Translations under genes and position numbers: made by a program
Part shown: one piece after another, positions 1 to 64,000 of the stretch
How the letters are laid out: each line of letters starts with the position of its first letter
Position numbering within the stretch: the stretch's first letter is position 1
Source: a virus
IMG/VR virus record: IMGVR_UViG_3300033148_003376
Location: 39,594 to 103,593 of that record
Reading direction: 5' to 3' (one strand)
DNA length: 64,000 nucleotides
The notes under the pieces: model-generated
Told to the model about the DNA's origin: nothing
What the model saw: only the letters and a program-made list of their open reading frames with translations
The model's database searches: none

Positions 1-520
1 TATCTTCGTCCTCGATGGATCCGATGATAGTCTCCTCTAGCGAGTTTATGACACCGTGTACTTCCTCGTCGTCGAAGATAATACCTACGATCTCCTCGAT
101 GTCTTCTTCACGAGCAATGCCGATAACCGATTCATCGTCGACAATGCCTATAACGTTTTCAGAACAAAGCGAGATGAACGACGACGACTGTGCTTTCAGC
201 TTTTCGATCTCTTCGAGAATATGTGACGAAGCCGTATCATATCGATAAATATCTTCCCCGGCATTGTATGTGATATCTCGTTCCGTATACCCGGCGTCAC
301 GAAAGATCTCATAAACAGCTCTGATCTCAAAGACGTCCGGAGGGAAAACAAGAGCTGACTCATGGAAATATGAATAAGTCCCATCTCCGTTTCCAGCCAT
401 GGGAATAGGATCTGGTTTCCAAAGGGATCCGTCCGGTGCTTTGAGACGTGCTCGAACAAACCTATTGGTTTCGAGATGGCCAAGAACGAGATGTAAAACG
501 ATTGGATCCCCGGCTTGCAT
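1..520 (-). CDS. hypothetical protein, partial (runs off left end)
   Basis: Not in the ORF track because it has no stop in the window. Read manually: ATG at 520 abuts the stop of 521..1216; open frame MQAGDPIVLHLVLG...; acidic C-terminal part with repeated (V/I)xG(I/V)(I/V)xxEE-like units. Confidence 0.75.
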   Translation of the reverse strand, partial: MQAGDPIVLHLVLGHLETNRFVRARLKAPDGSLWKPDPIPMAGNGDGTYSYFHESALVFPPDVFEIRAVYEIFRDAGYTERDITYNAGEDIYRYDTASSHILEEIEKLKAQSSSFISLCSENVIGIVDDESVIGIAREEDIEEIVGIIFDDEEVHGVINSLEETIIGSIEDED

Positions 521-1216
521 CTAGTTTTCCTCATGCCCTATCGTTCTCGCCTTTACTCGACAATTGTCATCTCCAACTGATCCGCTGACATTCAAACGGA
601 TTGTCGGATCTATTCCATCTCCAGCGTCCGTGTCGATATGTCCTTGATAGCTGCAGCATTCGTGGAATGGTTCCACTCCTACGGCATAGACACCACCGAT
701 TGCCTTCCATTCATCGTTTAATTTTATCTCAATTTCAGCGCAGAGATTCTTGCCAGGTTCATTGATGTATCCATATAGGATGATATCCGTGATGTCTACG
801 TGCTTACCATCTGCCGGTGTCCATATATCCTTGATTTCTGCCTTATCGGTATTAGCTCCTTTAATCTCTGAATAATCCTTCCGGATATGAATGTTCGCGT
901 ACTTATTGGAGTCATGTGTAGGATTGTTAAAATTTCCAGGATTGTTCTTGTCTTCATAAAGTGGTTTACTTTCACGAACAATATTTCCTTTTAACCACTT
1001 GTCTCCCTCTGCAGGATCTGTCAAATCTTCGGTTCCATCGGTAATCAGTATCTTTGCCGGATTTGACCAAAGATGTTGATTCACCTTCGAGTTATTAGCG
1101 AATGCTTCGCGTTCGAATTCCGTTTGGATCGTATAGTATTCACCAGGCTGAATAACATGGGTTAAATAGTCGTCTTCTATCTCTTGTATATTTTTAACTT
1201 TGACCGTATCGTTCAT
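521..1216 (-). CDS. hypothetical protein, probably virion-associated
   Basis: 231 aa ORF tightly coupled to neighbours in the structural operon. Confidence 0.7.
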   Translation of the reverse strand: MNDTVKVKNIQEIEDDYLTHVIQPGEYYTIQTEFEREAFANNSKVNQHLWSNPAKILITDGTEDLTDPAEGDKWLKGNIVRESKPLYEDKNNPGNFNNPTHDSNKYANIHIRKDYSEIKGANTDKAEIKDIWTPADGKHVDITDIILYGYINEPGKNLCAEIEIKLNDEWKAIGGVYAVGVEPFHECCSYQGHIDTDAGDGIDPTIRLNVSGSVGDDNCRVKARTIGHEEN

Positions 1217-1219
1217 CTG

Positions 1220-2044
1220 CTACCTTTTCGCTACAATTACTTTGATTTTCGTTTTAGCTGGTTTAAGTCCGCTTTTATATGTGATTCTACAACCTAAACC
1301 ATCACCTGCATCAAGGCTGATATTGAGTTCTTTATTGAGATATCCACGATCCCCACTGATTACATCAGGAGCTGAATCACTGTCGTATATTAGAGTGATA
1401 GTATCATCCATTTTAGCTTTATATATTCTAACTCTGAAAATTCCGGTTTTATGTCCAATGCTATTTGACCAGGCAAATCGTCTGAAGTATATGTCATAAG
1501 CTGTTGGCTCGTATACATCGTTAGATGCTACATTGAAAAAAGACTGTAAATAATCGTCCTGGATGTTATTGGACTGAGTACCGAATTCAAATGAATCGGT
1601 ATCATTTTCAATGGCACCGGACTTGGCATACTCAATAGCATGTTGTGCGGTATTTGCTGGTAGTGGCCAACCAAGGTATGTGTTTTCAAAACCGATGATC
1701 TGGGTACCAGCCCGGTAGTAGATCTCACCGTTACCACTGGTCGCATCGAGTATGGCTTCTTTGACTTTTAATATGAACCACGATTGGCCAGAACCGACGA
1801 CTTCGTCAATCGTGTAAACCCCGGTAGCCACTCCAGTTGTGATTTTCAACCAATCCCATTCAGCGACTTGGGGAAGCTTGAAATCGACACTTGTAACGAA
1901 CGTGACAGTCTTCGTCGCTGCTACAACAGATACTATGGTCAGTGATGGCTGAAATGGAGAATGAGCGAACCCTTGAGACCAGAGTTCGTCCTCGTCGACC
2001 ATAGAAAGATCGGCCATGTCTTGTTTGTTGAGACGATTGACCAT
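1220..2044 (-). CDS. hypothetical protein, probably virion-associated
   Basis: 274 aa, beta-rich composition, 1-nt overlap with upstream ORF. Confidence 0.7.
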   Translation of the reverse strand: MVNRLNKQDMADLSMVDEDELWSQGFAHSPFQPSLTIVSVVAATKTVTFVTSVDFKLPQVAEWDWLKITTGVATGVYTIDEVVGSGQSWFILKVKEAILDATSGNGEIYYRAGTQIIGFENTYLGWPLPANTAQHAIEYAKSGAIENDTDSFEFGTQSNNIQDDYLQSFFNVASNDVYEPTAYDIYFRRFAWSNSIGHKTGIFRVRIYKAKMDDTITLIYDSDSAPDVISGDRGYLNKELNISLDAGDGLGCRITYKSGLKPAKTKIKVIVAKR

Positions 2045-2490
2045 TACTTCTTGGTGGTCCTTTTACACGGAGTGACCTTCTTCTTGGTCACCGGTTTCTT
2101 CGTCGGTGCTTTCTTCTGTGCTGTCAGACGATTCTTCTCAGCCTCGTACTTTTTCCGATCATCGCGCTCTTTGAGTTCCTTGTCGATGAAATTCTGAACA
2201 GCTCTTTGAACTTCGAGAGCTTGTGCGATGTAGACTTCACCTTTGGCAATGTTGAGTGCAAGTTGACGATTGGTATTTTCGAGTTTCACCGCAAAGGATC
2301 TGGCATAACTTTCGAACACACAAATCGAACCGACATCGAGAACACCCAAATCCTTTGCTTTTTCGAGCGTCCGTTTGAGCGTTCCTATGTTCGCATTGAA
2401 CTTGTACAGGTCAAAACTCGGAACCGCTTGTGGTTGTCTTCCATCTGCCATGCCATTAATCTCCCATCCAGCGGGTGGACCGAAGTCCAC
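2044..2490 (-). CDS. hypothetical coiled-coil protein with basic tail
   Basis: 148 aa, GTG start, Lys-rich C-terminus (KKAPTKKPVTKKKVTP). Confidence 0.65.
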   Translation of the reverse strand: MDFGPPAGWEINGMADGRQPQAVPSFDLYKFNANIGTLKRTLEKAKDLGVLDVGSICVFESYARSFAVKLENTNRQLALNIAKGEVYIAQALEVQRAVQNFIDKELKERDDRKKYEAEKNRLTAQKKAPTKKPVTKKKVTPCKRTTKK

Positions 2491-2503
2491 CCTATGTTAC
2501 TTA

Positions 2504-4390
2504 TCAAGTGTCATCGTAAATGCGAAGAACAACGACTTCACCAGGATTGACTTGAGTCCAGAAACGAATCTGGGTATTGGACACTTCTTCATACTGTTGG
2601 TCATCGAGTACCGCACTCGTATCGTGAACCAAATCGCGACCACGGAGATCGACACTCATATGGAGACCGCGATATCCAGTATCCATCTTGTAGGTCGAGA
2701 CGGACGGATCAGAACCAGTGGCAAATGGAATCGTCCAGGCTGTTCCTTTGGGGATTGGAGTTCCTACCGGTACCACGTAGATGATCTTGGTCATGACCAT
2801 TCCACCAGACGCTCGCTTGTCGAGTTCGTTGATGGAAGACGTGACTGTTTCACCATCGGTGACGACGTTGTTCTCGTCATACGTCAGATTTCCGATGATA
2901 TCATTTAGGGCATTGAAAGCGTCTTCGGCTGTGTCAGGATCGTCCTTGAATGCGTAGAAATCGGTGGTATTGTTCCAATCCCAATCACCAGCGACTTCAC
3001 CGTCTGCAACACCGAGCATCGACCACAGATGTTGCATCTCCTCGTGGGATTCGGCGTCACCCAAGACGCTTCCGATCCACTGACGACGACCATCGGCTTC
3101 GTCTCTCTCGATCCATTTGATTCGTTTTGGCAGAAGGAAGAAGATCGACGTCGGATCTGGATCGTCGCCGGTCATATCGAGAGTATAAGCGCCAGACGCG
3201 TCAAACAACTTGACTTGAACGTCGGTACCTTCACCGAGAGCGGTATAGGTATAGACGATGCCTTCGACAACTCCGAAAAGCTGGAGAGTAGCATCGTTAC
3301 CGGATGGAACCTGGAGTTCGACCTCGCTTGCTCCCGTGATGACTAGCTGTCCAGAAACATCGACTGCAGGTGTACCAGCGAGAGCCGCATTGATATTAGA
3401 AATCACGGTAGCAAGGGAATATGACCCACCGACACCAAGATCTCCCGTTACGTCGACCTCGACTGCGCCAGCGTCGTCGACATCTACCTTGATATTGTAA
3501 TTGCTCGTATCGAGAGCGGCGAGGTTCAAACCCTTGCCATAGACAGCCGCGTAGGTCGAATCGGCACCGTCGATAAGCTTGCCAAAGACTACCGACCCGT
3601 TGGAACCGAGAAATTCTTCTTTGGAAACCATGTCGATGACATCGACTTTGACGTACTTATCAGCCGCGCCTTCATCGTGATAGGTATTTCCAGCCGATTC
3701 GAAGATGAGTAGACCGCGACGATCGGCCGCGTCCGCGTATCCAAGATCGCTTTTGACCTGGACAGTGCCATCTCCCTGTTTGACTGGGTAAGACGCTCCG
3801 TCGTTATCGTAGATGACCGGCTGAAGATCGGTTTGGGTTCCGAGCCAGTTATCAGCCAGAACCTTGAGAGACAGCTTCTCGTTCTTGACTGAACCTGCGT
3901 CGGTATCAGCGGCGTCAAAACCACGCGGCATTGGTTGTGCCCAGATAGGAGACCCGTGAGTCGGATCAATGATCTCAGCAAGCTGGGTCATGACCAGATT
4001 TTCTTGGTCTTCCATGTTGGGTTCGTTATGGATTTTCCACGCGAGACCCGATTCACTTGCAGCGAGATCCGGAGAAATCGATACATTTGATGCATCAATC
4101 CAGCCGGTGATCTTGTAGAATCCGGCATTTCCGACACCTGACGTCGGGATGTAGATCCATTTTTGAACATGTGCTCGGGTGAATCCAGCCAGTGTAGTAT
4201 CCCGGAATTTACCGAGATCCGCACCGTCAGAACCGTTAGCGCCTGTCAGGATCGAAATCCCGACTTTTTCCGCGATGATAGCTTTTTCAGCTTCGGTGAT
4301 ATCATCCTTGTAATTGACGTTCGAAGAAACGTCTTCCCGCGGATTCACTCTGTTCGCAAGTTCTTCGGTGTGTACTCCTGAAAAAGCCAT
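2504..4390 (-). CDS. putative virion structural protein
   Basis: 628 aa acidic, Gly/Asp/Thr-rich ORF in the tail/fibre region. Confidence 0.7.
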   Translation of the reverse strand: MAFSGVHTEELANRVNPREDVSSNVNYKDDITEAEKAIIAEKVGISILTGANGSDGADLGKFRDTTLAGFTRAHVQKWIYIPTSGVGNAGFYKITGWIDASNVSISPDLAASESGLAWKIHNEPNMEDQENLVMTQLAEIIDPTHGSPIWAQPMPRGFDAADTDAGSVKNEKLSLKVLADNWLGTQTDLQPVIYDNDGASYPVKQGDGTVQVKSDLGYADAADRRGLLIFESAGNTYHDEGAADKYVKVDVIDMVSKEEFLGSNGSVVFGKLIDGADSTYAAVYGKGLNLAALDTSNYNIKVDVDDAGAVEVDVTGDLGVGGSYSLATVISNINAALAGTPAVDVSGQLVITGASEVELQVPSGNDATLQLFGVVEGIVYTYTALGEGTDVQVKLFDASGAYTLDMTGDDPDPTSIFFLLPKRIKWIERDEADGRRQWIGSVLGDAESHEEMQHLWSMLGVADGEVAGDWDWNNTTDFYAFKDDPDTAEDAFNALNDIIGNLTYDENNVVTDGETVTSSINELDKRASGGMVMTKIIYVVPVGTPIPKGTAWTIPFATGSDPSVSTYKMDTGYRGLHMSVDLRGRDLVHDTSAVLDDQQYEEVSNTQIRFWTQVNPGEVVVLRIYDDT

Positions 4391-4412
4391 GACGATCCCC
4401 CGTCGAAGTGAT

Positions 4413-4691
4413 TTATACTCGTGTAAAGTTATTCATCCACAGAAAATCCTGTGGATATGGTGGTCTGTAGAAGTCTATCGCAGTGCCAGTTTTATCCGTA
4501 TGGATTACATCGAAATCGATACCATCATACATCTCTCGACCGTTTCGTATGATCATAGGACGAACATACTCAGCCGGATCGTAATAAAATGAAAATGGTG
4601 GCGTGAACAGCGTGTTCGTTTCGTCCTTGTCCCCACTCAGTGGAACGTTGTTTAGGAGTGCGAACGCGCCAATTTTCTGTGCAACAGCCAA
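4413..4691 (-). CDS. small hypothetical (putative virion) protein
   Basis: 92 aa ORF, operon context. Confidence 0.65.
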   Translation of the reverse strand: MAVAQKIGAFALLNNVPLSGDKDETNTLFTPPFSFYYDPAEYVRPMIIRNGREMYDGIDFDVIHTDKTGTAIDFYRPPYPQDFLWMNNFTRV

Positions 4692-4694
4692 TGG

Positions 4695-5009
4695 TCATAA
4701 GCCTTTTGGTCTTTTCTTTTTGTTTTTGGAATTCTTTCGGATCTCGTCTATCTCGGAGACAGCTTCGTCGTGTCTGTCTTGGATCTCTTCGTTTGTTGTG
4801 ACAGTCGACGACTGGTCTTCTATCTTTTTTTCGTCGGTTTGTTTTTTGATGTAAGCTTTGTTTTGCTTGTATTTCAGGTATCCGAATACGAGGAAAAATA
4901 AACCTACGATCCCAGCAATAACAACGCCTGACCATCCAGACGAAAATGTGTCTGACAATTTCCCGAGTACAGTTTCGAAATCTGTTCCATTCACAGTGCC
5001 CACTCCCAT
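4695..5009 (-). CDS. single-pass membrane protein with charged coiled-coil tail (spanin/holin-like candidate)
   Basis: TM segment GVVIAGIVGLFFLVFGYL followed by a charged helical tail. Confidence 0.55.
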   Translation of the reverse strand: MGVGTVNGTDFETVLGKLSDTFSSGWSGVVIAGIVGLFFLVFGYLKYKQNKAYIKKQTDEKKIEDQSSTVTTNEEIQDRHDEAVSEIDEIRKNSKNKKKRPKGL

Positions 5010-5920
5010 GTACCTCGATCGTACGTACCGATGACGAGTCGTCCTTTGATAGTGATAAGTCGTAGTGTGTATTTTTCGTCTACTTTGAACTTTTTGAACG
5101 TCACCGAGTTCGTGATCGCGTAACGGCGATTGAGAACAACAATCGAAACAGCTTCATCACCGTAAACGGACAGACTGTCGTTTTCTATTTTTATATCTGG
5201 AATTGGGAGAGGGATGTAATCCTTATTGTACTTTGCGACCAATACAGTAAAGAGATGGTCGGCGTACACCGGAGAAATGACGACGCCTTCAAGAATACAC
5301 GGCGTCATTACTGTCTGAGAAACGACATCATTGATATCGACTTCAACGAAGCCTTCTTCAAGAGGATACTTTTCATTGTATGACTTCCCACATCCTCGGA
5401 AGTAAACATCTACCTCTCCATCACCACCGATTTTCATTTTAAGGAGTTTAGACAAGGTTCCGGGAGTCTTGAAAATGTCTCCGGTCCAATCGTCTCCTTC
5501 GTCAACTGCTTTGATGGTGATATGACCTTGCATCGAGCGAACGATGAGTTTACTCTTATGCTGCTTAGGCAACACTGGAGTCATCGTCACTGTGATAGTA
5601 CAGCTTTTGTTGGCCTTGCCTTGCAATGGGATCTTGATGTACTGGGATCTTCGATAGTTCTTGAGAAAATCGACACTACAGGCTTTTGAGTAGGCTCTTA
5701 GTGTGCCCTTGTAATAGGCATAGACTGAGATCTTTACCTTTGAAAGATCCGATCCCGTCTCGACCTTGCATAAGGCAAGACCGTTTGAGATCTTGCCACA
5801 TGCAGAGATTTCGAGAGTAGGAAAATTCGCGTCAATGGATGAGATGACAGGATCGTCACTGAGACGTGCCAGACATCCATTGAACACGAGAAAAATGAGA
5901 ACGGTCGTGAGTATTCTCAC
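4991..5920 (-). CDS. putative lipoprotein
   Basis: GGAGG upstream of GTG at 5920 (GTGA overlap with the upstream stop); N-terminus MRILTTVLIFLVFNGC is a hydrophobic stretch ending in a lipobox-like NGC. Confidence 0.55.
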   Translation of the reverse strand: MRILTTVLIFLVFNGCLARLSDDPVISSIDANFPTLEISACGKISNGLALCKVETGSDLSKVKISVYAYYKGTLRAYSKACSVDFLKNYRRSQYIKIPLQGKANKSCTITVTMTPVLPKQHKSKLIVRSMQGHITIKAVDEGDDWTGDIFKTPGTLSKLLKMKIGGDGEVDVYFRGCGKSYNEKYPLEEGFVEVDINDVVSQTVMTPCILEGVVISPVYADHLFTVLVAKYNKDYIPLPIPDIKIENDSLSVYGDEAVSIVVLNRRYAITNSVTFKKFKVDEKYTLRLITIKGRLVIGTYDRGTWEWAL

Positions 5921-6390
5921 TTCGTCTCCTCCGGTTTTTTGAGCCATTTACCAACCCAGTCGAGAAATCCGCCTACTTTCGGACCCACACCCGGGATCTC
6001 TTTGACGGCCTTGAAAAGCTGGTGAAGAGCCATGGCACCTACACCGGTTGTCATCGTAAGAATGACTGCATTTGCGGACCAGTCTGTGACACCGAGAAGC
6101 ACAACAGCGAGTGAGAGTAATGCTGGGACTAGGAACTTGATGTACTTCGGGAATTTGTCCCAAAGGTATTTCCGAAAGAGACTGTTTTTGATGAGTCCGA
6201 TGAAAACGACGATGACTGCCGAGAGACCCGCTTGCCATCCGAGACTTTGCCAGGTATAGACAGCCTGGATAGATCCATCGAGAATCTCGTCGACAGGAAA
6301 ACCCTGTTCTACTGTCTGTGCCAGAATTGTAATGGGTGTAAGGATTGCGACTATCACCAGAGTGAGAAGAGAGAAGAGTCTTGTTTTCAT
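5917..6390 (-). CDS. multi-pass membrane protein (holin-like candidate)
   Basis: AGGAGG before ATG at 6390; N-terminal hydrophobic segment plus about three further TM segments. Confidence 0.6.
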   Translation of the reverse strand: MKTRLFSLLTLVIVAILTPITILAQTVEQGFPVDEILDGSIQAVYTWQSLGWQAGLSAVIVVFIGLIKNSLFRKYLWDKFPKYIKFLVPALLSLAVVLLGVTDWSANAVILTMTTGVGAMALHQLFKAVKEIPGVGPKVGGFLDWVGKWLKKPEETK

Positions 6391-6532
6391 GTATGTCCTC
6401 CTGGATAATGTTTTCAAATTAACAATAAAACATAAAAATTTATTCTATGGTACGTCACCGAGTACCAGCCAAGACGTGAAGATGAATCCGATACCTGGTA
6501 ATGTCGAAAAGTGTTATTTTTTTTTGTTTCTG

Positions 6533-8380
6533 CTAATCAGCCCACGCCATTTTGCCGGTTGCTTCACAATCCCCATATACCATGAACGATGTCAACGAGC
6601 CCCCAGAGAATCGTACAAATATTGTGCCCGCGCCATTATCGCAACGTGCCCTAACGAAAGCGTCGATATTAGTTGTGTTTTGCCCCGCAGTTACTGCCTG
6701 TCCGCCTTCATATCCACTAGCAAAAGTCGTTCCCGACATTACTAGTGTGAAGGTAGAAGTTGCTGTTAGTGTAAAACCTATTTGAAATTTGACCCACCAA
6801 ATATCGCCAACTTTTTTATATGGTGTGAAAGTGCCTTTTGTAAGAGTAAACCCTGCATCATCAGAACACACTTCAAGCGTGGAATCATCAGATGGGCAAT
6901 TTGCAGCAGCCCCACCATCAACAGCAATATAATCTTTTCTACCAAGCTCCGTATCCCTTGGATGGGAATTACCAATGAAACTGGGCAAAGCCATCGCATC
7001 AGGCCCTGGTCCAACCACGATATCAGCAAAATCAGAAGCATCAAAAGCACCTGCTCCCCAGTCTACACAAATTGTATCTGAGTCCAGCTTGACAATTGCT
7101 TTGTCTAGGAAGGCATCGGCAGCGGTCAATACCCCAATAAGAATACCTAAAGAATTATCCCAATATTCTATTCGGATTCCGGCAAAAGTAGGATCGATCG
7201 TTGTTGTAACGTCTGAGTAGCCTGCTTCGCAATCAGTCGTTCCACCTGCGCTTGTGACTCTGATCGTCTCGCTATTGGTTCCGGTTGCTACGCCGCTTGT
7301 GTTGCTTGTCCATCCTGTAATTGGGACGGTTGCCCAGCATTCTATAAAGTCAGTATTAGCCCATGTGAATGGTACTGTGGCACTTAAAAGCGTCGCTTTT
7401 TCATATGTCGTCTGATCTTCGAGGATCGTTACCCATAGACTGTTTGAATCGGCGTATTTGGTCTGCCCTATATAAGATGCTGTCCCAGTATCGCTAAGGT
7501 GACATTGACCCTCTACGACTGTCGGAGTACCGGAGTATTTGGATGTGTCTATCGTATAGCCCGATGGTAAATCAAAAGTTAGTGCAGTGTCATCGGGGGC
7601 ACCGCTTAGAGACACTCTGATTCTCAACTTCATCTCTTCGCCTACTCGATTCCAATATCCATCTACAGTTGTGTTTGCCGACCAAGTTGCTCCCGGTGTA
7701 TAATTCGTCCAGTCCGAAGCATTGAAGGTCTTCACATTCGCCCACGACACGCTGTCTTCCGGCCTTTCGTCATACATGACAGACCAATTCGTAGTACCCA
7801 CGGCAGTCCTGACAATACCTATCTTGACGTACCTCTCAGGATTCGGATTTCCCGATGTATTGAGCCATGCCACAAAATTGGTATCTTCGATTTGGTAACA
7901 CGTTCGTTCAGAATCAGTCGTAGTGGTTTCCGTCAATCCGTGTGTATCGAAACCGAATCCATATCTGGAGTCTACAGCCAATGCGTCCAAAAACGTCACA
8001 TCTCCTTGAGTAACACTTACATCGGTAGCAATATGTGCTTCAGTCGTACAAGGAGATGCATCGCAGGTGCAGAACAAGGTACCATTGTGGCGTTTCGTTC
8101 CACTTTTGACATTGACCACTGTGAGACTACCATACATTGGTTTGAACGATGAGTCGCCTGACGCGCCCCAAGAGGGAATCCCATATCCATCCGTGATGAG
8201 ACATTGGCCAGCTTCTCCACCTTCGCTCGACGATCCCAAGGATATCTTGCCAAGTTTAAACAGTCCTTTTCCCCGCATGTTGATACTTCGTTTCATAGGA
8301 GCTGCAGTATTCGGAACAGCAACAGCCCCAGTCAGAAACGGTAGAAACATAAAAAGAATCAGAAATTTCATGTATTGCAT
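6533..8380 (-). CDS. fibre/receptor-binding-like protein with N-terminal signal-like peptide
   Basis: 615 aa, GGAGG RBS; Thr/Gly-rich; fibre-like motifs (AGQCLITDGYGIPSW; WTNYTPGATW...GYWNRVGEEM); N-terminus MKFLILFMFLPFLTGAVA. Confidence 0.55.
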   Translation of the reverse strand: MQYMKFLILFMFLPFLTGAVAVPNTAAPMKRSINMRGKGLFKLGKISLGSSSEGGEAGQCLITDGYGIPSWGASGDSSFKPMYGSLTVVNVKSGTKRHNGTLFCTCDASPCTTEAHIATDVSVTQGDVTFLDALAVDSRYGFGFDTHGLTETTTTDSERTCYQIEDTNFVAWLNTSGNPNPERYVKIGIVRTAVGTTNWSVMYDERPEDSVSWANVKTFNASDWTNYTPGATWSANTTVDGYWNRVGEEMKLRIRVSLSGAPDDTALTFDLPSGYTIDTSKYSGTPTVVEGQCHLSDTGTASYIGQTKYADSNSLWVTILEDQTTYEKATLLSATVPFTWANTDFIECWATVPITGWTSNTSGVATGTNSETIRVTSAGGTTDCEAGYSDVTTTIDPTFAGIRIEYWDNSLGILIGVLTAADAFLDKAIVKLDSDTICVDWGAGAFDASDFADIVVGPGPDAMALPSFIGNSHPRDTELGRKDYIAVDGGAAANCPSDDSTLEVCSDDAGFTLTKGTFTPYKKVGDIWWVKFQIGFTLTATSTFTLVMSGTTFASGYEGGQAVTAGQNTTNIDAFVRARCDNGAGTIFVRFSGGSLTSFMVYGDCEATGKMAWAD

Positions 8381-8413
8381 TTATGACCTCCAAAAGATTT
8401 GTATATAAATACC

Positions 8414-8440
8414 AAAAGAGACTCGGCTAAAGACTCTCTA
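8414..8440 (-). terminator. possible intrinsic terminator after 8438..9499
   Basis: Minus strand AGAGAGTC-7nt-GAGTCTCT followed by Ts; stem has one mismatch. Confidence 0.35.
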
Positions 8441-9499
8441 TTCTACCTCTTTTACCAATACACGGAAATTACCGTCTTCATTAACTTCTGTGTTGAGTCT
8501 AACAGTATTCGCATCTGGCGCAGTTCTTCTGAATGTCTCCGTGACATCTTCGTAGTTGCCGTCTTTGTCGAGAATCCTGACAACCGACTTCTCAGCATTC
8601 AGATTTTTCTCGCTCGTGTCAATGTCTTTTTGAGACTGATTTGTAAACGTCACATCCCAATACCCCGACGCTTCACCAGCTTGAACTTCGAAAACCAAAA
8701 CCCGAAGATTCAGGGTTTCTGCATCTTCGGTCGCGAGTCTTACAGTATTCGCATCTGGTGCAGTCCGTTTGAATGTCTCCGTGATGTCTTCATAATTGTT
8801 ATCGACGTCAAGAATGTGAGCAATACACTTCTGAGCGTTGATATTGTGTGCGCCAACGTTGACATCTTTTTGTGATTCAGCGGTGAACGTGACGAGATAA
8901 GAGTTCGAGAATACTCCCCCACCTCCACCCGCGCCACCGAATGGCAATACTTCGAGGTTGGCTTTCAACGGTGTCTCAAAATTCCATGTACCTGGGGTAC
9001 CATCGTTTTCGAGTCCAATAACAACACGTGTTATCGCTCCAGTAGAGAACAAAGGATCTCCCGCCAATGCGAGTGTATCTCCTTCAGTACCCCAAACGAC
9101 ATACCATTTTCCTCGTGGTGAGTCGCTTCGAAGTTCAAGACCCATCTTGACCCATTTCGACGCAGATATGGATTCTCCGAGTTCGGGATCTGCCGAGAAA
9201 TCCTCGGTCGTATCTCCGTCTGCAATGTCGATCGTACTCTCTACAGGGTCGACATCGGTATTGGAGATCTGTGGCAAACGTAATTTTCTACGAGTCTGTG
9301 TACCACCGGATCCATTTGTTTCGAGTATCGAAACCGTTCCTGGACCTATTGTAATGACAGTATCCGAGAGTGATACCTGGATCGGTTCTCTGAATCTCGC
9401 GTTGAGAAGAGTGGTTTGATTGTCGAGGAGTTCATCCTCTCCTGATCCGATCTCATCACGTACTGCGTCGTCGTGTATTTGATTCAATTGGACTGTCAT
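8438..9499 (-). CDS. putative virion protein with duplicated C-terminal domain
   Basis: 353 aa; two ~80-aa repeats (VTFT..SQKD....NA.K...ILD.D.NYED.TETF.RTAPDANTVRL.TE......RVLV.EV). Confidence 0.7.
   Translation of the reverse strand: MTVQLNQIHDDAVRDEIGSGEDELLDNQTTLLNARFREPIQVSLSDTVITIGPGTVSILETNGSGGTQTRRKLRLPQISNTDVDPVESTIDIADGDTTEDFSADPELGESISASKWVKMGLELRSDSPRGKWYVVWGTEGDTLALAGDPLFSTGAITRVVIGLENDGTPGTWNFETPLKANLEVLPFGGAGGGGGVFSNSYLVTFTAESQKDVNVGAHNINAQKCIAHILDVDNNYEDITETFKRTAPDANTVRLATEDAETLNLRVLVFEVQAGEASGYWDVTFTNQSQKDIDTSEKNLNAEKSVVRILDKDGNYEDVTETFRRTAPDANTVRLNTEVNEDGNFRVLVKEVE
8441..8915. repeat. tandem 240-nt internal duplication
   Basis: acagtattcgcatctgg occurs at ~8502 and ~8742 with similar flanks; period 240 nt. 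Confidence 0.85.
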
Positions 9500-9684
9500 T
9501 TAGTCACCTTCTTTTTGGATCGTTTATGGTCACAATCCTTCGCGTTCAGAAAATATGCATGAAAGATCTCACAGAAATAGACTTTCTTTTTATTTTCGAT
9601 GACGAATGATAGAAACTTGCAGTCATCGCAGTTTTTGAGTTTTTTCTTATACTTACGTGGAGCTGTAGTGATAGTAATAGACAT
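9496..9684 (-). CDS. small basic Cys-rich protein
   Basis: MSITIT...CDDC...C...C; ATGA overlap with the downstream gene. Confidence 0.5.
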   Translation of the reverse strand: MSITITTAPRKYKKKLKNCDDCKFLSFVIENKKKVYFCEIFHAYFLNAKDCDHKRSKKKVTK

Positions 9685-9711
9685 GTAAATTCTCGTGTGC
9701 AAGAAGTGAAT

Positions 9712-10032
9712 TTAGCTCTTCTTGATAAACCTGATTCGTCCATCTTTCGGTACTGCATTTGCAGCCTTGAATATAATTGTAGTCGCCGTTGCTGATACTT
9801 CATAGTCGAACTCAACGCCATCGTGTTGACCAGCCCCGTTGTATTCAACCTGGAGTTCATCTGTCGACGAATCATACGTTTCACCATTCGGGAGTGTAAA
9901 CGTAAGGTGATCAGCCGAATATCCGGAACCAGATACACCAATTGCCGTCGTGACAAGAATGGTCTTGTCATAGTGGGTAATAGTGGTGAGAACCGCTGTA
10001 GGTATTCCATTGACTGTCTGTGTTACTTTCAT
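9712..10032 (-). CDS. small putative virion protein
   Basis: 106 aa; LQVEYNG..Q..G..FDY motif resembling small beta-domains in neighbouring fibre proteins. Confidence 0.65.
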   Translation of the reverse strand: MKVTQTVNGIPTAVLTTITHYDKTILVTTAIGVSGSGYSADHLTFTLPNGETYDSSTDELQVEYNGAGQHDGVEFDYEVSATATTIIFKAANAVPKDGRIRFIKKS

Positions 10033-10050
10033 GAAAATACCCTATTTACA

Positions 10051-10088
10051 TCCCGTCGGATCCCAGTTGTAATAGGGATCCGACGGGA
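10051..10088. other. perfect 14-bp stem-loop downstream of the 511-aa fibre gene
   Basis: tcccgtcggatccc-10nt-gggatccgacggga; no U-tract on the minus strand, so it may be a processing/stability hairpin or a weak terminator. Confidence 0.7.
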
Positions 10089-10119
10089 ACAATTGCAGTC
10101 AGAAAACGTCTACGGAAGA

Positions 10120-11655
10120 TTACGCTGCAGCGTTGATTTCGACCAATTGCGGTTGCAAGATGACCTTGTCAAGAGCCGATGCGATCCCGAGCAGGTAGAT
10201 AACCGAACTCGCGGTAGTGGGAGCGGTCTTCGTTGCTTCACCAGTAGTCTCGGACACGTAAACCCTTTTCCCGAGATCGAAGTTTGCCGTTTTCGAAGGA
10301 GTGACTTCACCAGCAATCTGAACCAGACCGGATGCCTCGTCGGCAATGTTGGCTTTCACAACTCCGACGATACCTTCGCAGGTAGCGATCCCCGATGCAT
10401 CACCCGCGATGATCTCGCCAGCTACCGTGATCGACAGTGCCACGACTGTATTTGCGTCCAGTTGACCACCCGTGTTGTTTGTGAAAGATACGGCTGCGGC
10501 TGCGTAGTTGTCTACATATGCTTTGACCGATTGCTGAGTCGGAACATGAGCATTGCTGTCGGAAGACATGTCGTCTTCGTCAATACCGGGAAGATGTTCG
10601 TTGGAAACAAATCCAGTCAGACCGTCATGGGTCAATGCATCGACGTATGCCTTGACTGATTGCTGAGTCGGTACTTTGACGGCACTGTCGTCGTCCATAC
10701 CGTCTTGATCTACAGCGGGAAGATGCTCATTGCCGACAAACCCGGTGAGACCGTCATGGGTCAGTGCATCAACGTATGCTTTGACCGATTGTTGAGACGG
10801 TGCTTTCGAGTCGTCATTGTCGTCCATGGCATCTTGGTCGAGGAGCGTGAAATGCTTTGTGCCATCGCCGAGATGGGTATCGATCTGACTGTGGGTGTTG
10901 TCTCCTTTATTTGCCAGGTCGACGTGGTCGGTGACCGATACTGGGCGAAGTTCCCATGCAGGAGTGTCATCAACGTACAGAGCGTCCTTGTTGTCTGCGT
11001 CACTGTATGCGACGTAACCTTCTACCGGTGTAACTGCTACCCAGGTGTCTGTTACGAATTCGACGATATCGCCAGCGCTGGCACCATCGTAATTCGCATG
11101 AGGTTCGCCACCATCTACGGACAGAATGTAACGATACCCATTGGTCTCATAACCAGCACCACCAGGTTCAGCCGTGTTGTCAGCGACGATGGCTCTGACT
11201 GCCGTTCTTCGACTGTAGCCGGTCGAAAGAGCGTTCAATTGAGTTTGGACCGCCGATGTTACACCATCCAAGTATCCCAGTTCGGTGTCGGTAACAGCCG
11301 TGGCAACCGGGATACCATTGGCGTCAGACGCCAGCGCACGGTTTGCCGTGATAGCAGCCGCTTCGACAGTCGCACCACCACTTGATTTCATGACGCGGTT
11401 GTTGTTGAGTGCCGTTGACGAGTTTGTACCACCGTTGGCAACCGGCAAAACACCGGTAACTTCCGACGTCAACCCGATATCGCCCGATGTGAATTTCTTG
11501 TCAGCATCGACCTTCAACGGCTTCGACGCAGTTACGCCAGCCGCGCCGATCTGGAAATTGTCAGCCTTGAGAAAATTCCCGGTTGCACTCAGGTCGACGG
11601 TTGACGGAATACCACTTGCTGGTATTACCCTTACTTTGGTAATCGTTTCTGCCAT
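10120..11655 (-). CDS. tail fibre-like protein
   Basis: 511 aa; VTGVLPVANGGT and TELGYLDGVTSAVQTQLN fibre motifs; three repeats ending PxQQSVKAYVD. Confidence 0.7.
   Translation of the reverse strand: MAETITKVRVIPASGIPSTVDLSATGNFLKADNFQIGAAGVTASKPLKVDADKKFTSGDIGLTSEVTGVLPVANGGTNSSTALNNNRVMKSSGGATVEAAAITANRALASDANGIPVATAVTDTELGYLDGVTSAVQTQLNALSTGYSRRTAVRAIVADNTAEPGGAGYETNGYRYILSVDGGEPHANYDGASAGDIVEFVTDTWVAVTPVEGYVAYSDADNKDALYVDDTPAWELRPVSVTDHVDLANKGDNTHSQIDTHLGDGTKHFTLLDQDAMDDNDDSKAPSQQSVKAYVDALTHDGLTGFVGNEHLPAVDQDGMDDDSAVKVPTQQSVKAYVDALTHDGLTGFVSNEHLPGIDEDDMSSDSNAHVPTQQSVKAYVDNYAAAAVSFTNNTGGQLDANTVVALSITVAGEIIAGDASGIATCEGIVGVVKANIADEASGLVQIAGEVTPSKTANFDLGKRVYVSETTGEATKTAPTTASSVIYLLGIASALDKVILQPQLVEINAAA
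10510..10860. repeat. three ~123-nt tandem repeats in the fibre gene
   Basis: Protein repeat H(F/L)...D(Q/E)D.M..D....P(S/T)QQSVKAYVD(ALTHDGLTGFV.NE), 41-aa period. Confidence 0.85.
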
Positions 11656-11717
11656 GACTTAATTCCCCTTGTTCAATGTTGTTATTTGGTGGTAACTAAC
11701 CTATATAAACAGATATT

Positions 11718-12062
11718 TCAGTCTGTGTTTTTGAAATGTCTGATGATGTGGTACGTCACAGATCCACCCAAGACCTTGTTGATGTCTTTCGAGACTTTTG
11801 TGAAATACTTGTCAGATCGCTTGAGGATCGCTTGAATCTTCTCCTCGTCTTCCTTGGTGTGTATCCAAAGTGTATTATTGACGACTGTAGCTTTCTTTCC
11901 GTTTTTGGCACGTTCGACTAAAATCTTTTCTAGATCATCCTTGTTCGAAATTCCGTCGATCTTGCCCTTAGTCGGAACAGACTTTGCCACACGCATTTTC
12001 GATTGTGGTTTTTTGACAACTCGTTTTTTCGGTGTTTGTTTTTTGGATACACGTTTTGCCAT
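11718..12062 (-). CDS. basic hypothetical protein
   Basis: Lys-rich N-terminus MAKRVSKKQTPKKRVVKK. Confidence 0.65.
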   Translation of the reverse strand: MAKRVSKKQTPKKRVVKKPQSKMRVAKSVPTKGKIDGISNKDDLEKILVERAKNGKKATVVNNTLWIHTKEDEEKIQAILKRSDKYFTKVSKDINKVLGGSVTYHIIRHFKNTD

Positions 12063-12063
12063 G

Positions 12064-14652
12064 TTATGCAATTCCCCATGGTGAAATGTTCATGTTGAGA
12101 CCGCCATTTTCCCAGAACCCAGCGAACATTTGCCAGAATCCTGAACCACCACTTGGTGGTGAAATTGTCAATTTTCCAAGTTCAGCTCCGAGGTAAACCC
12201 ACGTGTTATCCGAAGGAACAGACCCTTCGATGAAATCGTCATCTTCAATGACACCCGCTGGAACAAATCCATTTGTCTGAAATGGAGTAAGCACTCCATG
12301 TTCTTTTGTTTCTCTGATAATACCTATGACACTGGCCTTGATTTGGGTTGTCCAGTCAGCATATGAAATTGCGGTACCAGAGATCTTTCTGATGAGACGT
12401 CCCTTTTTCATCTCACCACCGGAACCGTTCAATAGACGTCGATACGGTGAAATCCTGATAGCAGAATCTGGAGCATCTGCAGTCGTGTAATTCATCTCTC
12501 CATCATCAGATATCCAGATACCGTCTTTACCTGCAGTGATAGGATTCGACGATTGACGCGACATGATGACACCAGTCGGATCGAGAAGACCCGCGATCTC
12601 AAAGTCTCCATTGATCTTCATCAACTTCTCACCACCAGGACCATTGATCTCGATCGGTTCGCCAGATGCTATCGTAATGACTCTACCACCATCATACGCA
12701 CTCTGAAGAGATCCTATAGAGCCACCAGGACCAACACCGGCTACCTGTTTGATCGAAGGAGCGATGACGAACTTGAGAATGGCACCAACCGGAACTATTT
12801 TCCGTGTCCGAATCTTGTTGACGTAGTCGTTCTCAGCACCGTCTTCTTCGAAATCCTGGTCAACAACGTTACCGTCTCCAGATATATCGAGATCAACACC
12901 AGGAGTAAGTCCAGTCGCAATCAGGAAGCCTTTGGAACCAGGTGTATTGCTCACACCACCGATGATATAGTGCTTCTCGTCTGATGCATCCTTATAGGTA
13001 TACGTAGCTCTGACTTCTGATAAATTAGCTCCGTCGAGAAATGAAAGAAGACCGGTACCGGTGCTATATCCAGAAGGTGTGAACGCTCCTGCAATTGGGA
13101 TCTCTGCTCGTTCAGCTTCGACACCGTTTTTCAAAACTTGGAGTTCAGCTCGACCATTTCGATAATTCTTGAGAGCGTCTGAATTTCGACTATCAAGAGG
13201 GATCGTGATCAAATCACCTGGGTTGTACGGACTTGTTACTCTCTTTGGTTCTTCGTAGACCCACGTCCGCGTTATTTCCCTTCCATCAAACAGATAGACA
13301 GACTGTGCGGCGACAACACCGACGATATAGATTCTACCGTCAAGATGTCCAGCGGTATCAGGTTTGAGTGGAGCGGTATTTATTTTACCTTTCACGAGAG
13401 CCGAATTGGTTCTCATGACCCAGGCACCTTTGATCGTACTGAAAGCCGATAGATCAATAACAGAACCAAGACCGTCATCGACCGTAATCCTACCTTCGTA
13501 CCCCTCGGATAAAACTGACGGTGTAACGTTGACAAGAACGGCAGTTTTCTTGAGCGTGTTTTCCGAGATCGTCAAGAGAGAAACGTTTGTCTTTTGGTTC
13601 ACACCTTTGAATTCAATCGTGAACCCGCTCGTGAAATTACCAGATACATCAACAAGATCAATCGTTGTGAGATCTTCGAGTCGAGATTTCAGAGCATTGG
13701 CTGTAATGTTGTACGTGAGAAGACCGGTCTCAGCTCCGAGAAAAGATACTTTCCAAGTACCCTCGTCTGGAACAGCGTCAAATGAGATCTTCTGTGTTTC
13801 ATTTCCACCGGCAGAAGGAGCACCATACACCCTACCAGCTATTTTCACGGAATCCTGATCGCCGATGATCAAATAATCATCGTTCGAGAAATCTGTGACA
13901 TCGTCGAGCTTGACGATCCCTGTTCCATCACCATCGGCTATGAATCTATGCGAAGTATAAATATAGGAATAGAGGATGTCATCTTCGACGAGAGATCCGA
14001 TAGAACCGGCTGGAAGTGTCGTTTTTCCGTAGAACGGAAGTAGGATCTCAAAGTCATTCGACCAGTCAAGTGTCGAATTGAGGTAATCAACAACCCCACC
14101 ACCTTTGAGTCGTATTCCTAGTCTTTGCTTCAAGTAGTCATCGAAGTCGACAAGATCATCGAGTCGTCTTCTGAACTCAGGATGTGCAACCGGATCCAAA
14201 TTGTGTGCTGAGATCTCACCAGCCTGTGTGTATTTCCAATCGAACAGTTCTTCGAGGACTACGTTAGTAATGGCTATTTGGTATCTGAGTGATACAGATC
14301 CGTCTGGATTGTATTGAACCGAGTCGACATCCGGATGGTAAATCGCGAGCAGAAACTCTACATTCAAAGAGTCTCGTGCGTAAATACAGACTTCTTCAAT
14401 CTTCTTGACATCGACTGATTGTCCAGAGGGAATACGACAGATCATCTCTTGGGTGTGTTCGTCGATAGATGATTTGCCTGAGATCGGAGCCTTGAACCAC
14501 TGGTCCACGTTTGGTGCCGTTCGGGTCGGATCAAACGCACCTTTCGTGGTCGATACCCCGAAATCGGTTGGGAAGATCTTCCAACCTTCATTGGATTGAG
14601 CATCTTGGCACTTTAACAATCCTAGATTGGTCAATGTACCTATTGTGGCCAT
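12064..14652 (-). CDS. tail fibre / baseplate-attached fibre protein
   Basis: 862 aa; N-terminus TLTNLGLLK..A resembles tail-collar fibre attachment domains; HNLDPVAHP motif; follows the wedge genes. Confidence 0.65.
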   Translation of the reverse strand: MATIGTLTNLGLLKCQDAQSNEGWKIFPTDFGVSTTKGAFDPTRTAPNVDQWFKAPISGKSSIDEHTQEMICRIPSGQSVDVKKIEEVCIYARDSLNVEFLLAIYHPDVDSVQYNPDGSVSLRYQIAITNVVLEELFDWKYTQAGEISAHNLDPVAHPEFRRRLDDLVDFDDYLKQRLGIRLKGGGVVDYLNSTLDWSNDFEILLPFYGKTTLPAGSIGSLVEDDILYSYIYTSHRFIADGDGTGIVKLDDVTDFSNDDYLIIGDQDSVKIAGRVYGAPSAGGNETQKISFDAVPDEGTWKVSFLGAETGLLTYNITANALKSRLEDLTTIDLVDVSGNFTSGFTIEFKGVNQKTNVSLLTISENTLKKTAVLVNVTPSVLSEGYEGRITVDDGLGSVIDLSAFSTIKGAWVMRTNSALVKGKINTAPLKPDTAGHLDGRIYIVGVVAAQSVYLFDGREITRTWVYEEPKRVTSPYNPGDLITIPLDSRNSDALKNYRNGRAELQVLKNGVEAERAEIPIAGAFTPSGYSTGTGLLSFLDGANLSEVRATYTYKDASDEKHYIIGGVSNTPGSKGFLIATGLTPGVDLDISGDGNVVDQDFEEDGAENDYVNKIRTRKIVPVGAILKFVIAPSIKQVAGVGPGGSIGSLQSAYDGGRVITIASGEPIEINGPGGEKLMKINGDFEIAGLLDPTGVIMSRQSSNPITAGKDGIWISDDGEMNYTTADAPDSAIRISPYRRLLNGSGGEMKKGRLIRKISGTAISYADWTTQIKASVIGIIRETKEHGVLTPFQTNGFVPAGVIEDDDFIEGSVPSDNTWVYLGAELGKLTISPPSGGSGFWQMFAGFWENGGLNMNISPWGIA

Positions 14653-14664
14653 CGTCTCACCATC

Positions 14665-15465
14665 CTACAACGTACCAACCGCGATGCCACCGCTAAACGA
14701 ATAATCGGTGAATCCGGCTGCAATGATGTTCGTTTCAAAACTCGCCTCATATTGTAAATCGAGAGCATCGAGTCTCGGGAAGATATAGTGTTTGATAAAA
14801 ATCTGGAGTTTAGTCAGAGTCTCGATCGGATTGGGAACAAGAGATTCATTCATATTAATTTCCATATCGAATGTCTGAAGCTCTGCCTCGTTCCCTCCGG
14901 ACAGTCTCACCGACGCGATCGACGATACAAGACTGTCATCCCCAGCGTCGTGAACCACTCTTAGATATGGATTTGCTGTATTCCAATCATCCACAATCTG
15001 TGCGATGGTCTTGATCCCGTCGAAATCAAGTACGATCGAATCTCCGATTCCCCCAACATCGACAGCTTCGTATGTCACACCCTCGTGGGTCGCACGAGAT
15101 TTTTGGTCAATCGACTCCCACCATTCGGTGATATTGAACTCGAACCCGAGGATTTTCAAAACCAGCTCAAGACCGTCTCGATGACTTTTGAGAAAATGCA
15201 CAAGGTTCAAGATCGAGTGCATGATGTCATATTCAACGTTCGTCAGAGTATCGATTACATTTTTGATGTATCCATAACCCGACTCGATGATGACTTCATC
15301 AATAACACGAGTTCTAACGAACTCAGGACCATGGTATTTGTATTTTACATCCTTGAGTTCTTCCTCTGACTTGTCGATCACATAGTCGAGCATCTCAGCC
15401 AGCTTTATGTAAAGCGACCGTTCTCTCAGCTTTTCAGGAATGAGTTCAAGGGAGTTGAAACCCAC
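14665..15465 (-). CDS. baseplate wedge subunit (T4 gp7 / P2 gpI position)
   Basis: Follows gp6-like gene; LKS.RDGLELVLKILG...ITEWWE motif. Confidence 0.55.
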   Translation of the reverse strand: MGFNSLELIPEKLRERSLYIKLAEMLDYVIDKSEEELKDVKYKYHGPEFVRTRVIDEVIIESGYGYIKNVIDTLTNVEYDIMHSILNLVHFLKSHRDGLELVLKILGFEFNITEWWESIDQKSRATHEGVTYEAVDVGGIGDSIVLDFDGIKTIAQIVDDWNTANPYLRVVHDAGDDSLVSSIASVRLSGGNEAELQTFDMEINMNESLVPNPIETLTKLQIFIKHYIFPRLDALDLQYEASFETNIIAAGFTDYSFSGGIAVGTL

Positions 15466-18400
15466 TATGTCTCCACGGAAATATTCTGTTCAATATTATA
15501 GTATTCGTTGAATCCCAGTCTATCAGGAGATTTCTCCGGGTCTTTCGCGGCCCATTCTACATTTCCGTCTCTCACGGTGTCGTTCTCGACAGACGGCCAT
15601 GTTGGTTCACTGTCTGATATGTTCCCGAGAAAATTCATACACTGAAACATGAGAGTCTCTGTCCCAGACTCTACCGGATCTGTAGCAAGAACGTATTCAG
15701 ACAGTCTATACCGTGTCCCAGGTTGCCACGCGGCCGGATCACCACTCTTTTCGACAGCAATCCAAACGATATCTTTGTCGTAGACAGTCTCGTCTTCGGT
15801 CGTTGGCCATATAGGTTCTGGATCTATGGCGTCTTGGGTTGTCGAGGGTGTAATCGTAACATCGCCCACGCCGATGTCTTTGAGATTGGATGCCAGTGGT
15901 TCACCTTTGGTTTCTTCAGTAATCGTAAGAGTAATAGGAGCAGAACTTGCAGCAAGTGTACTGGCAGATACAGTCATCTCAGGTACGTTCGCGAGAGCAA
16001 GAGCACTTTGGAATGCAAACGTAAACCCAGCCGAATAGTCTCCACTTACCACTATATCACCAGCACCGACACCAGTGAGAGCTTCAAGAGCTGATTGTAC
16101 CGCTGCAGCATTGTCGTTGAATGCGATATCAGCAGTTTCTTCACTGTCGAATGTGAGTCTCCAAACACCGCTGTCTGGAACATAATCGAATTCGACTTTT
16201 TGCTCTTCATCCTGTCCTGCGTCAACCGGACGTCCGTCCGTGTCTGTCGTGATGACAATCGCAACCTGTTGACCATCAGGAAGCCATTGACCCGGGTTGA
16301 GAGGATCTGGGATCTTTTGATCGTAGAGACTATTGTAAGCAACGGTCATCTGAGGTACATCGATAAGCGCAAGCGCTCCTTGAAATGTGACCTCGAAACC
16401 CGACGCCTGACCAATCGTGCCTGTTACGACAACGTTTCCTGCGCCTATGTTCGGGAGAGCTTCGAGTGCAGCTTGTACCTGTGCAAACGTCGCATCATAT
16501 CCAAGAAGGACTGTTGTCTTCGTGTCGTATGTGACACTCCATTGACCAATGACAGGATCGAGGGAAAACCCGATATCCTGAACTTCATTTGCACCAGCGT
16601 CCGCTGCACGTCCTTCGGTCGTTGTACTCGGTGTTGCTGTTACGGGAGTCGCAGAAACGAGAGTATTGGCCGAGTCAATTAGGAGTACAACATCCAGTTT
16701 AATGTTCACGCCTTTGAACGTGATCGTGAAATCTGGCCACGCGCCAGTGACTTCGATCTCATCGATATTCGAAAGAGCTTCGAGAGCAATCTTGAGATCG
16801 TCTGCAAGGATGTTGAACGCGAGTGTCCCGGTTTCCTGTCCATCGAAAGTCAGCTTCCAGTTACCTGCGTCAGGAGTAAGATCTGCAGATATGGATTGGA
16901 TCTCGTTGATACCTTCATCTGTGAATTCCATTTCCGGTTGGGTCTTGTTCGCATCGTCTCCTTCAAACTCGACGAGAAACCCAATCTCAGGACCAGGTAA
17001 AACACTCACAACAACATCCGAAAGAGTATTGAGAGATCTCAATGCACTTTGGACGTCTGCGTCTGTAGCATCCCATGCAAGGTTCGAAGTCTTCTCATCA
17101 CCGAAATGAATTCTCCACGTACCACTCGCGGGTAAAACGTCAAAAACAATCTTCTGGATCTCAAGAGATGTGTTGGAATAGAGTTTTTGATCGATCATCC
17201 GGTACATGAATCGATTGTCCACCGATGGCATGGCGAGATCATTGAGAGCATAGTCAGTATCAGCAACCCATGCACCCGGGAACGGTAAAGCCTTCTTTTC
17301 ACAACGCCATACCACGTTGTTGTCTTCGATAATCTCACCGACTTGGAGTGGCCATGTAGGTTCAACGAGACCTGATTTTCTGAACACTCTTGTAAGTCTG
17401 AACACGAAATCAGACGATATCGTCTTGGGTACGACATAGGATCCTTGTTCCTTCCAGATCTCTTCTTCCCATCTGTCTCCATGGATCTGGATTCGAGTTG
17501 TCTTGATATACGCAAGAGCCTCTATTGCTGTTTCTAAATCTGTGAGATCGATCGTCTTTTCAAGGGTAAGCTCAAACGGATCGAGATCGATTGTCTTTTC
17601 GATATCAACGCTATCCGTGCCTTCAGAAATAATAGACTCGATGTCGTTTTCAGGATTACCACCAGCCTGGAGAAGCTTGATCGCGATGTCGAGTGTAACT
17701 GGGTTTCTAATGGGATGTGTTATCGTCGGAGGAGCAAGACCCATCGTCCGTCTTGAGAGCAGATCATTCAATATCGAATCTATTTCGTTTCCGAGAGTCG
17801 CAACCCTGACGGTAAAACCAGTGTTGATATCCTCAGACGTACCAGCACCGACTCCGAATTCCGTGTCGTAAACAGTAACGATCTTGCCACTGATGTAGAC
17901 ATCAAAATCTCCAACTGTGTCGAGCTTCGTCTTGACCGCTGCAGCAACCGTTTCCGCGACGTCATCTTTCGAGATCGTAACTTCGAGACCAATCTTTCCA
18001 GAAATGTTGGGGTCCGATCCTGTTCCATCTACATTGATCCAAAGGTAATAGTTGTTGAGTGTTGAATAAAGGTATAGGTATTTGTTTTGTAAACTCTCGT
18101 TGTCGTCGTGCTTTGACGTAATCTCGATTACTTGGAGAGTCTCACCGAACAGAGCCATATCCTCTCTAGAATACGTCAATTCGATGACTGCAGGAGAGAT
18201 GTCTCTCCAGTTTGTGTCGGCGATAATAGTCCGAAGGAATTTGAAGACCTTGGCGTAGTCTTCACGCGCTTCGACCAATTTTTGAGTCTCATGGAAAAGA
18301 GGAGCATTGACCTTGATCTCTTTGATAGTCTCGGGACGAGTATATGCATTGTCCACTTCATATGTGTTCAGTGTGCCATAGATGAAGTTGATGTCAGACT

Positions 18401-19118
18401 GGGAATACTCGATGTCTTTGAGTTCGAGGTATTCGATCTTGAGAACATCTCCGACTGCATATCGGACCTTGGCATCGGAGTCATTCATATAGATGACATC
18501 GACCGCTCCATTTACATTCGAAACAACTGCGAATTTATCCTCATTCAAATCTCTGATACGATCGGATATCTCGACTTCGACATCGTTCAAAAGAACTCTG
18601 ACGTCATTCGAGACCTTGTCTTGAGTGTAACGAAAGATGTCCGGATCTTCTGTATCGACTGTTTTCTCTTCGCTTCTCAGATCCCCCGCAGCCGCGAGAA
18701 TTGTTGTCTGAACACCCGCGTTGACAGTCGTGTCTTCGAGAGCAATAAGATCTTTGTCTTTGAGAACACCGATGATCGAGTATCGTGTGATGGTACCCGT
18801 GATGTTTGGTGTAATAGTGAGTCTGAGATGAACATTGCTACCTCGGAAGACAGAATAACCGAGAAATTGTCCACCCGCAGTCACCGAGCTTCGCGCACGT
18901 GCGTAGGTCCAAAATGCTTCACGACGACTGATAATATTGTTGTAAGACAACAATGCTGAAAGACCGGCGACAATTTCGATTTTGGTCTGTCCGGTAGACG
19001 ACGCAAAGAAATCGGCCCATCTCGCAAAATCAGGTTTGGACTGAACGAACCCGGTCACATCAGATTTAGCACCCGACTGTGATACGGTCGTTGGATCTAT
19101 TATGAATGTTTCAGTCAT
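15465..19118 (-). CDS. baseplate wedge protein (T4 gp6 / baseplate J-like) with inserted repeat domains
   Basis: 1217 aa; WADFFASSTG..EIVA, REAFWTYARARSSV....LGY, ETIKEIKVNAP......V.AREDY are gp6-type motifs; follows gp25-like gene. Confidence 0.85.
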   Translation of the reverse strand: MTETFIIDPTTVSQSGAKSDVTGFVQSKPDFARWADFFASSTGQTKIEIVAGLSALLSYNNIISRREAFWTYARARSSVTAGGQFLGYSVFRGSNVHLRLTITPNITGTITRYSIIGVLKDKDLIALEDTTVNAGVQTTILAAAGDLRSEEKTVDTEDPDIFRYTQDKVSNDVRVLLNDVEVEISDRIRDLNEDKFAVVSNVNGAVDVIYMNDSDAKVRYAVGDVLKIEYLELKDIEYSQSDINFIYGTLNTYEVDNAYTRPETIKEIKVNAPLFHETQKLVEAREDYAKVFKFLRTIIADTNWRDISPAVIELTYSREDMALFGETLQVIEITSKHDDNESLQNKYLYLYSTLNNYYLWINVDGTGSDPNISGKIGLEVTISKDDVAETVAAAVKTKLDTVGDFDVYISGKIVTVYDTEFGVGAGTSEDINTGFTVRVATLGNEIDSILNDLLSRRTMGLAPPTITHPIRNPVTLDIAIKLLQAGGNPENDIESIISEGTDSVDIEKTIDLDPFELTLEKTIDLTDLETAIEALAYIKTTRIQIHGDRWEEEIWKEQGSYVVPKTISSDFVFRLTRVFRKSGLVEPTWPLQVGEIIEDNNVVWRCEKKALPFPGAWVADTDYALNDLAMPSVDNRFMYRMIDQKLYSNTSLEIQKIVFDVLPASGTWRIHFGDEKTSNLAWDATDADVQSALRSLNTLSDVVVSVLPGPEIGFLVEFEGDDANKTQPEMEFTDEGINEIQSISADLTPDAGNWKLTFDGQETGTLAFNILADDLKIALEALSNIDEIEVTGAWPDFTITFKGVNIKLDVVLLIDSANTLVSATPVTATPSTTTEGRAADAGANEVQDIGFSLDPVIGQWSVTYDTKTTVLLGYDATFAQVQAALEALPNIGAGNVVVTGTIGQASGFEVTFQGALALIDVPQMTVAYNSLYDQKIPDPLNPGQWLPDGQQVAIVITTDTDGRPVDAGQDEEQKVEFDYVPDSGVWRLTFDSEETADIAFNDNAAAVQSALEALTGVGAGDIVVSGDYSAGFTFAFQSALALANVPEMTVSASTLAASSAPITLTITEETKGEPLASNLKDIGVGDVTITPSTTQDAIDPEPIWPTTEDETVYDKDIVWIAVEKSGDPAAWQPGTRYRLSEYVLATDPVESGTETLMFQCMNFLGNISDSEPTWPSVENDTVRDGNVEWAAKDPEKSPDRLGFNEYYNIEQNISVET

Positions 19119-19124
19119 AAGATA

Positions 19125-19493
19125 TCACTTTGTTATTGACGTCCTGTATTCAAACTTCTGATCTTCAACACCCTGTATTTCGAAGACAAGATAGAGATCA
19201 AATTCATGATCGTCCAGGTTTGGTGTTATGACCGTGAGTCTGTCATCGATTATGACTCGTCTTTCCCATCTCTCTACCATCGCAGTTACCGCTCTGAAAA
19301 CAGACAGCGCGGAATCCTCACTCATCATTTCAAAGATTTCGTCTTCGAGGAAATTTCCGAAATTGACATTGAAAAGACGCTCACCTACAAGTGTCTCGAA
19401 AATATTATCAAGAGACTGATACACAGCCTCTACCTTTGTAAGTAGAGCCTTGTCTTCTGGTGTGTACGAGTTGACATCACTGTAGATAGTCAT
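19125..19493 (-). CDS. baseplate wedge / sheath initiator (T4 gp25-like)
   Basis: AVYQSLDNIFETLVGERLFNVNFG...ERWERRV motif. Confidence 0.9.
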   Translation of the reverse strand: MTIYSDVNSYTPEDKALLTKVEAVYQSLDNIFETLVGERLFNVNFGNFLEDEIFEMMSEDSALSVFRAVTAMVERWERRVIIDDRLTVITPNLDDHEFDLYLVFEIQGVEDQKFEYRTSITK

Positions 19494-20707
19494 ACAAAAA
19501 ATGCCTTAAATGCTCGTAACGCGTTCATCGCATACTCTTCTACTTCGACTCGTGCAGTTAACGTCGCTCGCCATCTGTCTTCGGCGTCTTGTCTGGCTTG
19601 TTCGTTGTCGTAGCTTTCTCCCGCCAAAATCTCCTCTATGGCGTCTTCGATACCCGCTGTACCAAGTGTACCAGCCACGAAGAGGATCATCGCAGTGTAC
19701 TTATTATCAACGAGATCCGACATTGCATCATCTCTAAGAGACTCCTTGATATACTCAGTACCACCTGTAGATTCGGGGATATCCAGAACATAAATACCAG
19801 TCGCGTTGAGTGCAGCTTTGAACTGGTCCACGAGTTCTTGGAAATCTTTGACTATATCGTTGAGTGCTTCGACTTTCTTTTCGATGATTTCGATAAGTGC
19901 AATGACCGGATCTTCAGCTTGTAAAAATCCTTTCAACATGGCGAGCACTTTTAATAACAGCTTTCTGGTGTCGTCGATAAGTGGAATCGATTTGAGTGTG
20001 AATCCTATCCAATCTGGATTGGTTGATATGGGTCGAAGAGACCCACCGGTCTCCAGGTTTGCCATCCTCAATAATCTATTGAGAAGGTCTAAAAACTCTT
20101 GGTATCCAAAAACACTCGTAAGACCTTCAAGAATAGTCGCAAATGGTCCAACGCCCGGAGCCGTTACCATGATACCGAATCCAGTCACATTCGACGAACT
20201 CGTAAACACTGGTCTATTGAGATCTCCACTATCTCCGAAAGAATCGATCGCCTTGTTGATCGTCTCACCTGGTGTCAGAGTCGGAATTCCGAACTCGTCA
20301 TATTGTATTGGAGCACCTGTAAACGCTGCAGCACTCAGGTTGTAAATGTCGTCCATGTTTTCAGCGTCGAAAAGAGAGATGTCTCCGGTACTGGCAACGT
20401 TGGGTTGTAGGTTGAACGGTTGAACTACGATAGCGTGAACACCCGTACTGAAAAGATCGATAATAAGCTTTTCAAGCTCATCAATCAACGCACCAAGAAG
20501 CGCTTTAAACGGGTCAGTCGCTCCCTTGTACAAAGCTTTGGCTATCCCTAGAGCTGTCGAGACGATGTCGAGAGCCGTCGAAACTTTGCCAGCAAATGTA
20601 CTAACTCCGGTCAGAAATTGATTGATCTCGTCCGGTACCTTGGGTATGAGATCTGTCTTCGTCCAGGACAAACTTGATAGTCCTCGCTTTGTGTTCGAGC
20701 ATGACAA
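19490..20707 (-). CDS. hypothetical baseplate-region protein
   Basis: ~400 aa helical protein; alternative TTG start at 20671 with upstream GAGGA. Confidence 0.7.
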   Translation of the reverse strand: MSCSNTKRGLSSLSWTKTDLIPKVPDEINQFLTGVSTFAGKVSTALDIVSTALGIAKALYKGATDPFKALLGALIDELEKLIIDLFSTGVHAIVVQPFNLQPNVASTGDISLFDAENMDDIYNLSAAAFTGAPIQYDEFGIPTLTPGETINKAIDSFGDSGDLNRPVFTSSSNVTGFGIMVTAPGVGPFATILEGLTSVFGYQEFLDLLNRLLRMANLETGGSLRPISTNPDWIGFTLKSIPLIDDTRKLLLKVLAMLKGFLQAEDPVIALIEIIEKKVEALNDIVKDFQELVDQFKAALNATGIYVLDIPESTGGTEYIKESLRDDAMSDLVDNKYTAMILFVAGTLGTAGIEDAIEEILAGESYDNEQARQDAEDRWRATLTARVEVEEYAMNALRAFKAFFV

Positions 20708-20783
20708 CCTCTCGTTCCAAAACGCGTGTGAGATTGTTCATGATATTGTCCAAATTCTTGAACGTGGGTTTTTGCCATGGCAT
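20601..20783 (-). CDS. small hypothetical protein
   Basis: TAATG coupling to the upstream stop; helical 60 aa. Confidence 0.45.
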   Translation of the reverse strand: MPWQKPTFKNLDNIMNNLTRVLEREVVMLEHKARTIKFVLDEDRSHTQGTGRDQSISDRS

Positions 20784-21379
20784 TACGATACAGTTCCTTG
20801 GCCTTTGCCGGTAGCTGGTGCAGGTGGTTGAATCGGTGTTCCCGCGATGACAACATTTCCGGATGCTTTTCTGAATGCTTGACCTACTCCTTGTGCCATC
20901 GCGTTCGAAAGCTTCGGGAGGTTTTCACCGACAAGAGTCTTTGAAACACCTTGCGATGTGATGTTTCCCTCAATTTCTATCGGTGTGACTGGAATTGATC
21001 CCACGTCTATGACACCAGCTCCTACAGCTACCAGTGGATGTGATGATGTAAGAGTCACTTGTGCAAGTTCCAATTCAAGTGCATCGGCATATGCCGAGAT
21101 GATCTTTGGGGTATTTTCACCGACAAGTCCTTTGAGTACCGCATTGGCCAAGATGGTCGTTTTCAGCTCTGCTGCAGTGATGCCTATGATTCCAAGTCCA
21201 GTACCGACTCCAGGTCCACCACTACCACTATCTGTCGTCGTAAATGGTTTCCCCACGATGCTCATGATTGTTCCGGTAGAACATGCTCCGGTGAGCTTCG
21301 GCATATCGGGACCGACGATCGCCTTTGATGTAAGATTGGCGATCATGACCTGATTCATTCGGAAATCGAGGATCGGCAT
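20783..21379 (-). CDS. hypothetical baseplate-region protein with internal repeats
   Basis: 198 aa; three (I/L)VG(P/E)x.PK(L/I) repeats. Confidence 0.7.
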   Translation of the reverse strand: MPILDFRMNQVMIANLTSKAIVGPDMPKLTGACSTGTIMSIVGKPFTTTDSGSGGPGVGTGLGIIGITAAELKTTILANAVLKGLVGENTPKIISAYADALELELAQVTLTSSHPLVAVGAGVIDVGSIPVTPIEIEGNITSQGVSKTLVGENLPKLSNAMAQGVGQAFRKASGNVVIAGTPIQPPAPATGKGQGTVS

Positions 21380-21388
21380 GACTCGTCA

Positions 21389-21598
21389 TTACAGTGAGTT
21401 GTAAAATTTTGTCGCAGCATCATCCAATGTTTTGAACAAGGAATCTGCCTTTTTCTGTTTGTCTTTTGACGCTTTCTTGATCATGGCTTTTGCCAACTTG
21501 GTGAACTCGTCCCATGCGGCTGATAGTTCGTCAAACGAATTGTCTTCCGCCTCATTCAATTTCTTGACTCTTTCCAGAAAATCTTTTGCTTTACTCAT
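21389..21598 (-). CDS. leader-tagged small protein (putative capsid-internal)
   Basis: AGGAG RBS, ATGA coupling; leader MSKAKDFLERVKKLNE. Confidence 0.75.
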   Translation of the reverse strand: MSKAKDFLERVKKLNEAEDNSFDELSAAWDEFTKLAKAMIKKASKDKQKKADSLFKTLDDAATKFYNSL

Positions 21599-21981
21599 CG
21601 CTCTGACTCCTTGTTGAATGCTTCCATGACCGTGAAAAGATGTTCTGCAGGACCCTCGATATAATCTGTATAACACTTCGTACAGTATGCTCTTGTAATA
21701 GACTCGATTCCTATATCGAGGTTCACTATGATTGCAGGTTCTTCCGAATACTTCTTGAGATCCGTTGGAATGTGATTGATCTTGCCGTCAAACGGTGATT
21801 GCTGTCTCACCGTCATAATGTGAACGATCTCGTACGGCACATCGACGAACTCACGAGGATCAATATCAGGATCGAAATCCGGGTTCGGAACCCTCTTCAT
21901 CTTCGTCTCGGTGACAGGTTCACCGGGAGGATAGAGCTTCAGAATCTTCTTACATGCTGCACATTTTCGAGGTGTTGCCAC
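21595..21981 (-). CDS. putative zinc-binding protein
   Basis: CAAC ... CTKC pairs; GTG start with GAGGA. Confidence 0.65.
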   Translation of the reverse strand: MATPRKCAACKKILKLYPPGEPVTETKMKRVPNPDFDPDIDPREFVDVPYEIVHIMTVRQQSPFDGKINHIPTDLKKYSEEPAIIVNLDIGIESITRAYCTKCYTDYIEGPAEHLFTVMEAFNKESER

Positions 21982-21993
21982 GGGTCCTCACAC

Positions 21994-22722
21994 TCAGGTA
22001 CGTTTTCGTTTTTCCAGTTCGGATTTGATCCATTTTTTCGCAATCGGATTGGTGGTCGATTTCCTGGCAAACTTGGCGACTTCTTTCCAGACCATGGCAA
22101 GAACTTTGTCATCGCTCGTCTTTGGATCACTGTTATCCACGACGATGAAGTTCTTGCCAAAGAGATTCTGAAACTTACCAATGTTGTTTTGAACATCGTT
22201 CCATGCTTTGGTTATTGCTTCCACACGGACTGTTCTTCCACCTCTTTCACCTCTTTGTTTATTCCGTTCAATTGCAACATCCAGTGACGTATTTACGAAG
22301 ATCATGAACGCATCATAGCCAAGTTCCTCGAAGTTCAATTTCTGACCCTTGATCTTGTTGTAATCTTTGGCAGTTCCATCAATGAGTAGACCCAAGCGAC
22401 CGTTGAGATACTGTTTCAGTTTTGACCCAGTCAATGTCTTGGCTTTTTTTCTAATCTCTTGTGATTTTTCGAACTCCTCTTTAGAAAGCTTTGTGAAGTC
22501 GAGAGAAAGACCAGCCCGGGTCAAAAATAATTCAACCAAATCATCGGAATTCACCGCTCTAAAGCCGTGTCCACCTGTTGTATGTTTGCCGACGAAACCT
22601 TTACCGGATCCCCCGCCCCCAGCCATGAACACGGCTTTGAAGATAGAAGGATCATACACACCCTCATTGATAAGGACTGCCTGTCGCACTCGTTCTAAAA
22701 CCTGTGCCGCTCTTGATGTCAT
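21994..22722 (-). CDS. leader-tagged P-loop kinase (zeta-toxin/AAA_33-like)
   Basis: AVFMAGGGGSGKG Walker A, VNSDD, LLIDGT, AIERNKQR..RTV lid; leader MTSRAAQVLERV...LINE. Confidence 0.8.
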   Translation of the reverse strand: MTSRAAQVLERVRQAVLINEGVYDPSIFKAVFMAGGGGSGKGFVGKHTTGGHGFRAVNSDDLVELFLTRAGLSLDFTKLSKEEFEKSQEIRKKAKTLTGSKLKQYLNGRLGLLIDGTAKDYNKIKGQKLNFEELGYDAFMIFVNTSLDVAIERNKQRGERGGRTVRVEAITKAWNDVQNNIGKFQNLFGKNFIVVDNSDPKTSDDKVLAMVWKEVAKFARKSTTNPIAKKWIKSELEKRKRT

Positions 22723-22744
22723 GGAAATATCCTCGTGGTAAATT
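22716..22744 (+). promoter_or_regulatory. possible degenerate antisense sigma70-type promoter
   Basis: ATGTCA-17-TAAATT with TG extension; spacer tggaaatat..tcgtg resembles the 62103 copy; palindrome absent. Confidence 0.35.
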
Positions 22745-22769
22745 TTGTATTTGAACGTAATGAATTATC

Positions 22770-23042
22770 TCAGGTTTCTATGTGCTTCTTGCCATCGATT
22801 GTGACACGGACATCCCCTTCATCCGTAAGATCGTTGAAGGCGTCTACAACCTTCTTGATTATCTTGTCGTCGACTGGTTTTCCAACGTCGTACGTACTAT
22901 ACGAAATCCATTTATTATTCATAGCTATGAAGACTTCGATTTTACTTCCAGGCTTCACAGTCTTCTTGATGGATGTGGCCAGATCTTCTTTTGCTTCATT
23001 TGCCTTCTTGATCACGTCCAAAAATTCTTTTGCGATACCCAT
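22770..23042 (-). CDS. leader-tagged small protein
   Basis: AAGGAG RBS; MGIAKEFLDVIKKANEA. Confidence 0.8.
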   Translation of the reverse strand: MGIAKEFLDVIKKANEAKEDLATSIKKTVKPGSKIEVFIAMNNKWISYSTYDVGKPVDDKIIKKVVDAFNDLTDEGDVRVTIDGKKHIET

Positions 23043-23087
23043 GAGATTCTCTCCTTAAAATAAACATCTGTTTACATGTTATTCGTC

Positions 23088-24044
23088 TTATCCTATTTGT
23101 ACCGTTGGAACACCAATCTTAGGTTTTCCCGATGTCAAATCTTCGATCGGATCGCTAAACGTTGAGATACCAAATCCACCCAAAACCTTATTGAGACTCA
23201 CAATAAGACCCCTGATATCGTACGGTCCAACAAGAGCCGTTTTCTCTACCGGTCCAGTTATCACAGTCTGTGTGAGTCCAAGACCAATCGTTTCAGTTTT
23301 TTTCAACGCCACAAGACTGGTCTTCTGTCCACCTACTGACTCGCCCCGGTTTCCCGTCGTCGATTCTGATAGACTTCCACCCGTAGATCTTTGCACTCCA
23401 CCAAGAACCTCTTCCAAAAGACCACCTGATACCTCGGTCGTCTTGTTACCGACAGTCTCGATAAGCTCATCGACAGTCACTCGTTTGATATCTCCGGTGT
23501 CTTCCTGTTCTCCAGCTTGGTTGGTGGTTATTTTTCCCGTCTCGAAATCCAGGATGAGTGAAGTCTTTCCGTCCGCCGACTGGAAATTGAGTTTACGAGG
23601 TCCTTTAATGGTAACAGACCCATCAGACTCAACCTGAAAACCAAATCCACTTGGGTGAAGATACTCGCTGATCTTCTTGGCCTTGTTCGTAGTGAATTGT
23701 TGTCCTTGTTCGTCTCTTGATCCATACGTGTTCGGATAATCCTCGTTCACGGGACCTGTCTGAGTAAGAGTCGATTCCCACGAACCAATGTAGAACCCGC
23801 TGTAAATGTCTCCGTATGGAAAGATGATCTCAATTTCACTTCCGAGACTTGGGATCTTTACATCATTCGAAGTACGTCGAGGATAGATCCACGGGAGTTT
23901 GTCAATAGTACCTGCGAGTCTGCCAGCGATCACAGCTTTGACACGACGAAGTCTATCGGGATCGTCGTTGTTCATCACGACACCACGATGAGGTTTGGAC
24001 AGACCTTCGGAAGGTTTCAAAAAATCATTTGCTTTGATAAGCAT
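23088..24044 (-). CDS. baseplate central spike (T4 gp5 / VgrG OB-fold plus beta-helix; no lysozyme domain evident)
   Basis: GVVMNNDDPDRLRRVK...LPW...P.LGSEI OB-fold; VGxxxTxxV-type 8-residue repeats at the C-terminus. Confidence 0.85.
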   Translation of the reverse strand: MLIKANDFLKPSEGLSKPHRGVVMNNDDPDRLRRVKAVIAGRLAGTIDKLPWIYPRRTSNDVKIPSLGSEIEIIFPYGDIYSGFYIGSWESTLTQTGPVNEDYPNTYGSRDEQGQQFTTNKAKKISEYLHPSGFGFQVESDGSVTIKGPRKLNFQSADGKTSLILDFETGKITTNQAGEQEDTGDIKRVTVDELIETVGNKTTEVSGGLLEEVLGGVQRSTGGSLSESTTGNRGESVGGQKTSLVALKKTETIGLGLTQTVITGPVEKTALVGPYDIRGLIVSLNKVLGGFGISTFSDPIEDLTSGKPKIGVPTVQIG

Positions 24045-25207
24045 CAGATGTGTTGTCCCCTTACCTCGTTGAGTGATTCCCTACACATCTCAACAACCGT
24101 AGCAACCTGGTTCTTTTGGGTCGTCCGCGCTACTTTCGTTACATAGTAGAGACCCGTTGCAAACTCTGAAGAAGCTGTCGTATTTCCAAGTCCAGGATCC
24201 TTGAACATCACAAGATCGAGTATCTTTACCGGTTTGAATACACCTTGGAAACTCGTTGTTACCTTCAAAGCACCGAAACTTATGAGCCTCGTGAGATTAT
24301 TATAAAACGCGTTCCAGTAGTTCTCATGGAGATTCTCGTTCCTAGTATTGATACCAAGGAAATGGTTACCCATTTCACTTCGCTTGGCTATCTTCGACGC
24401 CAGTGCGAGAAGAGTCTTGTTCTCTCCCCTAATGATCTCCGTTAGTCCACTCTCTATGTCATATACTGCTCTTTCTTTCGTGTATCCGACGAGGTTGTTG
24501 ATGAACCCTGAGTTCGACTGGATGACTGGATCCGGATCAATCAGGATTTCTTTTTCATCGTCCTCTGGGTTGACCGTGAACTTCCAGGCATATGCCTTGT
24601 TTCTTACAGGATCCTTACCGGCGTCTTTGATGTCTTTCAGGATGTCCTTTAGAATAAATGTGCCGTCAGATGCAATTCCGACAGCCGGGAACGAATCAGG
24701 TAGATGAGAATGCATCCAAAGATCATTAACGAATTTTCTATCTGTGAAGTTGGGTTGTATCCAAATTTGCTTATCTTCTGATACATCTATATTCGATTCG
24801 AAGTGGGGGAAATGTTTCGCTGTAATCTCTTTGATGACTTCGACGCCAGATTTTTCGTCGCTCAAAAAGACGTTCGACGGTGTGATGTAATCGATCGCAG
24901 AATAGAATCCGTTAGCCGAAATAGATCGTTTCGCATGTCCCCCCGGTGTAGCTACAAACCTTGCCGTATACAATTTGGTATCGAGGAGATCCTTGTTTGA
25001 TCGTCCGAACGACAGTTCGATGTCATTTGTCTCGTTCAAAAGACCCATGATCTTGTCGTTTCTTGTCGTGAATCCTATCTCGAATGTAGGGAGAACATTT
25101 CCGACTTCCTCGACAAGAGTCAAAGTCTCGAAATCATCCCGATTAAGGAAGTCTTTCTCGTCCCCAACATCGAATTTGAGAAGGTATTCACCATCGACGC
25201 CTATCAC
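24044..25207 (-). CDS. baseplate hub protein (T4 gp27-like)
   Basis: 387 aa between the gp53-like and gp5-like genes; C-terminal TGLYYVTKV....V.EMCRES motif. Confidence 0.65.
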   Translation of the reverse strand: MIGVDGEYLLKFDVGDEKDFLNRDDFETLTLVEEVGNVLPTFEIGFTTRNDKIMGLLNETNDIELSFGRSNKDLLDTKLYTARFVATPGGHAKRSISANGFYSAIDYITPSNVFLSDEKSGVEVIKEITAKHFPHFESNIDVSEDKQIWIQPNFTDRKFVNDLWMHSHLPDSFPAVGIASDGTFILKDILKDIKDAGKDPVRNKAYAWKFTVNPEDDEKEILIDPDPVIQSNSGFINNLVGYTKERAVYDIESGLTEIIRGENKTLLALASKIAKRSEMGNHFLGINTRNENLHENYWNAFYNNLTRLISFGALKVTTSFQGVFKPVKILDLVMFKDPGLGNTTASSEFATGLYYVTKVARTTQKNQVATVVEMCRESLNEVRGQHI

Positions 25208-25560
25208 TATACCACCGCTGTTTGTCGTGATTTTAATGAAAAGAATAGATCTTCGACGTCTTCGAGACTCGGATACTTGATCTGGAGACCTGGGACGAGA
25301 CTTCGATAATCGAATATGTCATTGTAGATCAACAGGATCCACCAGTATTGCATGTCGGTGTAGATATTACTCGAAAGTAAATCCGGTCGACCTTCTTCGG
25401 CTTGTATTTCGTAGATTCCAAATACAGTCAGATCTCTCAAGTCTCCGAAGAACGCACTCGTCAAAGGATCGTAGCCACCATCTTCAATCAACTCCATGAA
25501 CTTCGCCATGTCGTAGCGTTCTTCAGAGATGATATCGAGATTGATGAAGTGTCTAGACAT
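25207..25560 (-). CDS. baseplate wedge LysM-like protein (T4 gp53-like)
   Basis: EGRPDLLSSNIY....WWILLIYNDI motif. Confidence 0.85.
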   Translation of the reverse strand: MSRHFINLDIISEERYDMAKFMELIEDGGYDPLTSAFFGDLRDLTVFGIYEIQAEEGRPDLLSSNIYTDMQYWWILLIYNDIFDYRSLVPGLQIKYPSLEDVEDLFFSLKSRQTAVV

Positions 25561-25563
25561 AGG

Positions 25564-26295
25564 TTACTGTTCACCTCCTGTAGGAGTAGCGCCACCAGCA
25601 ACCCCTACACTCGGAGCAGTGAATTGAAAAAAGTATCTTCTGAAATCCGAGAACGTAATATCCCGAAACGGAGTAAACGATATTATTCCACTTGCATACA
25701 ACGGTGAACCATTCGTTACGATTATCTTGGAGATATTGAAGTTCACATCTTTCATAAGTAGATTTCGTGCTCTGAACCATTGTCCCAATGACACTGCAAT
25801 CGTTGTGTCTATTTCCGGTGTGTCCTCTGTGGTCACGGATGGTTGATACCCAAGTGGAGCAGACATAATACCTGCTTTGAGACCAAGAATTTCTGTATCA
25901 AGTGCCATAATAGTTTCATATGCTTTTTCAACTTCTTCGAGCACGTTATCACTGTCTCGGATAACTGTGAAGATGAGTGGTAAACTAAAAATCGGTCTCG
26001 CTGTACCAGTCCAGACAGATGTCGTTTGAACCTTAGACTTCAATATCACCTGTGGTACCTGTATCTTGACCATACTCGCAAGCGCGGATACACCCGCCAT
26101 CATACTAGATAGACTCTCTTGTCTGGCAGATACAAACGGTTCGTTATATTGAGCTGTCATATTTATAGGAAAATCATCGGTCATAAACCCGACAATCTGC
26201 TTTTCCTTTTTGTCGATCTTCGACCGGTATGCAACGACGATACGTGCATCGAGATTCGAAGTAATTTTGTCGATATCCAGGTATGCATCAGCCAC
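25564..26295 (-). CDS. baseplate tail-tube cap/initiator (T4 gp48-like)
   Basis: Position after tape measure; WTGTARPIFSL..F and G.PLYA....SF motifs. Confidence 0.55.
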   Translation of the reverse strand: MADAYLDIDKITSNLDARIVVAYRSKIDKKEKQIVGFMTDDFPINMTAQYNEPFVSARQESLSSMMAGVSALASMVKIQVPQVILKSKVQTTSVWTGTARPIFSLPLIFTVIRDSDNVLEEVEKAYETIMALDTEILGLKAGIMSAPLGYQPSVTTEDTPEIDTTIAVSLGQWFRARNLLMKDVNFNISKIIVTNGSPLYASGIISFTPFRDITFSDFRRYFFQFTAPSVGVAGGATPTGGEQ

Positions 26296-28711
26296 CGGTT
26301 ACCCCTGTCAAACCCTGATTCATAATGGATAACTGAATATCGTCAATCTGCGTCTTCCTTGTAACGGTCTGCGGAGGTTGTTCCATATTGACATTGATAG
26401 ACTGTTTCCCCTGTCCCGCGACCAGCTTTTTCATCTCATTCAGAAGAGCTTGCATGATACCTGGGTCCTCAGACGCCGCCTTCGTAATCATATCGATGGC
26501 TTTTTCAGGACTCATCATCTCGGGTTTCGATTCCCGGGTTACTTCTTCAGGCTTGGTTGGAGTAATGAAGCTCTCGATGAACTCTTTGGCCCCTTCTGGT
26601 AAAAGCCAGCTAGGTATATTATCGAGAGCCTTTTTGAGAAATCCTTTGGCTTTTCCCATCACACCGGTATCGCCAAAAATTAGATCGACACCACCGCTTA
26701 TGTATTCGCCCACCTTGTCAATATCGACGACCGATGCTACGACGGTCTTGATCTTGTCGAACACTTTCCCGGCTTTGGCGAGGAGACCCTCTTTACCATC
26801 GAACAGCCATGTAATACCTTTTTCAATACTATCGAGGTTGTTAACCACGAATCCAATCGGAGTCATATCGAAGACGGTTTTGAAAAAGGCACCTACCTTT
26901 GGAAGCAATCCTTTACCCTTTTCAAATAGCCATGACATACCGTCTTCGATCCACTCGATACTCGTGTTGATTCCTTCTCCAATGGTACTCATGACACTCG
27001 ACAAGAATTCGCCCGTTTTAATGAGAAGACCTGTGGTCTTACCATACAGCCAACCCATACCTTCTTTGATCTCATCCCAATAATGAATGATCGCACCGAG
27101 TGGTGGAAAACTCCATGCCAAGAGTTTGAGGTAGTGAGCTGTCTTGGCCAAGATTCCTTCTTTTTCACCGAAGAGGAATTTCGTTCCCTTGTCGATCCAT
27201 TTGAACACGTCTTCGGATTCAGCTAAACCAAACGTCAATCCTGATATCGCACTTGCAAGACCGGCTTGAACTTTGGTTCCGAATTTTACCTTCTGACCCG
27301 GTTTGATTCCCGCGATCTCGGCTGCATTGGTGAATCCTTCGGAAAAATCCCAAAGAGCCATACCGACCGCGAGAGCTGTCCCGAGACCAGGAATAGCTTT
27401 CGCCGCACCTATGCCGATTCGACCAACTTTCCCAAGAACTTTGAGTCCTCCTTTGAGTCCGAACTTTCCAGCTTTACCAGCTTTGGCTAAAAGACCTGGT
27501 TTTCCAGGTACCGAAGGTTTAGGTGTTGGTACTCTACTCGGCGCAGCAGGAGCTTCTTCTCCACCACCAAAAAGACCGCCAAGACCAATCGCGCCCGCAG
27601 CTAATCCTCCGAGACCGGCTACCTTTCCAATAAGACCGCCACGTCGACCGAGGAATCTACCTGCTCGTCCTAAAACTCCTGGTCCACCTCTTCCACGACG
27701 AAACGCACCAGTCGCTCTACGACTTGTAAGGATCTCCGGTTCTCGTCTGAAAAACCCACGTGCTCGACCTACGGCACCCCTACCACCTCGACCGATTGCT
27801 CTTGCACCGCGAAGTCCACCACGACCCAATCCCATCGCTCCACGTCCAGCGAGCATCATTGGATCGATTCCAAGTTGATTCAGTATAGGGGAAAGTCCAC
27901 CAAGACCAGTCTGAGCTAAGAGTAGATCTGTGAGACCACCACCGATCGCTCTTCCACCTGATACAAGACCGGCATTCTTCTCGAAGAAATCTTTCAGACT
28001 GTCGCCACTCTTGGTCTGTTGTGTCATCGCGTCTTCGAGTTTCTCGTTAGTGAGAAGAAGTCCCTCGACACCGTCATCGATCTCGGTGAGTTTTCCTACA
28101 ATCTTGTCGTCGCTAATATCCTCTTTCATACGAGTGAGCATCTCGCGGGTCATCTTGGTATCGTCGAGATTCGTTCGTTTGAGTTCCTTGAGGTCTTTTG
28201 AGGATACGCCATTGCTTTGAAGAATCCCGGTAAGATTTTTCAGCATTCCCTTCCGGGTCTTCTGGTCGATATCCTGATTGGTGAGAAGTTCATCGAACCG
28301 ATCGATCATAGTCGAAAGATTCGTTTCGAACGTCAAACCAGCACTATCCATGGCCAGTGTGATTTCAGACATACCTTCGTTCAGTTTTTTTGCTTCCTCG
28401 TTAGAAACCTTCTCGCGTTTGAGAATTTTCTGTACGATATCTTCTAGTGCTCCACTCTCCACTTCCTGAACCACACTTGCAAGTCCAGGTTGTTCCACGA
28501 CCAGTGTTTTTATCTTCTCGATCTCTTTGACAAGGATGGTCTTCGTAAATAGAAAACTCTGACCGACGCTCGCGATCTCGTTATGTGTCTTCTCCTCTTC
28601 AGAGACAAAGACATTCTGTGCTTTGTTGATAAGACTGGTCATCGCCGCATAACCCTTCTTCACGGGTTCGAGCGTTTCCTTGACCAGTTTGAATCCCTTG
28701 TCTTCAGGCAT
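26288..28711 (-). CDS. tape measure protein
   Basis: 807 aa helical; Gly/Arg-rich and hydrophobic central part (KAIPGLGTALA); repeated WLF..KEG(I/L)L.K units; follows the chaperone genes. Confidence 0.75.
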   Translation of the reverse strand: MPEDKGFKLVKETLEPVKKGYAAMTSLINKAQNVFVSEEEKTHNEIASVGQSFLFTKTILVKEIEKIKTLVVEQPGLASVVQEVESGALEDIVQKILKREKVSNEEAKKLNEGMSEITLAMDSAGLTFETNLSTMIDRFDELLTNQDIDQKTRKGMLKNLTGILQSNGVSSKDLKELKRTNLDDTKMTREMLTRMKEDISDDKIVGKLTEIDDGVEGLLLTNEKLEDAMTQQTKSGDSLKDFFEKNAGLVSGGRAIGGGLTDLLLAQTGLGGLSPILNQLGIDPMMLAGRGAMGLGRGGLRGARAIGRGGRGAVGRARGFFRREPEILTSRRATGAFRRGRGGPGVLGRAGRFLGRRGGLIGKVAGLGGLAAGAIGLGGLFGGGEEAPAAPSRVPTPKPSVPGKPGLLAKAGKAGKFGLKGGLKVLGKVGRIGIGAAKAIPGLGTALAVGMALWDFSEGFTNAAEIAGIKPGQKVKFGTKVQAGLASAISGLTFGLAESEDVFKWIDKGTKFLFGEKEGILAKTAHYLKLLAWSFPPLGAIIHYWDEIKEGMGWLYGKTTGLLIKTGEFLSSVMSTIGEGINTSIEWIEDGMSWLFEKGKGLLPKVGAFFKTVFDMTPIGFVVNNLDSIEKGITWLFDGKEGLLAKAGKVFDKIKTVVASVVDIDKVGEYISGGVDLIFGDTGVMGKAKGFLKKALDNIPSWLLPEGAKEFIESFITPTKPEEVTRESKPEMMSPEKAIDMITKAASEDPGIMQALLNEMKKLVAGQGKQSINVNMEQPPQTVTRKTQIDDIQLSIMNQGLTGVTGG

Positions 28712-28879
28712 CTAAGTTCTGAGTCCTTTCAAAATCTTATCGTAGTGTCTTCGTACCGTAGCATAGTCCATGAACTTGATGTGATACGCGTTAACCACAT
28801 TTCTTGTTGCCAAAACGTATTCGATCGCGTTTAGGACTTTTGGACTCACGAAACGGTAATAGGAGAGCTTGACCTCCAT
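28712..28879 (-). CDS. tail assembly chaperone second ORF (possibly frameshift-expressed)
   Basis: Overlaps the 3' end of 28791..29789 in the +1 frame; stop directly abuts the tape-measure ATG. Confidence 0.5.
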   Translation of the reverse strand: MEVKLSYYRFVSPKVLNAIEYVLATRNVVNAYHIKFMDYATVRRHYDKILKGLRT

Positions 28880-29789
28880 CAAGCTCGACAGGATACCTAT
28901 AATCACAGAGTTTTTCCTTAGAACCCTCTTCAGAGTCTTCTTCAGAAATCTTGACGGTACATTTGATTTCAAATGGCTTCAAACCATGGTGTAAAAAGTC
29001 ATTCACCTTTTCAAGGTATTGTCCGTCCTCGATATTAGCACGATAAAATTTGTCATATACATCATCAAAATCTTCATAGATCTCATCCCGGTTCACACAT
29101 TGCATAACATGCATTGCAATTTCATCGTTTTCTTTGCCCATTTCGATGAGATCCAAGTAATCGCCGACTGTGACAGGCATGAAAACATGATCTATCCCAC
29201 CGAACAAATCAACTACAATAGGTAGCTCTGGTTTCTCGGACGGATCGATATCGTCGAACAAATCGTTATAATCGAAAGACTCCGTTTCTATGGGGTACTT
29301 GTCCCGTCCCTTGCATTTAGGACACGCACACACCGCAATGAATTTTTCACTTCCGAGTCCAGAAATCTGTCGTAACAATGCTATATAAAGGAAGTCCGAC
29401 AATGTGATATCACGTTTGTTGAAATTCGTCTCAATGCCTCTGAGAACAAATTTTATTTTTTGTTCCTCGGACATCTTGGAGTCAGAAGATTTCAACACCT
29501 CGCCATAACTGTACATCCTATATGTAATAGACGGCGAAGGCATTTTACTTCGGTAAGACAAACCCTTGGAAGGTAGCTGATCAAGATCGAGAGACACGGT
29601 TGAAAGATCAGTATTACCTTCCAGCTCTCCACCAGATCTGTCTTCGATAGGTTCGACGTTGCTCGCGTTGTCTGGAGCTGGAGATATTTGTTCTGGAGCT
29701 GGAGATGTTTGTTCTGGAGCTGGAGATGTTTGTTCTGGAATTCGATTGAACTGTCTTACCTGTCCCCGATTTTTTCTCTTTACTTTCAT
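28791..29789 (-). CDS. baseplate hub assembly / tail chaperone (T4 gp26-like)
   Basis: LPSKGL.Y, ITLSDFLYIALLRQIS, CPKC, F.P.TVGD, HGLKPFEIKC...C motifs. Confidence 0.7.
   Translation of the reverse strand: MKVKRKNRGQVRQFNRIPEQTSPAPEQTSPAPEQISPAPDNASNVEPIEDRSGGELEGNTDLSTVSLDLDQLPSKGLSYRSKMPSPSITYRMYSYGEVLKSSDSKMSEEQKIKFVLRGIETNFNKRDITLSDFLYIALLRQISGLGSEKFIAVCACPKCKGRDKYPIETESFDYNDLFDDIDPSEKPELPIVVDLFGGIDHVFMPVTVGDYLDLIEMGKENDEIAMHVMQCVNRDEIYEDFDDVYDKFYRANIEDGQYLEKVNDFLHHGLKPFEIKCTVKISEEDSEEGSKEKLCDYRYPVELDGGQALLLPFRESKSPKRDRIRFGNKKCG
29671..29739. repeat. 21-nt tandem repeat x3 (PEQ(T/I)SPA)
   Basis: tctggagctggagat(a/g)tttgt three times plus a partial copy. Confidence 0.9.
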
Positions 29790-30280
29790 GCGACCTTTCC
29801 AGCAACGACTAATGTCGCCGGTGTAACAATTATGTCACCCGAGCCAGTTCCCAACCTGGAAAATGATCCTTTCGGGAACACCCAGTATGACCTGTTGTCG
29901 ATATCGTTTTTCGCGCTGTCGAGGGTTTGAATCTGGATTTGTTTCACACATCTGGCCAACGGAGCAACACGACGAGTCGTATTGAGATTCAAAATCTCCT
30001 CGTTGATCCACGTTTCAAACCACTTCGCAAGAACCTTTTTCTCGTTATCCATGAATGTCATTGTAACTTCATGTAACGACGTGTGAGATGGGATCTCATA
30101 GGAGGTATTGTAGAGAGTGAACGCATACGTTTCGAGCTTGGCAATCTCTTCACCAATGTCAATCGCGGGAAACCACTTATCAAACGGGGAAGGAGCGTCA
30201 GGAAAGCGAACGTCCCACTGATACTCCTTACCCCATTGGATGGATCTGACCTGATCTTGATTCTCGAGAAAGGAAGCCAA
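29786..30280 (-). CDS. tail tube-like protein / tube initiator (gp19/gp54 fold)
   Basis: EVTMTFMDNE...WFETWI, resembling the tube gene's ITLTFLEDT...FLKAW. Confidence 0.65.
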   Translation of the reverse strand: MASFLENQDQVRSIQWGKEYQWDVRFPDAPSPFDKWFPAIDIGEEIAKLETYAFTLYNTSYEIPSHTSLHEVTMTFMDNEKKVLAKWFETWINEEILNLNTTRRVAPLARCVKQIQIQTLDSAKNDIDNRSYWVFPKGSFSRLGTGSGDIIVTPATLVVAGKVA

Positions 30281-30283
30281 AGG

Positions 30284-30565
30284 TTACTTCCCCTTTCGTA
30301 AGGCATATAGAGGATTAAACACATTTTTTATCATACTGTTTTGTAGGTCCGTTTCGACTTTCATCATGAGTCGATTCAAAGCATAGATGTCAGCACCACC
30401 TGGGGCACTATTGGTGAGCATCCCCATCGCATCTCTGACTTTCGACATACCTCTGCTAATTTCTTTACTGGTAGTTTCGGGATCTGGAAAATCTTTGATA
30501 TCCAGTTGTATTTTCTTCTCGTTGAGTCGAACCTTATCCAAAAAGTCCTTTGCTCTTGTGGTCAT
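30284..30565 (-). CDS. leader-tagged small protein
   Basis: AGGAGG RBS; MTTRAKDFLDKVRLNE. Confidence 0.8.
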   Translation of the reverse strand: MTTRAKDFLDKVRLNEKKIQLDIKDFPDPETTSKEISRGMSKVRDAMGMLTNSAPGGADIYALNRLMMKVETDLQNSMIKNVFNPLYALRKGK

Positions 30566-30643
30566 CGTGTCCTCCTAGACTACTTACCTCTAAAACGAGC
30601 GTGTATCACGACACATCAGACAAAGTACCATTCAGATACCTGT

Positions 30644-31174
30644 CTAAGAAGCTTCTCCGTCGGTGAAGTAATTGTAACTCACGGTTACCGTGGGTTTCAC
30701 TGTGTCGCTACCTTCGCCGACAAGTTGAGCACTGGCTTCATCGTCTGACCAAAACGCTCCATGAAGCTTGAAAAACCATATACGATTGTTGTCTCGATCG
30801 AGCTGGTAAAGTGTGATCTCACCCTCGATTTCATTCTGTGGTTTCTTCTTCCCGGTATTGGGATCCCAACACGCATCGCGCCACGCCTTGAGGAACTTGC
30901 GAATAGTGTTCTTGGTGTCTTCGAGGAATGTCAACGTGATCGAGTCGGAATAGGTCGGAACACCACTTTGCCGAATCTTGTGACCACGGACATTTCCTTC
31001 GACTACAGCATCGGTCAGTTTCGGAACATCGGCTGATTCGCACCTGACGTTGAGAGCTGCACTGGTAAACTGTCCAGCAATCGCAGGGGGTGGAACTGTG
31101 AATTCGAAATCCCAGCTAATAAGTAGTGCGAGATCTCCGATCTGTCTTACCTGTTCATGTGTAGGTCGTCCCAT
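30644..31174 (-). CDS. tail tube protein (T4 gp19-like)
   Basis: Follows sheath; RCESADVP, G.PTYSDSITLTFLE, FKLHGAFW, VTVSYNY. Confidence 0.85.
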   Translation of the reverse strand: MGRPTHEQVRQIGDLALLISWDFEFTVPPPAIAGQFTSAALNVRCESADVPKLTDAVVEGNVRGHKIRQSGVPTYSDSITLTFLEDTKNTIRKFLKAWRDACWDPNTGKKKPQNEIEGEITLYQLDRDNNRIWFFKLHGAFWSDDEASAQLVGEGSDTVKPTVTVSYNYFTDGEAS

Positions 31175-31242
31175 TTTCTTAGTCCTTTCTCGGATCAAAG
31201 ATCAAATCCTGGTGGACCACAAGGATCCACCAGAATACAAAA

Positions 31243-33222
31243 TCAAACGAGTTCTTCTGCCAAAGTGAAATCGAGTCCGGTCGACGTTATGATGGTCTTG
31301 AACGGAACGTACTCGATGTCTTGTGCAGGTTTGACAAACAGCCAGAGGTTCATCCGGTGTGCGTCGACGTCTTCTGAGTCGTTGTTGTCACTACTGCAGA
31401 CAACCCTGAACGCATAGACACCGGTACGACCTTGGATGTTCCCCATGTACGTGGTCACGAGACCCGTAGCACGTCCTTGTTCTGCCGGGTCGTTCAGCTC
31501 GAAAAGGAAGTCTTCGAGAGCTTCAGCGACTGCAGGTTTGATGACAATGAGGAGCATACGGACATGTATCCGGTCAAGAGCGGAGGGTGTCGTCCAAAGG
31601 GTCTTTTGACCCCAGATGGCAAACCCTTTACCTTGTTTGTACCGGAACGGATTGATTCCATTATCGTAGAGGAGATCCATCTCTCCTTGGTCGTACTCTC
31701 GACGAAGACCCTTGATCGTGAGTCGTCCGCGTTTCCAACCTGCGGCTGGGAACCAGAGTTCTTCAGTCGCTGCAGTCTCACAGATCGCCGCAGCCGCGAA
31801 CCCATCCGGAGAGATATAAATATCTCTGTCGTTGAAACGATCGTAGACCAGAGAGCTACCGGCGTAGATTCCCGCGTACGACGAGTTCAGAGCGAGTGTG
31901 GTCTTCCGGTAATTCACCACCTCGGTCATGTAGTCTGCTGCGTCTTCAGCGGAAAACGGAGTCGACAAGACTGCGAAGGAATCATCACGGTTCTCCGCAA
32001 GAGTCGCGAGATGTTGTTGGTAGTTGACCGTTGCCCAGCCACCATCCATGATGACCGTGAGCAGTGTCGAATCAGGATTTTTGAGAGCGTCAACAGCTAC
32101 GATCATCTCTGCGTCAGTAACAGCAGAACCGTTGTCTCCACCATTCAAGGCAAGAACGGTCGCCTGGTCTTTCGGAAGAACCGTGTTGGCAATCAAGATG
32201 TTGTCGATCGCCCTGATGTATTTCGAGGAGAGCAATCTGTCCTCTACATACATGTTTCGACCGTACCCATCCTTTAGACCTTGTACTCTCGAAAGGGTAA
32301 ACGATTCGACCGGAGTCGCAACGTTGTCTCTGTAGTACACGTCAATGACAAATGCTCCAGCTACTTTGACGTAGTCGGGATTTGTCGTATAGGTCGTCAC
32401 CTTGATCTTGATGTCATCGTTCCAGATACCCTGGTTGGTACCGTAGATGAGGATCGCTTCGTCAACGACGTCAACCTCGTCCACACCTTGTGTCGTAACT
32501 GAGAATGTTACACCGGCGTTAACATCGACCGCATCTGACACATCGCCTTTGTCAGCTTTTGTGAGAACAAATGCCGCTGTCGTCGGAACCGGTGCTGAAT
32601 ACTCAGTCAAAGCAGCCAAAGCAGCCGCAGTTTTTACAGCAACCTGAATTGCCGTATCAGCCGCAACCACATCAACTTTCACAGCGGTTCCGGTGAGACC
32701 GGGATCAGTCTGGGTATTCGCTCCATCTGTTACATCATACCAGATGTAGTGTAGATCGCCCGGTGCTTGCCATGCCCTACCAACACCATTGAAATCAAGA
32801 GTTGAAGCTACAGGACATGTCACTTCCGTCACTTCTGCAACGCCTTCGACATCCGGATTGTCATCGAAGACATACGCAGACGGGTCCACGAGACCGGCTG
32901 GAAGTGCAAAGTTGTCCGTACTCGACGAGATCGTCTTGAGCGACAGACCTCCGTAGAGTGCGTCTTTCGCCGCTCTTACCGTCCACATCTTGTTGGTTTT
33001 TTGGAGAGCGGTAAGAGCCGAAAAAAACGAAAGGTCGTGTCCGACTTCGATCTTCCCGTTGGGTGTGAAATCGTTCAAGAGCTTCGTGTCACTCGTGACT
33101 AGAACCTTCGAGTTGACAGGACCTCTTGGTGCTGGAATCGCTATACCGCAGTATGGACCAGGAAAACTCGGTACACGTGCGCTGAGATCCAACTCTGAGC
33201 GTTGAACTGCTGGTGCTCCCAT
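31243..33222 (-). CDS. tail sheath protein (T4 gp18-like)
   Basis: 659 aa; APAV..SELDLS N-terminus, WFPAAGWKRG, LYDNGINP, IWGQKTL, ALDRIHVRML, FELND, VKPAQDIEYV. Confidence 0.95.
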   Translation of the reverse strand: MGAPAVQRSELDLSARVPSFPGPYCGIAIPAPRGPVNSKVLVTSDTKLLNDFTPNGKIEVGHDLSFFSALTALQKTNKMWTVRAAKDALYGGLSLKTISSSTDNFALPAGLVDPSAYVFDDNPDVEGVAEVTEVTCPVASTLDFNGVGRAWQAPGDLHYIWYDVTDGANTQTDPGLTGTAVKVDVVAADTAIQVAVKTAAALAALTEYSAPVPTTAAFVLTKADKGDVSDAVDVNAGVTFSVTTQGVDEVDVVDEAILIYGTNQGIWNDDIKIKVTTYTTNPDYVKVAGAFVIDVYYRDNVATPVESFTLSRVQGLKDGYGRNMYVEDRLLSSKYIRAIDNILIANTVLPKDQATVLALNGGDNGSAVTDAEMIVAVDALKNPDSTLLTVIMDGGWATVNYQQHLATLAENRDDSFAVLSTPFSAEDAADYMTEVVNYRKTTLALNSSYAGIYAGSSLVYDRFNDRDIYISPDGFAAAAICETAATEELWFPAAGWKRGRLTIKGLRREYDQGEMDLLYDNGINPFRYKQGKGFAIWGQKTLWTTPSALDRIHVRMLLIVIKPAVAEALEDFLFELNDPAEQGRATGLVTTYMGNIQGRTGVYAFRVVCSSDNNDSEDVDAHRMNLWLFVKPAQDIEYVPFKTIITSTGLDFTLAEELV

Positions 33223-33243
33223 GGGACTCCTCCTTCCTACTTG

Positions 33244-33501
33244 TTACAGTTTGGTTGCGAAGATTCCCGTGGGGAGCTTCTCTAGTTTTTCGATATCCGG
33301 AACGATGAACGGGTCTTTGGGATTAGCTCCCGCTCGCGCTGGAACGACAATGTTTGTCTTGTCATATTTCAGAGGAACGGCATGTCTCAGTCTCGAAAAG
33401 AGTTTTCGAGCGTTCGGACCATACTCGTTCTTCTTCCACTGCGCCTTCTTTTTGGATTTTGGTGAAGCACCAGGTGGTGTTACACTCGTGTTTTTTGCCA
33501 T
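33244..33501 (-). CDS. small basic hypothetical protein
   Basis: GGAGAGG RBS before MAKNTS. Confidence 0.65.
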   Translation of the reverse strand: MAKNTSVTPPGASPKSKKKAQWKKNEYGPNARKLFSRLRHAVPLKYDKTNIVVPARAGANPKDPFIVPDIEKLEKLPTGIFATKL

Positions 33502-33511
33502 TGCCTCTCCC

Positions 33512-34183
33512 CTATGAACTTGGTTCAACTTTGAATTCGCGAACTGTTTTATATTCGGTGCGATATTTGGATACGTCTAAGAAGGTATTGATCTGTGCAT
33601 TGATCTCCAAGATGATCTTTCCAGTGCCTTTGAACACCGGAAACCCTCCGCGTACGATAGCCGATGACGTGTAGAGTTTGTAATCAATACCCTCGTAATT
33701 GACAGTCAGATCATCGAGAGCATTGTAAATGACACTATACTCGTACACTCCACCAATACCAGGTAACGTGACATCGATATTCTTGATGCTCGCGATGTTC
33801 TCTTCGACGAGGTATTCTACCTCGAAATTCTCCATGTCATGCATCTCGTCATGACAATAAAAGAACTGGATCTCCATTTCCCCGTTGAGCACACTGAAAA
33901 GTTCTACTGTACCGTCGAAGATCTCGCCTTTGGTTTTCAATTTGTGAAGACGACGACCGGAACCTAATCCTGACCATCTGAGAGGAGTTCGTTTGAATGC
34001 GATAAGAGGAAAAGCGTCTTTTACAATGTCGAATGTTTCGTTGTCAGCTCTTAGCTTCGTGATTGCAGTTTCAAATGAGAGTTGCTCGTCATAGACAAAC
34101 TTCAGACCCGGATTCAACGCCGTACACTTTTGCATGAATCGATCGAGCACGAGAACTGGTGTTGATATGACATTGATGGTCAA
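33512..34183 (-). CDS. tail terminator / sheath stabiliser (T4 gp15 position)
   Basis: 223 aa upstream of sheath; FPLIAFKR motif; synteny. Confidence 0.5.
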   Translation of the reverse strand: MTINVISTPVLVLDRFMQKCTALNPGLKFVYDEQLSFETAITKLRADNETFDIVKDAFPLIAFKRTPLRWSGLGSGRRLHKLKTKGEIFDGTVELFSVLNGEMEIQFFYCHDEMHDMENFEVEYLVEENIASIKNIDVTLPGIGGVYEYSVIYNALDDLTVNYEGIDYKLYTSSAIVRGGFPVFKGTGKIILEINAQINTFLDVSKYRTEYKTVREFKVEPSS

Positions 34184-34227
34184 GAATATATCCTCTCACC
34201 CAGCCTTGAACAAAATCTGACAAATCG

Positions 34228-34518
34228 TCATGTCAACCCGTCCATGGCTTTGATCTTCTCGATCAAAAATGGAATATCCTTGCTCAGTGTCACAGGTACA
34301 CCGTTGATCTGGATGTCGAACAGGATGTTCCCGAGTGCGGTAAAGAAGTCGGAAAGCTCGTAGAGCTTCTTCTTTTCAACTTCGTCGTGGGTCTTCTCAA
34401 CGAGTTTCCCGAATTTCCGGATCGCGGCGATCGTGTCCTTGCGCTTGGCAAAGTCAATTTTCTCGGAGATATTTGCTTTGTCGATACGATCGATTAATTC
34501 TTTTGCAGGACTATTCAT
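34228..34518 (-). CDS. leader-tagged small protein
   Basis: MNSPAKELIDRIDKANISE. Confidence 0.75.
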   Translation of the reverse strand: MNSPAKELIDRIDKANISEKIDFAKRKDTIAAIRKFGKLVEKTHDEVEKKKLYELSDFFTALGNILFDIQINGVPVTLSKDIPFLIEKIKAMDGLT

Positions 34519-34531
34519 GATGATATCCTTT

Positions 34532-34933
34532 CTAATCGCCTAACGATGCGAGTTTGAACCACGAAAAGATCTCCAAGAAATATCCCTTGCCTTCTGGGAC
34601 TTGAAGACTGAACCGTCGTGTCCTTCCATCGAGAGTCTTATAAGAGATACGTCCTCCTGATTTTGGGATGTCAGATTTCGTCAGAAGAAATGTCTCATTC
34701 AGCGTTCCCGAGGAAAACGGTCCAAATACACCAAGTTCATCGGTAAGTATGATTCCGGTGAACTTGACCGGTTCGTCTGCAACGCTTCCAGATGCTTTCC
34801 CGTAGACCTTTGTGTAGACATTCTTCACCATCTCATAGTAATCGAATTCAATTCCGATCTTCGGTTCAAGAGCCTCGTACGCCATAGCGTATTTTGTTTG
34901 GAGGATCTCCTCCACACGCTTGATATACGTCAA
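34532..34933 (-). CDS. putative head-closure protein (gp14 position)
   Basis: 133 aa; TKVYG motif; synteny between neck and tail-terminator genes. Confidence 0.4.
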   Translation of the reverse strand: MTYIKRVEEILQTKYAMAYEALEPKIGIEFDYYEMVKNVYTKVYGKASGSVADEPVKFTGIILTDELGVFGPFSSGTLNETFLLTKSDIPKSGGRISYKTLDGRTRRFSLQVPEGKGYFLEIFSWFKLASLGD

Positions 34934-34937
34934 TTCG

Positions 34938-36941
34938 TTATCCTAGTGCGGGTCGTCGTTTCGGTGTTTTAAAACCTGGTGTTCGCTTTGGAGTTTTGAG
35001 TCCAGGTGTCGGTTTTCGTTTGAACGTCGCCGATTTCTTCACAACTGGTTTTTTCTTCACAGTCTTTTTCTTGGGACGAATTCCCTTGATACCTGTTACT
35101 TTTCCTTGCACGAGTCCTGCTCCGATCAATACTCTTATGAGAGCTGAAATGTGTTTGCAAAACCCGAGGATGTTCTTTGGGTTTCTCTCCGGTCGATCTT
35201 TGGTCTTGCGGATATATCGACGCCAATTTCCGATGAGCGACTTTTTGTCGTGGAGTGGCTTCTCCCAACCAAAGCGGAAATCGGGACAATTATGTACAAA
35301 TACACCACTTGAACAATCGGTATTACCATCTATATCTACTGCGAAATTCCCATACTTTTCTACGGTAAAACAATAAACATCTTCACATCCGTCTTCTTTG
35401 ACCGAGACCACTTTATGGTTAAAGTTAGGATCTTCTTTCACAAGATCATACATCCCCACTGACCGCTTCATTATCTGAATGGGAAGATCCAGTGCTGACA
35501 CATGTCTTCTAATCGCATCGAGGAAGTGATGAAATTGTGAATAACCAAATTTAGTCTGATAAGAAGATGTCAAACGAAATGAACCATTGGATAAAGATAT
35601 GAGCCAGTTCCTAAGAACGTTAGCTTTTTTGAAATTTTTACTTTTCAATAATGACCATGACCCATCCTTTTGAGCGTCTATCATCTGCTTTCTAACACGT
35701 TCACGATGTTCGTCTGTTTGAAAGTGATGACGTCCTTCTGTGACAGCTTTCCTATTTACTTCCGTCGCCTTCGCTAAACCATGACTAGTGTCGATAGACC
35801 CGTCTGCGAGTTTCCTTTTCCGGGTATCAGATTGTCTCTTCCTTACTTCTAGTGTATTACCAGCGACCCTGCATTTCTTGACAAAGTCGTCTATTTGTCC
35901 TCTTTGTCTTCGTGTCTCTACAGCTTTCATTGAAATTTCAGATCTCTTCCCCGGAGACATCGCAAGCCAGCGTTCGAGTACCTTTCCATGGAGACCTAGT
36001 CGTCCCTGAGTCTCACGCATCTTCTTCACAGTCTCCGGATTCTTCATCGGATTCTTGTCACCAGCCATCCTTTCATGGTGGAGCTTGTTATGCTCATACC
36101 ATGACATTCTCTGAATGTTGGATGGTGTATTATCTCTCTTGTTAAAATTTCTATGGTGTCGTATCGTTCCGGCTGATTTATCATAAACGTCGGTTTCTAT
36201 ATTGTAAGAATCCGACAAAGAATGTGTTGTTTCCCATTTGTCGGACCCTTGGTATACTTCCTCGTATCCTTCCATGAATGTTTTGTCAGAAAGCTTTCTA
36301 TAAAGTGGTTCAATCGAATCACCAGATGTCAATTGGTCAGCTCGTAAATAATGACCGTTTTTCAAAAGGAATTCATGATCGGGTGTACATCTAATAGAAT
36401 TTCCATTATCGAATGTGATTTTCAACAGTTTAGCATTTTCTTCTTTGACCTCACATGTATGGGCTCTACCAACCACTACCTTTTCACAATCAACATCATA
36501 CGAAAATACGAAGAACTCATTTCTCCCGATCAAATCTCGTATTGGAATGGATGTCCCATCGGCAAGTGGTATAAGAGTATCTCCAGTGAAGCAAGAGCAC
36601 TTTATTTTCACCGGATTTTTACTCAAACGAGGTGGCTCATAATACATGAGCTTCGTAGCGACCTTCACCGGTATCCAGTTTTCTTTTTCTTTCTTATCGG
36701 AAAACTTCACGTCCCCGAACTGAGCATATGTCGTGTACCGTGCAACCTTTTTTGGTATCCCTTTCTTACCGGTAACTTCTACAGCACCCGCAGGATCACC
36801 TTCGACTGTACCCTTGTAAAGAATCATCTTCACACCGACCATAGGCACAGTCACGATCTCGATGACATCCCGGCGTTCATACTTCGTGTAGTCCCGGAAA
36901 GGCTTCATCTGTTTTGCAATTTGGGTAAACGACATAGCCAT
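34938..36941 (-). CDS. SWIM zinc-finger protein interrupted by an intein
   Basis: Spliced extein reads KIKCS|CPDFRFGW...FCKHISAL (CxC...CxH); 232 aa after splicing; basic TPKR-type tail. Confidence 0.85.
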   Translation of the reverse strand: MAMSFTQIAKQMKPFRDYTKYERRDVIEIVTVPMVGVKMILYKGTVEGDPAGAVEVTGKKGIPKKVARYTTYAQFGDVKFSDKKEKENWIPVKVATKLMYYEPPRLSKNPVKIKCSCFTGDTLIPLADGTSIPIRDLIGRNEFFVFSYDVDCEKVVVGRAHTCEVKEENAKLLKITFDNGNSIRCTPDHEFLLKNGHYLRADQLTSGDSIEPLYRKLSDKTFMEGYEEVYQGSDKWETTHSLSDSYNIETDVYDKSAGTIRHHRNFNKRDNTPSNIQRMSWYEHNKLHHERMAGDKNPMKNPETVKKMRETQGRLGLHGKVLERWLAMSPGKRSEISMKAVETRRQRGQIDDFVKKCRVAGNTLEVRKRQSDTRKRKLADGSIDTSHGLAKATEVNRKAVTEGRHHFQTDEHRERVRKQMIDAQKDGSWSLLKSKNFKKANVLRNWLISLSNGSFRLTSSYQTKFGYSQFHHFLDAIRRHVSALDLPIQIMKRSVGMYDLVKEDPNFNHKVVSVKEDGCEDVYCFTVEKYGNFAVDIDGNTDCSSGVFVHNCPDFRFGWEKPLHDKKSLIGNWRRYIRKTKDRPERNPKNILGFCKHISALIRVLIGAGLVQGKVTGIKGIRPKKKTVKKKPVVKKSATFKRKPTPGLKTPKRTPGFKTPKRRPALG
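35289..36593 (-). mobile_element. intein (435 aa) with HNH-type endonuclease domain
   Basis: Block A CFTGDTLIPLADG; block B IRCTPDHEFL; block F DVYCFTV...NF; block G VFVHN followed by Cys+1; internal IRHHRNFNKRDNTPSNIQRM...EH..LH. Confidence 0.95.
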
Positions 36942-36952
36942 GAAATTGCGTC

Positions 36953-37303
36953 CTAGACGAGGTTTCCGTCGATCTTCTTGATGCCTTCGAGAATCGAAAT
37001 CATCTCGTCGAGTTCTTCCTTCATCTTCGTAGCTTCGGACATGGGAAGACGAGCATATTTGTCCACGGTAATATTGACGAAGAATCCCTTGGTGTCCGCC
37101 CCAAGAGATGCATACCTGTTTTCGACGTATATTCCATTGAATCCGTATTCTGTTGAATACGCCGCAGCGCTGAGACCTTTGCTTTTCAAAAGATTGACAA
37201 TCTTCTCAGCTTTTGCGAGATCGATCTCAAGCTTTCCTTCACTGACAGCGAGAACAGATTCATTGAGATTCTCGAGAAATTTTCCGGCGATTGACTTAGA
37301 CAT
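36953..37303 (-). CDS. leader-tagged protein
   Basis: GGAGG RBS; MSKSIAGKFLENLNES. Confidence 0.75.
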   Translation of the reverse strand: MSKSIAGKFLENLNESVLAVSEGKLEIDLAKAEKIVNLLKSKGLSAAAYSTEYGFNGIYVENRYASLGADTKGFFVNITVDKYARLPMSEATKMKEELDEMISILEGIKKIDGNLV

Positions 37304-37305
37304 CG

Positions 37306-37944
37306 TTATCCTCCGTAAGATAGATAGAAATCCCCGAACTCTTCAGTCAGTTCTTCCTTCGCTTCGTCTTCCATTTCTTTGCCTTCGGAGACGAGTTCAG
37401 AAGCATCATCTGTAATAGGGAAGTCTTCGACTGTGAATGCTCGGCGGGATCTGCCGACGATCTGAAGAAATCGTCCGGTAAGAAGCTTGAAAAAGACATC
37501 TGCGCCATCATCGATCGTGCTGAGATTGTACGAATCTAGATCCGACGTGTTACCGTCTTTGACAACAGCGTGTTTGTATACTGCAACGATGTCATAGATA
37601 CCAGGGGATGGTAGATAGAGGATCGGGTTACGATACTCCCATGGAGCCTCAACTTTTTTGAATTTATATGCGAACGAATCCATGAGTTGCCAAAGAGGTA
37701 CCCCGGCAATACGCACCGGTACCACGTTGGATATCCAATCTGGAATATCGCCAGTAAATGTGTAGGTACGAACCGACGCGTTTATATTGAACTTACGCGA
37801 CTCTGGTGCATATCGGCTGTACTTACCAAGGACAGAGCGAACCAAGACGACAAATTTGTCGATCTTGACTTCAAGGTTTTCGGCTCTGACGATGAACTGA
37901 CTGGATTCCAACAGGACTCGATCAAAAATTTCCTGAAGGGTCAT
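37306..37944 (-). CDS. neck / head-tail adaptor (T4 gp13-like)
   Basis: Downstream of capsid gene; C-terminal IVGRSRRAF...DASELVSEG.E.E.E..EEL pattern. Confidence 0.6.
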   Translation of the reverse strand: MTLQEIFDRVLLESSQFIVRAENLEVKIDKFVVLVRSVLGKYSRYAPESRKFNINASVRTYTFTGDIPDWISNVVPVRIAGVPLWQLMDSFAYKFKKVEAPWEYRNPILYLPSPGIYDIVAVYKHAVVKDGNTSDLDSYNLSTIDDGADVFFKLLTGRFLQIVGRSRRAFTVEDFPITDDASELVSEGKEMEDEAKEELTEEFGDFYLSYGG

Positions 37945-37963
37945 ATATCAGCCTCGTCGGATG

Positions 37964-38254
37964 TTACTTACCGCGTCCCTTTGGTTTCGGATCTGTCTTC
38001 GGGGGATTCTTCGGATCGGAGTTCGGTTCGAGTTTCGGAGGATTCTTGGATTCGGTCTTGATTGCCGCGTCGTATGTGATCTCGACGGTTTTCATAGCTT
38101 CGAGAGATTCAGCGTCGTGTTTGTATGGAGCGTACTCTTCCTCGGTTTTGAAAAGGTGTGAGTCGTCCTTACTGAGCGTGATTGTTTTGATGGCTGGATT
38201 CCCGGCACCAAGTAGCGACTGACCTTTGAGAATGTTCTTGACTATTATCTTCAT
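37964..38254 (-). CDS. small hypothetical protein with Pro/Lys-rich tail
   Basis: GGAGA RBS; KNPPK repeated. Confidence 0.65.
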   Translation of the reverse strand: MKIIVKNILKGQSLLGAGNPAIKTITLSKDDSHLFKTEEEYAPYKHDAESLEAMKTVEITYDAAIKTESKNPPKLEPNSDPKNPPKTDPKPKGRGK

Positions 38255-38281
38255 CAAATGTCTCCCAGGATTTATGAAAGT

Positions 38282-38312
38282 AAAAACCGGGGAACCCCGA
38301 AGGATTCCCCAG
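38282..38312 (-). terminator. intrinsic terminator after major capsid gene
   Basis: GGGGAATCC-TTCG-GGGTTCCCC then GGTTTTT (cUUCGg tetraloop). Confidence 0.9.
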
Positions 38313-38355
38313 TGAATGTATGACTAATTGTCACAAGTGGCCTATACCACAAGGG

Positions 38356-39489
38356 TTACGTGATGGTCAACTTGGTAATGTACTGTGCCACAAGCGTTTC
38401 CGCCGCGCCCCAGGCTGCACCCGCTCGCATTGAGCCCAGAGGGTTAGGTGCCTCGGGGATCGTTCCCGTGATGAGGAGTGGCATAAAAGGGGCCCAGATC
38501 GCGGGCGCTTCGAAAATCGTGCCACCATTCCATACACACAGGATTTCAGCCAGCGGTAAGATTGCTGCTTCGAGTACACGAACCACGGTTACGCCATTCA
38601 ACGTTCCGTACACGTGTGCGCCGAGAGCTTTTCCATCGGCCAATTTCTCGAATCCAGGCATGACAGAGATCGTCGTGCAAGCGTCTTTTCCGGCGATGAG
38701 AAGAGAGATGATTCCACGGCCACAGTTTCCAGTGAGTACGCCTTCGGCTTGTGCGACCGCTTTTTTGAAAGACAGCCAGTGTTCGTAATCGGAAATGTTC
38801 GTCGGAGGAGCTTCCTGCCAGTTGGTATTTCCGATGGCACTAGCGTTCATGCTACGAATCAGGTCACCTGCGATCTCACGGTTGATCTCGGTCGTGAGTC
38901 GAGTTGCGAGTTCGTCTTCCGCAACCATGCCGAAACGCTTCATGAGAGCGAATTCTTGCATGAGTCCGATGCGTCCCTTGAGAGCGTACATGTGACTCAT
39001 GACAGTCTTGCTGTCCATGAAATCTTCGATGATCGGAAGATCGGTCGAGAGTTCGTAGTTGGCCTGACCAGATGCGTAGATCTTCTTGGCGTCGAGACCG
39101 ACGTCGTCGGTGACTTTCAGAATCACCGCACCGGTAACGTGGTTGATGGTACCGGAAAGTCCGATCCCGTAGAGTACACCCAATCCAGTCGCGGAGTCAG
39201 TTTCAACATCTTTGGCGACAGCGACACTCTCTGCAATGCCTTCGATCGTGATCTTGAGGGTCTGAGACCTGATGGGAAACATCGCTGCAGGAAGAGTGAA
39301 ACCGTATCCTTCGGTACCCGATGTGATGGTAGCGCCTGTGTCCAGGGGACCGAGCAGGTTCGATGCGTATCCCACTGGAGTCACGATACCGGTACGTGGG
39401 TTGACGACTACGTCACCAGCGGCTTGGGAACCTTTGGTTGTCGCTGAACGCACGTTCTGAAAGTAGACTGTTCCCTTCTCGTCGTCGAT
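38356..39489 (-). CDS. major capsid protein (T4 gp23-like), exon 2
   Basis: IDDEKGTVYF...; EDELATRLTTEINREI; G.ISLLIAG; VYGTLNG; AIWAPFMPL; in frame with exon 1 after splicing (490 aa total). Confidence 0.9.
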   Translation of the reverse strand: MDDEKGTVYFQNVRSATTKGSQAAGDVVVNPRTGIVTPVGYASNLLGPLDTGATITSGTEGYGFTLPAAMFPIRSQTLKITIEGIAESVAVAKDVETDSATGLGVLYGIGLSGTINHVTGAVILKVTDDVGLDAKKIYASGQANYELSTDLPIIEDFMDSKTVMSHMYALKGRIGLMQEFALMKRFGMVAEDELATRLTTEINREIAGDLIRSMNASAIGNTNWQEAPPTNISDYEHWLSFKKAVAQAEGVLTGNCGRGIISLLIAGKDACTTISVMPGFEKLADGKALGAHVYGTLNGVTVVRVLEAAILPLAEILCVWNGGTIFEAPAIWAPFMPLLITGTIPEAPNPLGSMRAGAAWGAAETLVAQYITKLTIT

Positions 39490-39771
39490 CATTTGTGTTC
39501 ACTACGAGTCGTTAATCCGTAGCCGGGACGAAACCCAGCTCATGCTTTCACATGAGATCAGACTATATCTTCATCCTTCTCTTTGCAGAGGTAGGATGTC
39601 CCCCATTTCCACCCACTTGGGTGTACGCTCGTCAAGAGCTAGTCGTTGAACCTTCTCAATTTTCATTGAGCTTGGCTGCTGATTGTCATATCTATTATTC
39701 ATAGACTTAGAGTTTCCAGCAATTAAAGGGATTATCACATGACGTCTCCGTCATGCGGCCCGTCGAAGTTC
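39490..39771 (-). ncRNA. group I self-splicing intron (282 nt, no ORF) in major capsid gene
   Basis: P AAUUGCUGGAAA (39713-39724), Q AAUCAGCAGCCAAG (39671-39684), R GGUUCAACGACUAG (39639-39652), S AAGAUAUAGUCU (39560-39571); 5' exon ends in U pairing with IGS GGGC; last nt G; splicing restores IQP|IDD. Confidence 0.92.
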
Positions 39772-40110
39772 AGGCTGAATCGTCGCGATGATGGGAATCA
39801 CACTGGAACCCATCACGGCAGTAATCACATCCCATGCGACGTTCGGAATGAGACCGAGTGCATTCGTGTTGCTCTCGCTGATCATGCCTCGGTGTCTCAT
39901 CAGAGCCATGTATATTTCGTACTGGTCCAGTTGTTTTCCGAGTGCATAGTAGTCTTGTACTCCGGGGGAACCGCCACGGTGTTTCGCCAGGGGGGAACCT
40001 TCCAGAGCTTCCATCTGAGGTTTGTACGCTTTGAAGTAACGATCGATCGATTCCTCGATCTTGACCATTTCCTCGTCCAGATTGATGTTGCCTTGCATTG
40101 GAGCACCCAT
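39772..40110 (-). CDS. major capsid protein, exon 1
   Basis: AGGAG RBS; prodomain ending MISE|S; ...VIPIIATIQP matches the gp23 ...GVQP motif. Confidence 0.9.
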
Positions 40111-40183
40111 GAATATTTCTCCTATTGGTAGTTGTTCGTGTCAATTTCGGCACCGAGAAGTGTCGGCTACCAAAGGAATTCGC

Positions 40184-41839
40184 TTACTTGTTCATGACCG
40201 GCTTGACTCCGCTTCTGAGACCGCTCAGGTTTGCCATGATTCTCGCGGCTCTCGAACCTGAAGCTTTGTAGCTCTCGCGGATCGGCTCGGGTTTGGGATC
40301 TCCGTTGTCATCCCTTTTCTTGTACTGAACCAGATTCGCGTTTTTTTCTTTCAGGTCTTCGAGGAAAGTCCGTACCTCTTGCATTCCCTCTTCGACTGTT
40401 TTGGTTTCGCCTTTGCCCATCTTCGTATAGGTATTGAAAACGGTCGACTCGTCGAACCCGAGTTCTTCGCCGAGTTCCTTACAGTCTACTTTTGCCTTGT
40501 CGTCTTCCATGGACTCAGCCATGCTGTCTGCTTCGTCGATGCATGTTTTGACTTCTTCGACGGAACCGCTTTCGAGGTACCCATCGATCGTCTCTTTGGC
40601 TTTGCTGAGAGTTTCACGGACTTGCTCGGGAGTTGATTCCAGATCGTTCCAGCGCGACAAGAGAGCCATGCCTTCAGTGATGGATTTTTGGACTTCTTCG
40701 AGAGGACCAAGTTCCTGGAAGGCTTTCAGCTTTTCGAGGATCTCTTCACCCTTCCTGATAGACTCGCGGACCTCGTCGACTTCGCCGATTTCCCGGTAGG
40801 CTTTCAGATCGGTTTCGAGACGATCGAGTGCTTCGTTGATCTTACCGGGTTCACCGAGTTCCTGGTACTTTTTGAGAACGTCTCCGTCTTCGTTGAGAGT
40901 CTGAAGGTTCTCTTTCAGATTGTTGTTTTCGTCGGTGAGAACGGCATTCACGCCCTTGGTCTCTTCCAGTGTACCGAGAGCCCTTTCGAGGTCGAGCTTC
41001 AGCTTCGCGCTTTCGTTACTCAGGTTTTCGATCAGGGTGTCTTTGGGATCTACTGCTTGTGGCATATCGTCATCCTCTCTTGATGTTTGTGTGTTTTCGT
41101 TCGTGGGTATGGGAGCGTCGTTTTTACCTTTATGGTAATTGTTCACCACGACACTCGACACGTTGCCTTGGATGCTGACTGTCTTGTCTCCTTCGATATC
41201 TGTCGATGGGTCTTCTGTCGACTCACCGAAAACCTCATTGAGGGATTCAGCTATCTGTGGGTTGGCTTCCAAAAATCCAGGTTCCATTACAAAATCAAAC
41301 CCTTCGAGGAAGAAATTGTCAGGATCCACGCAGGGCATTCCGTCCTTTTTGCCCTTGTATTTGCCTTTGGCACGTGATGATGAAAACAATTCGCAACCTG
41401 CTCGTTTGACAGTGTTCAAAATCTGACCCGCGGGAGTGTTGAGAATCCACGCCTCGCCATATCCTTTGATCCCGTTGTGGTTTTCCTTGAGGTCTACCAC
41501 TACATGAGAGATCTTGCCGTCCAGAAGAGCCTGGTCGTTGATTTCCTGCTCGTGTCCGATCGTCCCGAACATCCTCTTGCCTTTGAGCTTCTCTAGGATA
41601 GTCTTCTTGACGAGTTGTTTGAGCCAAACAAGAGCCTCGTAGAAGCGTCCGTTCCTGGACTTACCGTCGAGAACGAAGAAAGGTCCCTTGATCTTGCCAA
41701 GAATGGCCGGTCCTTGACCACTCGTCTTCGCTCCAGATTCGGTCAAGATCTGTTCAGCATCGGCTTGAGACTGATCGTCCGCGTCCTCATAGACAAAGTC
41801 AGACGCAGGTGTGAAATCATCACGCAGGATTTCCATCAT
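40184..41839 (-). CDS. prohead protease (T4 gp21-like) fused to scaffolding domain
   Basis: SRNGRFY, GTIGH, ISH, ILNTPAGQIL, SSRAKG, FDFVMEPGF.EA; Glu-rich coiled-coil C-terminal half; GGAGG before ATG 41839. Confidence 0.9.
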   Translation of the reverse strand: MMEILRDDFTPASDFVYEDADDQSQADAEQILTESGAKTSGQGPAILGKIKGPFFVLDGKSRNGRFYEALVWLKQLVKKTILEKLKGKRMFGTIGHEQEINDQALLDGKISHVVVDLKENHNGIKGYGEAWILNTPAGQILNTVKRAGCELFSSSRAKGKYKGKKDGMPCVDPDNFFLEGFDFVMEPGFLEANPQIAESLNEVFGESTEDPSTDIEGDKTVSIQGNVSSVVVNNYHKGKNDAPIPTNENTQTSREDDDMPQAVDPKDTLIENLSNESAKLKLDLERALGTLEETKGVNAVLTDENNNLKENLQTLNEDGDVLKKYQELGEPGKINEALDRLETDLKAYREIGEVDEVRESIRKGEEILEKLKAFQELGPLEEVQKSITEGMALLSRWNDLESTPEQVRETLSKAKETIDGYLESGSVEEVKTCIDEADSMAESMEDDKAKVDCKELGEELGFDESTVFNTYTKMGKGETKTVEEGMQEVRTFLEDLKEKNANLVQYKKRDDNGDPKPEPIRESYKASGSRAARIMANLSGLRSGVKPVMNK

Positions 41840-42238
41840 AAGATGCCTCCGTTTTATGTTCAAAACTCATAGCTGTCATGAAGTGATGATCAAGAAATGA
41901 GATGTAGACGAACGTAGAAGGTTTTCGTAGGGAAAACGAATCTCGGGTTGGTTTACTATATAGCCTATTCAATAGTTAAAGCATTCTAAGGACTCCTTTA
42001 CAATTTTGTATTTTGATAAACATCGACACTTTGCCAGGTGTATTCATGAAGATATTGGGATGAGTTCAATTAGGAACGATGTTCGTTTAGATGGGTAGGG
42101 TCAGTCTTTTTTCTAAGACATTTCAACGTCTCTCGACCAGGAAGCAGTCATAATAGAAGTTTGAACGTTTGGTAGACTCAGATAGATTTCGTCCTTAGAC
42201 GTGTCTAAGTATCATCAAACTTCTTTTCCAAGACATGT

Positions 42239-42937
42239 TTATCCTACGATCATTTTTACTGCGTCAACGTAACAAGGCTCATCTTCATTTCGCTTTGCCA
42301 AGATCTCCTCGAACTGTCTGAGTACGTTTTCAAACTTCCTCGACTTCGCATCGGCGATCTCGGATATGAGATATTTCCGTTCCACCATTCTCGTGAGTAA
42401 TTCAACATCGTCTTTGTCGATGTTCTCATCAAAGGCGTAGACCTTCTGTTCGATACTACTCAATGCAGCATAGGCGTCTTCGTAAAAAATGAAATAGTCC
42501 ACGTACACGTCCACCGACATATAGAAATGAGACTCGATCAACAGATGTGTCTTTGCAGACGCGATAGCCTTGAGGGTATCGAGAACGATATCAACGGATT
42601 CGTTCTTATTGCCGACTAAGCTATCGCTCCTATAAAATTGTCGAGTCGCGATGAATCGAGCCAGACTTCGATGGAACCGTTTTCCAGCGGTCGACCGATG
42701 AAAGCGTTTGATTCCTTTCATGATTTTATATCGAAATTTACGCCACTCTGCTTTCGTGACTTGAGATCTTCGGAAGTCGACGAGCTTGGGTATGAACAGG
42801 CGACGTTTCCGGATGACCATCTCGACAAGCTCTGCAGTCGGTTTGAAATCCTTACCAGCAGAGATCTCAGACATGAGATCCATCCTCTCGGCTTCGACCA
42901 AGAACATCATAATATCGTCTTTCGAAGCAAACTTCAC
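42239..42937 (-). CDS. putative prohead core protein with basic segment
   Basis: AAGGAG then GTG at 42937 (GTGA overlap); RRSQ..K..WR..R...GIKRFHRST.GKRFHR. Confidence 0.6.
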   Translation of the reverse strand: MKFASKDDIMMFLVEAERMDLMSEISAGKDFKPTAELVEMVIRKRRLFIPKLVDFRRSQVTKAEWRKFRYKIMKGIKRFHRSTAGKRFHRSLARFIATRQFYRSDSLVGNKNESVDIVLDTLKAIASAKTHLLIESHFYMSVDVYVDYFIFYEDAYAALSSIEQKVYAFDENIDKDDVELLTRMVERKYLISEIADAKSRKFENVLRQFEEILAKRNEDEPCYVDAVKMIVG

Positions 42938-43245
42938 ACCGATCTCCTTGATAGCATAGACTTTTTCCCACACGCTATGATAAAATTGTCCACCTTGGTT
43001 ATGAGACACTTCACTGAGTTTTTCTCCATGTACTTGACGCTTTTCAACATCGTCAACATGTTATTGATGTCATGGACCTTCGATGGATATCTCCGCACGA
43101 CGGACTCAAGTGCTTTGATCCTCTTCTCGATCTCACTGTCATGTCCATTTCTCTCGATGATATCAAGAAATTGTCTAGCGAGACTTTTACCCTTTGGAGA
43201 TGATCCGACTGGTGCTGTTAAACAGGCGTCGTGCATATTGCTCAT
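42934..43245 (-). CDS. hypothetical protein with leader-like motif; start uncertain
   Basis: Contains KSLARQFLDIIERN; stop coupled to the next gene. Confidence 0.55.
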   Translation of the reverse strand: MSNMHDACLTAPVGSSPKGKSLARQFLDIIERNGHDSEIEKRIKALESVVRRYPSKVHDINNMLTMLKSVKYMEKNSVKCLITKVDNFIIACGKKSMLSRRSV

Positions 43246-43402
43246 CCTCCGTCGTGTACGCTGTGTTCAGTATAGCAATCGCAGTCTGGATGTCACGTCT
43301 AGCAGACCCGTCGGATTCCTTGGCGTACCTCGATGAAAGCTTGTGGGTACGTCTCAGGATCTGAGTGTAGATCTGCGCGGATTTGGGATTCTTCTTGGCC
43401 AA
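43187..43402 (-). CDS. small helical hypothetical protein
   Basis: 71 aa, TTG start, operon context. Confidence 0.6.
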   Translation of the reverse strand: MAKKNPKSAQIYTQILRRTHKLSSRYAKESDGSARRDIQTAIAILNTAYTTEDEQYARRLFNSTSRIISKG

Positions 43403-43415
43403 AGCTATGCCTTCG

Positions 43416-43886
43416 TCAATGTTCCAGGTTCACTGACCCGTCGTCCTTGATCTTGAAATCGAAACCAGAGAGTTCTTTCTTGACGTTCTTCCTCATCATC
43501 CTGAGATACGACACGATGGCCTTCATGACAGATGAAATGAACTTCGTCCTGTCGGGTTCAGGTGTATTGAGAAATCCCATCTCTACGCTCGATACTACCT
43601 TGGAAATCGTCTGTTCATCCTTCGACCCAGTCCTGAACTTCGACGGTACCGCCATGTAGAAATTATTCAGCTCGTACCCGTCGCCGGTCTTACCAATATC
43701 GAGAACGATGTTCAAGTCGGTCTTGCCTTCGTAGTAAGCATAGTCGTCTTCGACGTCGACGAATCGGTCTCGCTTGGCCTTGATACCGAACTTGGACAGG
43801 ATCTCTGTGATGATCTTGACAAACTCGTTGTCTTCGACGCCTTCGGCTAGACGACACGTGGATAGAACATCATGAACAATAGACAT
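43416..43886 (-). CDS. leader-tagged protein
   Basis: GAGGT RBS; MSIVHDVLSTCRLAE. Confidence 0.7.
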   Translation of the reverse strand: MSIVHDVLSTCRLAEGVEDNEFVKIITEILSKFGIKAKRDRFVDVEDDYAYYEGKTDLNIVLDIGKTGDGYELNNFYMAVPSKFRTGSKDEQTISKVVSSVEMGFLNTPEPDRTKFISSVMKAIVSYLRMMRKNVKKELSGFDFKIKDDGSVNLEH

Positions 43887-43900
43887 GCGTGACCTCGTAT

Positions 43901-44674
43901 TTATGCACCCGTTACCTTGTAACCCTTCGGCGTTTTCTGCTTACCCAGTTTGGATCCCTTCCTGACCTTGAGTGATTTTTTCAATGCACGAGAGATCTGA
44001 GATTTCTTGCTCTTCCTTTTCGCGACTCCCTTGCGAATCCCAGCTTTTTGTTTCGCTGTTAGATGACGTCGTTTTTTCCTTTTTACCAAAGTGAGCTTGA
44101 CCTTTTTCCCACCTCTTACCACTGTCTTGAAGCGTTCGTCAATCTCATAGACATCGTCGCCGAATTTGATCTTGTCGGTACCGCTCTCGATGAAGACTAT
44201 CTCGTCGTCGAAGACTGCGACATAACACTCCTCGATTTCACCGGTCTCCGAGTCGGGTATTCCGTCGATATCACCAGCCTGAAGAATCGTAGACAGTGTC
44301 GACTTGTTCATCCATGTCAGATCGGCGAGTTCGATTGTCTCGACGAAACCGTCTCTGTTGATGGTCGGTTCCACCGTACCGAGATCGACAATAATGTGTT
44401 CTTCGTCCATCTCGTCGCCGACGATCATAGCAAACGGTCCCTCGACTGGATCCATTCCGAATAAGACAGAAGAAACGTCTCCTTCGTAATCCTCGAACGT
44501 AACAACGATGTCTCCGTCCCCAAGAGGATCAACTCCTTTGACCACGACGCCATCGAAATCGAACTCGGCTAGTTTGCCCGCGAAAGCATCCTTGACCGCT
44601 TGTATACTTCGCACACCGAGATTGGGAAAACCGAGATTGTGCATTTTCTTCAGAACATCTCCAGCTCGTGACAT
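43901..44674 (-). CDS. prohead core protein (T4 gp68-like C-terminus), leader-tagged
   Basis: Leader MSRAGDVLKKM; acidic body; IDE|RFKTVVRGG...LTAKQK..IRK...R very basic tail. Confidence 0.65.
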   Translation of the reverse strand: MSRAGDVLKKMHNLGFPNLGVRSIQAVKDAFAGKLAEFDFDGVVVKGVDPLGDGDIVVTFEDYEGDVSSVLFGMDPVEGPFAMIVGDEMDEEHIIVDLGTVEPTINRDGFVETIELADLTWMNKSTLSTILQAGDIDGIPDSETGEIEECYVAVFDDEIVFIESGTDKIKFGDDVYEIDERFKTVVRGGKKVKLTLVKRKKRRHLTAKQKAGIRKGVAKRKSKKSQISRALKKSLKVRKGSKLGKQKTPKGYKVTGA

Positions 44675-44686
44675 ATCGTCCTCCTA

Positions 44687-44740
44687 TTGACATGCGATTG
44701 ATTTCATGTTAAATTTCGCAGAATTTTAATTCTACGAAAA
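44687..44740 (+). promoter_or_regulatory. antisense sigma70-type promoter plus palindrome, copy 1
   Basis: TTGACA-17-TAAATT with TG extension; tttcgcagaatt-tt-aattctacgaaa at 44714-44739. Confidence 0.75.
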
Positions 44741-44741
44741 A

Positions 44742-45770
44742 TCAATTTTCAAACATCTCCAAGTCACCACCGTCAATCCTCGGACCAAGACTATCAGCCA
44801 CAATCTCCAGCTCGGGTGATGCAATTGGTATTGGTGGCGATGTCGGCGTTGCAGGTTTCTGCTTATCAGCCAGTTTCTGATTGAACTTTCGGATCTCCTT
44901 GACGATATGTGTCGAGTAGAACGTGATCGCTTCTGTCGCCAGCTTATTGAGCGATCTCACTTCACTCTTGTCCATACCAAAGAGTTTCACCATGTTGTCT
45001 ACCCACCAGGAAATCGGCATACCGAACATGGCCAACTGCCATCCAAACGGTGTCCATGGGTCAAGGTGGTCAGCAATCGCTTTCGTGATCAGAGCTGAGA
45101 TAGCCTGTGGTGTATTGAGAAGCTTTTCATCGTGCAACACACGGTTCGCTGCTTTGACATCGGCTGTCAGCATACCCTTGTTCGGTCCCCTCATGATCGG
45201 TCGGACAAACTTCTTGTCTTTCATATCCGCAAGAAGAATCTCGACATTCGGTTCCGTTGGGTTCTTCAGAAAATTCAAGACCTGGTCCTTGAGATCACTA
45301 GGAACGATGCCAGCTTGTTTTGTTACGAACTTTTCCTTCTCGGTAATTTCCTTCTCGGCTGCATTGAAGATCTGGTTCATCTGCTTTTTGTACTTCTCGT
45401 ACTGGAGCTTGAGGTACTCGCGGAACTTCTCGGTCCTGTCTTCGGGAGGTATCTTCTTGACCCTGGCAAATCCGACACCAAACATTTTCTCGGCGTCACG
45501 TTTCGAGAGAAACACCGATTTGACGAGTATTGGTTTGAGACTCCGTATGTTTTTCAAATCCCTATCAAGATCTTGGTATATCTTGACGACCACCTCGGGA
45601 ACACTCAACCCGGCATTGTCGAAGAACCCCATGGTAAGAAGAGCAGTAAACGGTTCGCGTTCAAACACATAGAGTCTACCGGTTTTAGTCTTGTAGATCT
45701 TTGACGGTTCCATAGCACCGCGCTTTTTTGCGGCTTCGATGAGGAGTAGTAGATTCTGTACGAGATTCAT
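44742..45770 (-). CDS. leader-tagged hypothetical protein
   Basis: AAGGAG RBS; MNLVQNLLLLIEAA; 342 aa. Confidence 0.75.
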   Translation of the reverse strand: MNLVQNLLLLIEAAKKRGAMEPSKIYKTKTGRLYVFEREPFTALLTMGFFDNAGLSVPEVVVKIYQDLDRDLKNIRSLKPILVKSVFLSKRDAEKMFGVGFARVKKIPPEDRTEKFREYLKLQYEKYKKQMNQIFNAAEKEITEKEKFVTKQAGIVPSDLKDQVLNFLKNPTEPNVEILLADMKDKKFVRPIMRGPNKGMLTADVKAANRVLHDEKLLNTPQAISALITKAIADHLDPWTPFGWQLAMFGMPISWWVDNMVKLFGMDKSEVRSLNKLATEAITFYSTHIVKEIRKFNQKLADKQKPATPTSPPIPIASPELEIVADSLGPRIDGGDLEMFEN

Positions 45771-45780
45771 TTGATTCTCC

Positions 45781-46881
45781 TTACAACGCGTTCATCTTTT
45801 CCAGGAAATCACTTGCGACTGAGCCATACTCTACATGACTTTCCCAGATCGCATTCTTATTGTATTCCTTCAACTCGGCAGTCATGTAGTCTATCATCTT
45901 GGATTCTGATGAGATCTTTTTCGATTCTTTCATGAGTCTCACAAAGAACTCGATGGTCGCCAGTGATTCAGGAAGCGAAACAGCCGCAATCGGAGAGATC
46001 CGCTTGTTTTTACCGTAGAGACCGTTGATGTGCCAAGCAGCGACCTTGAGCATTGTCGTACGGAAGATCATGAGTCTGAGTTCATCCTTGATCGGAATGA
46101 CCCATGTGTCTTTACTGTGGTACTTCGCGCCGATTCGATCGTTGAGTCCGGTCTCGAAATCCCGTCGCTTGAACTTGCGTTTCTTCTTCCCGGCGAAGAT
46201 GTCGGTGAGTTTCTTGACCGGGAATAGCTTTGATGGAGTCGCGAGATCTCTCGTGTTCTTCTTCGAGTCCCAGGTACGTTTTCCCATCTTCTGTTTGAGT
46301 CCATCATGATAGAGATGGAGATCCACGTAGAATGGGAATGTTGCGCCTTCCTCGCCGCCACCGAGAGATGTTTCGAGTCTCACCTTGTATAGTGAAACAT
46401 CGATCTGAATATAAAACACCAGAGTTCGATCCGGTGTGAAAAATTCGTATTCAAGAAGTACGAGATCGCCATATAGACCAGTCGGTATTTTCTCGACCTC
46501 GCTATATTTGAGAGTCTTCCCTGAGTACTTCTCGAAATACTTCAGGTAGACATCCGGTTTGAACATGTCTTTGAGGAGCTTGAGAACGATCGTGGACTTT
46601 CGTCTCTTCTCTTCGGCGTCCGCTTCCCGTTCGGCTTGTCGACTGGATATTGATGTACCTTTACCGGTACCGTGTTTTTGTAGATACTCGTATGCCGCGT
46701 TGACCTTTTGTTGCATCTCGGTCGTACCACCTCGATCCGGATGGTGTTTGAGACTGGCCTTTCTGTAGACTACCTTGAGATCGTAGTCCTGGGTCGGATC
46801 GATCTCAAGAACTTCCATGGCCATCTCTGAGGTCATGTTGAATTCGAGAATAAGGTCGAGGAAGTCGGATGCGATAGTCAT
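45781..46881 (-). CDS. J-domain (DnaJ-type) protein, leader motif at both ends
   Basis: EVLEI...LKVVYRKASLKHHPDRGG..EMQQKVNAAYEYL; N-term MTIASDFLDLILE, C-term SVASDFLEKMNAL. Confidence 0.88.
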   Translation of the reverse strand: MTIASDFLDLILEFNMTSEMAMEVLEIDPTQDYDLKVVYRKASLKHHPDRGGTTEMQQKVNAAYEYLQKHGTGKGTSISSRQAEREADAEEKRRKSTIVLKLLKDMFKPDVYLKYFEKYSGKTLKYSEVEKIPTGLYGDLVLLEYEFFTPDRTLVFYIQIDVSLYKVRLETSLGGGEEGATFPFYVDLHLYHDGLKQKMGKRTWDSKKNTRDLATPSKLFPVKKLTDIFAGKKKRKFKRRDFETGLNDRIGAKYHSKDTWVIPIKDELRLMIFRTTMLKVAAWHINGLYGKNKRISPIAAVSLPESLATIEFFVRLMKESKKISSESKMIDYMTAELKEYNKNAIWESHVEYGSVASDFLEKMNAL

Positions 46882-46888
46882 GATTTCC

Positions 46889-47092
46889 TCACTTGATTCC
46901 GAGTCTCGAATAGAGAAGCCTGATATCGTTCGCAGTGCTACTCAGGGCACCGATCGCACCAGCGAGTTCTCGCTTGACTCTCTTGTTGTCTGTCGCTTTC
47001 GATTCGGTATTCATCGCCTGGGTACCCGAATCGATCGCATCGAGAATATCTTTCTTGTCTTTGATGAGTGTCTTTTCATCTCCGAATGGCAT
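46889..47092 (-). CDS. small hypothetical protein
   Basis: 67 aa, AAAGGA RBS. Confidence 0.6.
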   Translation of the reverse strand: MPFGDEKTLIKDKKDILDAIDSGTQAMNTESKATDNKRVKRELAGAIGALSSTANDIRLLYSRLGIK

Positions 47093-47105
47093 GATGATAT
47101 CCTTT

Positions 47106-47366
47106 CTACCGAATTTTGAGCTTCTTGTATTGTGACATGATGTAGCTTCTCTTTGACTTCAGTTCATTGATCGCGTAGTCGATCACCCTCGCGAGTTTTT
47201 GATCCGTTAACACGATCTCCGACCTCTCCATCTGGAGATTCGACACGGCTTTATCGATAGAGTCCATGACTGCGATTTCACTCTTTCTCAGAGCCTTGAC
47301 ATCGGAGTATTCCGGCTTCGCAATGGCTTCTTCGATGGTGTCGTTAAGATCTTGTACAAGGCTCAT
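47106..47366 (-). CDS. leader-tagged small protein
   Basis: GAGGTG RBS; MSLVQDLNDTIEEA. Confidence 0.8.
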   Translation of the reverse strand: MSLVQDLNDTIEEAIAKPEYSDVKALRKSEIAVMDSIDKAVSNLQMERSEIVLTDQKLARVIDYAINELKSKRSYIMSQYKKLKIR

Positions 47367-47376
47367 GATTCACCTC

Positions 47377-47437
47377 TTGACTTCAGTTTCACTTTATGGC
47401 AAAATTCGCGGAATTTCGTTTACGTAATCCCACGAAA
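47377..47437 (+). promoter_or_regulatory. antisense sigma70-type promoter plus palindrome, copy 2
   Basis: TTGACT-17-CAAAAT with TG extension; ttcgcggaatt...aatcccacgaa with longer loop. Confidence 0.65.
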
Positions 47438-47438
47438 C

Positions 47439-47663
47439 TTACTCGAACTTCCAACCTGAGTGTTTACCATCAAGAATAAGTTCGATTTGCTCCTTAGCTG
47501 CTTTCTCGCTGGCGGCATTCGTACTGATTTGATAAACGTTCGTCGGTCCTCCTTCATCATCGTTCAGGTCAATTTTGACATTGAAACTAAACTTGAGAAG
47601 CTTGGCCTTAGACTCGTTACATGCTTTCTTGATGTCATCCAGAAATTTCTTCGCAATTCCCAT
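47439..47663 (-). CDS. leader-tagged small protein
   Basis: AAGGAG RBS; MGIAKKFLDDIKKACNES. Confidence 0.8.
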   Translation of the reverse strand: MGIAKKFLDDIKKACNESKAKLLKFSFNVKIDLNDDEGGPTNVYQISTNAASEKAAKEQIELILDGKHSGWKFE

Positions 47664-47674
47664 GACTATCTCCT

Positions 47675-48652
47675 TTACGAACACATATTCAAAAGACGAT
47701 CTGCTTTCGACTCCGCTGGCTTGCCTTCGAAGTTCTCGACGAGTCTTGGCATCTTCCTACCAAGCTTATTGAACTTGGACTCCGGTGCAATGGTCAGATC
47801 CGGTGACGCGACCGACGACAGTCTTTTCAAAGCGTCTTCCAGTTTGTGATCGAGTAGATAATGGGAGATGATCAACTCTCGCAGATGTGCAAATGAGAAC
47901 CCGTCGGTGCGCTCAGAGAGTGCCTTGATCTGATCCGGCTTCTCGATTCCCTTGAGCTTGTGCTTGAGGTAGATCAGACGACCTTCTATCGGAGGATGTC
48001 CCACGTGAATGGTGTAATCGAATCTACCGGGACTCTTGACCCGTTCCGGGATCCGATTCAGATAGTTCGTGGTCGCGATGTAACAGACTCCGTCTACTGA
48101 CATGTTCCCATCGAGAAGCTGAAGGATCTCGTGTTCTCCATATTGCACCAGCTTGTCGAGATCTTCCATGATGCAAAGAAGCTTACGATCCGGTTCGACT
48201 TCCTTGAACATGCGAATCGCGTTGATTGTGATCCCGAGAGACTGGGTATAGAAAACGACGTCGTCCTTGGCGAGTGTGTCCTCGACGAGAATCTTGATCG
48301 CCGACGATTTACCGGATCGATGAGGTCCTTCGAGGAGCATTCCACGGTTATGCAGATACCCGATGTCGTGATACTTCTTTCCCTTCTTCCAGAACTTTTC
48401 GATCTGTGTGAGGATTTCGACATGTTCTTTCATGGGAAACCGGAGAAGCTCATCGCTCTTCAGATCCATTTCCTGGAAATAGACTCCCGCTTGATTACGA
48501 GATGGAACGTAGACACCGGGTTTCAATCTCTTGATGATCTCGATGTCCTCGGGAGCAGGTTTGCTCATACTCCCCTGTTGAATGTATTGTACGAGTTCAC
48601 GCTTTTTCTCTACAGCTTCGCACATACTGAGGAGTCTATCCGCTTTACCCAT
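47675..48652 (-). CDS. AAA+ ATPase (classical AAA clade, BCS1/FtsH-like module), leader motif at both ends
   Basis: GMLLEGPHRSGKS, LLCIMEDLD, ATTNY...PERVKSPGRFD, TDGFSFAHLREL; N-term MGKADRLLSMCE, C-term ESKADRLLNMCS. Confidence 0.88.
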   Translation of the reverse strand: MGKADRLLSMCEAVEKKRELVQYIQQGSMSKPAPEDIEIIKRLKPGVYVPSRNQAGVYFQEMDLKSDELLRFPMKEHVEILTQIEKFWKKGKKYHDIGYLHNRGMLLEGPHRSGKSSAIKILVEDTLAKDDVVFYTQSLGITINAIRMFKEVEPDRKLLCIMEDLDKLVQYGEHEILQLLDGNMSVDGVCYIATTNYLNRIPERVKSPGRFDYTIHVGHPPIEGRLIYLKHKLKGIEKPDQIKALSERTDGFSFAHLRELIISHYLLDHKLEDALKRLSSVASPDLTIAPESKFNKLGRKMPRLVENFEGKPAESKADRLLNMCS

Positions 48653-48696
48653 GAGAGATATCCTTTCAAACCAAGATGATATTTTGGGCATACCTT

Positions 48697-49104
48697 TTAC
48701 GATATACTTGATTGGTTTCCGTCGTTGATCACGTACAATGTCAGTTTTCCTGGTCCAACGGCTGCGCCGTAATACTGTGCAGCGATCTTGGCCAAGTTTT
48801 CCTTCGGGAAACCTGAGATCTCGACCCTATAGAGACCGCTCACGGTAAACTTATAGTTCGGTAGAAGAGTCACGATACCAGTCGTCTCGTCTCTCACAGA
48901 CGGATCATATTCGTTGGTGTCATCGTCGACGATCATCTTCTTGAGCTTGATCTCAAGACCCGTTTCGTCACCCTTCGTGTATTCAACGTAGAGTGCCATT
49001 TTCTGGGTGTTGAGTGTGTTGAACTCTCCCTCGTTGCCAGCGAACGCGCTTGTGAGTAGTACGTCGTCGAAGATCTTCACGGTTCTCTCCTCAATGTTTC
49101 CCAA
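48697..49104 (-). CDS. hypothetical beta-rich protein
   Basis: 135 aa, TTG start. Confidence 0.6.
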   Translation of the reverse strand: MGNIEERTVKIFDDVLLTSAFAGNEGEFNTLNTQKMALYVEYTKGDETGLEIKLKKMIVDDDTNEYDPSVRDETTGIVTLLPNYKFTVSGLYRVEISGFPKENLAKIAAQYYGAAVGPGKLTLYVINDGNQSSIS

Positions 49105-49160
49105 GCCACTTCATCAGTTGATTGAGCGCCTTAGACATCTGTGGTGCAATGGTATCGGTG

Positions 49161-49412
49161 TCATTTTCCGAGCTTCGTCATGACAGCGTTCTTGTTTGCG
49201 TCCCACTCATCCACGAACCACTTGACCAGCTCGGGATCCTGATCGTAGTTTTTGGAGACGTACTCGACGATGGAGTCCTTATTTTCGATGTCGATGCCTT
49301 TGCCTTTCGCGTGTTCGATCGCCGCGAGAACGACAGAGAGGAAACTTTCGTCCATCTCGTAGAGTTTGGATTCGTTGACTACGCTCTGAAGGTCTTTTGC
49401 GGTTGCTGTCAT
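49161..49412 (-). CDS. leader-tagged small protein
   Basis: AAGGAG RBS; MTATAKDLQSVVNES. Confidence 0.75.
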   Translation of the reverse strand: MTATAKDLQSVVNESKLYEMDESFLSVVLAAIEHAKGKGIDIENKDSIVEYVSKNYDQDPELVKWFVDEWDANKNAVMTKLGK

Positions 49413-49577
49413 GATTACGCTCCTTTACATTTATTGATCAAAAAGCCTTGACTTCTACTTCATCATTCTATTACATACCGTCTGCACCAACGACAGACGA
49501 CGCAAATTCTTCAAAGCCCCACCACACATCTTCCTAGATTCACATCACGTTCCTCTTCGTCGTCGTCGTGTGTAATC

Positions 49578-49868
49578 TTACTTGTTCTCAAGTCGAAAGA
49601 TGAGATCCCTGCTTTGGATCGTCCCGACCGAAATGATATCCATGGACTGAAGATTTTTCAAAGCAGTCGCATCTACTCTGAATGCTTTCTTACCTACGAT
49701 CTCCAGCATGAGTGTCGGTCCACTCTTCAAGACACGGTAGTATTGTTTCTTACCCCAGAAGTTTTGAAGGTCTCTGATGTTCTTGTCGTTGATACCTTCG
49801 ATGTCTTCTGCTTTGACCATGTCGTTGGATTCTTGAATTGAATTCAAAAGATCTTTCGCGATACCCAT
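49578..49868 (-). CDS. leader-tagged small protein
   Basis: GGGAG RBS; MGIAKDLLNSIQES. Confidence 0.8.
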   Translation of the reverse strand: MGIAKDLLNSIQESNDMVKAEDIEGINDKNIRDLQNFWGKKQYYRVLKSGPTLMLEIVGKKAFRVDATALKNLQSMDIISVGTIQSRDLIFRLENK

Positions 49869-49879
49869 GACAGTCTCCC

Positions 49880-50161
49880 TTACTGTGATTTTTCTGGATA
49901 ATGTCTATCCACGAAAAGCCATGCCGCTTTGACATTCTTCCCGGTGAGACTCTCGATTCTCACTAACTCCTGCCATGCCTTGATCTTGTCGTCTTTATAT
50001 TCGAGAGAGAATTTCAAAGACGAATTCCATCTTTCTCTGGTCTGACTCGGAAGACGGCCGAGTAGGTCCATGAGATCGTGTTTGTCTTGTATGGACAGAA
50101 CCGGTGTTTTCACTTTCTTTGCTTCTCCGATGGCATCGAGTAAGTCTTTCATGATACTCAT
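49880..50161 (-). CDS. leader-tagged small protein
   Basis: AAGGA RBS; MSIMKDLLDAIGEA. Confidence 0.8.
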   Translation of the reverse strand: MSIMKDLLDAIGEAKKVKTPVLSIQDKHDLMDLLGRLPSQTRERWNSSLKFSLEYKDDKIKAWQELVRIESLTGKNVKAAWLFVDRHYPEKSQ

Positions 50162-50172
50162 GATGATTCCTT

Positions 50173-51777
50173 TCACGACTCCATTTCGTTTGTTTCGTCT
50201 TCTACCTTGATCACTCCAGTCAAGCCGATCATGTTGAGCTGTTGACCGAGGAATTTGGCGAATGCTTCCATGTCGACTTTCTCGGCAAGGGGAGATTCTT
50301 CGTCTTCGGTGAGGTTGTTCAGGAAGTCATTGATATTACTCAACATATTCACGGACGTGTCTAAAAACTCGAGTTTGTCGATATTGTCTATCTCGATGAG
50401 CTTGTTCCTGAAGTCAACGACAATATCATCATCTTTCGCGCCTATGCCTTTATTCGCCAAATGAATCTGACAAACACGTCTGACACCATCCCGAATAGCT
50501 CTTTGGATATTTTTTAGACGACGAAGATACCTGGCATAGCGTCTGAGGATCTCGCCTTTATCCATGCCTTCCGAAAGGAAGATGACCTCATAGAGTACAC
50601 CGATAGAAGAGCAACACACCTTTCTGAGATCTTCTATAGACGCGAGTAAATCGTCGGGTTCGTCGGATTTGTAATCCATCTTGTTCACGGTACCCTTATC
50701 ACCAAAGATAGGAATACACTTGAACTTGCCAGCGGTACCCAGAACGTTTTCGAGTGTCATCTGACCTTGGCTGACATCGATAGCGATCTTCTCGTTGATG
50801 ATGCCTTCGAGCCGACGACAGACTCGTGTGGCTTTGTCGAGATCATACCCAGGAGGAACCTGGATACTGAGGATCGTTCCGCTAGTCATCTTCTGAAGCT
50901 TCGTCGCTGGGACAAGCTGTTCCATCAATTCCAGCTCTTTGAACTTATTGATCACTGGATATATGACACCTTTACCCACACGAACGAATCTCGGGATATT
51001 AGCGAAGCATGTCTCAGGGTCTTTGACACCATAATGCTTCTGGATATCGATTCTGATCTTCTTACCCGGGAGTGTGAATATCGCGTAGTCTGAACTATCT
51101 TTCAACTTGAGTGTGTACCCGTGTCGACCAGCCGCAAGTTCGATGTACCCGTCGATCTTCCTACCTTTCGAAACCGCGAGTACGGTACCCTGTTCAACAC
51201 AGTCGATAAGTTCTTCGAGACCACCTTTATTCGAGACCTTCGGCTTGAGGATGTATTCGCCGTAGCGGAGCACGTCCGGTAGGATATCGAGAATAAGCGT
51301 ATCGAATCCAATCCGCTCGTCGAGGATCTTCAGCTCTTTGTTTATATGTTTGTTTTCTGAAGATACCGACAGGACTTCCCCGCTTGAGACTTCCGGAGTA
51401 AGCGCGTCTTCCACCATCTGATCGATGATGACATCGACGAGGTAGAAATCAGAGATCCTGTCGATCTCCTTGATGATGTTTTTTCGGAGACGAGATACTC
51501 TGGTGTACGCGGCAACCATTGACGTGGACGCGAACTTGTTCTTCATGAGACTGCGAATGTCCGCGAGACTTTCAGCGAGAGATCCATAGTCGCTGACATT
51601 GAGAGTCGTTTTCAGGATATCCAGTTGTGATTCGTTGAGACTACTCAAAGACTCGATGACCGAGTTGACCGGACTAGAGAGATCCTCGTCTCCAACGACA
51701 TCTGTTACCGCTGCAGTCATAGCACGAGTTCTCGTATCAACTGGTGTCTTGGATTTCTTTTTACGTATAAATGGCAT
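50173..51777 (-). CDS. portal protein (T4 gp20-like)
   Basis: 534 aa between terminase and protease; VDVIIDQMVEDAL, DVLRYGEYIL, ELELMEQ, LRRYARYLRRLKNIQ. Confidence 0.75.
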   Translation of the reverse strand: MPFIRKKKSKTPVDTRTRAMTAAVTDVVGDEDLSSPVNSVIESLSSLNESQLDILKTTLNVSDYGSLAESLADIRSLMKNKFASTSMVAAYTRVSRLRKNIIKEIDRISDFYLVDVIIDQMVEDALTPEVSSGEVLSVSSENKHINKELKILDERIGFDTLILDILPDVLRYGEYILKPKVSNKGGLEELIDCVEQGTVLAVSKGRKIDGYIELAAGRHGYTLKLKDSSDYAIFTLPGKKIRIDIQKHYGVKDPETCFANIPRFVRVGKGVIYPVINKFKELELMEQLVPATKLQKMTSGTILSIQVPPGYDLDKATRVCRRLEGIINEKIAIDVSQGQMTLENVLGTAGKFKCIPIFGDKGTVNKMDYKSDEPDDLLASIEDLRKVCCSSIGVLYEVIFLSEGMDKGEILRRYARYLRRLKNIQRAIRDGVRRVCQIHLANKGIGAKDDDIVVDFRNKLIEIDNIDKLEFLDTSVNMLSNINDFLNNLTEDEESPLAEKVDMEAFAKFLGQQLNMIGLTGVIKVEDETNEMES

Positions 51778-51790
51778 TAGACGTCCTTGT

Positions 51791-52144
51791 TCAATTTGGA
51801 ATTATCGTCGTGACAAACGTAGTCGGGAAAACGTGTCCGTCTACAATCTTCGATTTGAATTCACCCGTCATCTTGTAACCGATCATGTCGACAAGTTTCT
51901 TGAGTCTCCTGGTGTACGCCTTCTTGTCTTTTTCGATGTACTGTTCCAGGGTCTTGTACTCAACAGTGATTTCTTTTTCTTTCTCAGTGGTGTTGAGAAG
52001 TCTCGCTGCTTTCACCGCTGTGTATCCAGACCCAAAACTCAGATCACGATCTTTGTTCAGGATCTCGATATTCCTGTGAAGAATGATGTGACCTGGAATC
52101 ATACTTCTCTCGACGAGATCCAGGAATTCTCTTGCGATACCCAT
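51791..52144 (-). CDS. leader-tagged protein
   Basis: MGIAREFLDLVERS. Confidence 0.8.
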   Translation of the reverse strand: MGIAREFLDLVERSMIPGHIILHRNIEILNKDRDLSFGSGYTAVKAARLLNTTEKEKEITVEYKTLEQYIEKDKKAYTRRLKKLVDMIGYKMTGEFKSKIVDGHVFPTTFVTTIIPN

Positions 52145-52161
52145 GATTCATCTACCTTCGT

Positions 52162-52662
52162 TTACTTTGCCTTGTCGACGATCTGAACAGCAGTCTTGAG
52201 CTGTTTCGAGAATTTCTCTGGGATCTTCCTTCCGGACCTGACGAGGGAATCGAACAACGTCTTCGCGATATGTAGATCTCCTTCGATACCGTCAGAGTTT
52301 TCGTCGAGGACTTCGAGAATCTTCTCATCGTCTATTCCGAGATGGTTCGAGACTGTCTTGAATTTCTGCTCAACACCTGTGATGTGATTGCCGATGTCTT
52401 CAGCGTCGTCGAATTCCGTCTTGATCTCGGTAAGTGCAGTGTCAAGAGCTTTGGCTACATCTTGACACTCATTGCTCACGAACGACTCGATCGTATCGAT
52501 GTAGGAGAACATCTCTTGAAGCAACCCGTCTTCTTTGGCTCTTGTTTCGAGATCGACCAGGTCTACCGTTGAAAGAGTGCGTCGAAAATCGAATGACTTG
52601 ATTCTACCGAGTTTAGTCTTGGCTTCATCGAATTGTTTGAGAATGTCGTCTGCTCTACCCAT
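52162..52662 (-). CDS. leader-tagged helical protein
   Basis: GAGGT RBS; MGRADDILKQFDEA. Confidence 0.8.
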   Translation of the reverse strand: MGRADDILKQFDEAKTKLGRIKSFDFRRTLSTVDLVDLETRAKEDGLLQEMFSYIDTIESFVSNECQDVAKALDTALTEIKTEFDDAEDIGNHITGVEQKFKTVSNHLGIDDEKILEVLDENSDGIEGDLHIAKTLFDSLVRSGRKIPEKFSKQLKTAVQIVDKAK

Positions 52663-52703
52663 GATAGATTACCTCTTTGCTTTCGTTTCTATCGTCTCAA
52701 AAA

Positions 52704-52732
52704 TTATATACTATGCGTAGCATAGTATATAA
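52704..52732. repeat. perfect 13-bp AT-rich inverted repeat
   Basis: ttatatactatgc-gta-gcatagtatataa. Confidence 0.85.
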
Positions 52733-52755
52733 AAATCCTTTAGTCCAGTCTTTTC

Positions 52756-52810
52756 TTGACTAGGGTTTTGACGTATGATAGAATTCGTGAAATTTTAAAT
52801 TCCACGAAAA
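52756..52810 (+). promoter_or_regulatory. antisense sigma70-type promoter plus palindrome, copy 3
   Basis: TTGACT-17-TAGAAT with TG extension; ttcgtgaaatt-tta-aattccacgaa at 52784-52808. Confidence 0.8.
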
Positions 52811-53125
52811 CTACCTGATACCCAACGACATCTTCGCATGATCACCATGGTAATAAACATTTTTCTTGTTCGGATGTGGCTCGACCTTGTCGATGAGATC
52901 CATGGCTTCACCCTTGTTACCCGCGTCAATGAAAAACGCCACACCGTTCCCGGCATTGGCATTGACGACAGTCTGGTCCCAATTCAGTCCACCGACCTTG
53001 CCTGACATCTTGGCTTTCTTCTTAGCCTTTTCGAGATTTCCGACGTACTTCTCGTCTGCCCACATTATGATGGTTTTGCTCACGGCTTCGCGTACTTTCG
53101 TAAGGACATCTGATGCTCGACTCAT
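52811..53125 (-). CDS. leader-tagged protein
   Basis: GGAG RBS, ATGA coupling; MSRASDVLTKVREA. Confidence 0.8.
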   Translation of the reverse strand: MSRASDVLTKVREAVSKTIIMWADEKYVGNLEKAKKKAKMSGKVGGLNWDQTVVNANAGNGVAFFIDAGNKGEAMDLIDKVEPHPNKKNVYYHGDHAKMSLGIR

Positions 53126-53562
53126 TGGTATCTCCGTGAAAGCGTCTTCGTGATAAACAATCTTCTCTTCGACGACTCGTGATGATTCGTACAGAACTTT
53201 CTCGACATCAAACGTGGAGTATCCAGACAGCATCTACCGATCACCCTTGGTGGAATCTTTGAGAGGAGATTCACCTGAAGGAGTGAGATATCCCGGGAAA
53301 TGTACCGTCGCCATTCGCGAAGGTTGTGAAGCACTTTACCGGTTCCGTCAAGATGATGAATCATATGGATCGGAAATCCGGTCTCGCAGGTGAGTAACGG
53401 TGGAGACTCATACGTCTGTCCAATTGAGATTACTGACCAACCGGAACTGTCCACATCATCGCCGACGTAGTTGGTCGACCCGGGCCATGGAATATTCTGT
53501 ATGTCTGGCCAACGAAGATCCATGTTTCTGTAATATCGTGGATATAAAGACTCCGCTCCCAT
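53122..53562 (-). CDS. hypothetical protein
   Basis: 146 aa, GAGGAG upstream, stop coupled to the next gene. Confidence 0.55.
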   Translation of the reverse strand: MGAESLYPRYYRNMDLRWPDIQNIPWPGSTNYVGDDVDSSGWSVISIGQTYESPPLLTCETGFPIHMIHHLDGTGKVLHNLREWRRYISRDISLLQVNLLSKIPPRVIGRCCLDTPRLMSRKFCTNHHESSKRRLFITKTLSRRYQ

Positions 53563-53574
53563 TCGATCATCTCC

Positions 53575-54246
53575 TCACTGCCAGTTTCCGATGATCTTCT
53601 CTGCTTCGAGAAGCTTGTCGAGAAGGTTGTTCAATCCTTCGACGCTGTCTTTGATATGGAAACCCTTGCTACCGAGATCCATGTTGAAGTTCTCGCTACC
53701 CGTCGAGAAAGGAATCTCTCCGAAATAGTTGAACTTGATGACTCCTTCGCCGGTCTCGTCATCCACCGTTACCTTGATGAAATCCTTCTCTCGTTTCTGG
53801 AGCATTTCCAAGAATGACTTGGCACCGCTCTCGAAGTCTTTGAAGTCTGCCTTCTTGATCGGTTTCATCTTCTCATTGAGAGACTCGGTAAATTCAGTAG
53901 AAAGAGCCTTGATCTCGGCTGGTGTCATGATCGACGACATACCCGAAGGCCAACCGGTGACACCACCTTTGTTGCTCGGGTTCGCCCACCTGAAAAGAAC
54001 GGGTGCGCTGTTGAGACCAGTCCGACCGGTATTGTACACGGTGACATCAACGGCTTGTGCGTCTGGATACTTCTTCAAGATCGTACCAAGAACCTTCTTC
54101 GGGTTCTTGAACTTGTCAATATCCGAAAAGGGGAGATTCTCCGTCTTGTAACTACCCGGTGTATTCACTCCGATGGTTATGTGCGGACCATCGAATATTT
54201 TCTTAGCTTCCTTCATTCGCTTGAGGACTTCACTTGCTTTGGACAT
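53575..54246 (-). CDS. leader-tagged two-domain protein
   Basis: AAGGAG RBS; MSKASEVLKRMKEA; internal FTESLNE linker. Confidence 0.8.
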   Translation of the reverse strand: MSKASEVLKRMKEAKKIFDGPHITIGVNTPGSYKTENLPFSDIDKFKNPKKVLGTILKKYPDAQAVDVTVYNTGRTGLNSAPVLFRWANPSNKGGVTGWPSGMSSIMTPAEIKALSTEFTESLNEKMKPIKKADFKDFESGAKSFLEMLQKREKDFIKVTVDDETGEGVIKFNYFGEIPFSTGSENFNMDLGSKGFHIKDSVEGLNNLLDKLLEAEKIIGNWQ

Positions 54247-54823
54247 CACTCTTCTCCTTCTTTGGTGGTATAACGATCTTGCATTCGACGAAGTCATACA
54301 ACGGTTGTCCCCATTTAGGAAGCACTGTTGTTTTCTTGATGTACCACTTACCCGATATATCCTTGTCCTTGATCATGATGAACTTCCCGGATTTGGTTGG
54401 TTTCTCCGAGAGGATATAGTACCGGTGGCGAGCCTTGCCAGTCATAGAGTCGAACGATGCGACGATGCTTTGAGCGAGTTGGTTCTTTGGAACACATTTC
54501 ACCTCGATCTCGTCGGCTTTGATCGGCTTACCCGATGCTAAGGCAATAACCACCGTTGGCATGGCAATACAGATTCGAAAGAGTCTCATCATATCAGTCT
54601 CCTTTCGTTCAATGACGACTGCGTAGAGTCCGGTCACCAGCGCAAGAATAAAATATGGAATACACGTGCCGAGTGCAACCATGAACGTGATTACTCCAAA
54701 GTCAATCGGATTCTGGGACATGTTCACAGCCGGGATAATGATCGCTGAAAAAGATCCAATTCCGAATCGTACGTACCATGAGAGGATCACATCCTTGGTG
54801 ATAATCGACGTCTTCTCTGTCAT
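54230..54823 (-). CDS. membrane protein
   Basis: About three hydrophobic segments in the N-terminal half. Confidence 0.7.
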   Translation of the reverse strand: MTEKTSIITKDVILSWYVRFGIGSFSAIIIPAVNMSQNPIDFGVITFMVALGTCIPYFILALVTGLYAVVIERKETDMMRLFRICIAMPTVVIALASGKPIKADEIEVKCVPKNQLAQSIVASFDSMTGKARHRYYILSEKPTKSGKFIMIKDKDISGKWYIKKTTVLPKWGQPLYDFVECKIVIPPKKEKSDVQSK

Positions 54824-55254
54824 GACTTCACCTTTCTCAGGGATCCCAGATTTACACGGTAGACCATCCCGTCTTCAGACGTAACAGACGCCTGTCCGTA
54901 TCGGGGAAGAATCCTGCTCACGGTATAGACATGATCCTTACCGTGCTTCGTTATCATGTCCCGCTCGATCTGGTTCGTCGGTTTCGAGAGTTTGACGGAG
55001 ACTCCCTTTTTGATCCCATTGTCGTTGGCTTCGTCTACGTGGTCATCGTCATCGGGTTTGTAACAACTACACTCTTTCACCGCTTTTGGCCAGATGTCCT
55101 TCCATGGACACTTGTCTCCCTCCTTGATCACGCCACGTTTTGTATTCTTACATCCTGGGACACAGACATCATCTTTGAAGTGAGCGCAGATAGTTCCCTG
55201 GTTTGCTTCGTTTGCTTTGTCGATTGTATCGAGGAGATTGTTGACGAGGGTCAT
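54820..55254 (-). CDS. leader-tagged protein with Cys-rich domain
   Basis: MTLVNNLLDTIDKANEA; six Cys; linker HVDEA. Confidence 0.75.
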   Translation of the reverse strand: MTLVNNLLDTIDKANEANQGTICAHFKDDVCVPGCKNTKRGVIKEGDKCPWKDIWPKAVKECSCYKPDDDDHVDEANDNGIKKGVSVKLSKPTNQIERDMITKHGKDHVYTVSRILPRYGQASVTSEDGMVYRVNLGSLRKVKS

Positions 55255-55281
55255 TGGTGAAGTCCTTTCAAAGAAACAAAG

Positions 55282-55854
55282 TCATAGGAAAAAGATGTCT
55301 TCTATTTCCAATTCTTCCCATTCAATGTGATCGTCTTTGTGAAAATCAGGGGACACGACGAGTATAGATCCATCGTAATCACGTCGTGTATAAAGCGAAC
55401 TATTAAACCAGTCCCGTACTCGATCTTCGGAAGAAGGATTGTCCACTATGATATAGTCTGCAGATATTCCAGCGATAGCGCACCCAATAGCATCAAACCG
55501 ACAGAACCCTCCCTCTGCAGTCTCGATATTGAATCTTGTGGGACAATTCTGTTCTGTCAATTCTATGGAAAATTTGGACATGGTCTCACGAGCAAGATTC
55601 GCTGTCCATTTCGCAATTTTCATGTCCCTGGAGATTACGAGTATACGAGCTTTCGGACGGGTGTCCAGGATGTGCATCGGGAGTACAGCGGAGATCAACC
55701 CGTCGCCGTCGTAGTCATTCGACGTCTTGATCAGAAAATGAGATTCTTCTCGGTTCACAAATCTAGCAAGAAGATTCCACATTTCCATTATCCGCCGATC
55801 CATCTCTGGATTCTCTCTGTTCAAACAAGCGTCGAGTTCTTCAATAGATGACAT
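55282..55854 (-). CDS. degenerate paralogue of the terminase large-subunit ATPase domain
   Basis: Colinear with TerL N-domain: LISAVLPMHIL/LVSRRLPAYIF, AIGCAIAGISADYIIVDN/GVGAGITGLGGHYLLIDD, VRDWFNSSLYTR/ILDWYRSTFYTR; Walker A absent. Confidence 0.75.
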   Translation of the reverse strand: MSSIEELDACLNRENPEMDRRIMEMWNLLARFVNREESHFLIKTSNDYDGDGLISAVLPMHILDTRPKARILVISRDMKIAKWTANLARETMSKFSIELTEQNCPTRFNIETAEGGFCRFDAIGCAIAGISADYIIVDNPSSEDRVRDWFNSSLYTRRDYDGSILVVSPDFHKDDHIEWEELEIEDIFFL

Positions 55855-55869
55855 GAGCTTCCTTTGGTT

Positions 55870-57381
55870 TTAGAATTTATACCCGAATAGTCGTCGTACT
55901 TCTTCACCAACTGAATAACCTTGACCATCACTGCCCGCGAGAGCATCGAGCCAACTCGCCGAATGAAGCTTCAAAAGTGCTTGGCTCGACGAGTCCGTGC
56001 GATCGTTCGTCGCCGCATTGGGAAACGACACAAGCTCATCAATATAATCTTTGACCCATGGCGCATCGATAGTAGTAGGATCCGGTACCCAGATATTCCC
56101 TGCTTCAAATTGAGGAGAAACAGCACGTAAACGCGCTACCTTGGAATCTTGTCCTGGATTAAACCCAGTGACACCAGGAACGTGTTCACACATCGTCTCG
56201 ATAACTGCTGGACCATTGGCTTTATCCTCGACGGCGTGTTCTATTGACATCGGCCATTTCCCAGCCATGTCTTTCATCGCCGAAAGAGTCCCGATAAATC
56301 CCGTACGCTCGTGATACATATCGAGTAGATATCTCCGAGGACCAATCGTCCCCCAGACAGTCCCACAGACAAACGAGTTGTTATCACCGGCTTTGAAGTT
56401 ACAGTCCCACGATGTCATGATCACATCGAACTGTTCGATCGGTGGCATCTCTCGATATTTTCGGAACCATGTCCGCTCAATGATGTTTCCGGATTCAGGA
56501 GAAGGTCTTTGCTGATACAGTGCGTTCCAGACCTGGGTACCGAGAGATGCTTTGATCTTCGCGAGTCGTTCGAGGTTATATTTCCATTCCCAAAGAGGAT
56601 CTCCGATTTTACGTGGGTCGTCTGGGTTGCTATCATCCTCTTTTACCGCTGGAAAATTGACGAGTACCCATTGGTCTGCGTCTTCGTCTTCAGCCATGAA
56701 TTCAAGGAGAGAACCAATAAGGTCCGCTTCATGCCAACGTGTAGCGGTAATGAGAATTCCGGCGTCTTTTTCCGCTCTCGTATAGAATGTACTGCGATAC
56801 CAATCGAGGATAGTTTTTCTGGTCGTCTTCGATAACGCTTCTTGCATGTTTTTGAGAAAGTCGTCGATTAGAAGATAGTGTCCTCCAAGTCCTGTGATCC
56901 CGGCTCCAACTCCAGCCGAACGATATGCTCCTTCATAATTGACGATTTCGAAGAGATCTGAATTCCGAAGATATGATCCATGTGCTGTCGTACGGACGTT
57001 CTTAGACCAGAGTGTTGTATTTGGAAAGACCTGTTGATACTCGTTCGAATCGATGATCCGCTGAACATCGCGGTTCATTCTTGATGCAAGGTCGGATCCG
57101 TATGAACATGAGATGATCGACGTGTTGGGATTTCTGCCGAAAATATATGCTGGTAATCTCCTAGAAACTAGCTCGGATTTTCCATGGCGAGGTGGCATCG
57201 TAACGATGAGTCTTTTGATCTCACCTCTGATGAACTTGTCAAGGACTTCACAAAGAACGGCATGGTGCCAATTTACCTGATAGTCCTTCTTCGTGTACGT
57301 CGTGAAATCGAGCAGACTCCTCCGCGCGAATTCTGCGTCAATCGAATTTACAGTGACTGGGACTTGGATAGGTGCGTTCAC
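55870..57381 (-). CDS. terL: terminase large subunit
   Basis: MPPRHGKS Walker A, LLIDD Walker B, TRWHEADL, ALYQQRP, SWD nuclease, VEDKANG, FPNAATNDRTDSSSQAL. Confidence 0.95.
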   Translation of the reverse strand: MNAPIQVPVTVNSIDAEFARRSLLDFTTYTKKDYQVNWHHAVLCEVLDKFIRGEIKRLIVTMPPRHGKSELVSRRLPAYIFGRNPNTSIISCSYGSDLASRMNRDVQRIIDSNEYQQVFPNTTLWSKNVRTTAHGSYLRNSDLFEIVNYEGAYRSAGVGAGITGLGGHYLLIDDFLKNMQEALSKTTRKTILDWYRSTFYTRAEKDAGILITATRWHEADLIGSLLEFMAEDEDADQWVLVNFPAVKEDDSNPDDPRKIGDPLWEWKYNLERLAKIKASLGTQVWNALYQQRPSPESGNIIERTWFRKYREMPPIEQFDVIMTSWDCNFKAGDNNSFVCGTVWGTIGPRRYLLDMYHERTGFIGTLSAMKDMAGKWPMSIEHAVEDKANGPAVIETMCEHVPGVTGFNPGQDSKVARLRAVSPQFEAGNIWVPDPTTIDAPWVKDYIDELVSFPNAATNDRTDSSSQALLKLHSASWLDALAGSDGQGYSVGEEVRRLFGYKF

Positions 57382-57388
57382 GGGTGTA

Positions 57389-57571
57389 TCATTTACCCTG
57401 TCTTGGAGATGTGGAGAGCGATGTCCGTCGACCGTCTACCATGTATTCGTGTAGAAGACATGTGTACCACGGAGCTTGTACATACGGAGATGTAACGACT
57501 AGATATTGATCGCTACTGTGTTTGTTCAGTAGAACACGGTTATACCATTTCTCTATTGTAGGAGTGTTCAT
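57389..57571 (-). CDS. small hypothetical protein
   Basis: 60 aa, ATGA coupling. Confidence 0.45.
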   Translation of the reverse strand: MNTPTIEKWYNRVLLNKHSSDQYLVVTSPYVQAPWYTCLLHEYMVDGRRTSLSTSPRQGK

Positions 57572-58242
57572 ACGTCGCCTTCTCCTCCGACTGTTTGAAT
57601 CTCGAACGAATACACTCCGTCTTTTTCTTTGACGCTGGTGTTCAAAACATATCTTGATCCTTTCGGCGCAAGACCATGGGTACTGTATTTATTGATCTTG
57701 TACTTTCTTAGGATCTTTCTGATCTTATCCATAGAGATTGTTCTTGAAGCATCTTCTACAGCAACTCCATCCGTGCCACTGATCATGATAGATCCGCCGA
57801 AATCTCCATCGGGTTTCGTAATCTCTGTCACTTTCAGGTTGAAGCTCTTTGCTACCTTGTTGACCATCGACGTAATAGTCTTCCAAAGACCTCCTTGTAT
57901 CTTCGTAATCTGTACAGTGATAATCTCGGGACTTCCACCCGAAAGACTGCCGATCACGAAGTCTTTCGGAACAATCGCTTTGAGTTGGTCTCTGATCTCT
58001 TCAGATCGACGTACGATTTCATCTCTGGACATCTCACCGGTGTCCTTGTAGTAATCAAACATGATGACAAGGGTATCTTTTCCGTGTTGACGAACCTTGT
58101 AACCAGATTGTATCTTGCGTTTCGTCCATATCGACGTTTTCAATCCAAGCTTTTTGAGATAAGGCAAAATGGCTGTAGGCTCAACAGCGAGCATACCCAT
58201 CGCTTCTTCAATGACGTCAAGAAGATCTCGTACGATTCCCAT
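57568..58242 (-). CDS. leader-tagged protein
   Basis: AAGGAG RBS; MGIVRDLLDVIEEA. Confidence 0.8.
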   Translation of the reverse strand: MGIVRDLLDVIEEAMGMLAVEPTAILPYLKKLGLKTSIWTKRKIQSGYKVRQHGKDTLVIMFDYYKDTGEMSRDEIVRRSEEIRDQLKAIVPKDFVIGSLSGGSPEIITVQITKIQGGLWKTITSMVNKVAKSFNLKVTEITKPDGDFGGSIMISGTDGVAVEDASRTISMDKIRKILRKYKINKYSTHGLAPKGSRYVLNTSVKEKDGVYSFEIQTVGGEGDV

Positions 58243-58254
58243 TTTCTTCTCCTT

Positions 58255-58743
58255 TTACGCGGCTCTTGTGCCACCATGTGGAATTCTCTTTGCAAGACCT
58301 ATGATCAGCTCGTCTGCCTGACCCATGATCCTCTTTTGATCTTTCTCCGGGAAGCTATCTATGTTCTGCAGTTTGAATCTCATCTGGTCAATAGAGTGGA
58401 TATCCTTGGGGAACATCTTCTTGAGATTCTTGAGTGCTACGAGTTGTTGATTGACTCGACCACCTTGTGCCTTCTCGATGAGACTGAGAAGATCCTCGAC
58501 GAGGGATTCTTTCGGCGCGGGTCCGTATGTCTTTCCATATCGAGCACGGATCTCTTTTCTCTTCTCTATCGAGAGACTGTACCAGATGCTACCGATAGTC
58601 TGTCGGATCCGTTCGTCGTCGTAGGTGGGACTGGATTTCTTGATATCCTTTACCATCTTGTCCCACCATTCAGATGGTGCCTTGAGGCTAGGCGCAGTCT
58701 CCGCTTTTTCAACGAGACTGAGAAAGGATTGTACTAGGTTCAT
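58255..58743 (-). CDS. protein with two leader copies (fusion of two tagged modules)
   Basis: MNLVQSFLSLVEKAE and internal ESLVEDLLSLIEKAQ. Confidence 0.8.
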   Translation of the reverse strand: MNLVQSFLSLVEKAETAPSLKAPSEWWDKMVKDIKKSSPTYDDERIRQTIGSIWYSLSIEKRKEIRARYGKTYGPAPKESLVEDLLSLIEKAQGGRVNQQLVALKNLKKMFPKDIHSIDQMRFKLQNIDSFPEKDQKRIMGQADELIIGLAKRIPHGGTRAA

Positions 58744-58988
58744 GATACTTTCCCCAGTGAAAACTTGACTTCGTGTACATTGAATTCCAGACCATCAGAC
58801 GTACAATTCAAATTGGTAACATGGTTGGTCTTGACGACCACGTTAGTATCAGGGGCTTTGAAAGTAATCTTGTCCTGTGTGATTACATCGACTCTATAGA
58901 GACCACTTACAGATGTTCCAAGTGTAGTCATGGAAAGCCTGACTTTCTTTCCGAACAGGCTTATGAGATGGGTTTGTAAATTCATCAT
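58740..58988 (-). CDS. hypothetical protein, paralogue of 58985..59239
   Basis: Shared LQ..L....M.T.G..VSGLY..D....KI...T.DG..F.V..V.F.L pattern. Confidence 0.7.
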   Translation of the reverse strand: MMNLQTHLISLFGKKVRLSMTTLGTSVSGLYRVDVITQDKITFKAPDTNVVVKTNHVTNLNCTSDGLEFNVHEVKFSLGKVS

Positions 58989-59239
58989 CTCAGATGAAAC
59001 TCTACGTTATTGACTGTGAAGGTGAATCCGTCAGTGGTGTACTTCAAACCCTTGATGTACTTCGTCTCGATAACAATCCTCGTACACGACTGAATGAGAA
59101 TGATTTTCTCGTCAGAAACATCGTCGATCTTATAGAGACCCGACACGGCAAGTCCGTGTGTCAACATGGTGACTTTGAGTCTATCAGGAATGGATGTCCT
59201 GAGATAATCTTGAAGTGTCAAAAGATGTATCCTCTTCAA
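58985..59239 (-). CDS. hypothetical protein, paralogue of 58740..58988
   Basis: Same shared pattern; TTGA/ATGA coupling. Confidence 0.7.
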   Translation of the reverse strand: MKRIHLLTLQDYLRTSIPDRLKVTMLTHGLAVSGLYKIDDVSDEKIILIQSCTRIVIETKYIKGLKYTTDGFTFTVNNVEFHLR

Positions 59240-59562
59240 CCTTGTGCGAGTTCCTTCGGTAGGATCGGAAGCTTTCGAATATGTTTCTCGATCGCAGCCT
59301 TGGTACTGCTCACGGTACCACCGGCTCTGAACGACGTCGCGATGAGGTATCCCTTCGGTAGCTTGTCGTCGTCATGGAAGACATCGACGACTCCGTATAC
59401 GTCCTTCTCCGGGTCGTTCGGTATGTAGACAAGACTCGCCTTTCCGCCTTTGACGCTCAGAAGATGATGAGCTTGTTTCGCAAGCGTCGTCGCAGTCTCC
59501 TCGACCCACTTCATTACCTTGCTCTCATTGATAACTTTGAGAAAATCTCTTGCCAGCGTCAT
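59236..59562 (-). CDS. leader-tagged protein
   Basis: MTLARDFLKVINES. Confidence 0.8.
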   Translation of the reverse strand: MTLARDFLKVINESKVMKWVEETATTLAKQAHHLLSVKGGKASLVYIPNDPEKDVYGVVDVFHDDDKLPKGYLIATSFRAGGTVSSTKAAIEKHIRKLPILPKELAQG

Positions 59563-59566
59563 AATC

Positions 59567-59953
59567 TCACTCCCATGGTTCTTTGGACATTTTACCTTCT
59601 ATCGCTTTGATGAGTGCATCTCTTGTGTACGGTTTGTAAATAATGTAATCAAATAGTTTCTTGTTTTCAACAATGCCACCAGTCGACGCGACAATCCTTG
59701 GACATTTATTCAGTGTCTTTCTGAGCCAACGAGTGAAATCCTCGCCGTTTCCACCGTCTCCGTTCATCTTTATGTCACAAAGAATGACATTGATGTCTAT
59801 CGTCTTAATGATCTCCGCTGCAGACTTGAGCGTGGTAGCAGTAAGGATATAGTAAGACTGATCAGAGAGAAATCGTTTGATGACGTCGAAGACCCATGGT
59901 TCGTCTTCAATGATGAGGATCGTTTTCGTTTTCAGTCTCCTCTTGACAAACAA
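59567..59953 (-). CDS. single-domain response regulator (CheY-like receiver)
   Basis: ILIIEDE, VILCDIKM (phosphoacceptor Asp), NG.D, IVASTG, YKP; start codon uncertain. Confidence 0.85.
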   Translation of the reverse strand: MFVKRRLKTKTILIIEDEPWVFDVIKRFLSDQSYYILTATTLKSAAEIIKTIDINVILCDIKMNGDGGNGEDFTRWLRKTLNKCPRIVASTGGIVENKKLFDYIIYKPYTRDALIKAIEGKMSKEPWE

Positions 59954-59971
59954 AGTGAAATTTGTTATACT
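59943..59971 (+). promoter_or_regulatory. sigma70-type promoter for 59989..60237
   Basis: TTGACA-17-TATACT with TG extension, then GGAGG and ATG. Confidence 0.85.
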
Positions 59972-59988
59972 AAAGATGGAGGTTAATT

Positions 59989-60237
59989 ATGACAAAAAAA
60001 CATCCATACGGATATGACCACACAACAGGCGAAGGTCAGAAACGTCTCATGTACGAATCAATTGGGTTCGACATTACCAAAAAACAAGAGACGCCATCCT
60101 ATTACGAAGATGGTGAAACAGGGTCTGATCCAATCCTCGACGACAATGGAAATCCAACAGGTAAAATCAAGATGTATCCTACCGGACGAATCGTCGACCG
60201 AACAACTCGTCTGAATGCGTATCAACCGAAGAAATAG
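59989..60237 (+). CDS. hypothetical protein; only well-supported plus-strand gene
   Basis: Consensus promoter, GGAGG RBS, fills a gap in the minus-strand gene series. Confidence 0.8.
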   Translation: MTKKHPYGYDHTTGEGQKRLMYESIGFDITKKQETPSYYEDGETGSDPILDDNGNPTGKIKMYPTGRIVDRTTRLNAYQPKK

Positions 60238-60455
60238 TCATACCATTCTTCGTCCGTCGTACGAATGAGCATTCCAATCGTCTCACCTGGAAAGTCACTC
60301 GTGTGACCACCGGCATCTCCCTTTTCAAGAGCTTTGATAGCCTTGGGAATATTCTTCTGAACTCTCTTGAGCCATTCGATCGCCGCTTTGGTCATCTTGG
60401 CTTCATCGCCTTGACCCTCGTTACATGCTTTCAAGAAATCCTTCGCTATGGTCAT
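60222..60455 (-). CDS. leader-tagged small protein
   Basis: MTIAKDFLKACNEG. Confidence 0.8.
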   Translation of the reverse strand: MTIAKDFLKACNEGQGDEAKMTKAAIEWLKRVQKNIPKAIKALEKGDAGGHTSDFPGETIGMLIRTTDEEWYDYFFG

Positions 60456-60459
60456 TTGA

Positions 60460-60801
60460 TCATTCCCTTTCATCGATACAGTTGATTCGTCCCTTGTCGA
60501 TGGCTTCCTCGGTCTCTCCCTCGTCGAGGTCTTTCATCTCGACGGTAAGGTTTCTCTTATCATGCCAGCAATCACCACAGTACACGATCTTACCGTTCGT
60601 GATGTGAAAATGGCAGACTTGTCGAGCGGTCTTCGGTCCCATAGTGACCTTGATCGATGGCTTCACTGTGGGACAGTCAAAGTCTCCGTTGAAATCCCAG
60701 TTCGGTTCCGCTGGTTTGACCTGGAACGCGTGTATCGTCTTACATCCTGGACACCAGAAGTTGTACTGTGTAGATTCACCCCAGCGTTTGACTTTTGACA
60801 T
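60460..60801 (-). CDS. DUF6527-like metal-binding protein
   Basis: FWCPGC...H....W.FNG....PT..PSI....CH..IT.G.I.YC.DC.H pattern recalled for this family. Confidence 0.65.
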   Translation of the reverse strand: MSKVKRWGESTQYNFWCPGCKTIHAFQVKPAEPNWDFNGDFDCPTVKPSIKVTMGPKTARQVCHFHITNGKIVYCGDCWHDKRNLTVEMKDLDEGETEEAIDKGRINCIDERE

Positions 60802-60804
60802 AGG

Positions 60805-61161
60805 TCACTGATCCGATGTTTGAACTTTGAAAAAGTACGACCCTTCATCTTCGATAACCTCTGACGCGTAAACAAAGAGCTTTCCGCTAGGTGCCTTTTC
60901 AAGAGTATCGAAGACTTTGATTCCGTGTTTCTTCCCTACTGAAACAAGTTCTTTCAATATCGAAGATCGTGCCTTTTTCGTTTTCGATTCGTCGTCGCCT
61001 TGTATCTCAATACCACCCTCATCTCCATCCGGGTCAAACAGATCATTCAGCTTGAATCCCTTGGCATTCTTCTTGACGACAGCCTCGACATCTTTCCAGA
61101 TCTTTCCAACCGCTTCATTGGCCTTCTCGACGGTCTCCAACACGTCCTTCACGATTCCCAT
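60805..61161 (-). CDS. leader-tagged protein
   Basis: GAGGAG RBS; MGIVKDVLETVEKANEA. Confidence 0.8.
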   Translation of the reverse strand: MGIVKDVLETVEKANEAVGKIWKDVEAVVKKNAKGFKLNDLFDPDGDEGGIEIQGDDESKTKKARSSILKELVSVGKKHGIKVFDTLEKAPSGKLFVYASEVIEDEGSYFFKVQTSDQ

Positions 61162-61209
61162 GACAACTCTCCTCATGAATTTGATTCAACCATTTCATAA
61201 ACCGTTGCT

Positions 61210-61401
61210 TCATACTCCTTTTACGAACTCAACCCAATGTCTCGTCGACGCGGCTTTCATTCCCATCTTCACCTGACGCAGTTGAATGAAATTGACGATC
61301 TCGTCGACGGACTTCCCTTGTGCCTTGAGCCGTTGGATCATGTCTTCAACCGACTCTACTGACGCCTCGATCATGTCAAGAAATTTCTTCGCGATTCCCA
61401 T
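61210..61401 (-). CDS. leader-tagged small protein
   Basis: MGIAKKFLDMIEASVES. Confidence 0.8.
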   Translation of the reverse strand: MGIAKKFLDMIEASVESVEDMIQRLKAQGKSVDEIVNFIQLRQVKMGMKAASTRHWVEFVKGV

Positions 61402-61405
61402 GACT

Positions 61406-61759
61406 CTACTCCTTCGTTAGTTCGTAGTAATCTTCAACTATTTTCAACCCCTTCCCACCAGGAAAAGGATCGTGTACAAGCTCACCGTCTTTCACGACGA
61501 CTGCATGAGAGACACCTTCATGTCTTGGAGATGGTCCACTCGCGATAGCATACCCAGGTGGTGGATCTTCCTCTGAGTATATATCCCAGTCCTTTGACCA
61601 GATAAAATCGACCAGTGCGATATGATAGTCTTCCTCGTCATGGAAATGCGGGACATCATTAATGTCTATCTCCATGATCGAAGCAATACACGCGGAGAGA
61701 CAGTTTCCCCTGGTACCGGCTTTCTTGTCATGGAAGATGGTTTGAAAAACTGGGATCAT
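61406..61759 (-). CDS. papain-like (C39-type) cysteine peptidase-like protein
   Basis: Q...GNCLSACIAS (Cys), HAVVV (His), VHDP (Asp). Confidence 0.6.
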   Translation of the reverse strand: MIPVFQTIFHDKKAGTRGNCLSACIASIMEIDINDVPHFHDEEDYHIALVDFIWSKDWDIYSEEDPPPGYAIASGPSPRHEGVSHAVVVKDGELVHDPFPGGKGLKIVEDYYELTKE

Positions 61760-61761
61760 GA

Positions 61762-62091
61762 TCAACCAATGATTGTCCACTCGACTTGCATCGTTGCATC
61801 TTGTCCCATCATCGTGTTGACGTCAATCCTGACTTCATGGCTCGTGCCGTCATCGAACTCGACCATAGGTGTATACCGAACGGCAAAATCTCGCGAAGGT
61901 TTATTGAGTCCAAGACCACTCATCATCTTGATCGGATTCGGCCAATCGATAGATTTGACGTCCTTTTTGAAGACCTTCTCGATCTTGGTCTTGAGGTCAA
62001 CCTTGGTAATCTTACCACCGGCTTGTGCTTCATTGACTTGGTTCGCTTCGTTGATCTTGTCGAGTAATTGCGCTGCAGGACTCTTGCTCAT
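61762..62091 (-). CDS. leader-tagged protein
   Basis: AAGGAG RBS; MSKSPAAQLLDKINEANQVNEA. Confidence 0.8.
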   Translation of the reverse strand: MSKSPAAQLLDKINEANQVNEAQAGGKITKVDLKTKIEKVFKKDVKSIDWPNPIKMMSGLGLNKPSRDFAVRYTPMVEFDDGTSHEVRIDVNTMMGQDATMQVEWTIIG

Positions 62092-62102
62092 GACTCTTCT
62101 CC

Positions 62103-62156
62103 TTGACATGTGGAAATATTCGTGATAATTTCCGTGGAATTTTATTCCACGGAAAA
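62103..62156 (+). promoter_or_regulatory. antisense sigma70-type promoter plus palindrome, copy 4
   Basis: TTGACA-17-TAATTT with TG extension; perfect tttccgtggaat-ttt-attccacggaaa at 62129-62155. Confidence 0.75.
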
Positions 62157-62164
62157 GTTACTTC

Positions 62165-62536
62165 TTACTTCTTGATCCCCTGGTCCTTCAAGATATCGTC
62201 GAGTAGGTTCCGAAACTTCACGTCGTCGAGGGTTCCACCCGCTTTGGTGTACGCATCGTAAATATCAGAGCCCCTCGAATTCTTCTCGTCGTTGTAGCTC
62301 TTCACCAGGAGATTGATGTCTTTCAACTCTTTCTTCCCAAGCGGAGTTCGATCCGTCTGTCGTCGATACGACGAAAGGACACCGACTTCCGCGACTCCTC
62401 CGATGTCGTCGAGAGACTTGTACGGTTTCAGGTCGGGAAGCTTCTTCGGTCCACGGAGCTTGTCGAACTCTCCCCAGAGAAACATATCCCTCGACGCTTC
62501 TTCGATGGACTTGAGAAGATCTTTAACGATACCCAT
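62165..62536 (-). CDS. leader-tagged protein
   Basis: AAAGGA RBS; MGIVKDLLKSIEEA. Confidence 0.8.
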   Translation of the reverse strand: MGIVKDLLKSIEEASRDMFLWGEFDKLRGPKKLPDLKPYKSLDDIGGVAEVGVLSSYRRQTDRTPLGKKELKDINLLVKSYNDEKNSRGSDIYDAYTKAGGTLDDVKFRNLLDDILKDQGIKK

Positions 62537-62571
62537 GATAAATCCTTTCCGAGCGATCAAATATGACCACG

Positions 62572-62904
62572 CTAGCGACTTCCGAAACGAATAGCATCGG
62601 CTATTTTACATGTATTCTTTTCTCTCTGCTCCACTGTCCCAGCTTGTTGTTTTCCACTCAGGTACCAGTCATAGAGATGGCCTATCTCATGATGAATCGC
62701 TTCACCGAACTCGATCGCGTTTAGACCTTTTGTCACAAGAATCTCATTTCCCTCATTCGGGTAATGAATTCTAGCAACGACGTCATCGGTGATCTTCTCT
62801 ACAATTCTCATTCTGACCGGTATATGGATTTCAACAACATCAGTCATTGTCTTTCGATCTCCGGTATTTTCCACGACCCATACATACAAACCATGATTCT
62901 TCAC
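62572..62904 (-). CDS. small HExxH zincin-like metallopeptidase
   Basis: AIHHEIGH with a downstream Glu (QRE). Confidence 0.6.
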   Translation of the reverse strand: MKNHGLYVWVVENTGDRKTMTDVVEIHIPVRMRIVEKITDDVVARIHYPNEGNEILVTKGLNAIEFGEAIHHEIGHLYDWYLSGKQQAGTVEQREKNTCKIADAIRFGSR

Positions 62905-63284
62905 ACGGTGATATACGCGACGACTTCGTACTGGTTATCTTTTCCAGTGAGATCGTGCCAGGAGACGTTCAATCCGACATTACTCACCGACTGTGGTGAA
63001 TGTGGATCGTCGGTCTTGAATTCAAGGTTGAACAGATGGGTACCTTTTTCTTTCTCGCGAAAGATATCAGCAGAGACGACATCTGCGATCTGGATGTCAT
63101 GTTTGTCGAGTACACCGTGGATCTTGTTCACGGCGTCACCATGAGACTTGAATCGACCGTTCCCGTCGAACCCAGCTTTTCGTAGATCGTCGTTGATCTT
63201 CGAGCCGAGTTTCTTGTCTAGCTTCGCACCGATGGACTTCTTTGCTTCAGCGACTGTGTTAAGAAGGTCTTGTACGAGAGTCAT
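62901..63284 (-). CDS. leader-tagged protein
   Basis: GGAG RBS; MTLVQDLLNTVAEA. Confidence 0.8.
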   Translation of the reverse strand: MTLVQDLLNTVAEAKKSIGAKLDKKLGSKINDDLRKAGFDGNGRFKSHGDAVNKIHGVLDKHDIQIADVVSADIFREKEKGTHLFNLEFKTDDPHSPQSVSNVGLNVSWHDLTGKDNQYEVVAYITV

Positions 63285-63307
63285 GGTGATGGTCTCCATT
63301 AAAACGA

Positions 63308-63856
63308 TTAAACCGATATGATGTATTTATCCTTGAATCTCTTGTATTCATTCTTCGTCATGACCTGGTGTGCCATAACGATCCGTCGTCTATCTGGACC
63401 TTTACCCGAATAGTCCCATAGAACACCGTCAATCACAGACATGGAATGACCTGGTGTCCCTATGAGGAATTTCCCCTTTGGAAATGTCTTGATGAATTTA
63501 CTGATTGACATATTGGGTTTAAACTTGGCATAAAAAGATTTGACCAAAGTCTTCTCATTATATTTCCAAGACGTACCATCCTTGGATCGAAACGATGCCC
63601 TGAACGCAACAGAACCTGGAATGATACGTTCGATGTCAACGAGTTCGAATCCGGCGTCTCGAAGAACTTCAATATTTCCAGATGTGCCGAAGATACACTT
63701 GTCTGATGAAACGTCAAACGCTTCGAGAGAAAAATTAGTACACCGACCATGTCCTTTGAGGGAAACATACTTTACTGACTTGCCATCGAATATAGCACCG
63801 CTCGTTTGGATCTCGGCTTGTTCAATGACATTTAGAAGGTCTTGCACGAGAGTCAT
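63308..63856 (-). CDS. leader-tagged papain-like peptidase candidate
   Basis: MTLVQDLLNVIEQAE; GRCTNFSL (Cys), GHSMSVIDG (His), LWD (Asp). Confidence 0.7.
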   Translation of the reverse strand: MTLVQDLLNVIEQAEIQTSGAIFDGKSVKYVSLKGHGRCTNFSLEAFDVSSDKCIFGTSGNIEVLRDAGFELVDIERIIPGSVAFRASFRSKDGTSWKYNEKTLVKSFYAKFKPNMSISKFIKTFPKGKFLIGTPGHSMSVIDGVLWDYSGKGPDRRRIVMAHQVMTKNEYKRFKDKYIISV

Positions 63857-63862
63857 GGTTGG

Positions 63863-64000
63863 TTATTTCCTCTTGATTACTTTCAAGACCAAATACTTGA
63901 CAGGTTTCGGTGGAGAAGTAACCAGATTGATTGCACCGATGGGTTCCCAAGGAAACCTATCATCATTCAGTCCTTTCCGAAACTCATCTACCCCAGACGA
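63863..64000 (-). CDS. hypothetical protein, partial (3' end only)
   Basis: Open frame from window end to TAA at 63863 (...KPVKYLVLKVIKRK*). Confidence 0.55.
   Translation of the reverse strand, partial: SSGVDEFRKGLNDDRFPWEPIGAINLVTSPPKPVKYLVLKVIKRK

Follow-up and report, generated by a model that had tools for sequence, protein, structure and literature searches.

The window, that is the whole stretch of 64,000 nucleotides analysed here (positions 39,594 to 103,593 of the virus record IMGVR_UViG_3300033148_003376), carries on its minus strand the head genes of an uncultured T4-like phage and, among them, at least 31 mostly unrelated genes whose products share a tag, formed by a 14-residue N-terminal helix and then a candidate cut site of the head-maturation protease. 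The major capsid gene is interrupted by a group I intron (39490..39771; RF00028, 99.3 bits) which separates exon 1 (39772..40110), containing a prodomain with the candidate cut site M-I-S-E/S, from exon 2 (38356..39489), of the gp23 family; the gene is continuous in the relatives G001 and G002, and the homologues of its product carry PF07068 (Gp23 family). The prodomain site proposed in the initial annotation corresponds to a conserved hydrophobic-x-Glu (h-x-E) site, since [LMIV]-C-E lies about 12 residues ahead of the LGxIP motif in 114 of 119 aligned capsid sequences, M-I-S-E being the form found here. In the product of the neighbouring gene (40184..41839), residues 1-190 form a prohead protease belonging to the T4 gp21 family and residues 265-506 a helical scaffold to which it is fused; the chain then continues through a disordered linker to a short helix at the C-terminal end (530-540). 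The identification of this protease as gp21-like was confirmed by its membership of phrog_207, to which T4 gp21 also belongs, by the alignment of the His, Ser and Asp catalytic residues with those of T4 gp21, and by the match of its predicted model to PDB 5JBL (E 6e-10, TM 0.80). Proteases of this family cut after Glu (PMC9026906, PMC5694885). The tagged genes occupy the space among the protease and capsid genes, the portal gene (50173..51777) and the large terminase gene (55870..57381), the last with tagged genes on either side.

All 31 minus-strand ORFs of the initial annotation start with ATG, encode 63-366 aa, have a GGAG-type RBS 5-10 nt upstream and carry the motif M-[GSTN]-x-[AV]-x-[DE]-h-L-x-x-h-x-E-[AS]; the claim of a shared leader is thus real, and was understated. 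We name them by their start position and, unless otherwise indicated, each was recognised with the HMM described below and again when left out of it. The first group comprises 21598 (21389..21598, 69 aa, MSKAKDFLERVKKLNE; 16.5 bits when left out), 22722 (21994..22722, 242 aa, MTSRAAQVLERVRQAVLINE; weak when left out, 5.0 bits), whose body from residue 29 is a Zeta_toxin/AAA_33 P-loop kinase, 23042 (22770..23042, 90 aa, MGIAKEFLDVIKKANE), 30565 (30284..30565, 93 aa, MTTRAKDFLDKVRLNE), 34518 (34228..34518, 96 aa, MNSPAKELIDRIDKANISE; weak when left out) and 37303 (36953..37303, 116 aa, MSKSIAGKFLENLNE; weak when left out). Beyond the capsid and protease genes lie 43886 (43416..43886, 156 aa, MSIVHDVLSTCRLAE), 44674 (43901..44674, 257 aa, MSRAGDVLKKMHNLG), the tag of which is similar to the scaffold segment GDVLKKYQELG, 45770 (44742..45770, 342 aa, MNLVQNLLLLIEAA; weak when left out), 46881 (45781..46881, 366 aa, MTIASDFLDLILE), with a DnaJ domain at residues 23-69, 47366 (47106..47366, 86 aa, MSLVQDLNDTIEEA), 47663 (47439..47663, 74 aa, MGIAKKFLDDIKKACNE), the AAA ATPase 48652 (47675..48652, 325 aa, MGKADRLLSMCEA; weak when left out), 49412 (49161..49412, 83 aa, MTATAKDLQSVVNE; weak when left out and the weakest of the set), 49868 (49578..49868, 96 aa, MGIAKDLLNSIQES) and, immediately downstream of the portal gene, 50161 (49880..50161, 93 aa, MSIMKDLLDAIGEA). 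Between portal and terminase are found 52144 (51791..52144, 117 aa, MGIAREFLDLVERS), 52662 (52162..52662, 166 aa, MGRADDILKQFDEA; weak when left out), 53125 (52811..53125, 104 aa, MSRASDVLTKVREA), 54246 (53575..54246, 223 aa, MSKASEVLKRMKEA) and 55254 (54820..55254, 144 aa, MTLVNNLLDTIDKANE), which has a Cys-rich body. The remaining genes are 58242 (57568..58242, 224 aa, MGIVRDLLDVIEEA), 58743 (58255..58743, 162 aa, MNLVQSFLSLVEKAE), 59562 (59236..59562, 108 aa, MTLARDFLKVINES), 60455 (60222..60455, 77 aa, MTIAKDFLKACNEG), 61161 (60805..61161, 118 aa, MGIVKDVLETVEKANE), 61401 (61210..61401, 63 aa, MGIAKKFLDMIEAS), 62091 (61762..62091, 109 aa, MSKSPAAQLLDKINEA), 62536 (62165..62536, 123 aa, MGIVKDLLKSIEEA), 63284 (62901..63284, 127 aa, MTLVQDLLNTVAEA) and 63856 (63308..63856, 182 aa, MTLVQDLLNVIEQAE). 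Six tags have one or two residues inserted after Met (22722, 34518 and 49412, together with 30565, one residue, and 37303 and 62091, two residues each).

The first 14 residues were made into an HMM, which was searched against all six reading frames of the 103.6-kb contig. The 31 tags scored 7.6-19.9 bits, every match being N-terminal, and the best untrained matches reached at most 8.7 bits and were mostly additional copies within or at the ends of tagged proteins. In the leave-one-out analysis 22 of the 31 tags scored at least 7.5 bits and two others 5.0 and 8.2; seven (22722, 34518, 37303, 45770, 48652, 49412 and 52662) were weak at 0.3-5.0 bits, and these are still plausible because the motif falls exactly on their start. 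With a position matrix that ignores the Met, scanned over six genomes of the clade, 113 of 171 matches coincided precisely with a start codon, where about 5% would be expected to do so (binomial P ~1e-105). The spacing of hydrophobic residues and the Glu after the leader, both claimed earlier, were confirmed, at positions 4, 7, 8 and 11 and by Glu enrichment at 12-13. Tagged genes make up about 31 of the roughly 57 called minus-strand genes in 21389-64000 and none of the 18 genes in 1-21388, and the early arm has one weak candidate in about 85 genes. Further copies, missing from the earlier list, are located inside the 58743 protein (residue 79, E-SLVEDLLSLIEKAQ, from 58509) and at the C-termini of the J-domain protein (SVASDFLEKMNAL, from 45825) and of the AAA protein (AE-SKADRLLNMCS, from 47713), so that these last two bear the tag at both termini. 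The HMM scan also revealed, again on the minus strand, a degenerate copy at residue 20 of the ORF 42934..43245 (KSLARQFLDIIERN) and a tag-like stretch at residues 10-24 of a 67-aa ORF at 46889..47092 (IKDKKDILDAIDSG).

Behind the tag the proteins are diverse. Grouped by BLAST, the 114 tagged proteins from six genomes make 109 families, and the earlier statement that the bodies are unrelated holds at that level except for one pair in the window, 61161 and the C-terminal domain of 58242 (34% identity, 99 aa, E 6e-13). Most bodies are tiny and have no enzyme signature; those identifiable in the clade include an ADP-ribosyltransferase (ART, found tagged in the relative G003), GNAT, zeta-toxin-like kinase, J-domain, AAA+ ATPase and ferritin-like proteins. 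The domain starts right behind the tag, at residue 23 for DnaJ, 29 for Zeta_toxin and 16 for ART-PolyVal. One cargo candidate of the clade is EncFtn/rubrerythrin-like. Of 108 tagged proteins, 103 have an h-x-E within residues 9-20, where 27% would be expected to have one, and Glu occupies position 12 or 13 in 32-41%, also in a set chosen without using those positions. The exact cut site is ambiguous, as h-x-E occurs at positions 9, 12 and 13 in many tags.

The portal gene served to collect relatives, and in each of their fetched genome records 10-27 genes bear M-S-K-A-x-x-L-L-x-x-h-x-E. About ten genes are tagged in Rhizobium phage RHph_Y65, a cultured relative; several of them are on the strand of the replication genes, adjoining the DNA polymerase or within a tRNA cluster, and in G002 four adjoin an AAA ATPase and a helicase. 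The proposed restriction to late-region genes therefore stands in the window, where the tag is limited to the structural strand, but not across the clade, and a head-assembly timing cannot be claimed for all tagged genes; the T4 ip genes are likewise scattered. RHph_Y65 gp330, named prohead core protein by its depositors, matches phrog_3503 and begins with the tag (MSKSADLITKID), and its homologue in G003 begins with a variant lacking residue 2 (MKISDLILSLKD). T4 gp68 also matches phrog_3503, weakly, but neither it nor T4 gp67 begins with the tag motif.

We propose, as the probable reading of these sequences, that the tag is a greatly expanded T4-type capsid-targeting and cleavage propeptide, which after Met removal would read [GST]-[KRIL]-[AV]-x-[DE]-h-L-x-x-h-x-E. 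In this mechanism the tagged proteins would be produced alongside the head proteins and docked by the helix into the scaffold core, or the inside of the prohead, during assembly, where the scaffold-fused gp21-family protease would cut after the Glu of h-x-E and release the cargo in the head. The cargo would then remain with the DNA in the virion, and would probably be delivered into the next host. The helix may mimic the scaffold's own helices, which would account for a tag working from the C-terminus as well; the C-terminal tails of the scaffolds, however, resemble the tag only weakly, 32% exceeding the 99th percentile of the matrix against 18% expected. Short terminal peptides that dock cargo or scaffold inside an HK97-fold shell are found in encapsulin cargo-loading peptides and in the C-terminal helices of 80alpha/SaPI1 scaffold or CpmB, where a helix that mimics the scaffold's competes with it for the same site; unlike the tag, these are usually C-terminal and involve no protease removal. 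That the tag is found on a kinase, a J-domain protein and an AAA+ ATPase, all unusual as capsid cargo, speaks against the proposal. One copy of every tagged protein sums to 4,754 aa, and tens of copies of each would probably not exceed what T4 packs in internal proteins. The ejection proteins packed by SPN3US amount to more than 40 MDa (PMC7411985).

The T4 capsid-targeting sequence (CTS) of IPI, IPII, IPIII and Alt (Mullaney and Black 1996; PMC3012670, PMC9026906) is likewise a short N-terminal peptide (10-19 residues) carried by fast-evolving proteins that are not otherwise related, and ends in hydrophobic-x-Glu cut by a gp21-family protease, as the h-x-E and the gp21-family protease gene would allow here. 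This phage furthermore has gp23-type capsid, gp20-type portal and gp17-type terminase genes, and most of its tagged genes lie between portal and protease, as do the T4 core genes, 67 and 68 among them. T4 Alt is a packaged ADP-ribosyltransferase with propeptides at both ends (PMC9026906), which parallels the tagged ART of G003 and the two doubly tagged proteins of this phage. The sequence-level predictions of the capsid-loading reading that were tested (N-terminal tag, selection on the peptide, h-x-E, gp21-family protease, capsid site, restriction to the structural strand in the window, tagged gp68-like core proteins and ART in relatives) all came out in its favour. The T4 CTS itself is not matched by the tag in any profile test: MKTYQEFIAE in T4 differs from MSKAKELLExIxE here, IPI-III score negative with the tag matrix, and the window profile has no match in the T4 genome. 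A closer likeness to the clade consensus (MSKAKELLE), at K3, E6, L7 and L8, is seen in the propeptide of T4 gp24 (MAKINELLRE/S) and in gp23 (..TKAELLNKW..), the gp24 resemblance being judged by eye over 10 residues, without statistics. The protease is fused to the scaffold, unlike in T4, and the scale differs, with at least 31 tagged proteins in a partial genome and about half of the head-module genes tagged against a handful in T4. In phiKZ and SPN3US a gp21-type protease cleaves many head-internal and ejection proteins after Glu, and SPN3US gp53 and gp54 have identical N-termini, but the propeptides mostly exceed 100 residues, share no single tag and are reported to be cut at Ala/Ser/Gly-x-Glu (PMC5694885, PMC10052503). 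The N-terminal signal of P1 DarB is enough to bring a foreign protein into the head of a myovirus (PMC9024508), although this concerns one protein, with no consensus among Dar proteins and no T4-type scaffold-protease system.

The tag might instead be a removable cap only, which holds enzymes such as the kinase and the ADP-ribosyltransferase inactive or marks proteins for processing by the gp21-type or another Glu-specific protease, with no capsid targeting. The enrichment of h-x-E behind the helix, the potential harm of several bodies (Zeta_toxin kinase, ART) to the producing cell and the location of some tagged genes of relatives outside late modules agree with it. We nevertheless consider it unlikely: in T4 the gp21-family protease works inside the prohead (PMC9026906, PMC5694885), hence a substrate must be inside for cutting, a cap has no need of the conserved amphipathic face at positions 4, 7, 8 and 11, most bodies are tiny and have no enzyme signature, and C-terminal copies and tagged gp68-like core proteins suit docking better.

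One short peptide on many unrelated proteins also has the look of a RiPP leader, and the tag could be recognised by another phage machine, either a modifying enzyme or the phage's own J-domain/AAA chaperone pair. A radical-SAM gene lies within or beside the tag-gene clusters of G001 and G005, and the J protein and the AAA ATPase are encoded among the tagged genes of the window. This is nonetheless rather improbable, since neither the complete genome of RHph_Y65 nor the 103.6 kb of this phage contains Radical_SAM, and in the complete G002 it matches only below threshold, far from the tagged genes. The J and AAA proteins are themselves tagged, at both ends, and are therefore clients rather than readers; an unsystematic look showed no further enzyme family co-occurring with the tag.

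Descent of all tagged genes from one ancient family, whose N-terminus (for example an oligomerisation helix with no sorting role) evolved slowest, is very unlikely. Small phage accessory proteins do diverge fast, one body pair is still visibly related, and the tag subtypes (MGIAK.., MTLVQ.., MSRA..) look lineage-like, but among the bodies are known folds with no relationship to one another (DnaJ, AAA, P-loop kinase, ART, GNAT, ferritin-like), the proteins vary in length from 63 to 366 aa and the tag occurs at C-termini too, features that common descent of whole genes cannot account for. The tag is loosely similar (M-S-x-A-K-h) to the signals that ClpX reads at the N-termini of proteins such as lambda O and Dps, a likeness at the pattern level only. 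A degron or timing signal for a host protease or chaperone is still less credible, as the best-conserved positions form an amphipathic helix and then acidic residues rather than a polar or basic degron pattern, C-terminal and internal copies exist, core-protein homologues carry the tag, and it is conserved across a clade whose hosts, mostly unknown, need not be identical.

Conservation of the nucleic acid itself, DNA or RNA (as a recombination cassette, translation-initiation enhancer or regulatory RNA at gene 5' ends) was tested and found unsupported, and we regard it as hardly conceivable in spite of the A-rich codons 2-5 of many copies and the tight packing of the tagged genes, 10-15 nt apart: upstream conservation is limited to the RBS, and the N- and C-terminal copies within one protein have the peptide in common, yet agree in just 4 of 11 or 12 third positions. 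Codon positions 1 and 2 of the tag are conserved whereas position 3 holds 0.06-0.68 bit, every synonymous codon being in use for Leu8 and Ala4, and this freedom of the third positions indicates selection on the peptide.

The initial annotation had listed 31 minus-strand ORFs sharing an N-terminal amphipathic leader (the tag, a 14-residue helix with hydrophobic-x-Glu, h-x-E), and each of the 31 coordinates is indeed an ATG preceded by a GGAG-type ribosome-binding site and opening the motif described, one or two extra residues following the Met in six of them. A profile HMM of the first 14 residues, a check of the kind called for in that annotation, was run on all six frames of the contig and scored the 31 tags at 7.6-19.9 bits, each at an N-terminus; under leave-one-out 22 of the 31 reached at least 7.5 bits and seven were weak. 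The top matches outside the training set scored at most 8.7 bits and several are additional tag copies, located inside the 58743 protein (tagged genes are named by their start coordinate) and at the C-termini of the J-domain protein 46881 and the AAA protein 48652, together with a weak N-terminal candidate in the early arm. With a position matrix disregarding the Met, 171 matches of at least 8 bits were obtained in six clade genomes, and the claim that the motif exceeds chance at N-termini holds, 113 of the 171 falling exactly on a start codon against ~5% expected (P ~1e-105); in most of the remainder the start codon is one residue off. The alignment of 101 tagged proteins shows 14 conserved ungapped columns and then noise. 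The 58743 ORF (58255-58743, -) has two tags, at the N-terminus and at residue 79, the latter directly after a Glu, and looks like an in-frame fusion of two tagged genes or a small polyprotein.

The window makes up the right 64 kb of a contig of 103,593 bp, whose end is window position 64000 and whose completeness is estimated by CheckV at 57%. Small plus-strand genes predominate in the initial 39 kb of the contig, and beyond this point nearly all genes lie on the minus strand. PHROGs profiles identify there the large terminase (55870-57381, -), the portal (50173-51777, -), the head maturation protease (40184-41863, -), the major capsid protein (38356-39492, -; Gp23 by Pfam in homologues) and the tail sheath (31243-33222, -), with baseplate and fibre genes (-) further down. 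Between 21389 and 64000, 31 of the ~57 called minus-strand genes are tagged, most of them located among the terminase, portal, protease and capsid genes, where T4 has its core genes 67 and 68; below 21389, none of the genes for tail fibres and baseplate, 18 in all, has the tag. A late-strand ORF of 667 aa (34938-36941, -), placed between capsid and sheath, shows weak matches to an HNH endonuclease and a helicase fragment and has a homologue in the relative G001; it may be a structural gene carrying an inserted nuclease.

The portal has ~90 homologues in public metagenomes (33-48% identity), and a search with their alignment led to 26 IMG/VR loci, in most of which several genes on the portal strand begin M-[SNTG]-[KR]-A-x-x-[LIV]-[LI]-x-x-h-x-E. 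The single portal sequence had retrieved no loci, and the terminase two distant ones, both without the tag. Five whole records of relatives (G001-G005), taken with the contig, showed 10-27 tagged genes each, and terminal repeats are present in G001 (181.6 kb) and G002 (95.7 kb). In G001 every tagged gene falls within 6.6-78 kb, in the block with the head and tail genes, and there is none in the remaining 100 kb. The exact DNA pattern for MSKAKELL[DE] occurs in nine stretches of IMG/VR, three of them in contigs already known and the others single-copy and uninformative. Among cultured phages the closest are Rhizobium phages of the Kleczkowskaviridae (portal identity 33%), and the complete genome of one of these, RHph_Y65, contains about ten tagged genes, e.g. 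MSKASDLLSRIHE, MSKARDLLNTLNE and MSRAKDILEKLSS. The proposed confinement of the tag to late-region genes stands in the window and fails in RHph_Y65, where several tagged genes, located on the other strand from the head genes, lie in the tRNA cluster or immediately follow DNA polymerase, and in G002, where four adjoin an AAA ATPase and a helicase. The prediction is thereby weakened and the model is not refuted, the ip genes of T4 being likewise scattered beside tRNA genes and among early-strand genes, with ipI adjoining the T4 tRNA cluster. Three of the RHph_Y65 tagged genes sit between tRNA genes of that cluster (L065 / NC_070967 130992-138295).

A role of the tag as a RiPP-like leader, recognised by a radical-SAM maturase, would agree with the radical-SAM genes found in or beside the tag-gene clusters of two relatives (G001, 9119-9583, +; G005, 37122-37601, +). 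However, Radical_SAM is missing both from the complete RHph_Y65 genome and from the 103.6 kb of this phage, each of which bears the tag, and so it is not a general partner; in complete G002 the single match is sub-threshold and at least 10 kb from the tagged genes. We reject this explanation as a general rule.

The tagged genes could also be one diverged paralogue family, for which the bodies downstream of the tag are informative. They had been described as unrelated, which is correct for all except 58242 and 61161, similar at E 6e-13 with the first 20 residues removed; in the six genomes 114 tagged proteins fall into 109 BLAST families, and a single family fits poorly. Pfam finds a zeta-toxin-type P-loop kinase in 22722 (from residue 29), a J domain in 46881 (residues 23-69) and an AAA ATPase in 48652. 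The remaining bodies among the 19 window proteins scanned individually gave no significant family in Pfam or PHROGs, and no further window body could be assigned from a joint Pfam scan of 110 tagged proteins of the clade. The window bodies are soluble, 17 being basic and 11 acidic, with a median length of 117 aa. Among the 110 proteins Pfam also identified a 'polyvalent protein'-type ADP-ribosyltransferase (from residue 16) and a GNAT acetyltransferase in G003, an EncFtn/rubrerythrin-like protein, a DUF3175 and, in G004, another AAA ATPase, this one with an intein; most bodies have no match in Pfam and PHROGs. The EncFtn-like protein lies outside the 19 window proteins and the 20 longest proteins of the relatives that were scanned individually; ferritins of the EncFtn type are known cargo of encapsulins. 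The G004 AAA ATPase (L053:3584-6427; G004 43584, +) has 948 aa, its intein comprising Hom_end_hint and a homing endonuclease domain, and carries a second, internal tag copy at about residue 690 (E-SRASKLLEEMDD).

A signal in the DNA fits poorly with the 25 tag copies without indels used for codon analysis. In these, conservation of a residue goes with conservation of codon positions one and two, and third positions hold just 0.06-0.68 bit; Leu8 is encoded by CTG, TTG, CTA, CTC and CTT, and Ala4 by all four of its codons. Upstream of the tagged genes the ribosome-binding site is the sole common element. In the AAA and J proteins the N- and C-terminal tag copies agree in peptide (KADRLL.MC and ASDFL, respectively) and in just 4 of 11 or 4 of 12 third positions, so that these copies are maintained by selection and did not arise by recent duplication. 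In view of the free third positions and of the synonymous codons of the two terminal copies, we reject a DNA-level explanation. A degron fits poorly as well.

The capsid-loading reading draws on the maturation machinery of the phage. The 551-aa protein at 40184-41839 (-) belongs to phrog_207, as does T4 gp21, the prohead protease; the gp21 alignment covers 164 residues of the protease with His, Ser and Asp aligned. In an AlphaFold model built with 105 homologues the N-terminal domain has a pLDDT >90 and is similar to crystallised gp21 (5JBL; Foldseek E 6e-10, target TM 0.80), a fold match obtained where a sequence search against PDB chains gave none, and the gp21-like protease of the initial annotation is thus confirmed. 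Residues 265-506 form long helices with a repeated Y-x-x-L-G-x-x-E-E-I, followed by a disordered linker and a short C-terminal helix, and this protease-scaffold fusion family has >2,000 representatives. The repeats ending in that motif (residues 320-470) are conserved in >100 homologues. The C-terminal tail reads S-R-x-x-R-L-x-E-x-F family-wide, with a hydrophobic-x-Glu just ahead of it in several relatives and an I-R-E 8 residues ahead here, an arrangement that recalls the scaffold tail and maturation site of herpesviruses.

The capsid homologues belong to Pfam Gp23 (PF07068), and 114 of 119 aligned sequences have [LMIV]-C-E ~12 residues before a conserved LGxIP motif. It is at this site, with a five-residue insertion, that the capsid of this phage reads M-I-S-E/S, in agreement with the prodomain end assigned earlier. 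The site of cleavage by T4 gp21 follows (L/I)-x-E, and its relatives in giant phages likewise cleave behind Glu (PMC9026906, PMC5694885). Of 108 tagged proteins, 103 have an h-x-E within residues 9-20, where the bodies would give 27%, and Glu is enriched to 32-41% at tag positions 12 and 13, also in a set picked without regard to those positions. The tag appears in this way to end in the prohead-protease motif, a candidate cut site for which several Glu are possible. The capsid gene also contains a group I intron (39490-39771, -; Rfam RF00028, 99.3 bits, 39539-39781), and the capsid genes of G001 and G002 are continuous through the intron point (..VQP-V/IDDE..).

In T4 a single N-terminal peptide of 10-20 aa, the capsid targeting sequence (CTS), is borne by proteins with unrelated mature parts, as is the tag here by 31 window proteins with one related pair; this phage likewise encodes a gp21-family protease, a helical scaffold and a gp23-family capsid protein whose prodomain would be cleaved. 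The likeness does not extend to the CTS sequence itself (MKTYQEFIAE / MKTFKEF..): the matrix gives -17 to -26 on IPI-III, the window tag profile has no match in the whole T4 genome, and the pattern [KQ]-E-[FL]-[IL] is the sole overlap, apart from the gp24 propeptide by eye. The ejection-protein propeptides of phiKZ and SPN3US differ in being long (mostly >100 aa) and protein-specific, and here tag conservation stops at about residue 14 and known domains begin at residues 16-29. Judged from sequence, the tag system would work like the T4 CTS, sharing every defining feature that can be examined at that level except the peptide, and we regard the loading of tagged proteins into the capsid as reasonably probable. 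Published cases that we found comprise a handful of CTS proteins per phage in T4-like phages, or long protein-specific propeptides in giant phages, and we found no proteome or experiment on any clade member in the literature. The scale here, at least 31 tagged proteins in 57% of a genome and about half of the head-module genes, is far beyond published T4-like phages, as are a tag apparently usable at both termini and a putative cargo with several enzyme classes. Should the tag act as a head-sorting signal, packaged and probably injected proteins could be recognised in every genome of this clade, which is large and mostly uncultured, and since RHph_Y65 carries the tag and is cultivable the idea is directly testable. 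Such cargo, mostly of no known function, would provide prime candidates for anti-defence and host takeover; the three-to-five-protein CTS of T4 would be a modest instance of a much broader strategy that gives over half of a head module to cargo, and a short tag could become a cargo-loading handle for protein delivery in phages besides T4 and P1.

We further propose, as a possible rather than a probable extension, that the tag may be a portable imitation of the docking helix of the scaffold, usable at either terminus, and a clade-wide address by which dozens of proteins per virion would be loaded, to be injected together with the DNA or before it, among them the ADP-ribosyltransferase, the acetyltransferase, the kinase, the J-domain co-chaperone and the AAA+ ATPase; the 'injected proteome' of uncultured phages would then be readable straight from sequence. 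A link to the prohead core, which bears on capsid loading itself, is RHph_Y65 gp330, named 'prohead core protein' by its depositors. It matches phrog_3503 (E 3e-12), to which T4 gp68 has a weak match (E 0.0017); gp330 begins MSKSADLITKID and is followed by two further tagged genes, and the phrog_3503 member of G003 begins MKISDLILSLKD. The scaffold tail is in register with the tag, and the matrix places 32% of tails above the 99th percentile against 18% expected, which hints that the tail might be a copy of the tag. Tag-like segments also occur within the scaffolds, IEKARELLEKYKELG in G002, FNKAESLIKKYRELG in G001 and GDVLKKYQELGEPG in this phage (compare the 44674 tag, MSRAGDVLKKMHNLGFP), and may be taken as a lead of the same standing as the tail. 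A complex prediction of the protease-scaffold with the N-terminal 40 residues of one tagged protein, run without controls, scored 0.00 and speaks neither for nor against binding. By eye, the clade consensus is similar to the propeptide of T4 gp24, MAKINELLRE/S, and to the start of gp23, and the gp22 N-terminus (..QLIAEA) resembles the T4 CTS (..EFIAEA), so that the cargo tag of T4 is likewise reminiscent of an end of a core or shell protein. Amid the tagged genes of the window, the untagged ORF 48697-49080 (-) begins (V/M)KIFDDVLLTS, a pattern closer to the MKTFKEF/MKTYQEF of T4 than to the local tag.

What the first reader, a model, noticed from the sequence alone, without database searches (positions are those of the whole stretch)
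40184..40270. Scaffold C-terminus (SRAARIMANL) matches the cargo leader
Seen: the protease-scaffold ends ...IRE|SYKASGSRAARIMANLSGLRSGVKPVMNK. SRAARIMANL aligns with the leaders SRAAQVLERV (22722), SRASDVLTKV (53125) and SRAGDVLKKM (44674), with the same hydrophobic spacing. Known: the C-terminal helix of the P22 scaffold is its coat-binding element. Inference: the cargo leaders are copies of the scaffold's shell-binding helix and dock in the same pocket, much as encapsulin cargo-loading peptides do. This would supply a mechanism for the tag system.
Basis: partly seen in the sequence, partly recalled or inferred. Interest (0 to 1): 0.8.

Follow-up and report, generated by a model that had tools for sequence, protein, structure and literature searches.

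The report
Scaffold tail loosely resembles cargo leaders
The last 29 residues of this phage's head protease-scaffold protein hold a conserved docking helix that resembles only a minority of the N-terminal tags carried by about 30 other proteins, so the idea that the tags copy it to enter the capsid is modestly supported and untested.

Summary
The sequence is as described. ORF 40184..41863 (-) is a T4 gp21-type prohead protease fused to a coiled-coil scaffold, and it ends ...IRE/SYKASG/SRAARIMANL/13 more residues.

The tail is conserved. More than 70 homologous fusions end in F-x-[EK]-[SP]-[RL]-x-x-R-L-M-E-x-F-S-K, usually just after a hydrophobic-x-Glu site of the kind T4 gp21 is reported to cut. 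AlphaFold2 predicts a short isolated helix there. A complex prediction with the phage's own capsid protein gave weak support (0.36; best control 0.00).

The likeness to the leaders is modest:
- Against this genome's own leader profile the tail scores -0.5 bits and ranks 30th of 170 C-termini. hhalign finds nothing.
- Only one of the three cited leaders (SRAAQVLERV) scores as tail-like.
- Across the clade, a profile built from scaffold tails alone finds N-termini of unrelated proteins 13-15 times more often than internal sites. One relative's leader is 7/10 identical to this tail.
- Tails and leaders do not co-vary within genomes.

Verdict: the tail is most likely the scaffold's shell-binding anchor. 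A minority leader subtype resembles it. Whether they share a pocket is unshown.

Earlier notes of this scan report clearer tail-copying leaders in other T4-like phages; I did not check those.

The parts
40184..41863 (-). Prohead protease-scaffold fusion gene. It gives 559 aa from TTG 41863, or 551 aa from ATG 41839, which is the form held in the protein database.
   Evidence: One search lists the ORF. PHROG 207 (head maturation protease) matches at E 4.7e-20. 33 of 38 homologues carry PF03420, Peptidase S77. A family profile hits the T4 gp21 structure 5jbl at E 5.6e-7.
41222..41722 (-). gp21-like protease domain (about aa 40-206 of the 551-aa form)
   Evidence: The AlphaFold2 model has pLDDT 81-96 over aa 41-180 with a beta-rich fold. 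Invariant His, Ser and Gly columns appear in the 36-sequence alignment.
40328..41047 (-). Coiled-coil scaffold region (aa 265-504). It holds about four tandem repeats of about 30 aa, L-K-x-Y-x-E-L-G-x-x-E-E-I.
   Evidence: Helices 265-504. The repeat shows in the consensus. Density of hydrophobic-x-Glu sites is 0.082 here against 0.021 in the proteome.
40259..40327 (-). Disordered Pro- and charge-rich linker (aa 505-527). It contains the last hydrophobic-x-Glu site, I-R-E at 40274..40282.
   Evidence: pLDDT is below 50 over aa 505-527. The last such site ends at residue 522.
40226..40255 (-). Tail helix SRAARIMANL (aa 529-538), the conserved C-terminal motif of the family
   Evidence: A helix is predicted at 530-538. 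The motif aligns with S-R-x-x-R-L-M-E-x-F of relatives. It scores 10.7 bits under a tail profile built without it, second best in the whole proteome.
40187..40225 (-). Basic 13-residue extension after the helix (SGLRSGVKPVMNK). A P-x-x-N end is shared with some relatives.
   Evidence: Alignment A4. The segment is disordered and has no acidic residue.
22687..22716 (-). Leader 10-mer SRAAQVLERV of a Zeta-toxin/AAA-kinase-like protein. This is the only leader of this genome that is tail-like.
   Evidence: It scores 9.2-9.9 bits under the tail profile and BLOSUM 23 against the tail.
53093..53122 (-). Leader 10-mer SRASDVLTKV
   Evidence: It scores -0.4 bits under the tail profile.
44642..44671 (-). 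Leader 10-mer SRAGDVLKKM of a conserved cargo family
   Evidence: It scores -2.4 bits under the tail profile. Orthologues with leaders occur in 8 relatives.
38356..40110 (-). Gp23-like major capsid gene, the proposed partner of the tail. Exon 1 is 39772..40110 and exon 2 is 38356..39489; a group I intron lies between them.
   Evidence: PF07068 matches at E 2.6e-7. Rfam RF00028 scores 99.3 bits. Relatives' intact genes align across the junction. The two exon products were used in the complex prediction.

Best explanation
The region encodes the C-terminal tail of a T4 gp21-type prohead protease fused to a gp22-like coiled-coil scaffold. The tail is a short, basic, amphipathic helix (RAARIMANL). 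It sits on a disordered linker of about 25 residues and is followed by a 13-residue basic extension.

I infer that it anchors the scaffold (and with it the protease) to the inner face of the Gp23-like capsid protein. I also infer that cleavage at the last hydrophobic-x-Glu site (I-R-E, six residues upstream of the helix motif) frees the core from the shell at maturation. This is how the C-terminal tail of the herpesvirus protease-scaffold works.

The roughly 30 N-terminal leaders are a separate motif family. They share with the tail a capped amphipathic helix design with the same hydrophobic spacing. Only a minority subtype (S-R-A-x-x-hydrophobic-hydrophobic-E-x-hydrophobic) is truly tail-like. 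Whether any leader uses the tail's docking site is open; I put that at about 0.2-0.3.

Shown here: conservation, the predicted helix, the position of the site, and the similarity statistics. Inferred: binding to the capsid protein, the cleavage, and its role in release.
For: - Identity of the protein. The head module is T4-type (Gp23 capsid, T4-like portal, T4-type terminase).
- Conservation: 38 database homologues and 75 IMG/VR loci end in the same motif, consensus F-x-[EK]-[SP]-[RL]-x-x-R-L-M-E-x-F-S-K. The window's own tail scores 10.7 bits under a tail profile built without it, second best in the proteome.
- A hydrophobic-x-Glu site precedes the motif in most relatives. In this window it is the last of 36 such sites, and no acidic residue follows it.
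- AlphaFold2 predicts helix 530-538 flanked by disorder.
- Complex prediction of own capsid exon-1 and exon-2 products with the 40-residue tail: weak support. The score was 0.36 (runs 0.36, 0.44, 0.36) and the best of 3 controls 0.00. That mark was reached by 58 of 80 solved complexes and 2 of 110 mismatched pairs, but at 0.60 or under by only 7 of those 80 and by both mismatches that passed. The runs agree in at least 57% of contacts, and the partner's pLDDT is at least 49.
- The tail exists without a detectable leader family. Rhizobium phage RHph_TM30 has a canonical tail but only one marginal leader hit (E 0.023) in 207,623 bp.
- Precedents: the C-terminal amphipathic helix-and-hook of the 80alpha scaffold binds the capsid N-arm (PMC5644958), and the P22 scaffold HTH is essential for coat binding (bioRxiv 10.1101/2022.12.13.520362).
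Against: - The complex result is only weak support. No interface was returned, and the partner's own fold is uncertain.
- No experiment or structure exists for this clade.
- In T4 itself, which part of gp22 touches gp23 is unknown and the core structure is unresolved (PMC9958956, PMC9546572).
- A clade-level signal ties tails to some leaders. It comprises the 13-15-fold N-terminal enrichment of tail-profile hits, which persists with columns 5-10 alone, and a relative's leader that is 7/10 identical to this tail. The two elements may therefore be more closely linked than this explanation assumes.
- Cleavage at I-R-E is inferred from T4 gp21 specificity, which I recall rather than tested.
Confidence: 0.5

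Rival explanations
1. Scaffold mimicry. The leaders descend from, or imitate, the scaffold's C-terminal helix. They load about 30 unrelated proteins into the prohead by occupying the same pocket on the capsid protein, and the protease then clips them off.
For: - The two motifs share the register S-[KR]-[AG]-x-x-hydrophobic-hydrophobic-x-x-hydrophobic.
- The mean BLOSUM score of the own tail against 64 leaders is +7.9, against a null of -7.8 (sd 6.1).
- A tail-only profile hits 16 of 1,325 N-termini at 8 bits or more, against 0.09% of internal windows. The hits fall on mostly unrelated proteins.
- Leaders of locus L028 (M-(T)-S-R-L-K-K-L-I-E-S-L) match the family tail consensus.
- The L011 leader is 7/10 identical to this window's tail.
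- True leader copies also work from the C-terminus. The J-domain protein and the AAA ATPase carry them 1-3 residues from the end, at 16 bits.
- There is a precedent for mimicry of a scaffold tail: CpmB and the 80alpha scaffold (PMC5644958).
- Earlier notes of this scan report clearer cases in other T4-like phages. These are leads only.
Against: - The tail scores -0.5 bits against this genome's leader profile and ranks 30th of 170 C-termini. hhalign finds no match.
- Typical leaders score no better under the tail profile than roughly the 70th-90th percentile of ordinary coiled-coil windows. This is my rough reading of the means and the 90th percentile.
- Tails and leaders do not co-vary within genomes (p 0.59 and 0.63).
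- Their charges are opposite.
- Three other scaffold segments match leaders as well as or better than the tail does.
- The T4 literature places CTS-tagged proteins in the core, not on the shell (PMC3012670, PMC7411985).
Confidence: 0.22
2. The tail's partner is not the capsid protein. It binds the portal, the protease domain (as an autoinhibitory or oligomerising peptide), or another scaffold chain. Leaders and tail look alike because both are helices presented to the gp21-type protease next to a hydrophobic-x-Glu site.
For: - In most relatives the tail core itself reads L-M-E-S, which is a hydrophobic-x-Glu-Ser site.
- 25 of 30 leaders carry such a site at residues 9-24, mostly at 12-13, against 44 of 151 control N-termini.
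- Capsid propeptide segments around their own predicted cut sites also resemble the tail in loci L030, L014 and L016.
- C-terminal propeptides that target proteases into proheads are proposed for SPN3US gp245 (PMC7411985).
Against: - This window's tail has no acidic residue, so it cannot itself be a Glu-type substrate. The motif is nevertheless retained.
- The complex prediction lost all signal when the capsid exon-2 chain was replaced by an unrelated protein.
- Every scaffold copy carries the motif, which fits a partner as abundant as the capsid protein better than a 12-copy portal. This last point is inference.
Confidence: 0.13
3. The likeness is coincidence. Two short amphipathic helices share a hydrophobic pattern, and S-R-A arises for unrelated reasons: small and basic residues after the initiator Met in leaders, and the first two residues after a protease cut in tails.
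For: - Within scaffold proteins the tail's leader-profile rank is close to expectation. The median rank is 11-12; I estimate about 14.6 for the best of 21 positions among about 450.
- 40 other internal sites in this genome match a leader equally well.
- Most of the +3.5 bits under the relatives' leader profile come from S-R-A (8.5 bits); the other seven positions sum to about -5.
- S-R is not universal in tails. A K-P-L variant is about as common.
Against: - The N-terminal enrichment of tail-profile hits persists (9.1-fold) when the first four columns are dropped, and the first three columns alone give only 2-fold.
- The top N-terminal hits reach 11-20 bits, which is the range of real tails.
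- The conserved tail window ranks 3rd to 6th of 4,123 conserved windows.
Confidence: 0.3

Closest known systems
Phage 80alpha scaffolding protein C-terminal helix-and-hook, and its mimic SaPI1 CpmB (PMC5644958)
   Same: An 11-residue amphipathic helix plus a short basic hook sits at the extreme C-terminus of the scaffold and binds the capsid N-arm. A second protein carrying a near-identical C-terminal motif competes for the same site. This window has a 9-10-residue predicted helix plus a basic extension at the scaffold's C-terminus.
   Different: There is no sequence homology, and the R-I-I-K hook is absent. In 80alpha the mimic is C-terminal and redirects capsid size. Here the proposed mimics are N-terminal tags on cargo, and their likeness to the tail is weak. 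80alpha has an HK97-type head, not a T4-type head.
Herpesvirus protease-scaffold (HSV-1 UL26/UL26.5) with a C-terminal capsid-binding tail released at the maturation site (my own knowledge, not checked here)
   Same: The protease is fused upstream of a scaffold. The extreme C-terminal peptide is the proposed capsid-binding element. A protease site lies just upstream, so cleavage uncouples core from shell. Here I-R-E lies six residues before the helix motif, and in relatives hydrophobic-x-Glu directly precedes it.
   Different: The protease family differs in sequence (S77 here), as does the cleavage motif. Neither binding nor cleavage was tested here.
Capsid targeting sequence (CTS) of phage T4 internal proteins IPI-III and Alt (PMC3012670, PMC9958956, PMC7411985)
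   Same: Short N-terminal peptides on unrelated proteins direct them into the prohead, and the gp21 protease removes them. This window's leaders sit on about 30 unrelated proteins, and 25 of 30 carry a hydrophobic-x-Glu site at residues 9-24.
   Different: The leader profile finds nothing in the T4 genome at E up to 10, so homology is not shown. The T4 CTS is said to target the core, its receptor is unknown, and no likeness to the gp22 C-terminus is evident. This clade has far more tagged genes.
P22 scaffolding protein gp8 C-terminal helix-turn-helix (bioRxiv 10.1101/2022.12.13.520362)
   Same: A basic C-terminal element of the scaffold is essential for coat binding.
   Different: P22 uses a two-helix HTH, has no protease, and its scaffold exits intact. 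Here a single short helix is predicted and the scaffold is full of protease sites.
C-terminal targeting tails of prohead proteases: HK97 gp4 (Duda et al. 2013, listed in the references of PMC7411985; its content is from my own knowledge) and SPN3US gp245 (PMC7411985)
   Same: A C-terminal peptide carries the protease into the prohead.
   Different: Those proteases are not fused to a long coiled-coil scaffold. No family of cargo tags resembling the tail has been described for them.
Encapsulin cargo-loading peptides (my own knowledge)
   Same: A short peptide on cargo binds a pocket on the inner face of an HK97-fold shell.
   Different: Encapsulins have no scaffold or protease. Their peptides are usually C-terminal and are not removed.

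Membership tests
T4 gp21-type prohead protease (Peptidase S77, PF03420) | Significant sequence match to the family | tested here: met
   The window's own protein has no Pfam hit at E 0.01 or below. However, PHROG 207 matches at E 4.7e-20, 33 of 38 homologues carry PF03420, and the family profile hits the T4 gp21 structure 5jbl at E 5.6e-7.
T4 gp21-type prohead protease (Peptidase S77, PF03420) | Conserved catalytic His and Ser | tested here: inconclusive
   Invariant His96, His112, Ser61, Ser111 and Ser154 columns exist in the 36-sequence alignment. I did not map them onto the T4 catalytic residues.
Scaffold C-terminal capsid-binding element (P22 gp8, 80alpha SP type) | Lies at the extreme C-terminus of the scaffolding protein and is conserved among homologues | tested here: met
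Scaffold C-terminal capsid-binding element (P22 gp8, 80alpha SP type) | Forms an amphipathic helix separated from the scaffold body | tested here: met
   AlphaFold2 predicts helix 530-538 between disordered segments 505-527 and 540-551, with pLDDT about 65.
Scaffold C-terminal capsid-binding element (P22 gp8, 80alpha SP type) | Binds the major capsid protein | tested here: inconclusive
   The complex prediction gave weak support: score 0.36, best control 0.00, partner pLDDT at least 49, contact agreement at least 57%, and no interface returned.
Maturation-site release, herpesvirus UL26-like logic | A protease cleavage site lies immediately upstream of the capsid-binding tail and is cut at maturation | not testable with these tools
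   The motif I-R-E is present and is the last of 36 hydrophobic-x-Glu sites. Relatives have hydrophobic-x-Glu next to the motif. Cleavage itself needs mass spectrometry.
This genome's N-terminal leader (CTS-like tag) family | Scores above noise with the leader profile | tested here: not met
   The tail scores -0.5 bits over 10 columns and -10.2 to -10.6 over 14. It ranks 30th of 170 C-termini. hhalign gives probability 0.3%. True C-terminal leader copies score 16 bits.
This genome's N-terminal leader (CTS-like tag) family | Hydrophobic residues at positions 7, 8 and 11 of the motif | tested here: met
   I, M and L of the tail fall on those positions.
This genome's N-terminal leader (CTS-like tag) family | Acidic residue before the hydrophobic pair, an acidic extension, and a hydrophobic-x-Glu site just after the helix | tested here: not met
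   The tail has Arg at that position and no acidic residue in its 29 residues. Its net charge is +6, against a leader mean of -0.33.
T4 capsid targeting sequence (homology of the leaders) | Detectable sequence relation to T4 IP or Alt N-termini | tested here: not met
   The leader profile A5 finds no match in the whole T4 genome at E up to 10.

The most novel reading that the evidence does not exclude
The S-R-A type leaders, and by descent the whole leader family, are transplanted copies of the scaffold's C-terminal docking helix. Through the scaffold's own site on the capsid protein they load about 30 unrelated proteins into the prohead, including a J-domain protein, an AAA ATPase and a Zeta-like kinase. 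The gp21-type protease then clips them off. This would give a concrete receptor for CTS-type targeting, which the T4 literature calls unresolved (PMC9958956).
Probability: 0.2. Interest if true: 0.75.

Novelty: new member of a known kind. Interest (0 to 1): 0.42.

Why it matters
How phage T4 and its relatives address proteins to the prohead interior is still unknown (PMC9958956). If cargo tags imitate the scaffold's capsid-binding tail, the receptor would be the capsid protein itself. That can be tested directly with peptides, co-expression and cryo-EM, and the tag would become a designable loading signal.

In this window the case is weak. What is firmly established is more ordinary: a conserved C-terminal docking motif and a likely release site in an uncharacterised clade of protease-scaffold fusions. 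The clade-wide enrichment of tail-like N-termini is the part worth following up. It is better pursued in relatives, or in the other phages noted by this scan, where the copy is clearer.

Tried and rejected
I obtained context for the database homologues through the search for related loci instead.
- hhalign of the leader alignment against the tail alignment gave nothing.
- The leader profile found no match in the T4 genome. I therefore dropped the claim that the leaders are homologous to the T4 CTS and kept it only as a functional analogy.
- Co-variation tests were negative: tail against leaders in 7 genomes (p 0.59), and tail against orthologues of cargo 44674 in 8 genomes (p 0.63).
- Tail-like motifs are not enriched at the C-termini of other proteins in the clade (1.6% against 1.2% of internal windows).
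- No promoter-like or terminator-like site lies in 39900..40500. The + strand ORF 40061..40261 looks spurious.
- An alternative register puts the tail's L-M-E-S on the leaders' cleavage site at positions 11-14. It fits locus L022 but not the canonical tails. I take it mainly as a warning that such short helices align in several registers.
- My first census of relatives' leaders used the window's own leader profile at 10 bits or more. It missed leader types in L022, L023 and L028. Counts based on it are lower bounds.
- PMC3709472 (HK97 protease domains) is not held.
- The look-up of earlier findings by sequence returned an unrelated note.
Full report
**What is there.** The window is the last 64 kb of a single 103.6-kb phage contig with 45-46% G+C. 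The ORF 40184..41863 on the minus strand gives 559 aa from a TTG, or 551 aa from the ATG at 41839. It ends ...PIRE, SYKASG, SRAARIMANL, SGLRSGVKPVMNK. Three proteins do begin M(T)SRA-x-x-V-L-x-[KR]-[VM], at 22722, 53125 and 44674. They belong to a set of 30 minus-strand ORFs whose N-termini align without gaps to M-x-[ILKR]-[AV]-x-[DE]-[FLV]-L-x-x-[IV]-x-x-A.

**What the protein is.**
- It matches PHROG 207, head maturation protease, at E 4.7e-20.
- 33 of its 38 database homologues carry Pfam PF03420, Peptidase S77, the family of T4 gp21.
- A profile of the family hits the T4 gp21 structure 5jbl at E 5.6e-7.
- The best cultured relatives are Rhizobium phages annotated "prohead core scaffolding and protease protein", at 32% identity over residues 39-495.
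- The neighbours form a T4-type head module: a Gp23-like capsid gene, a T4-like portal (just under Pfam's cutoff), a T4-type terminase and a tail sheath.
- An AlphaFold2 model from 36 sequences (mean pLDDT 71) shows four parts. They are a confident beta-rich protease domain (about residues 46-184) and long helices over 265-504. A disordered stretch follows at 505-527, then a short helix at 530-538, which is RAARIMANL, and a disordered end.
- The helical part holds about four repeats of L-K-x-Y-x-E-L-G-x-x-E-E-I.
- It is packed with hydrophobic-x-Glu triplets: 0.082 per residue against 0.021 in the proteome. The last one is I-R-E at residue 522, and no acidic residue follows it. My recollection is that T4 gp21 cuts after Glu in Leu/Ile-x-Glu; I did not verify that here.

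**Is the tail conserved?** Yes.
- The 38 database homologues and 75 complete scaffolds from IMG/VR loci almost all end in the same short motif. Its consensus is F-x-[EK]-[SP]-[RL]-x-x-R-L-M-E-x-F-S-K-stop.
- MAFFT places SRAARIMANL on S-R-G-E-R-L-L-S-Y-F, P-L-G-L-R-L-M-E-S-F and similar tails.
- A profile built from 28 relatives' tails, without this one, gives the window's tail 10.7 bits. That is the second-best position in the whole proteome.
- In many relatives a hydrophobic-x-Glu site directly precedes the motif, for example P-L-W-E then S-R-G-E-R-L-L.
- The S-R pair is not universal. A K-P-L variant is about as common.

**Does the tail score as a leader?** In this genome, no.
- A 10-column log-odds profile of the 30 leaders gives the tail -0.5 bits, and 14 columns give -10.2 to -10.6. 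It ranks 30th of 170 C-terminal regions, and 0.7% of internal positions do as well.
- Two C-termini do stand out, at 16 bits.
- hhalign of the leader alignment against the tail alignment finds nothing: probability 0.3%, one aligned column.
- The best ungapped BLOSUM62 match of the tail to any leader is 23, with SRAAQVLERV. Forty of 23,503 internal positions reach that score. Three of them are other parts of the scaffold, and the tail ties for 6th-8th of 170 C-termini.
- BLASTP of cargo 44674 against the scaffold picks coiled-coil repeat 1, not the tail: residues 323-339, 9 of 17 identical, E 0.024.
- Within 75 scaffold proteins, the tail's rank under leader profiles has a median of 11-12. I estimate about 14.6 for the best of 21 positions among about 450, so this is close to expectation.
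- The tail differs from leaders at their most conserved features. It has Arg where they have Asp or Glu, no acidic extension, and no cleavage site after the helix. Its net charge is +6 over 29 residues, against a mean of -0.33 for leaders.

**Is there nevertheless a family-level link?** Partly.
- Relatives also carry leaders, mostly M-[SN]-[KR]-A-x-[KDE]-[LF]-L-x-x-[IL]-E-E. There are eleven in 21 kb of locus L049, and 13 profile hits on its 237-kb contig.
- Under a profile of those relatives' leaders the window's tail scores +3.5 bits. That is the top 0.13% of internal positions and 5th of 170 C-termini. Most of it comes from S-R-A: 8.5 bits, with the other seven positions summing to about -5.
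- I averaged leader-profile scores over family members and compared the result with 4,123 conserved 10-column windows from 14 protein families of these phages. The tail window ranks 3rd to 6th, although its absolute score is negative at -2 to -3 bits.
- After reading earlier notes of this scan, I ran the reverse test with a profile made from scaffold tails only. I scanned the first positions of 1,325 distinct ORFs of the clade. Sixteen N-termini (1.2%) reach 8 bits, against 0.09% of internal windows. Nine reach 10 bits, against 0.04%.
- The enrichment persists at 9.1-fold with columns 5-10 alone. The S-R-G/A columns alone give 2-fold, so N-terminal composition does not explain it.
- The top hits sit on mostly unrelated proteins. 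They include M-K-SRARRMMENL in L011, which is 7 of 10 identical to this window's tail. They also include M-(T)-SRLKKLIESL twice in L028, and M-SKAQKLLEQF in L004. The L004 protein is the orthologue of this window's cargo 44674, at 38% identity.
- Of this window's leaders only SRAAQVLERV is in that class, at 9.9 bits. SRASDVLTKV scores -0.4, SRAGDVLKKM -2.4, and the majority G-I-A/V-K-D type is well below zero.
- Allowing seven registers, leaders of this genome average -4.9 bits under the tail profile and relatives' leaders -1.1. Scaffold coiled-coil windows average -7.6 and random internal windows -9.1. A typical leader therefore lies within the range of ordinary amphipathic helices, and only a minority is tail-like.
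- Tails and leaders do not co-vary within genomes. The permutation p is 0.59 for seven genomes and 0.63 for eight orthologues of cargo 44674.

**What the tail most likely does.** It sits at the extreme end of the scaffold on a flexible linker. It is conserved and basic, and a protease-type site lies just upstream. All this fits the C-terminal capsid-binding elements of other scaffolds.
- In 80alpha, an 11-residue amphipathic helix plus a hook binds the capsid N-arm. SaPI1 CpmB carries a near-identical motif and competes for the site (PMC5644958).
- In P22 the C-terminal helix-turn-helix is essential for coat binding (bioRxiv 10.1101/2022.12.13.520362).
- The herpesvirus protease-scaffold, as I recall it, has the same layout, with release by cleavage next to the tail.
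- I tested docking with the one complex job available, using the capsid exon-1 product, the exon-2 product and the last 40 residues of the scaffold, each with a 29-row alignment. The verdict was weak support. The score was 0.36 (runs 0.36, 0.44, 0.36) and the best of three controls 0.00. That mark was reached by 58 of 80 solved complexes and 2 of 110 mismatched pairs, but at 0.60 or under by only 7 of the 80 and by both mismatches that passed. The runs agree in at least 57% of contacts, the partner's pLDDT is at least 49, and no interface was reported.
- Rhizobium phage RHph_TM30 keeps a canonical tail, yet the leader profile finds only one marginal hit (E 0.023) in its 207,623 bp. The tail's job therefore does not depend on a leader family that this profile can detect.

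**How this compares with what is known.** Functionally the leaders resemble the T4 capsid targeting sequence. That is a short N-terminal peptide on unrelated internal proteins which directs them into the prohead core and is removed by gp21 (PMC3012670, PMC7411985). A 2023 review calls the localisation mechanism mysterious and the core structure unresolved (PMC9958956). Homology to the T4 CTS is not shown, because the leader profile finds nothing in the T4 genome. The T4 gp22 C-terminus also shows no evident likeness to this clade's tail. Earlier notes of this scan describe several other uncultured T4-like phages in which leaders repeat the scaffold's last residues much more exactly. I treated those notes as leads and did not check them.

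**Verdict.**
Its likeness to this genome's leaders is close to what short amphipathic helices give by chance, and it rests mainly on one leader.
- At clade level a minority of leaders is tail-like beyond chance. This keeps the mimicry idea alive at about 0.2.
- The best-supported reading is an ordinary one. The tail is the scaffold's shell anchor with an adjacent release site, in an uncharacterised clade of gp21-gp22-type fusions.
- Nothing here shows that leaders and tail share a pocket.

Noticed in passing
window 39490..39781 (-): A group I intron (Rfam RF00028, 99.3 bits, E 1.6e-26, full-length model match) splits the Gp23-like capsid gene between Pro113 of exon 1 and Ile of exon 2. Relatives' capsid genes are uninterrupted and align across the junction.
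   Followed up: partly
window 34938..36941 (-): A 667-aa ORF carries an intein (PF14890, E 1.5e-19, residues 124-266) with HNH-endonuclease-like matches. I did not identify the host protein.
   Followed up: no
window 45781..46881 and 47675..48691 (-): The J-domain protein (PF00226) and the AAA ATPase (PF00004) carry a leader copy at both ends. The C-terminal copies (SVASDFLEKM and SKADRLLNMC) score 16 bits under the leader profile. They lie 3 and 1 residues from the stop, and the second follows P-A-E.
   Followed up: yes
window 58255..58743 (-): This leader-bearing ORF has a second, internal leader copy (SLVEDLLSLIEKAQ, 23-24 bits) at about residue 80. This could reflect a fusion of two tagged genes or a missed start.
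   Followed up: no
window 40850..40900 (-), scaffold residues 323-339: The first coiled-coil repeat of the scaffold (G-D-V-L-K-K-Y-Q-E-L-G-E-P) shares 9 of 17 residues with the N-terminus of cargo 44674 (BLASTP E 0.024). That is a better match than the tail gives.
   Followed up: partly
L011:8447-8833 and L005:8329-8709: Two homologous small proteins of relatives begin M-K-SRARRMMENL and M-K-SRAKRMLETT. The first is 7 of 10 identical to this window's scaffold tail and scores 19.9 bits under the tail profile, yet it is less like the tail of its own genome.
   Followed up: partly
L033:9245-9949, L041 ORF starting at 8344; window 42239..43009 (-): In some relatives the conserved protein of about 240 aa encoded just upstream of the protease-scaffold also ends in a tail-like helix (for example T-L-I-E-K-L-N-S-K-F, 10.8 bits). 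The ORF at the same position in this window ends Y-V-D-A-V-K-M-I-V-G. It may be a second core protein with the same kind of end.
   Followed up: no
L030:6661, L014:11379, L016:3703 (capsid gene starts): In several relatives the N-terminal propeptide of the capsid protein contains a segment resembling that genome's scaffold tail, around its own predicted hydrophobic-x-Glu site.
   Followed up: no
window 21994..22722 (-): The one tail-like leader of this genome sits on a Zeta-toxin/AAA-kinase-like protein (PF06414, E 4.3e-12). This is an unusual candidate for a packaged protein.
   Followed up: no
window, 30 leader ORFs between 21598 and 63856 (-): 25 of 30 leaders carry a hydrophobic-x-Glu triplet ending at residues 9-24, mostly 12-13, against 44 of 151 other N-termini. 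This fits removal by the gp21-type protease.
   Followed up: yes

Follow-up and report, generated by a model that had tools for sequence, protein, structure and literature searches.

The head and packaging region of an uncultured 104-kb phage raises the question of why promoter-like sequences should stand against the direction of the genes with no gene of their own to serve. The window analysed here (the whole stretch of 64,000 nt, part of a contig of 103,593 bp) holds four such sites, S1 to S4. An initial annotation proposed that each is a host-polymerase promoter on the plus strand, followed at once by a shared palindrome close to the stop codon of a minus-strand gene, and that the resulting antisense transcription silences late genes; the palindrome itself was suggested to be an operator, a 5' hairpin of the antisense RNA, or an element of the minus-strand mRNA. 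The features considered are collected in Table 1.

Table 1. Positions and properties of the promoter-like elements, hairpins and related features, counted from the first base of the window.
Feature	Coordinates	Strand	Description
S1 putative antisense promoter	44687..44715	+	-35 TTGACA 44687-92; TG 44707-08; -10 TAAATT 44710-15; predicted start AA 44722-23
S2 putative antisense promoter	47377..47405	+	-35 TTGACT 47377-82; TG 47397-98; -10 CAAAAT 47400-05; predicted start AA 47412-13
S3 putative antisense promoter	52756..52784	+	-35 TTGACT 52756-61; TG 52776-77; -10 TAGAAT 52779-84; predicted start AA 52791-92
S4 putative antisense promoter	62103..62131	+	-35 TTGACA 62103-08; TG 62123-24; -10 TAATTT 62126-31; predicted start AA 62138-39
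S1 hairpin	44714..44739	-	Palindrome 44715-44738; 11 bp, one G-U; loop UAAA; tail UUUAAC; right arm 3 nt past stop (44742) of 342-aa gene (44742-45770); -11.5 vs plus strand -6.8 kcal/mol
S2 hairpin	47405..47436	-	Palindrome 47405-47436; 11 bp, two G-U, and 2-bp inner extension; apical loop UAAA; tail UUUUGCC; right arm 2 nt past stop (47439) of gene 47439-47663/84; -19.2 vs plus strand -7.2 kcal/mol
S3 hairpin	52784..52808	-	Palindrome 52784-52808; 11 bp, one G-U; loop UAA; tail UUCUAUC; right arm 2 nt past stop 52811; -16.1 vs plus strand -7.2 kcal/mol
S4 hairpin	62129..62155	-	Palindrome 62129-62155, ten-base arms spanning 62131-62153; perfect 12-bp stem; loop AAA; tail UUAUCAC; right arm 10 nt past stop 62165; -16.3 vs plus strand -19.4 kcal/mol
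Second AT-rich hairpin	52704..52732	-	13 bp, then TTTTT; after the S3 cassette in gene direction, before the next gene start; two TATATA boxes
Fifth plus-strand promoter	59943..59971	+	In the late arm; without the S1-S4 palindrome; ahead of 82-aa plus-strand ORF 59989-60237
Possible decayed fifth cassette	49448..49499	+	TTGACT, poor -10, without TG; unrelated palindrome CGTCTG...CAGACG 49479-49499; weak candidate

On the plus strand all four sites read TTGAC(A/T)-17 nt-(TG-n)-NANNNT, exactly as first described. The -35 hexamer is close to TTGACA throughout (TTGACA at two sites, TTGACT at the other two) and is preceded by a C everywhere but at S1, which has an A. The 17-bp spacer and a TG one base ahead of the -10 box are present in 4/4 sites, as are the two key bases of the -10 hexamer (A2 and T6); the -10 boxes are weak, matching three to five of six positions of the sigma70/sigmaA consensus. 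Transcription is predicted to start at an AA located 7-8 nt past the -10 box, inside the palindrome, and the palindrome does cover the expected start site as had been claimed. An alignment of the four sites anchored at the -35 box showed these columns to be invariant: TTGAC, the TG, A-11, T-7, one spacer G and bases of the palindrome arms (CG and AATTT); none of the 30 columns upstream of the -35 box was invariant, and the remainder of the 17-nt spacers had diverged.

The pattern TTGACW-N14-TG-N-NANNNT occurs five times on the two strands of the 64-kb window, compared to 0.34 expected, and none of 100 shuffles reached five; all five matches are intergenic and lie on the plus strand. S1-S4 and the site at 59943 are the top-scoring promoters of the window on either strand, a plus-strand promoter of this type occupies five of the eight intergenic gaps of at least 50 nt between 42 and 64 kb, and elsewhere in the contig this -35/TG/-10 layout stands ten times ahead of real genes. 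The flanking genes lie on the minus strand, and the S1-S4 promoters thus all oppose the gene direction, while neither a minus-strand sigma70 promoter nor a T4-type TATAAATA late box was found within the cassettes. In the sense direction, GTCAA was seen ahead of start codons nine times compared to 7.8 expected, which is no enrichment, and the -35 box of S3 is not adjacent to any gene start, making a sense-strand role for TTGAC unlikely. Since the -10 boxes are partly forced by the base and tail of the hairpin described below, the independent evidence for a promoter comes mainly from TTGAC, the TG and their spacing. S1-S4 look like real antisense promoters.

Behind the S1-S4 promoters we found no plus-strand ATG with a ribosome site and no small ORF, in agreement with the initial annotation. 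Likewise, no plus-strand terminator (a hairpin and T-run that looked real) was detected within 900 nt, with S2 and S4 lacking any candidate, and hence no defined small RNA is predicted. The view of S1-S4 as host-polymerase antisense promoters is accordingly supported for what concerns the promoters themselves, which are the best sigma70-type extended -10 matches in the window, oppose the genes, lack a gene of their own and follow a layout used elsewhere, but not for the operator and 5'-hairpin roles attached to it.

The final base of the -10 box is also the first of the palindrome, which ends two to ten nt from the minus-strand stop codon, as was first noted, and a motif scan of the whole 103,593-bp contig, which the initial annotation had suggested, located it at S1-S4 only. 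Its arms (approximately TTCGYGGAAT and ATTCCRCGAA) are shared as proposed, but the spacer between them varies, with loops of 4, 12, 5 and 3 nt in S1 to S4. On the minus strand it folds into hairpins with stems of 11-12 bp, energies of -11.5 to -19.2 kcal/mol and z-scores of -4.7 to -7.7, and the minus-strand RNA fold is much more stable than that of the plus strand at three of the four sites (not S4). All 40 arm cells are paired on the minus strand, four G-U included, compared to 36 of 40 on the plus strand; all four arm mismatches, C-A when read on the plus strand, are G-U in the minus-strand mRNA. Moreover, there are two compensatory pairs, with the compensatory U-A to C-G change in the S4 stem, and the longer stem of S2 retains the UAAA apical loop. 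The probability of four transitions all falling on one strand by chance is about 1 in 16, and the strand bias of the hairpin is statistically modest, being reached in 35 of 500 shuffles with n = 4 copies. Together, the G-U pairs on the minus strand, the compensatory pairs and the fold energies favour an action of the palindrome on the minus-strand mRNA. A 5' hairpin of the antisense RNA is contradicted by the weak plus-strand folds at three sites and by the predicted start at the top of the left arm, since the RNA would lack that arm.

An intrinsic terminator scan of the minus strand listed none of the four hairpins, whose tails (UUUAACAU, UUUUGCCA, UUCUAUCA and UUAUCACG) hold three or four U where a U-rich tract was defined as at least five U in eight; given the short U-tail, the hairpin is at best a weak intrinsic terminator. 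Rfam returned no family at the cassettes. Each cassette is a unit of about 70 bp filling the gap from a stop codon to the next ribosome site (gaps of 67, 72, 148 and 73 nt). The second hairpin after the S3 cassette looks like a terminator, and an internal Met is the probable start of the gene upstream of S3. The promoter at 59943, a member of a near-identical early-promoter family with an inverted repeat inside the spacer, is by its position the predicted promoter of the 82-aa ORF. None of the genes flanking the cassettes matched a Pfam family, and PHROG gave only one weak match, to which no function is assigned there; no regulator family was found among the neighbouring proteins. The possibility that the flanking genes are paralogues duplicated along with the cassette was rejected, as they are not paralogous.

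A megablast of the 44-53 kb region found no match among isolated phages. The TerL relatives (phages, viral contigs and metagenomes) are only 34-56% identical and the portal relatives 33-48%, and none of the 26 portal-relative loci carried a comparable antisense cassette. The J-domain neighbour had no relative among viral contigs, and the 342-aa neighbour is an orphan that matched only itself among 5.8 billion proteins. The full-cassette pattern was absent from viral and metagenome contigs and the hairpin-only pattern from viral contigs, while the 27 viral contigs that matched the early-promoter pattern are all unrelated to this phage. Among bacterial genomes, 17 single matches to the palindrome were scattered across phyla, about the number estimated for chance, and thus gave no indication of a host or of a host regulon.

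Short composites of this kind are known as promoter-early stem-loops (PeSLs) from the T4-type phages RB49/phi1, PST and nt-1 (PMC2839356, PMC4122927). Like S1-S4, PeSLs join a stem-loop to a strong sigma70-type promoter and occur in several copies beside ORFan genes (PMC2839356, PMC4122927); both fill the space between a stop codon and the next ribosome site and have G-T pairs in their stems, and one PeSL subclass has the stem-loop right after the -10 box, as in S1-S4. In contrast, the PeSL promoter runs with the genes and drives the next one, whereas that of S1-S4 opposes them, and the PeSL stem-loop acts on the same strand, where it ends transcription arriving from upstream, whereas the S1-S4 hairpin appears to be selected on the opposite strand. 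PeSLs are moreover found in the early hyperplastic region, whereas S1-S4 are only four copies in the head and packaging region. A same-direction PeSL-like family is also present in this phage.

What the sequence shows is the promoter and hairpin elements themselves, the preference of the hairpin for the minus strand and a promoter pattern more frequent than expected. We propose, with a probability of about one half, that S1-S4 are an inverted PeSL-like cassette, in which a hairpin at the mRNA 3' end faces an early host-RNA-polymerase promoter firing into the preceding gene. The four copies of this intergenic composite would have two parts acting on opposite strands: a hairpin on the minus-strand transcript, most likely marking or protecting the mRNA 3' end or attenuating read-through, and, in fixed register on the other strand, a host sigma70/sigmaA-type extended -10 promoter whose -10 box would be written in the hairpin base and the A/U-rich tail. 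The antisense RNA would start at the AA atop the distal arm, traverse the loop and the second arm, and enter the preceding gene from its 3' end. We infer that S1-S4 would be transcribed early by the host polymerase, like the ten early promoters of the phage. Until host-type promoters are shut off, the convergent transcription and antisense RNA would then silence this block of head, packaging and accessory genes, or block read-through where the hairpin lies.

Several other explanations may account for the same elements. In a time-gated stop, the weak-tailed hairpin would halt sense transcription only while a host sigma70 polymerase loads at the facing promoter, either by head-on collision or by occlusion at the hairpin, with antisense pairing beginning at the hairpin loop; shut-off of host-type promoters would then release read-through to the next genes, and the gene-less promoter would serve as a switchable terminator. 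This finds an analogy in the programmed head-on RNA polymerase collisions described at bidirectional terminators, where a nascent-RNA stem-loop and converging polymerases give a precise stop although the U-tract alone is weak, but in that system the oncoming polymerase is supplied by a convergent gene and not by a gene-less promoter at the hairpin itself (bioRxiv 10.1101/2022.10.23.513370). We regard a time-gated stop as unlikely, if marginally ahead of the other alternatives. Nearly as probable is that only the hairpin matters, as an mRNA 3' hairpin or weak terminator, and that the boxes resembling a promoter have no activity, being by-products or relics, with a -10 box that mirrors the A/U-rich tail. 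Such an origin would suit -10 hexamers that overlap the stem base and tail, match the consensus at three to five positions and have no product behind them; it leaves unexplained why 4/4 copies retain TTGAC with a spacing of exactly 17 nt and the TG at -15/-14 while the rest of the spacers diverged, and why the pattern exceeds expectation so clearly and on one strand only, and GTCAA has no reason on the sense strand.

Slightly more doubtful is an inverted PeSL-type boundary module, that is, recombination or mobility sites that shuffle accessory genes and carry the promoter and hairpin along with little regulatory role in place. The cassettes do span the gap between stop codon and ribosome site as PeSLs do (PMC2839356), this phage has the same-direction family, and the neighbours include the 342-aa orphan and genes with no Pfam family and the one weak PHROG match. 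However, the flanking genes are not paralogues, the diverged spacers and flanks leave little homology for recombination, and the retention by selection of both the promoter positions and the pairing on the sense strand speaks for a function in place. An operator at which a dimeric phage or host repressor would cover -7 to +20 and switch the antisense promoters off, as the initial annotation had suggested, is improbable: a site over the -10 box and start would be classical for a repressor and the arm sequence is conserved, but the half-site spacing is not fixed, the mismatches are all G-U on one strand and the two compensatory changes follow the logic of RNA pairing, and neither a regulator family nearby nor an excess of bacterial matches over chance was found. 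The least probable explanation is that the bound polymerase has a role other than making RNA, either helping entry or replication (DNA internalisation by transcription, R-loop priming) or acting as a sink for host polymerase. All five promoters are indeed oriented as the early arm, 2-7 kb apart, but the contig has no terminal repeat and offers no evidence on genome ends, and such a role would not account for the constant fusion with a hairpin of the sense strand.

In phage lambda, the OOP RNA occurs once, has a defined length of 77 nt and ends at a terminator of its own, and in phage T4 anti-late RNA stems from host-polymerase transcription against late genes early in infection. The inverted PeSL-like cassette would resemble OOP, the classical antisense case (as cited in PMC4933390), in that its promoter lies just past the target gene's stop codon and points towards the 3' end of that gene, whereas S1-S4 lack a nearby plus-strand terminator and exist in four copies instead of one. 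Early cis-antisense RNAs over structural genes have been reported for PAK_P3 (PMC4933390) and for virulent phages in an ONT-cappable-seq survey (PMC10914365). As in these phages and T4, S1-S4 would direct host-polymerase transcription against late or structural genes, which was proposed to prevent premature late expression. On the other hand, those RNAs were detected by RNA-seq, mostly start inside genes and share no cassette, whereas S1-S4 have a fixed promoter-hairpin architecture at gene ends, known from sequence alone. By analogy with the early antisense RNAs of PAK_P3 (PMC4933390), the originally proposed antisense silencing of late genes is plausible.

As read from the arrangement of its elements, the design of S1-S4 is an inversion of the known phage promoter and stem-loop cassettes. 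If the promoters fire, a lytic phage would have gene-less host-type promoters that face the 3' hairpins of its messages at a fixed register, and cassettes of about 70 bp could serve as orientation-dependent insulators in synthetic circuits. For the phage itself, if true, this would mean that head and packaging genes are timed or insulated in a compact way, with no need for a regulatory protein.

The four plus-strand units S1-S4, each a putative promoter joined to a palindrome and lying antisense to its flanking genes, are a real, non-random composite element, and the initial annotation of TTGAC, a 17-nt spacing, TG, a -10 box and a palindrome was exact in sequence at all four. When aligned on the -35 box, the invariant columns were TTGAC, one spacer G, a TG separated from the -10 box by a single base, A and T at positions 2 and 6 of that box, and CG and AATTT in the left palindrome arm, while none of 30 columns upstream of the -35 box was invariant and the remainder of the spacers was unrelated. 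The register is also fixed, the first arm base being the last -10 base. The pattern TTGACW-N14-TG-N-NANNNT gave five matches in the window compared to 0.34 expected (0/100 shuffles reached five), all on the plus strand and intergenic, and these were the highest-scoring sites on both strands of the window by our own scoring. The palindrome occurs at only four places in the entire contig; its right arm stops 2-10 nt short of the minus-strand stop codon, and at S1, S2, and S4 the -35 box adjoins the ribosome site belonging to the following gene on the minus strand, the unit filling gaps of 67, 72, and 73 nt. At a possible fifth cassette, a poor -10 precedes a perfect but unrelated palindrome, CGTCTG-N9-CAGACG.

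The contig is a phage, a single 103,593-bp sequence of which the window covers bases 39594-103593. A rough gene map showed two arms: contig 1-39 kb is mostly plus-strand with many small genes, and from 39 kb to the end, the entire window, genes are nearly all minus-strand. S1-S4 are located in the upstream 20 kb of this structural (late) arm. No close relatives were found in the collections searched, and the cassette and hairpin patterns were absent from viral and metagenome contigs. Portal and terminase relatives were 33-56% identical, and their loci carried no comparable cassettes. The 342-aa protein upstream of S1 (44742-45770, minus strand) had no homologue but itself among 5.8 billion clustered proteins. 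At the curated cut-off, proteins flanking S1-S4 had no Pfam match, and their PHROG hits were confined to families of unknown function; they are not paralogues, having in common only a short N-terminal motif (e.g., MSRAGDVLKKM, MGRADDILKQF, MGIAKDLL...). For the ORF upstream of S3, the probable start is an internal MSRASDVL.

Table. Features of the late arm and of the early-promoter family (window positions unless marked contig)
Feature	Position	Strand	Remark
S1	-35 at 44687; palindrome 44715-44738	plus	minus-strand stop codon 44742
S2	-35 at 47377; palindrome 47405-47436	plus	minus-strand stop codon 47439
S3	-35 at 52756; palindrome 52784-52808	plus	minus-strand stop codon 52811
S4	-35 at 62103; palindrome 62129-62155	plus	minus-strand stop codon 62165
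Possible decayed or ancestral fifth cassette	49448-49499	plus	TTGACT, poor -10, no TG; may be such; in 165-nt gap
Genes either side of cassettes with similar short N-terminal motif	43901-44674, 47106-47366, 52162-52662, 61762-62091 and neighbours	minus	
Early-promoter family	59943-60237; contig 1051, 3704, 4669, 5596, 8856, 37947	plus	
Early-promoter family	contig 19983, 20532, 21474	minus	
T(T)TATATA(G/C) boxes in non-coding late-arm gaps	8407, 11707, 29387, 41962, 52731/52710	minus	
13-bp AT-rich hairpin, then TTTTT	52704-52732	minus	24 nt past S3 -35 box in gene direction
GC-rich hairpins of another type between late genes	2473-2492, 38289-38310, 10052-10087, 31209-31233	minus	
Large terminase	55870-57381	minus	
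Weakly portal-like protein	50173-51777	minus	PHROG E 5e-4
Head protease	40184-41863	minus	
Group I intron	39539-39781	minus	Rfam RF00028, 99 bits, E 7e-25, full model length

Ten further sites in the contig share the S1-S4-like -35 box, 17-nt spacing, TG and -10 box, and form a family of strong promoters in which nearly all members are near-copies of one ~45-nt sequence. Nine are in the other arm and face the same way as the genes behind them; the tenth, at 59943 in the window, is followed by a good ribosome site and then by an ORF of 82 aa on the plus strand. With such sites in front of genes, this phage does employ the host consensus promoter. The promoter half of S1-S4 is probably functional. 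Because the -10 hexamers of S1-S4 overlap the hairpin base and its A/U-rich tail, part of the -10 match is a by-product of the hairpin, which leaves TTGAC, TG, and the precise spacing as the main independent evidence. A sense-strand role for TTGAC, as GTCAA beside a ribosome site, is unlikely: GTCAA showed no enrichment ahead of start codons (9 observed vs. 7.8 expected), and the S3 box is ~90 nt away from the next gene start. The consensus of the early-promoter family is TTGACA, a spacer inverted repeat ACAAAC-N8-GTTTGT, then TGnTATACT, and most copies have the leader AAAGAGTGGTCAGGG in common. The 82-aa ORF driven by the window copy is the sole credible plus-strand gene in the late arm; it has no family match, and its 3' end shares 16 nt with gene 60222-60473, which is convergent and on the minus strand.

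The palindrome had been proposed to be an operator for a dimeric protein, a 5' hairpin of the antisense RNA, or an element acting on the minus-strand mRNA. Against an operator, the arm-to-arm distance varies (4, 12, 5, and 3 nt at S1-S4), the extra bases of S2 lengthening the stem while the same UAAA apical loop is kept on the minus strand. All arm mismatches (one in S1, two in S2, one in S3) are plus-strand C-A and hence minus-strand G-U, so that 40/40 cells are paired on the minus strand compared to 36/40 on the plus strand, and there are two compensatory pairs (G-C to A-U at S1, U-A to C-G at S4). With four sequences this strand bias is only modestly significant (35/500 shuffles). The inverted repeat of the early-promoter family looks more operator-like than the S1-S4 palindrome, because it has fixed spacing and weak stems (~-4 kcal/mol). 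As for a 5' hairpin of the antisense RNA, the plus strand does fold strongly at S4 (-19.4 kcal/mol, compared to -16.3 on the minus strand), whereas at S1-S3 its folds (-6.8, -7.2, and -7.2 kcal/mol) are weaker than those of the minus strand (-11.5, -19.2, and -16.1 kcal/mol). Moreover, at 4/4 sites the predicted antisense start AA falls 7-8 nt beyond the -10 box, inside the palindrome and atop its left arm, which would thus be absent from the antisense RNA. Arm distance, pairing pattern, folding energy and antisense start position together lead us to assign the hairpin to the gene-sense RNA, directly behind the stop codon; the palindrome is thus an mRNA-strand hairpin rather than an operator. 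As an intrinsic terminator it would be weak at best: the tails hold 3-4 U in eight bases, and a minus-strand terminator scan listed none of the four. Alternatively, it could protect mRNA 3' ends or serve as an attenuator. At S1, S2, and S4, the stretch from the hairpin to the following gene showed no promoter motif, so some read-through seems needed there.

Other elements were observed in the late arm. Of the contig's 12 TATATA sites, about half fall in ~2.3 kb of late-arm gaps, and the T4-type TATAAATA was not enriched; the TATATA box may be a candidate late promoter of this phage, replacing TATAAATA. The AT-rich hairpin near S3 holds two of these boxes and may serve as a terminator, as a late promoter site, or in both roles. 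UUCG loops occur in two of the four GC-rich hairpins and a proper T-run only at 38289-38310; the rest resemble hairpins for RNA ends or processing.

The closest described elements to S1-S4 are the promoter-early stem-loops (PeSLs) of T4-type phages, in which a strong sigma70 promoter and a stem-loop are repeated beside ORFans and span the gap between stop codon and ribosome site, the stem-loop of one subclass lying right behind the -10 box (PMC2839356, PMC4122927). The family of near-identical early promoters in this phage matches this profile. In contrast, the S1-S4 promoter faces against the flanking genes, departing from one defining PeSL feature, and the stem appears selected on the strand opposite the promoter; we have therefore filed S1-S4 as an inverted PeSL variant and not as members.

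As initially proposed, no credible plus-strand gene follows the promoters, with neither an ORF nor a plus-strand terminator within 900 nt behind S1-S4. We infer that the host polymerase fires them early, and the resulting antisense RNA would start opposite the hairpin loop, pass through the sense hairpin's 5' arm and then enter the preceding gene at its 3' end. Either of two effects could follow. The antisense RNA may act against the late-arm genes preceding S1-S4, similar to the early antisense RNAs over structural genes of phage PAK_P3 (PMC4933390; further cases in PMC10914365). Head-on interference may also enforce a stop at the hairpin, as shown in E. coli for stem-loops where polymerases converge (bioRxiv 10.1101/2022.10.23.513370).
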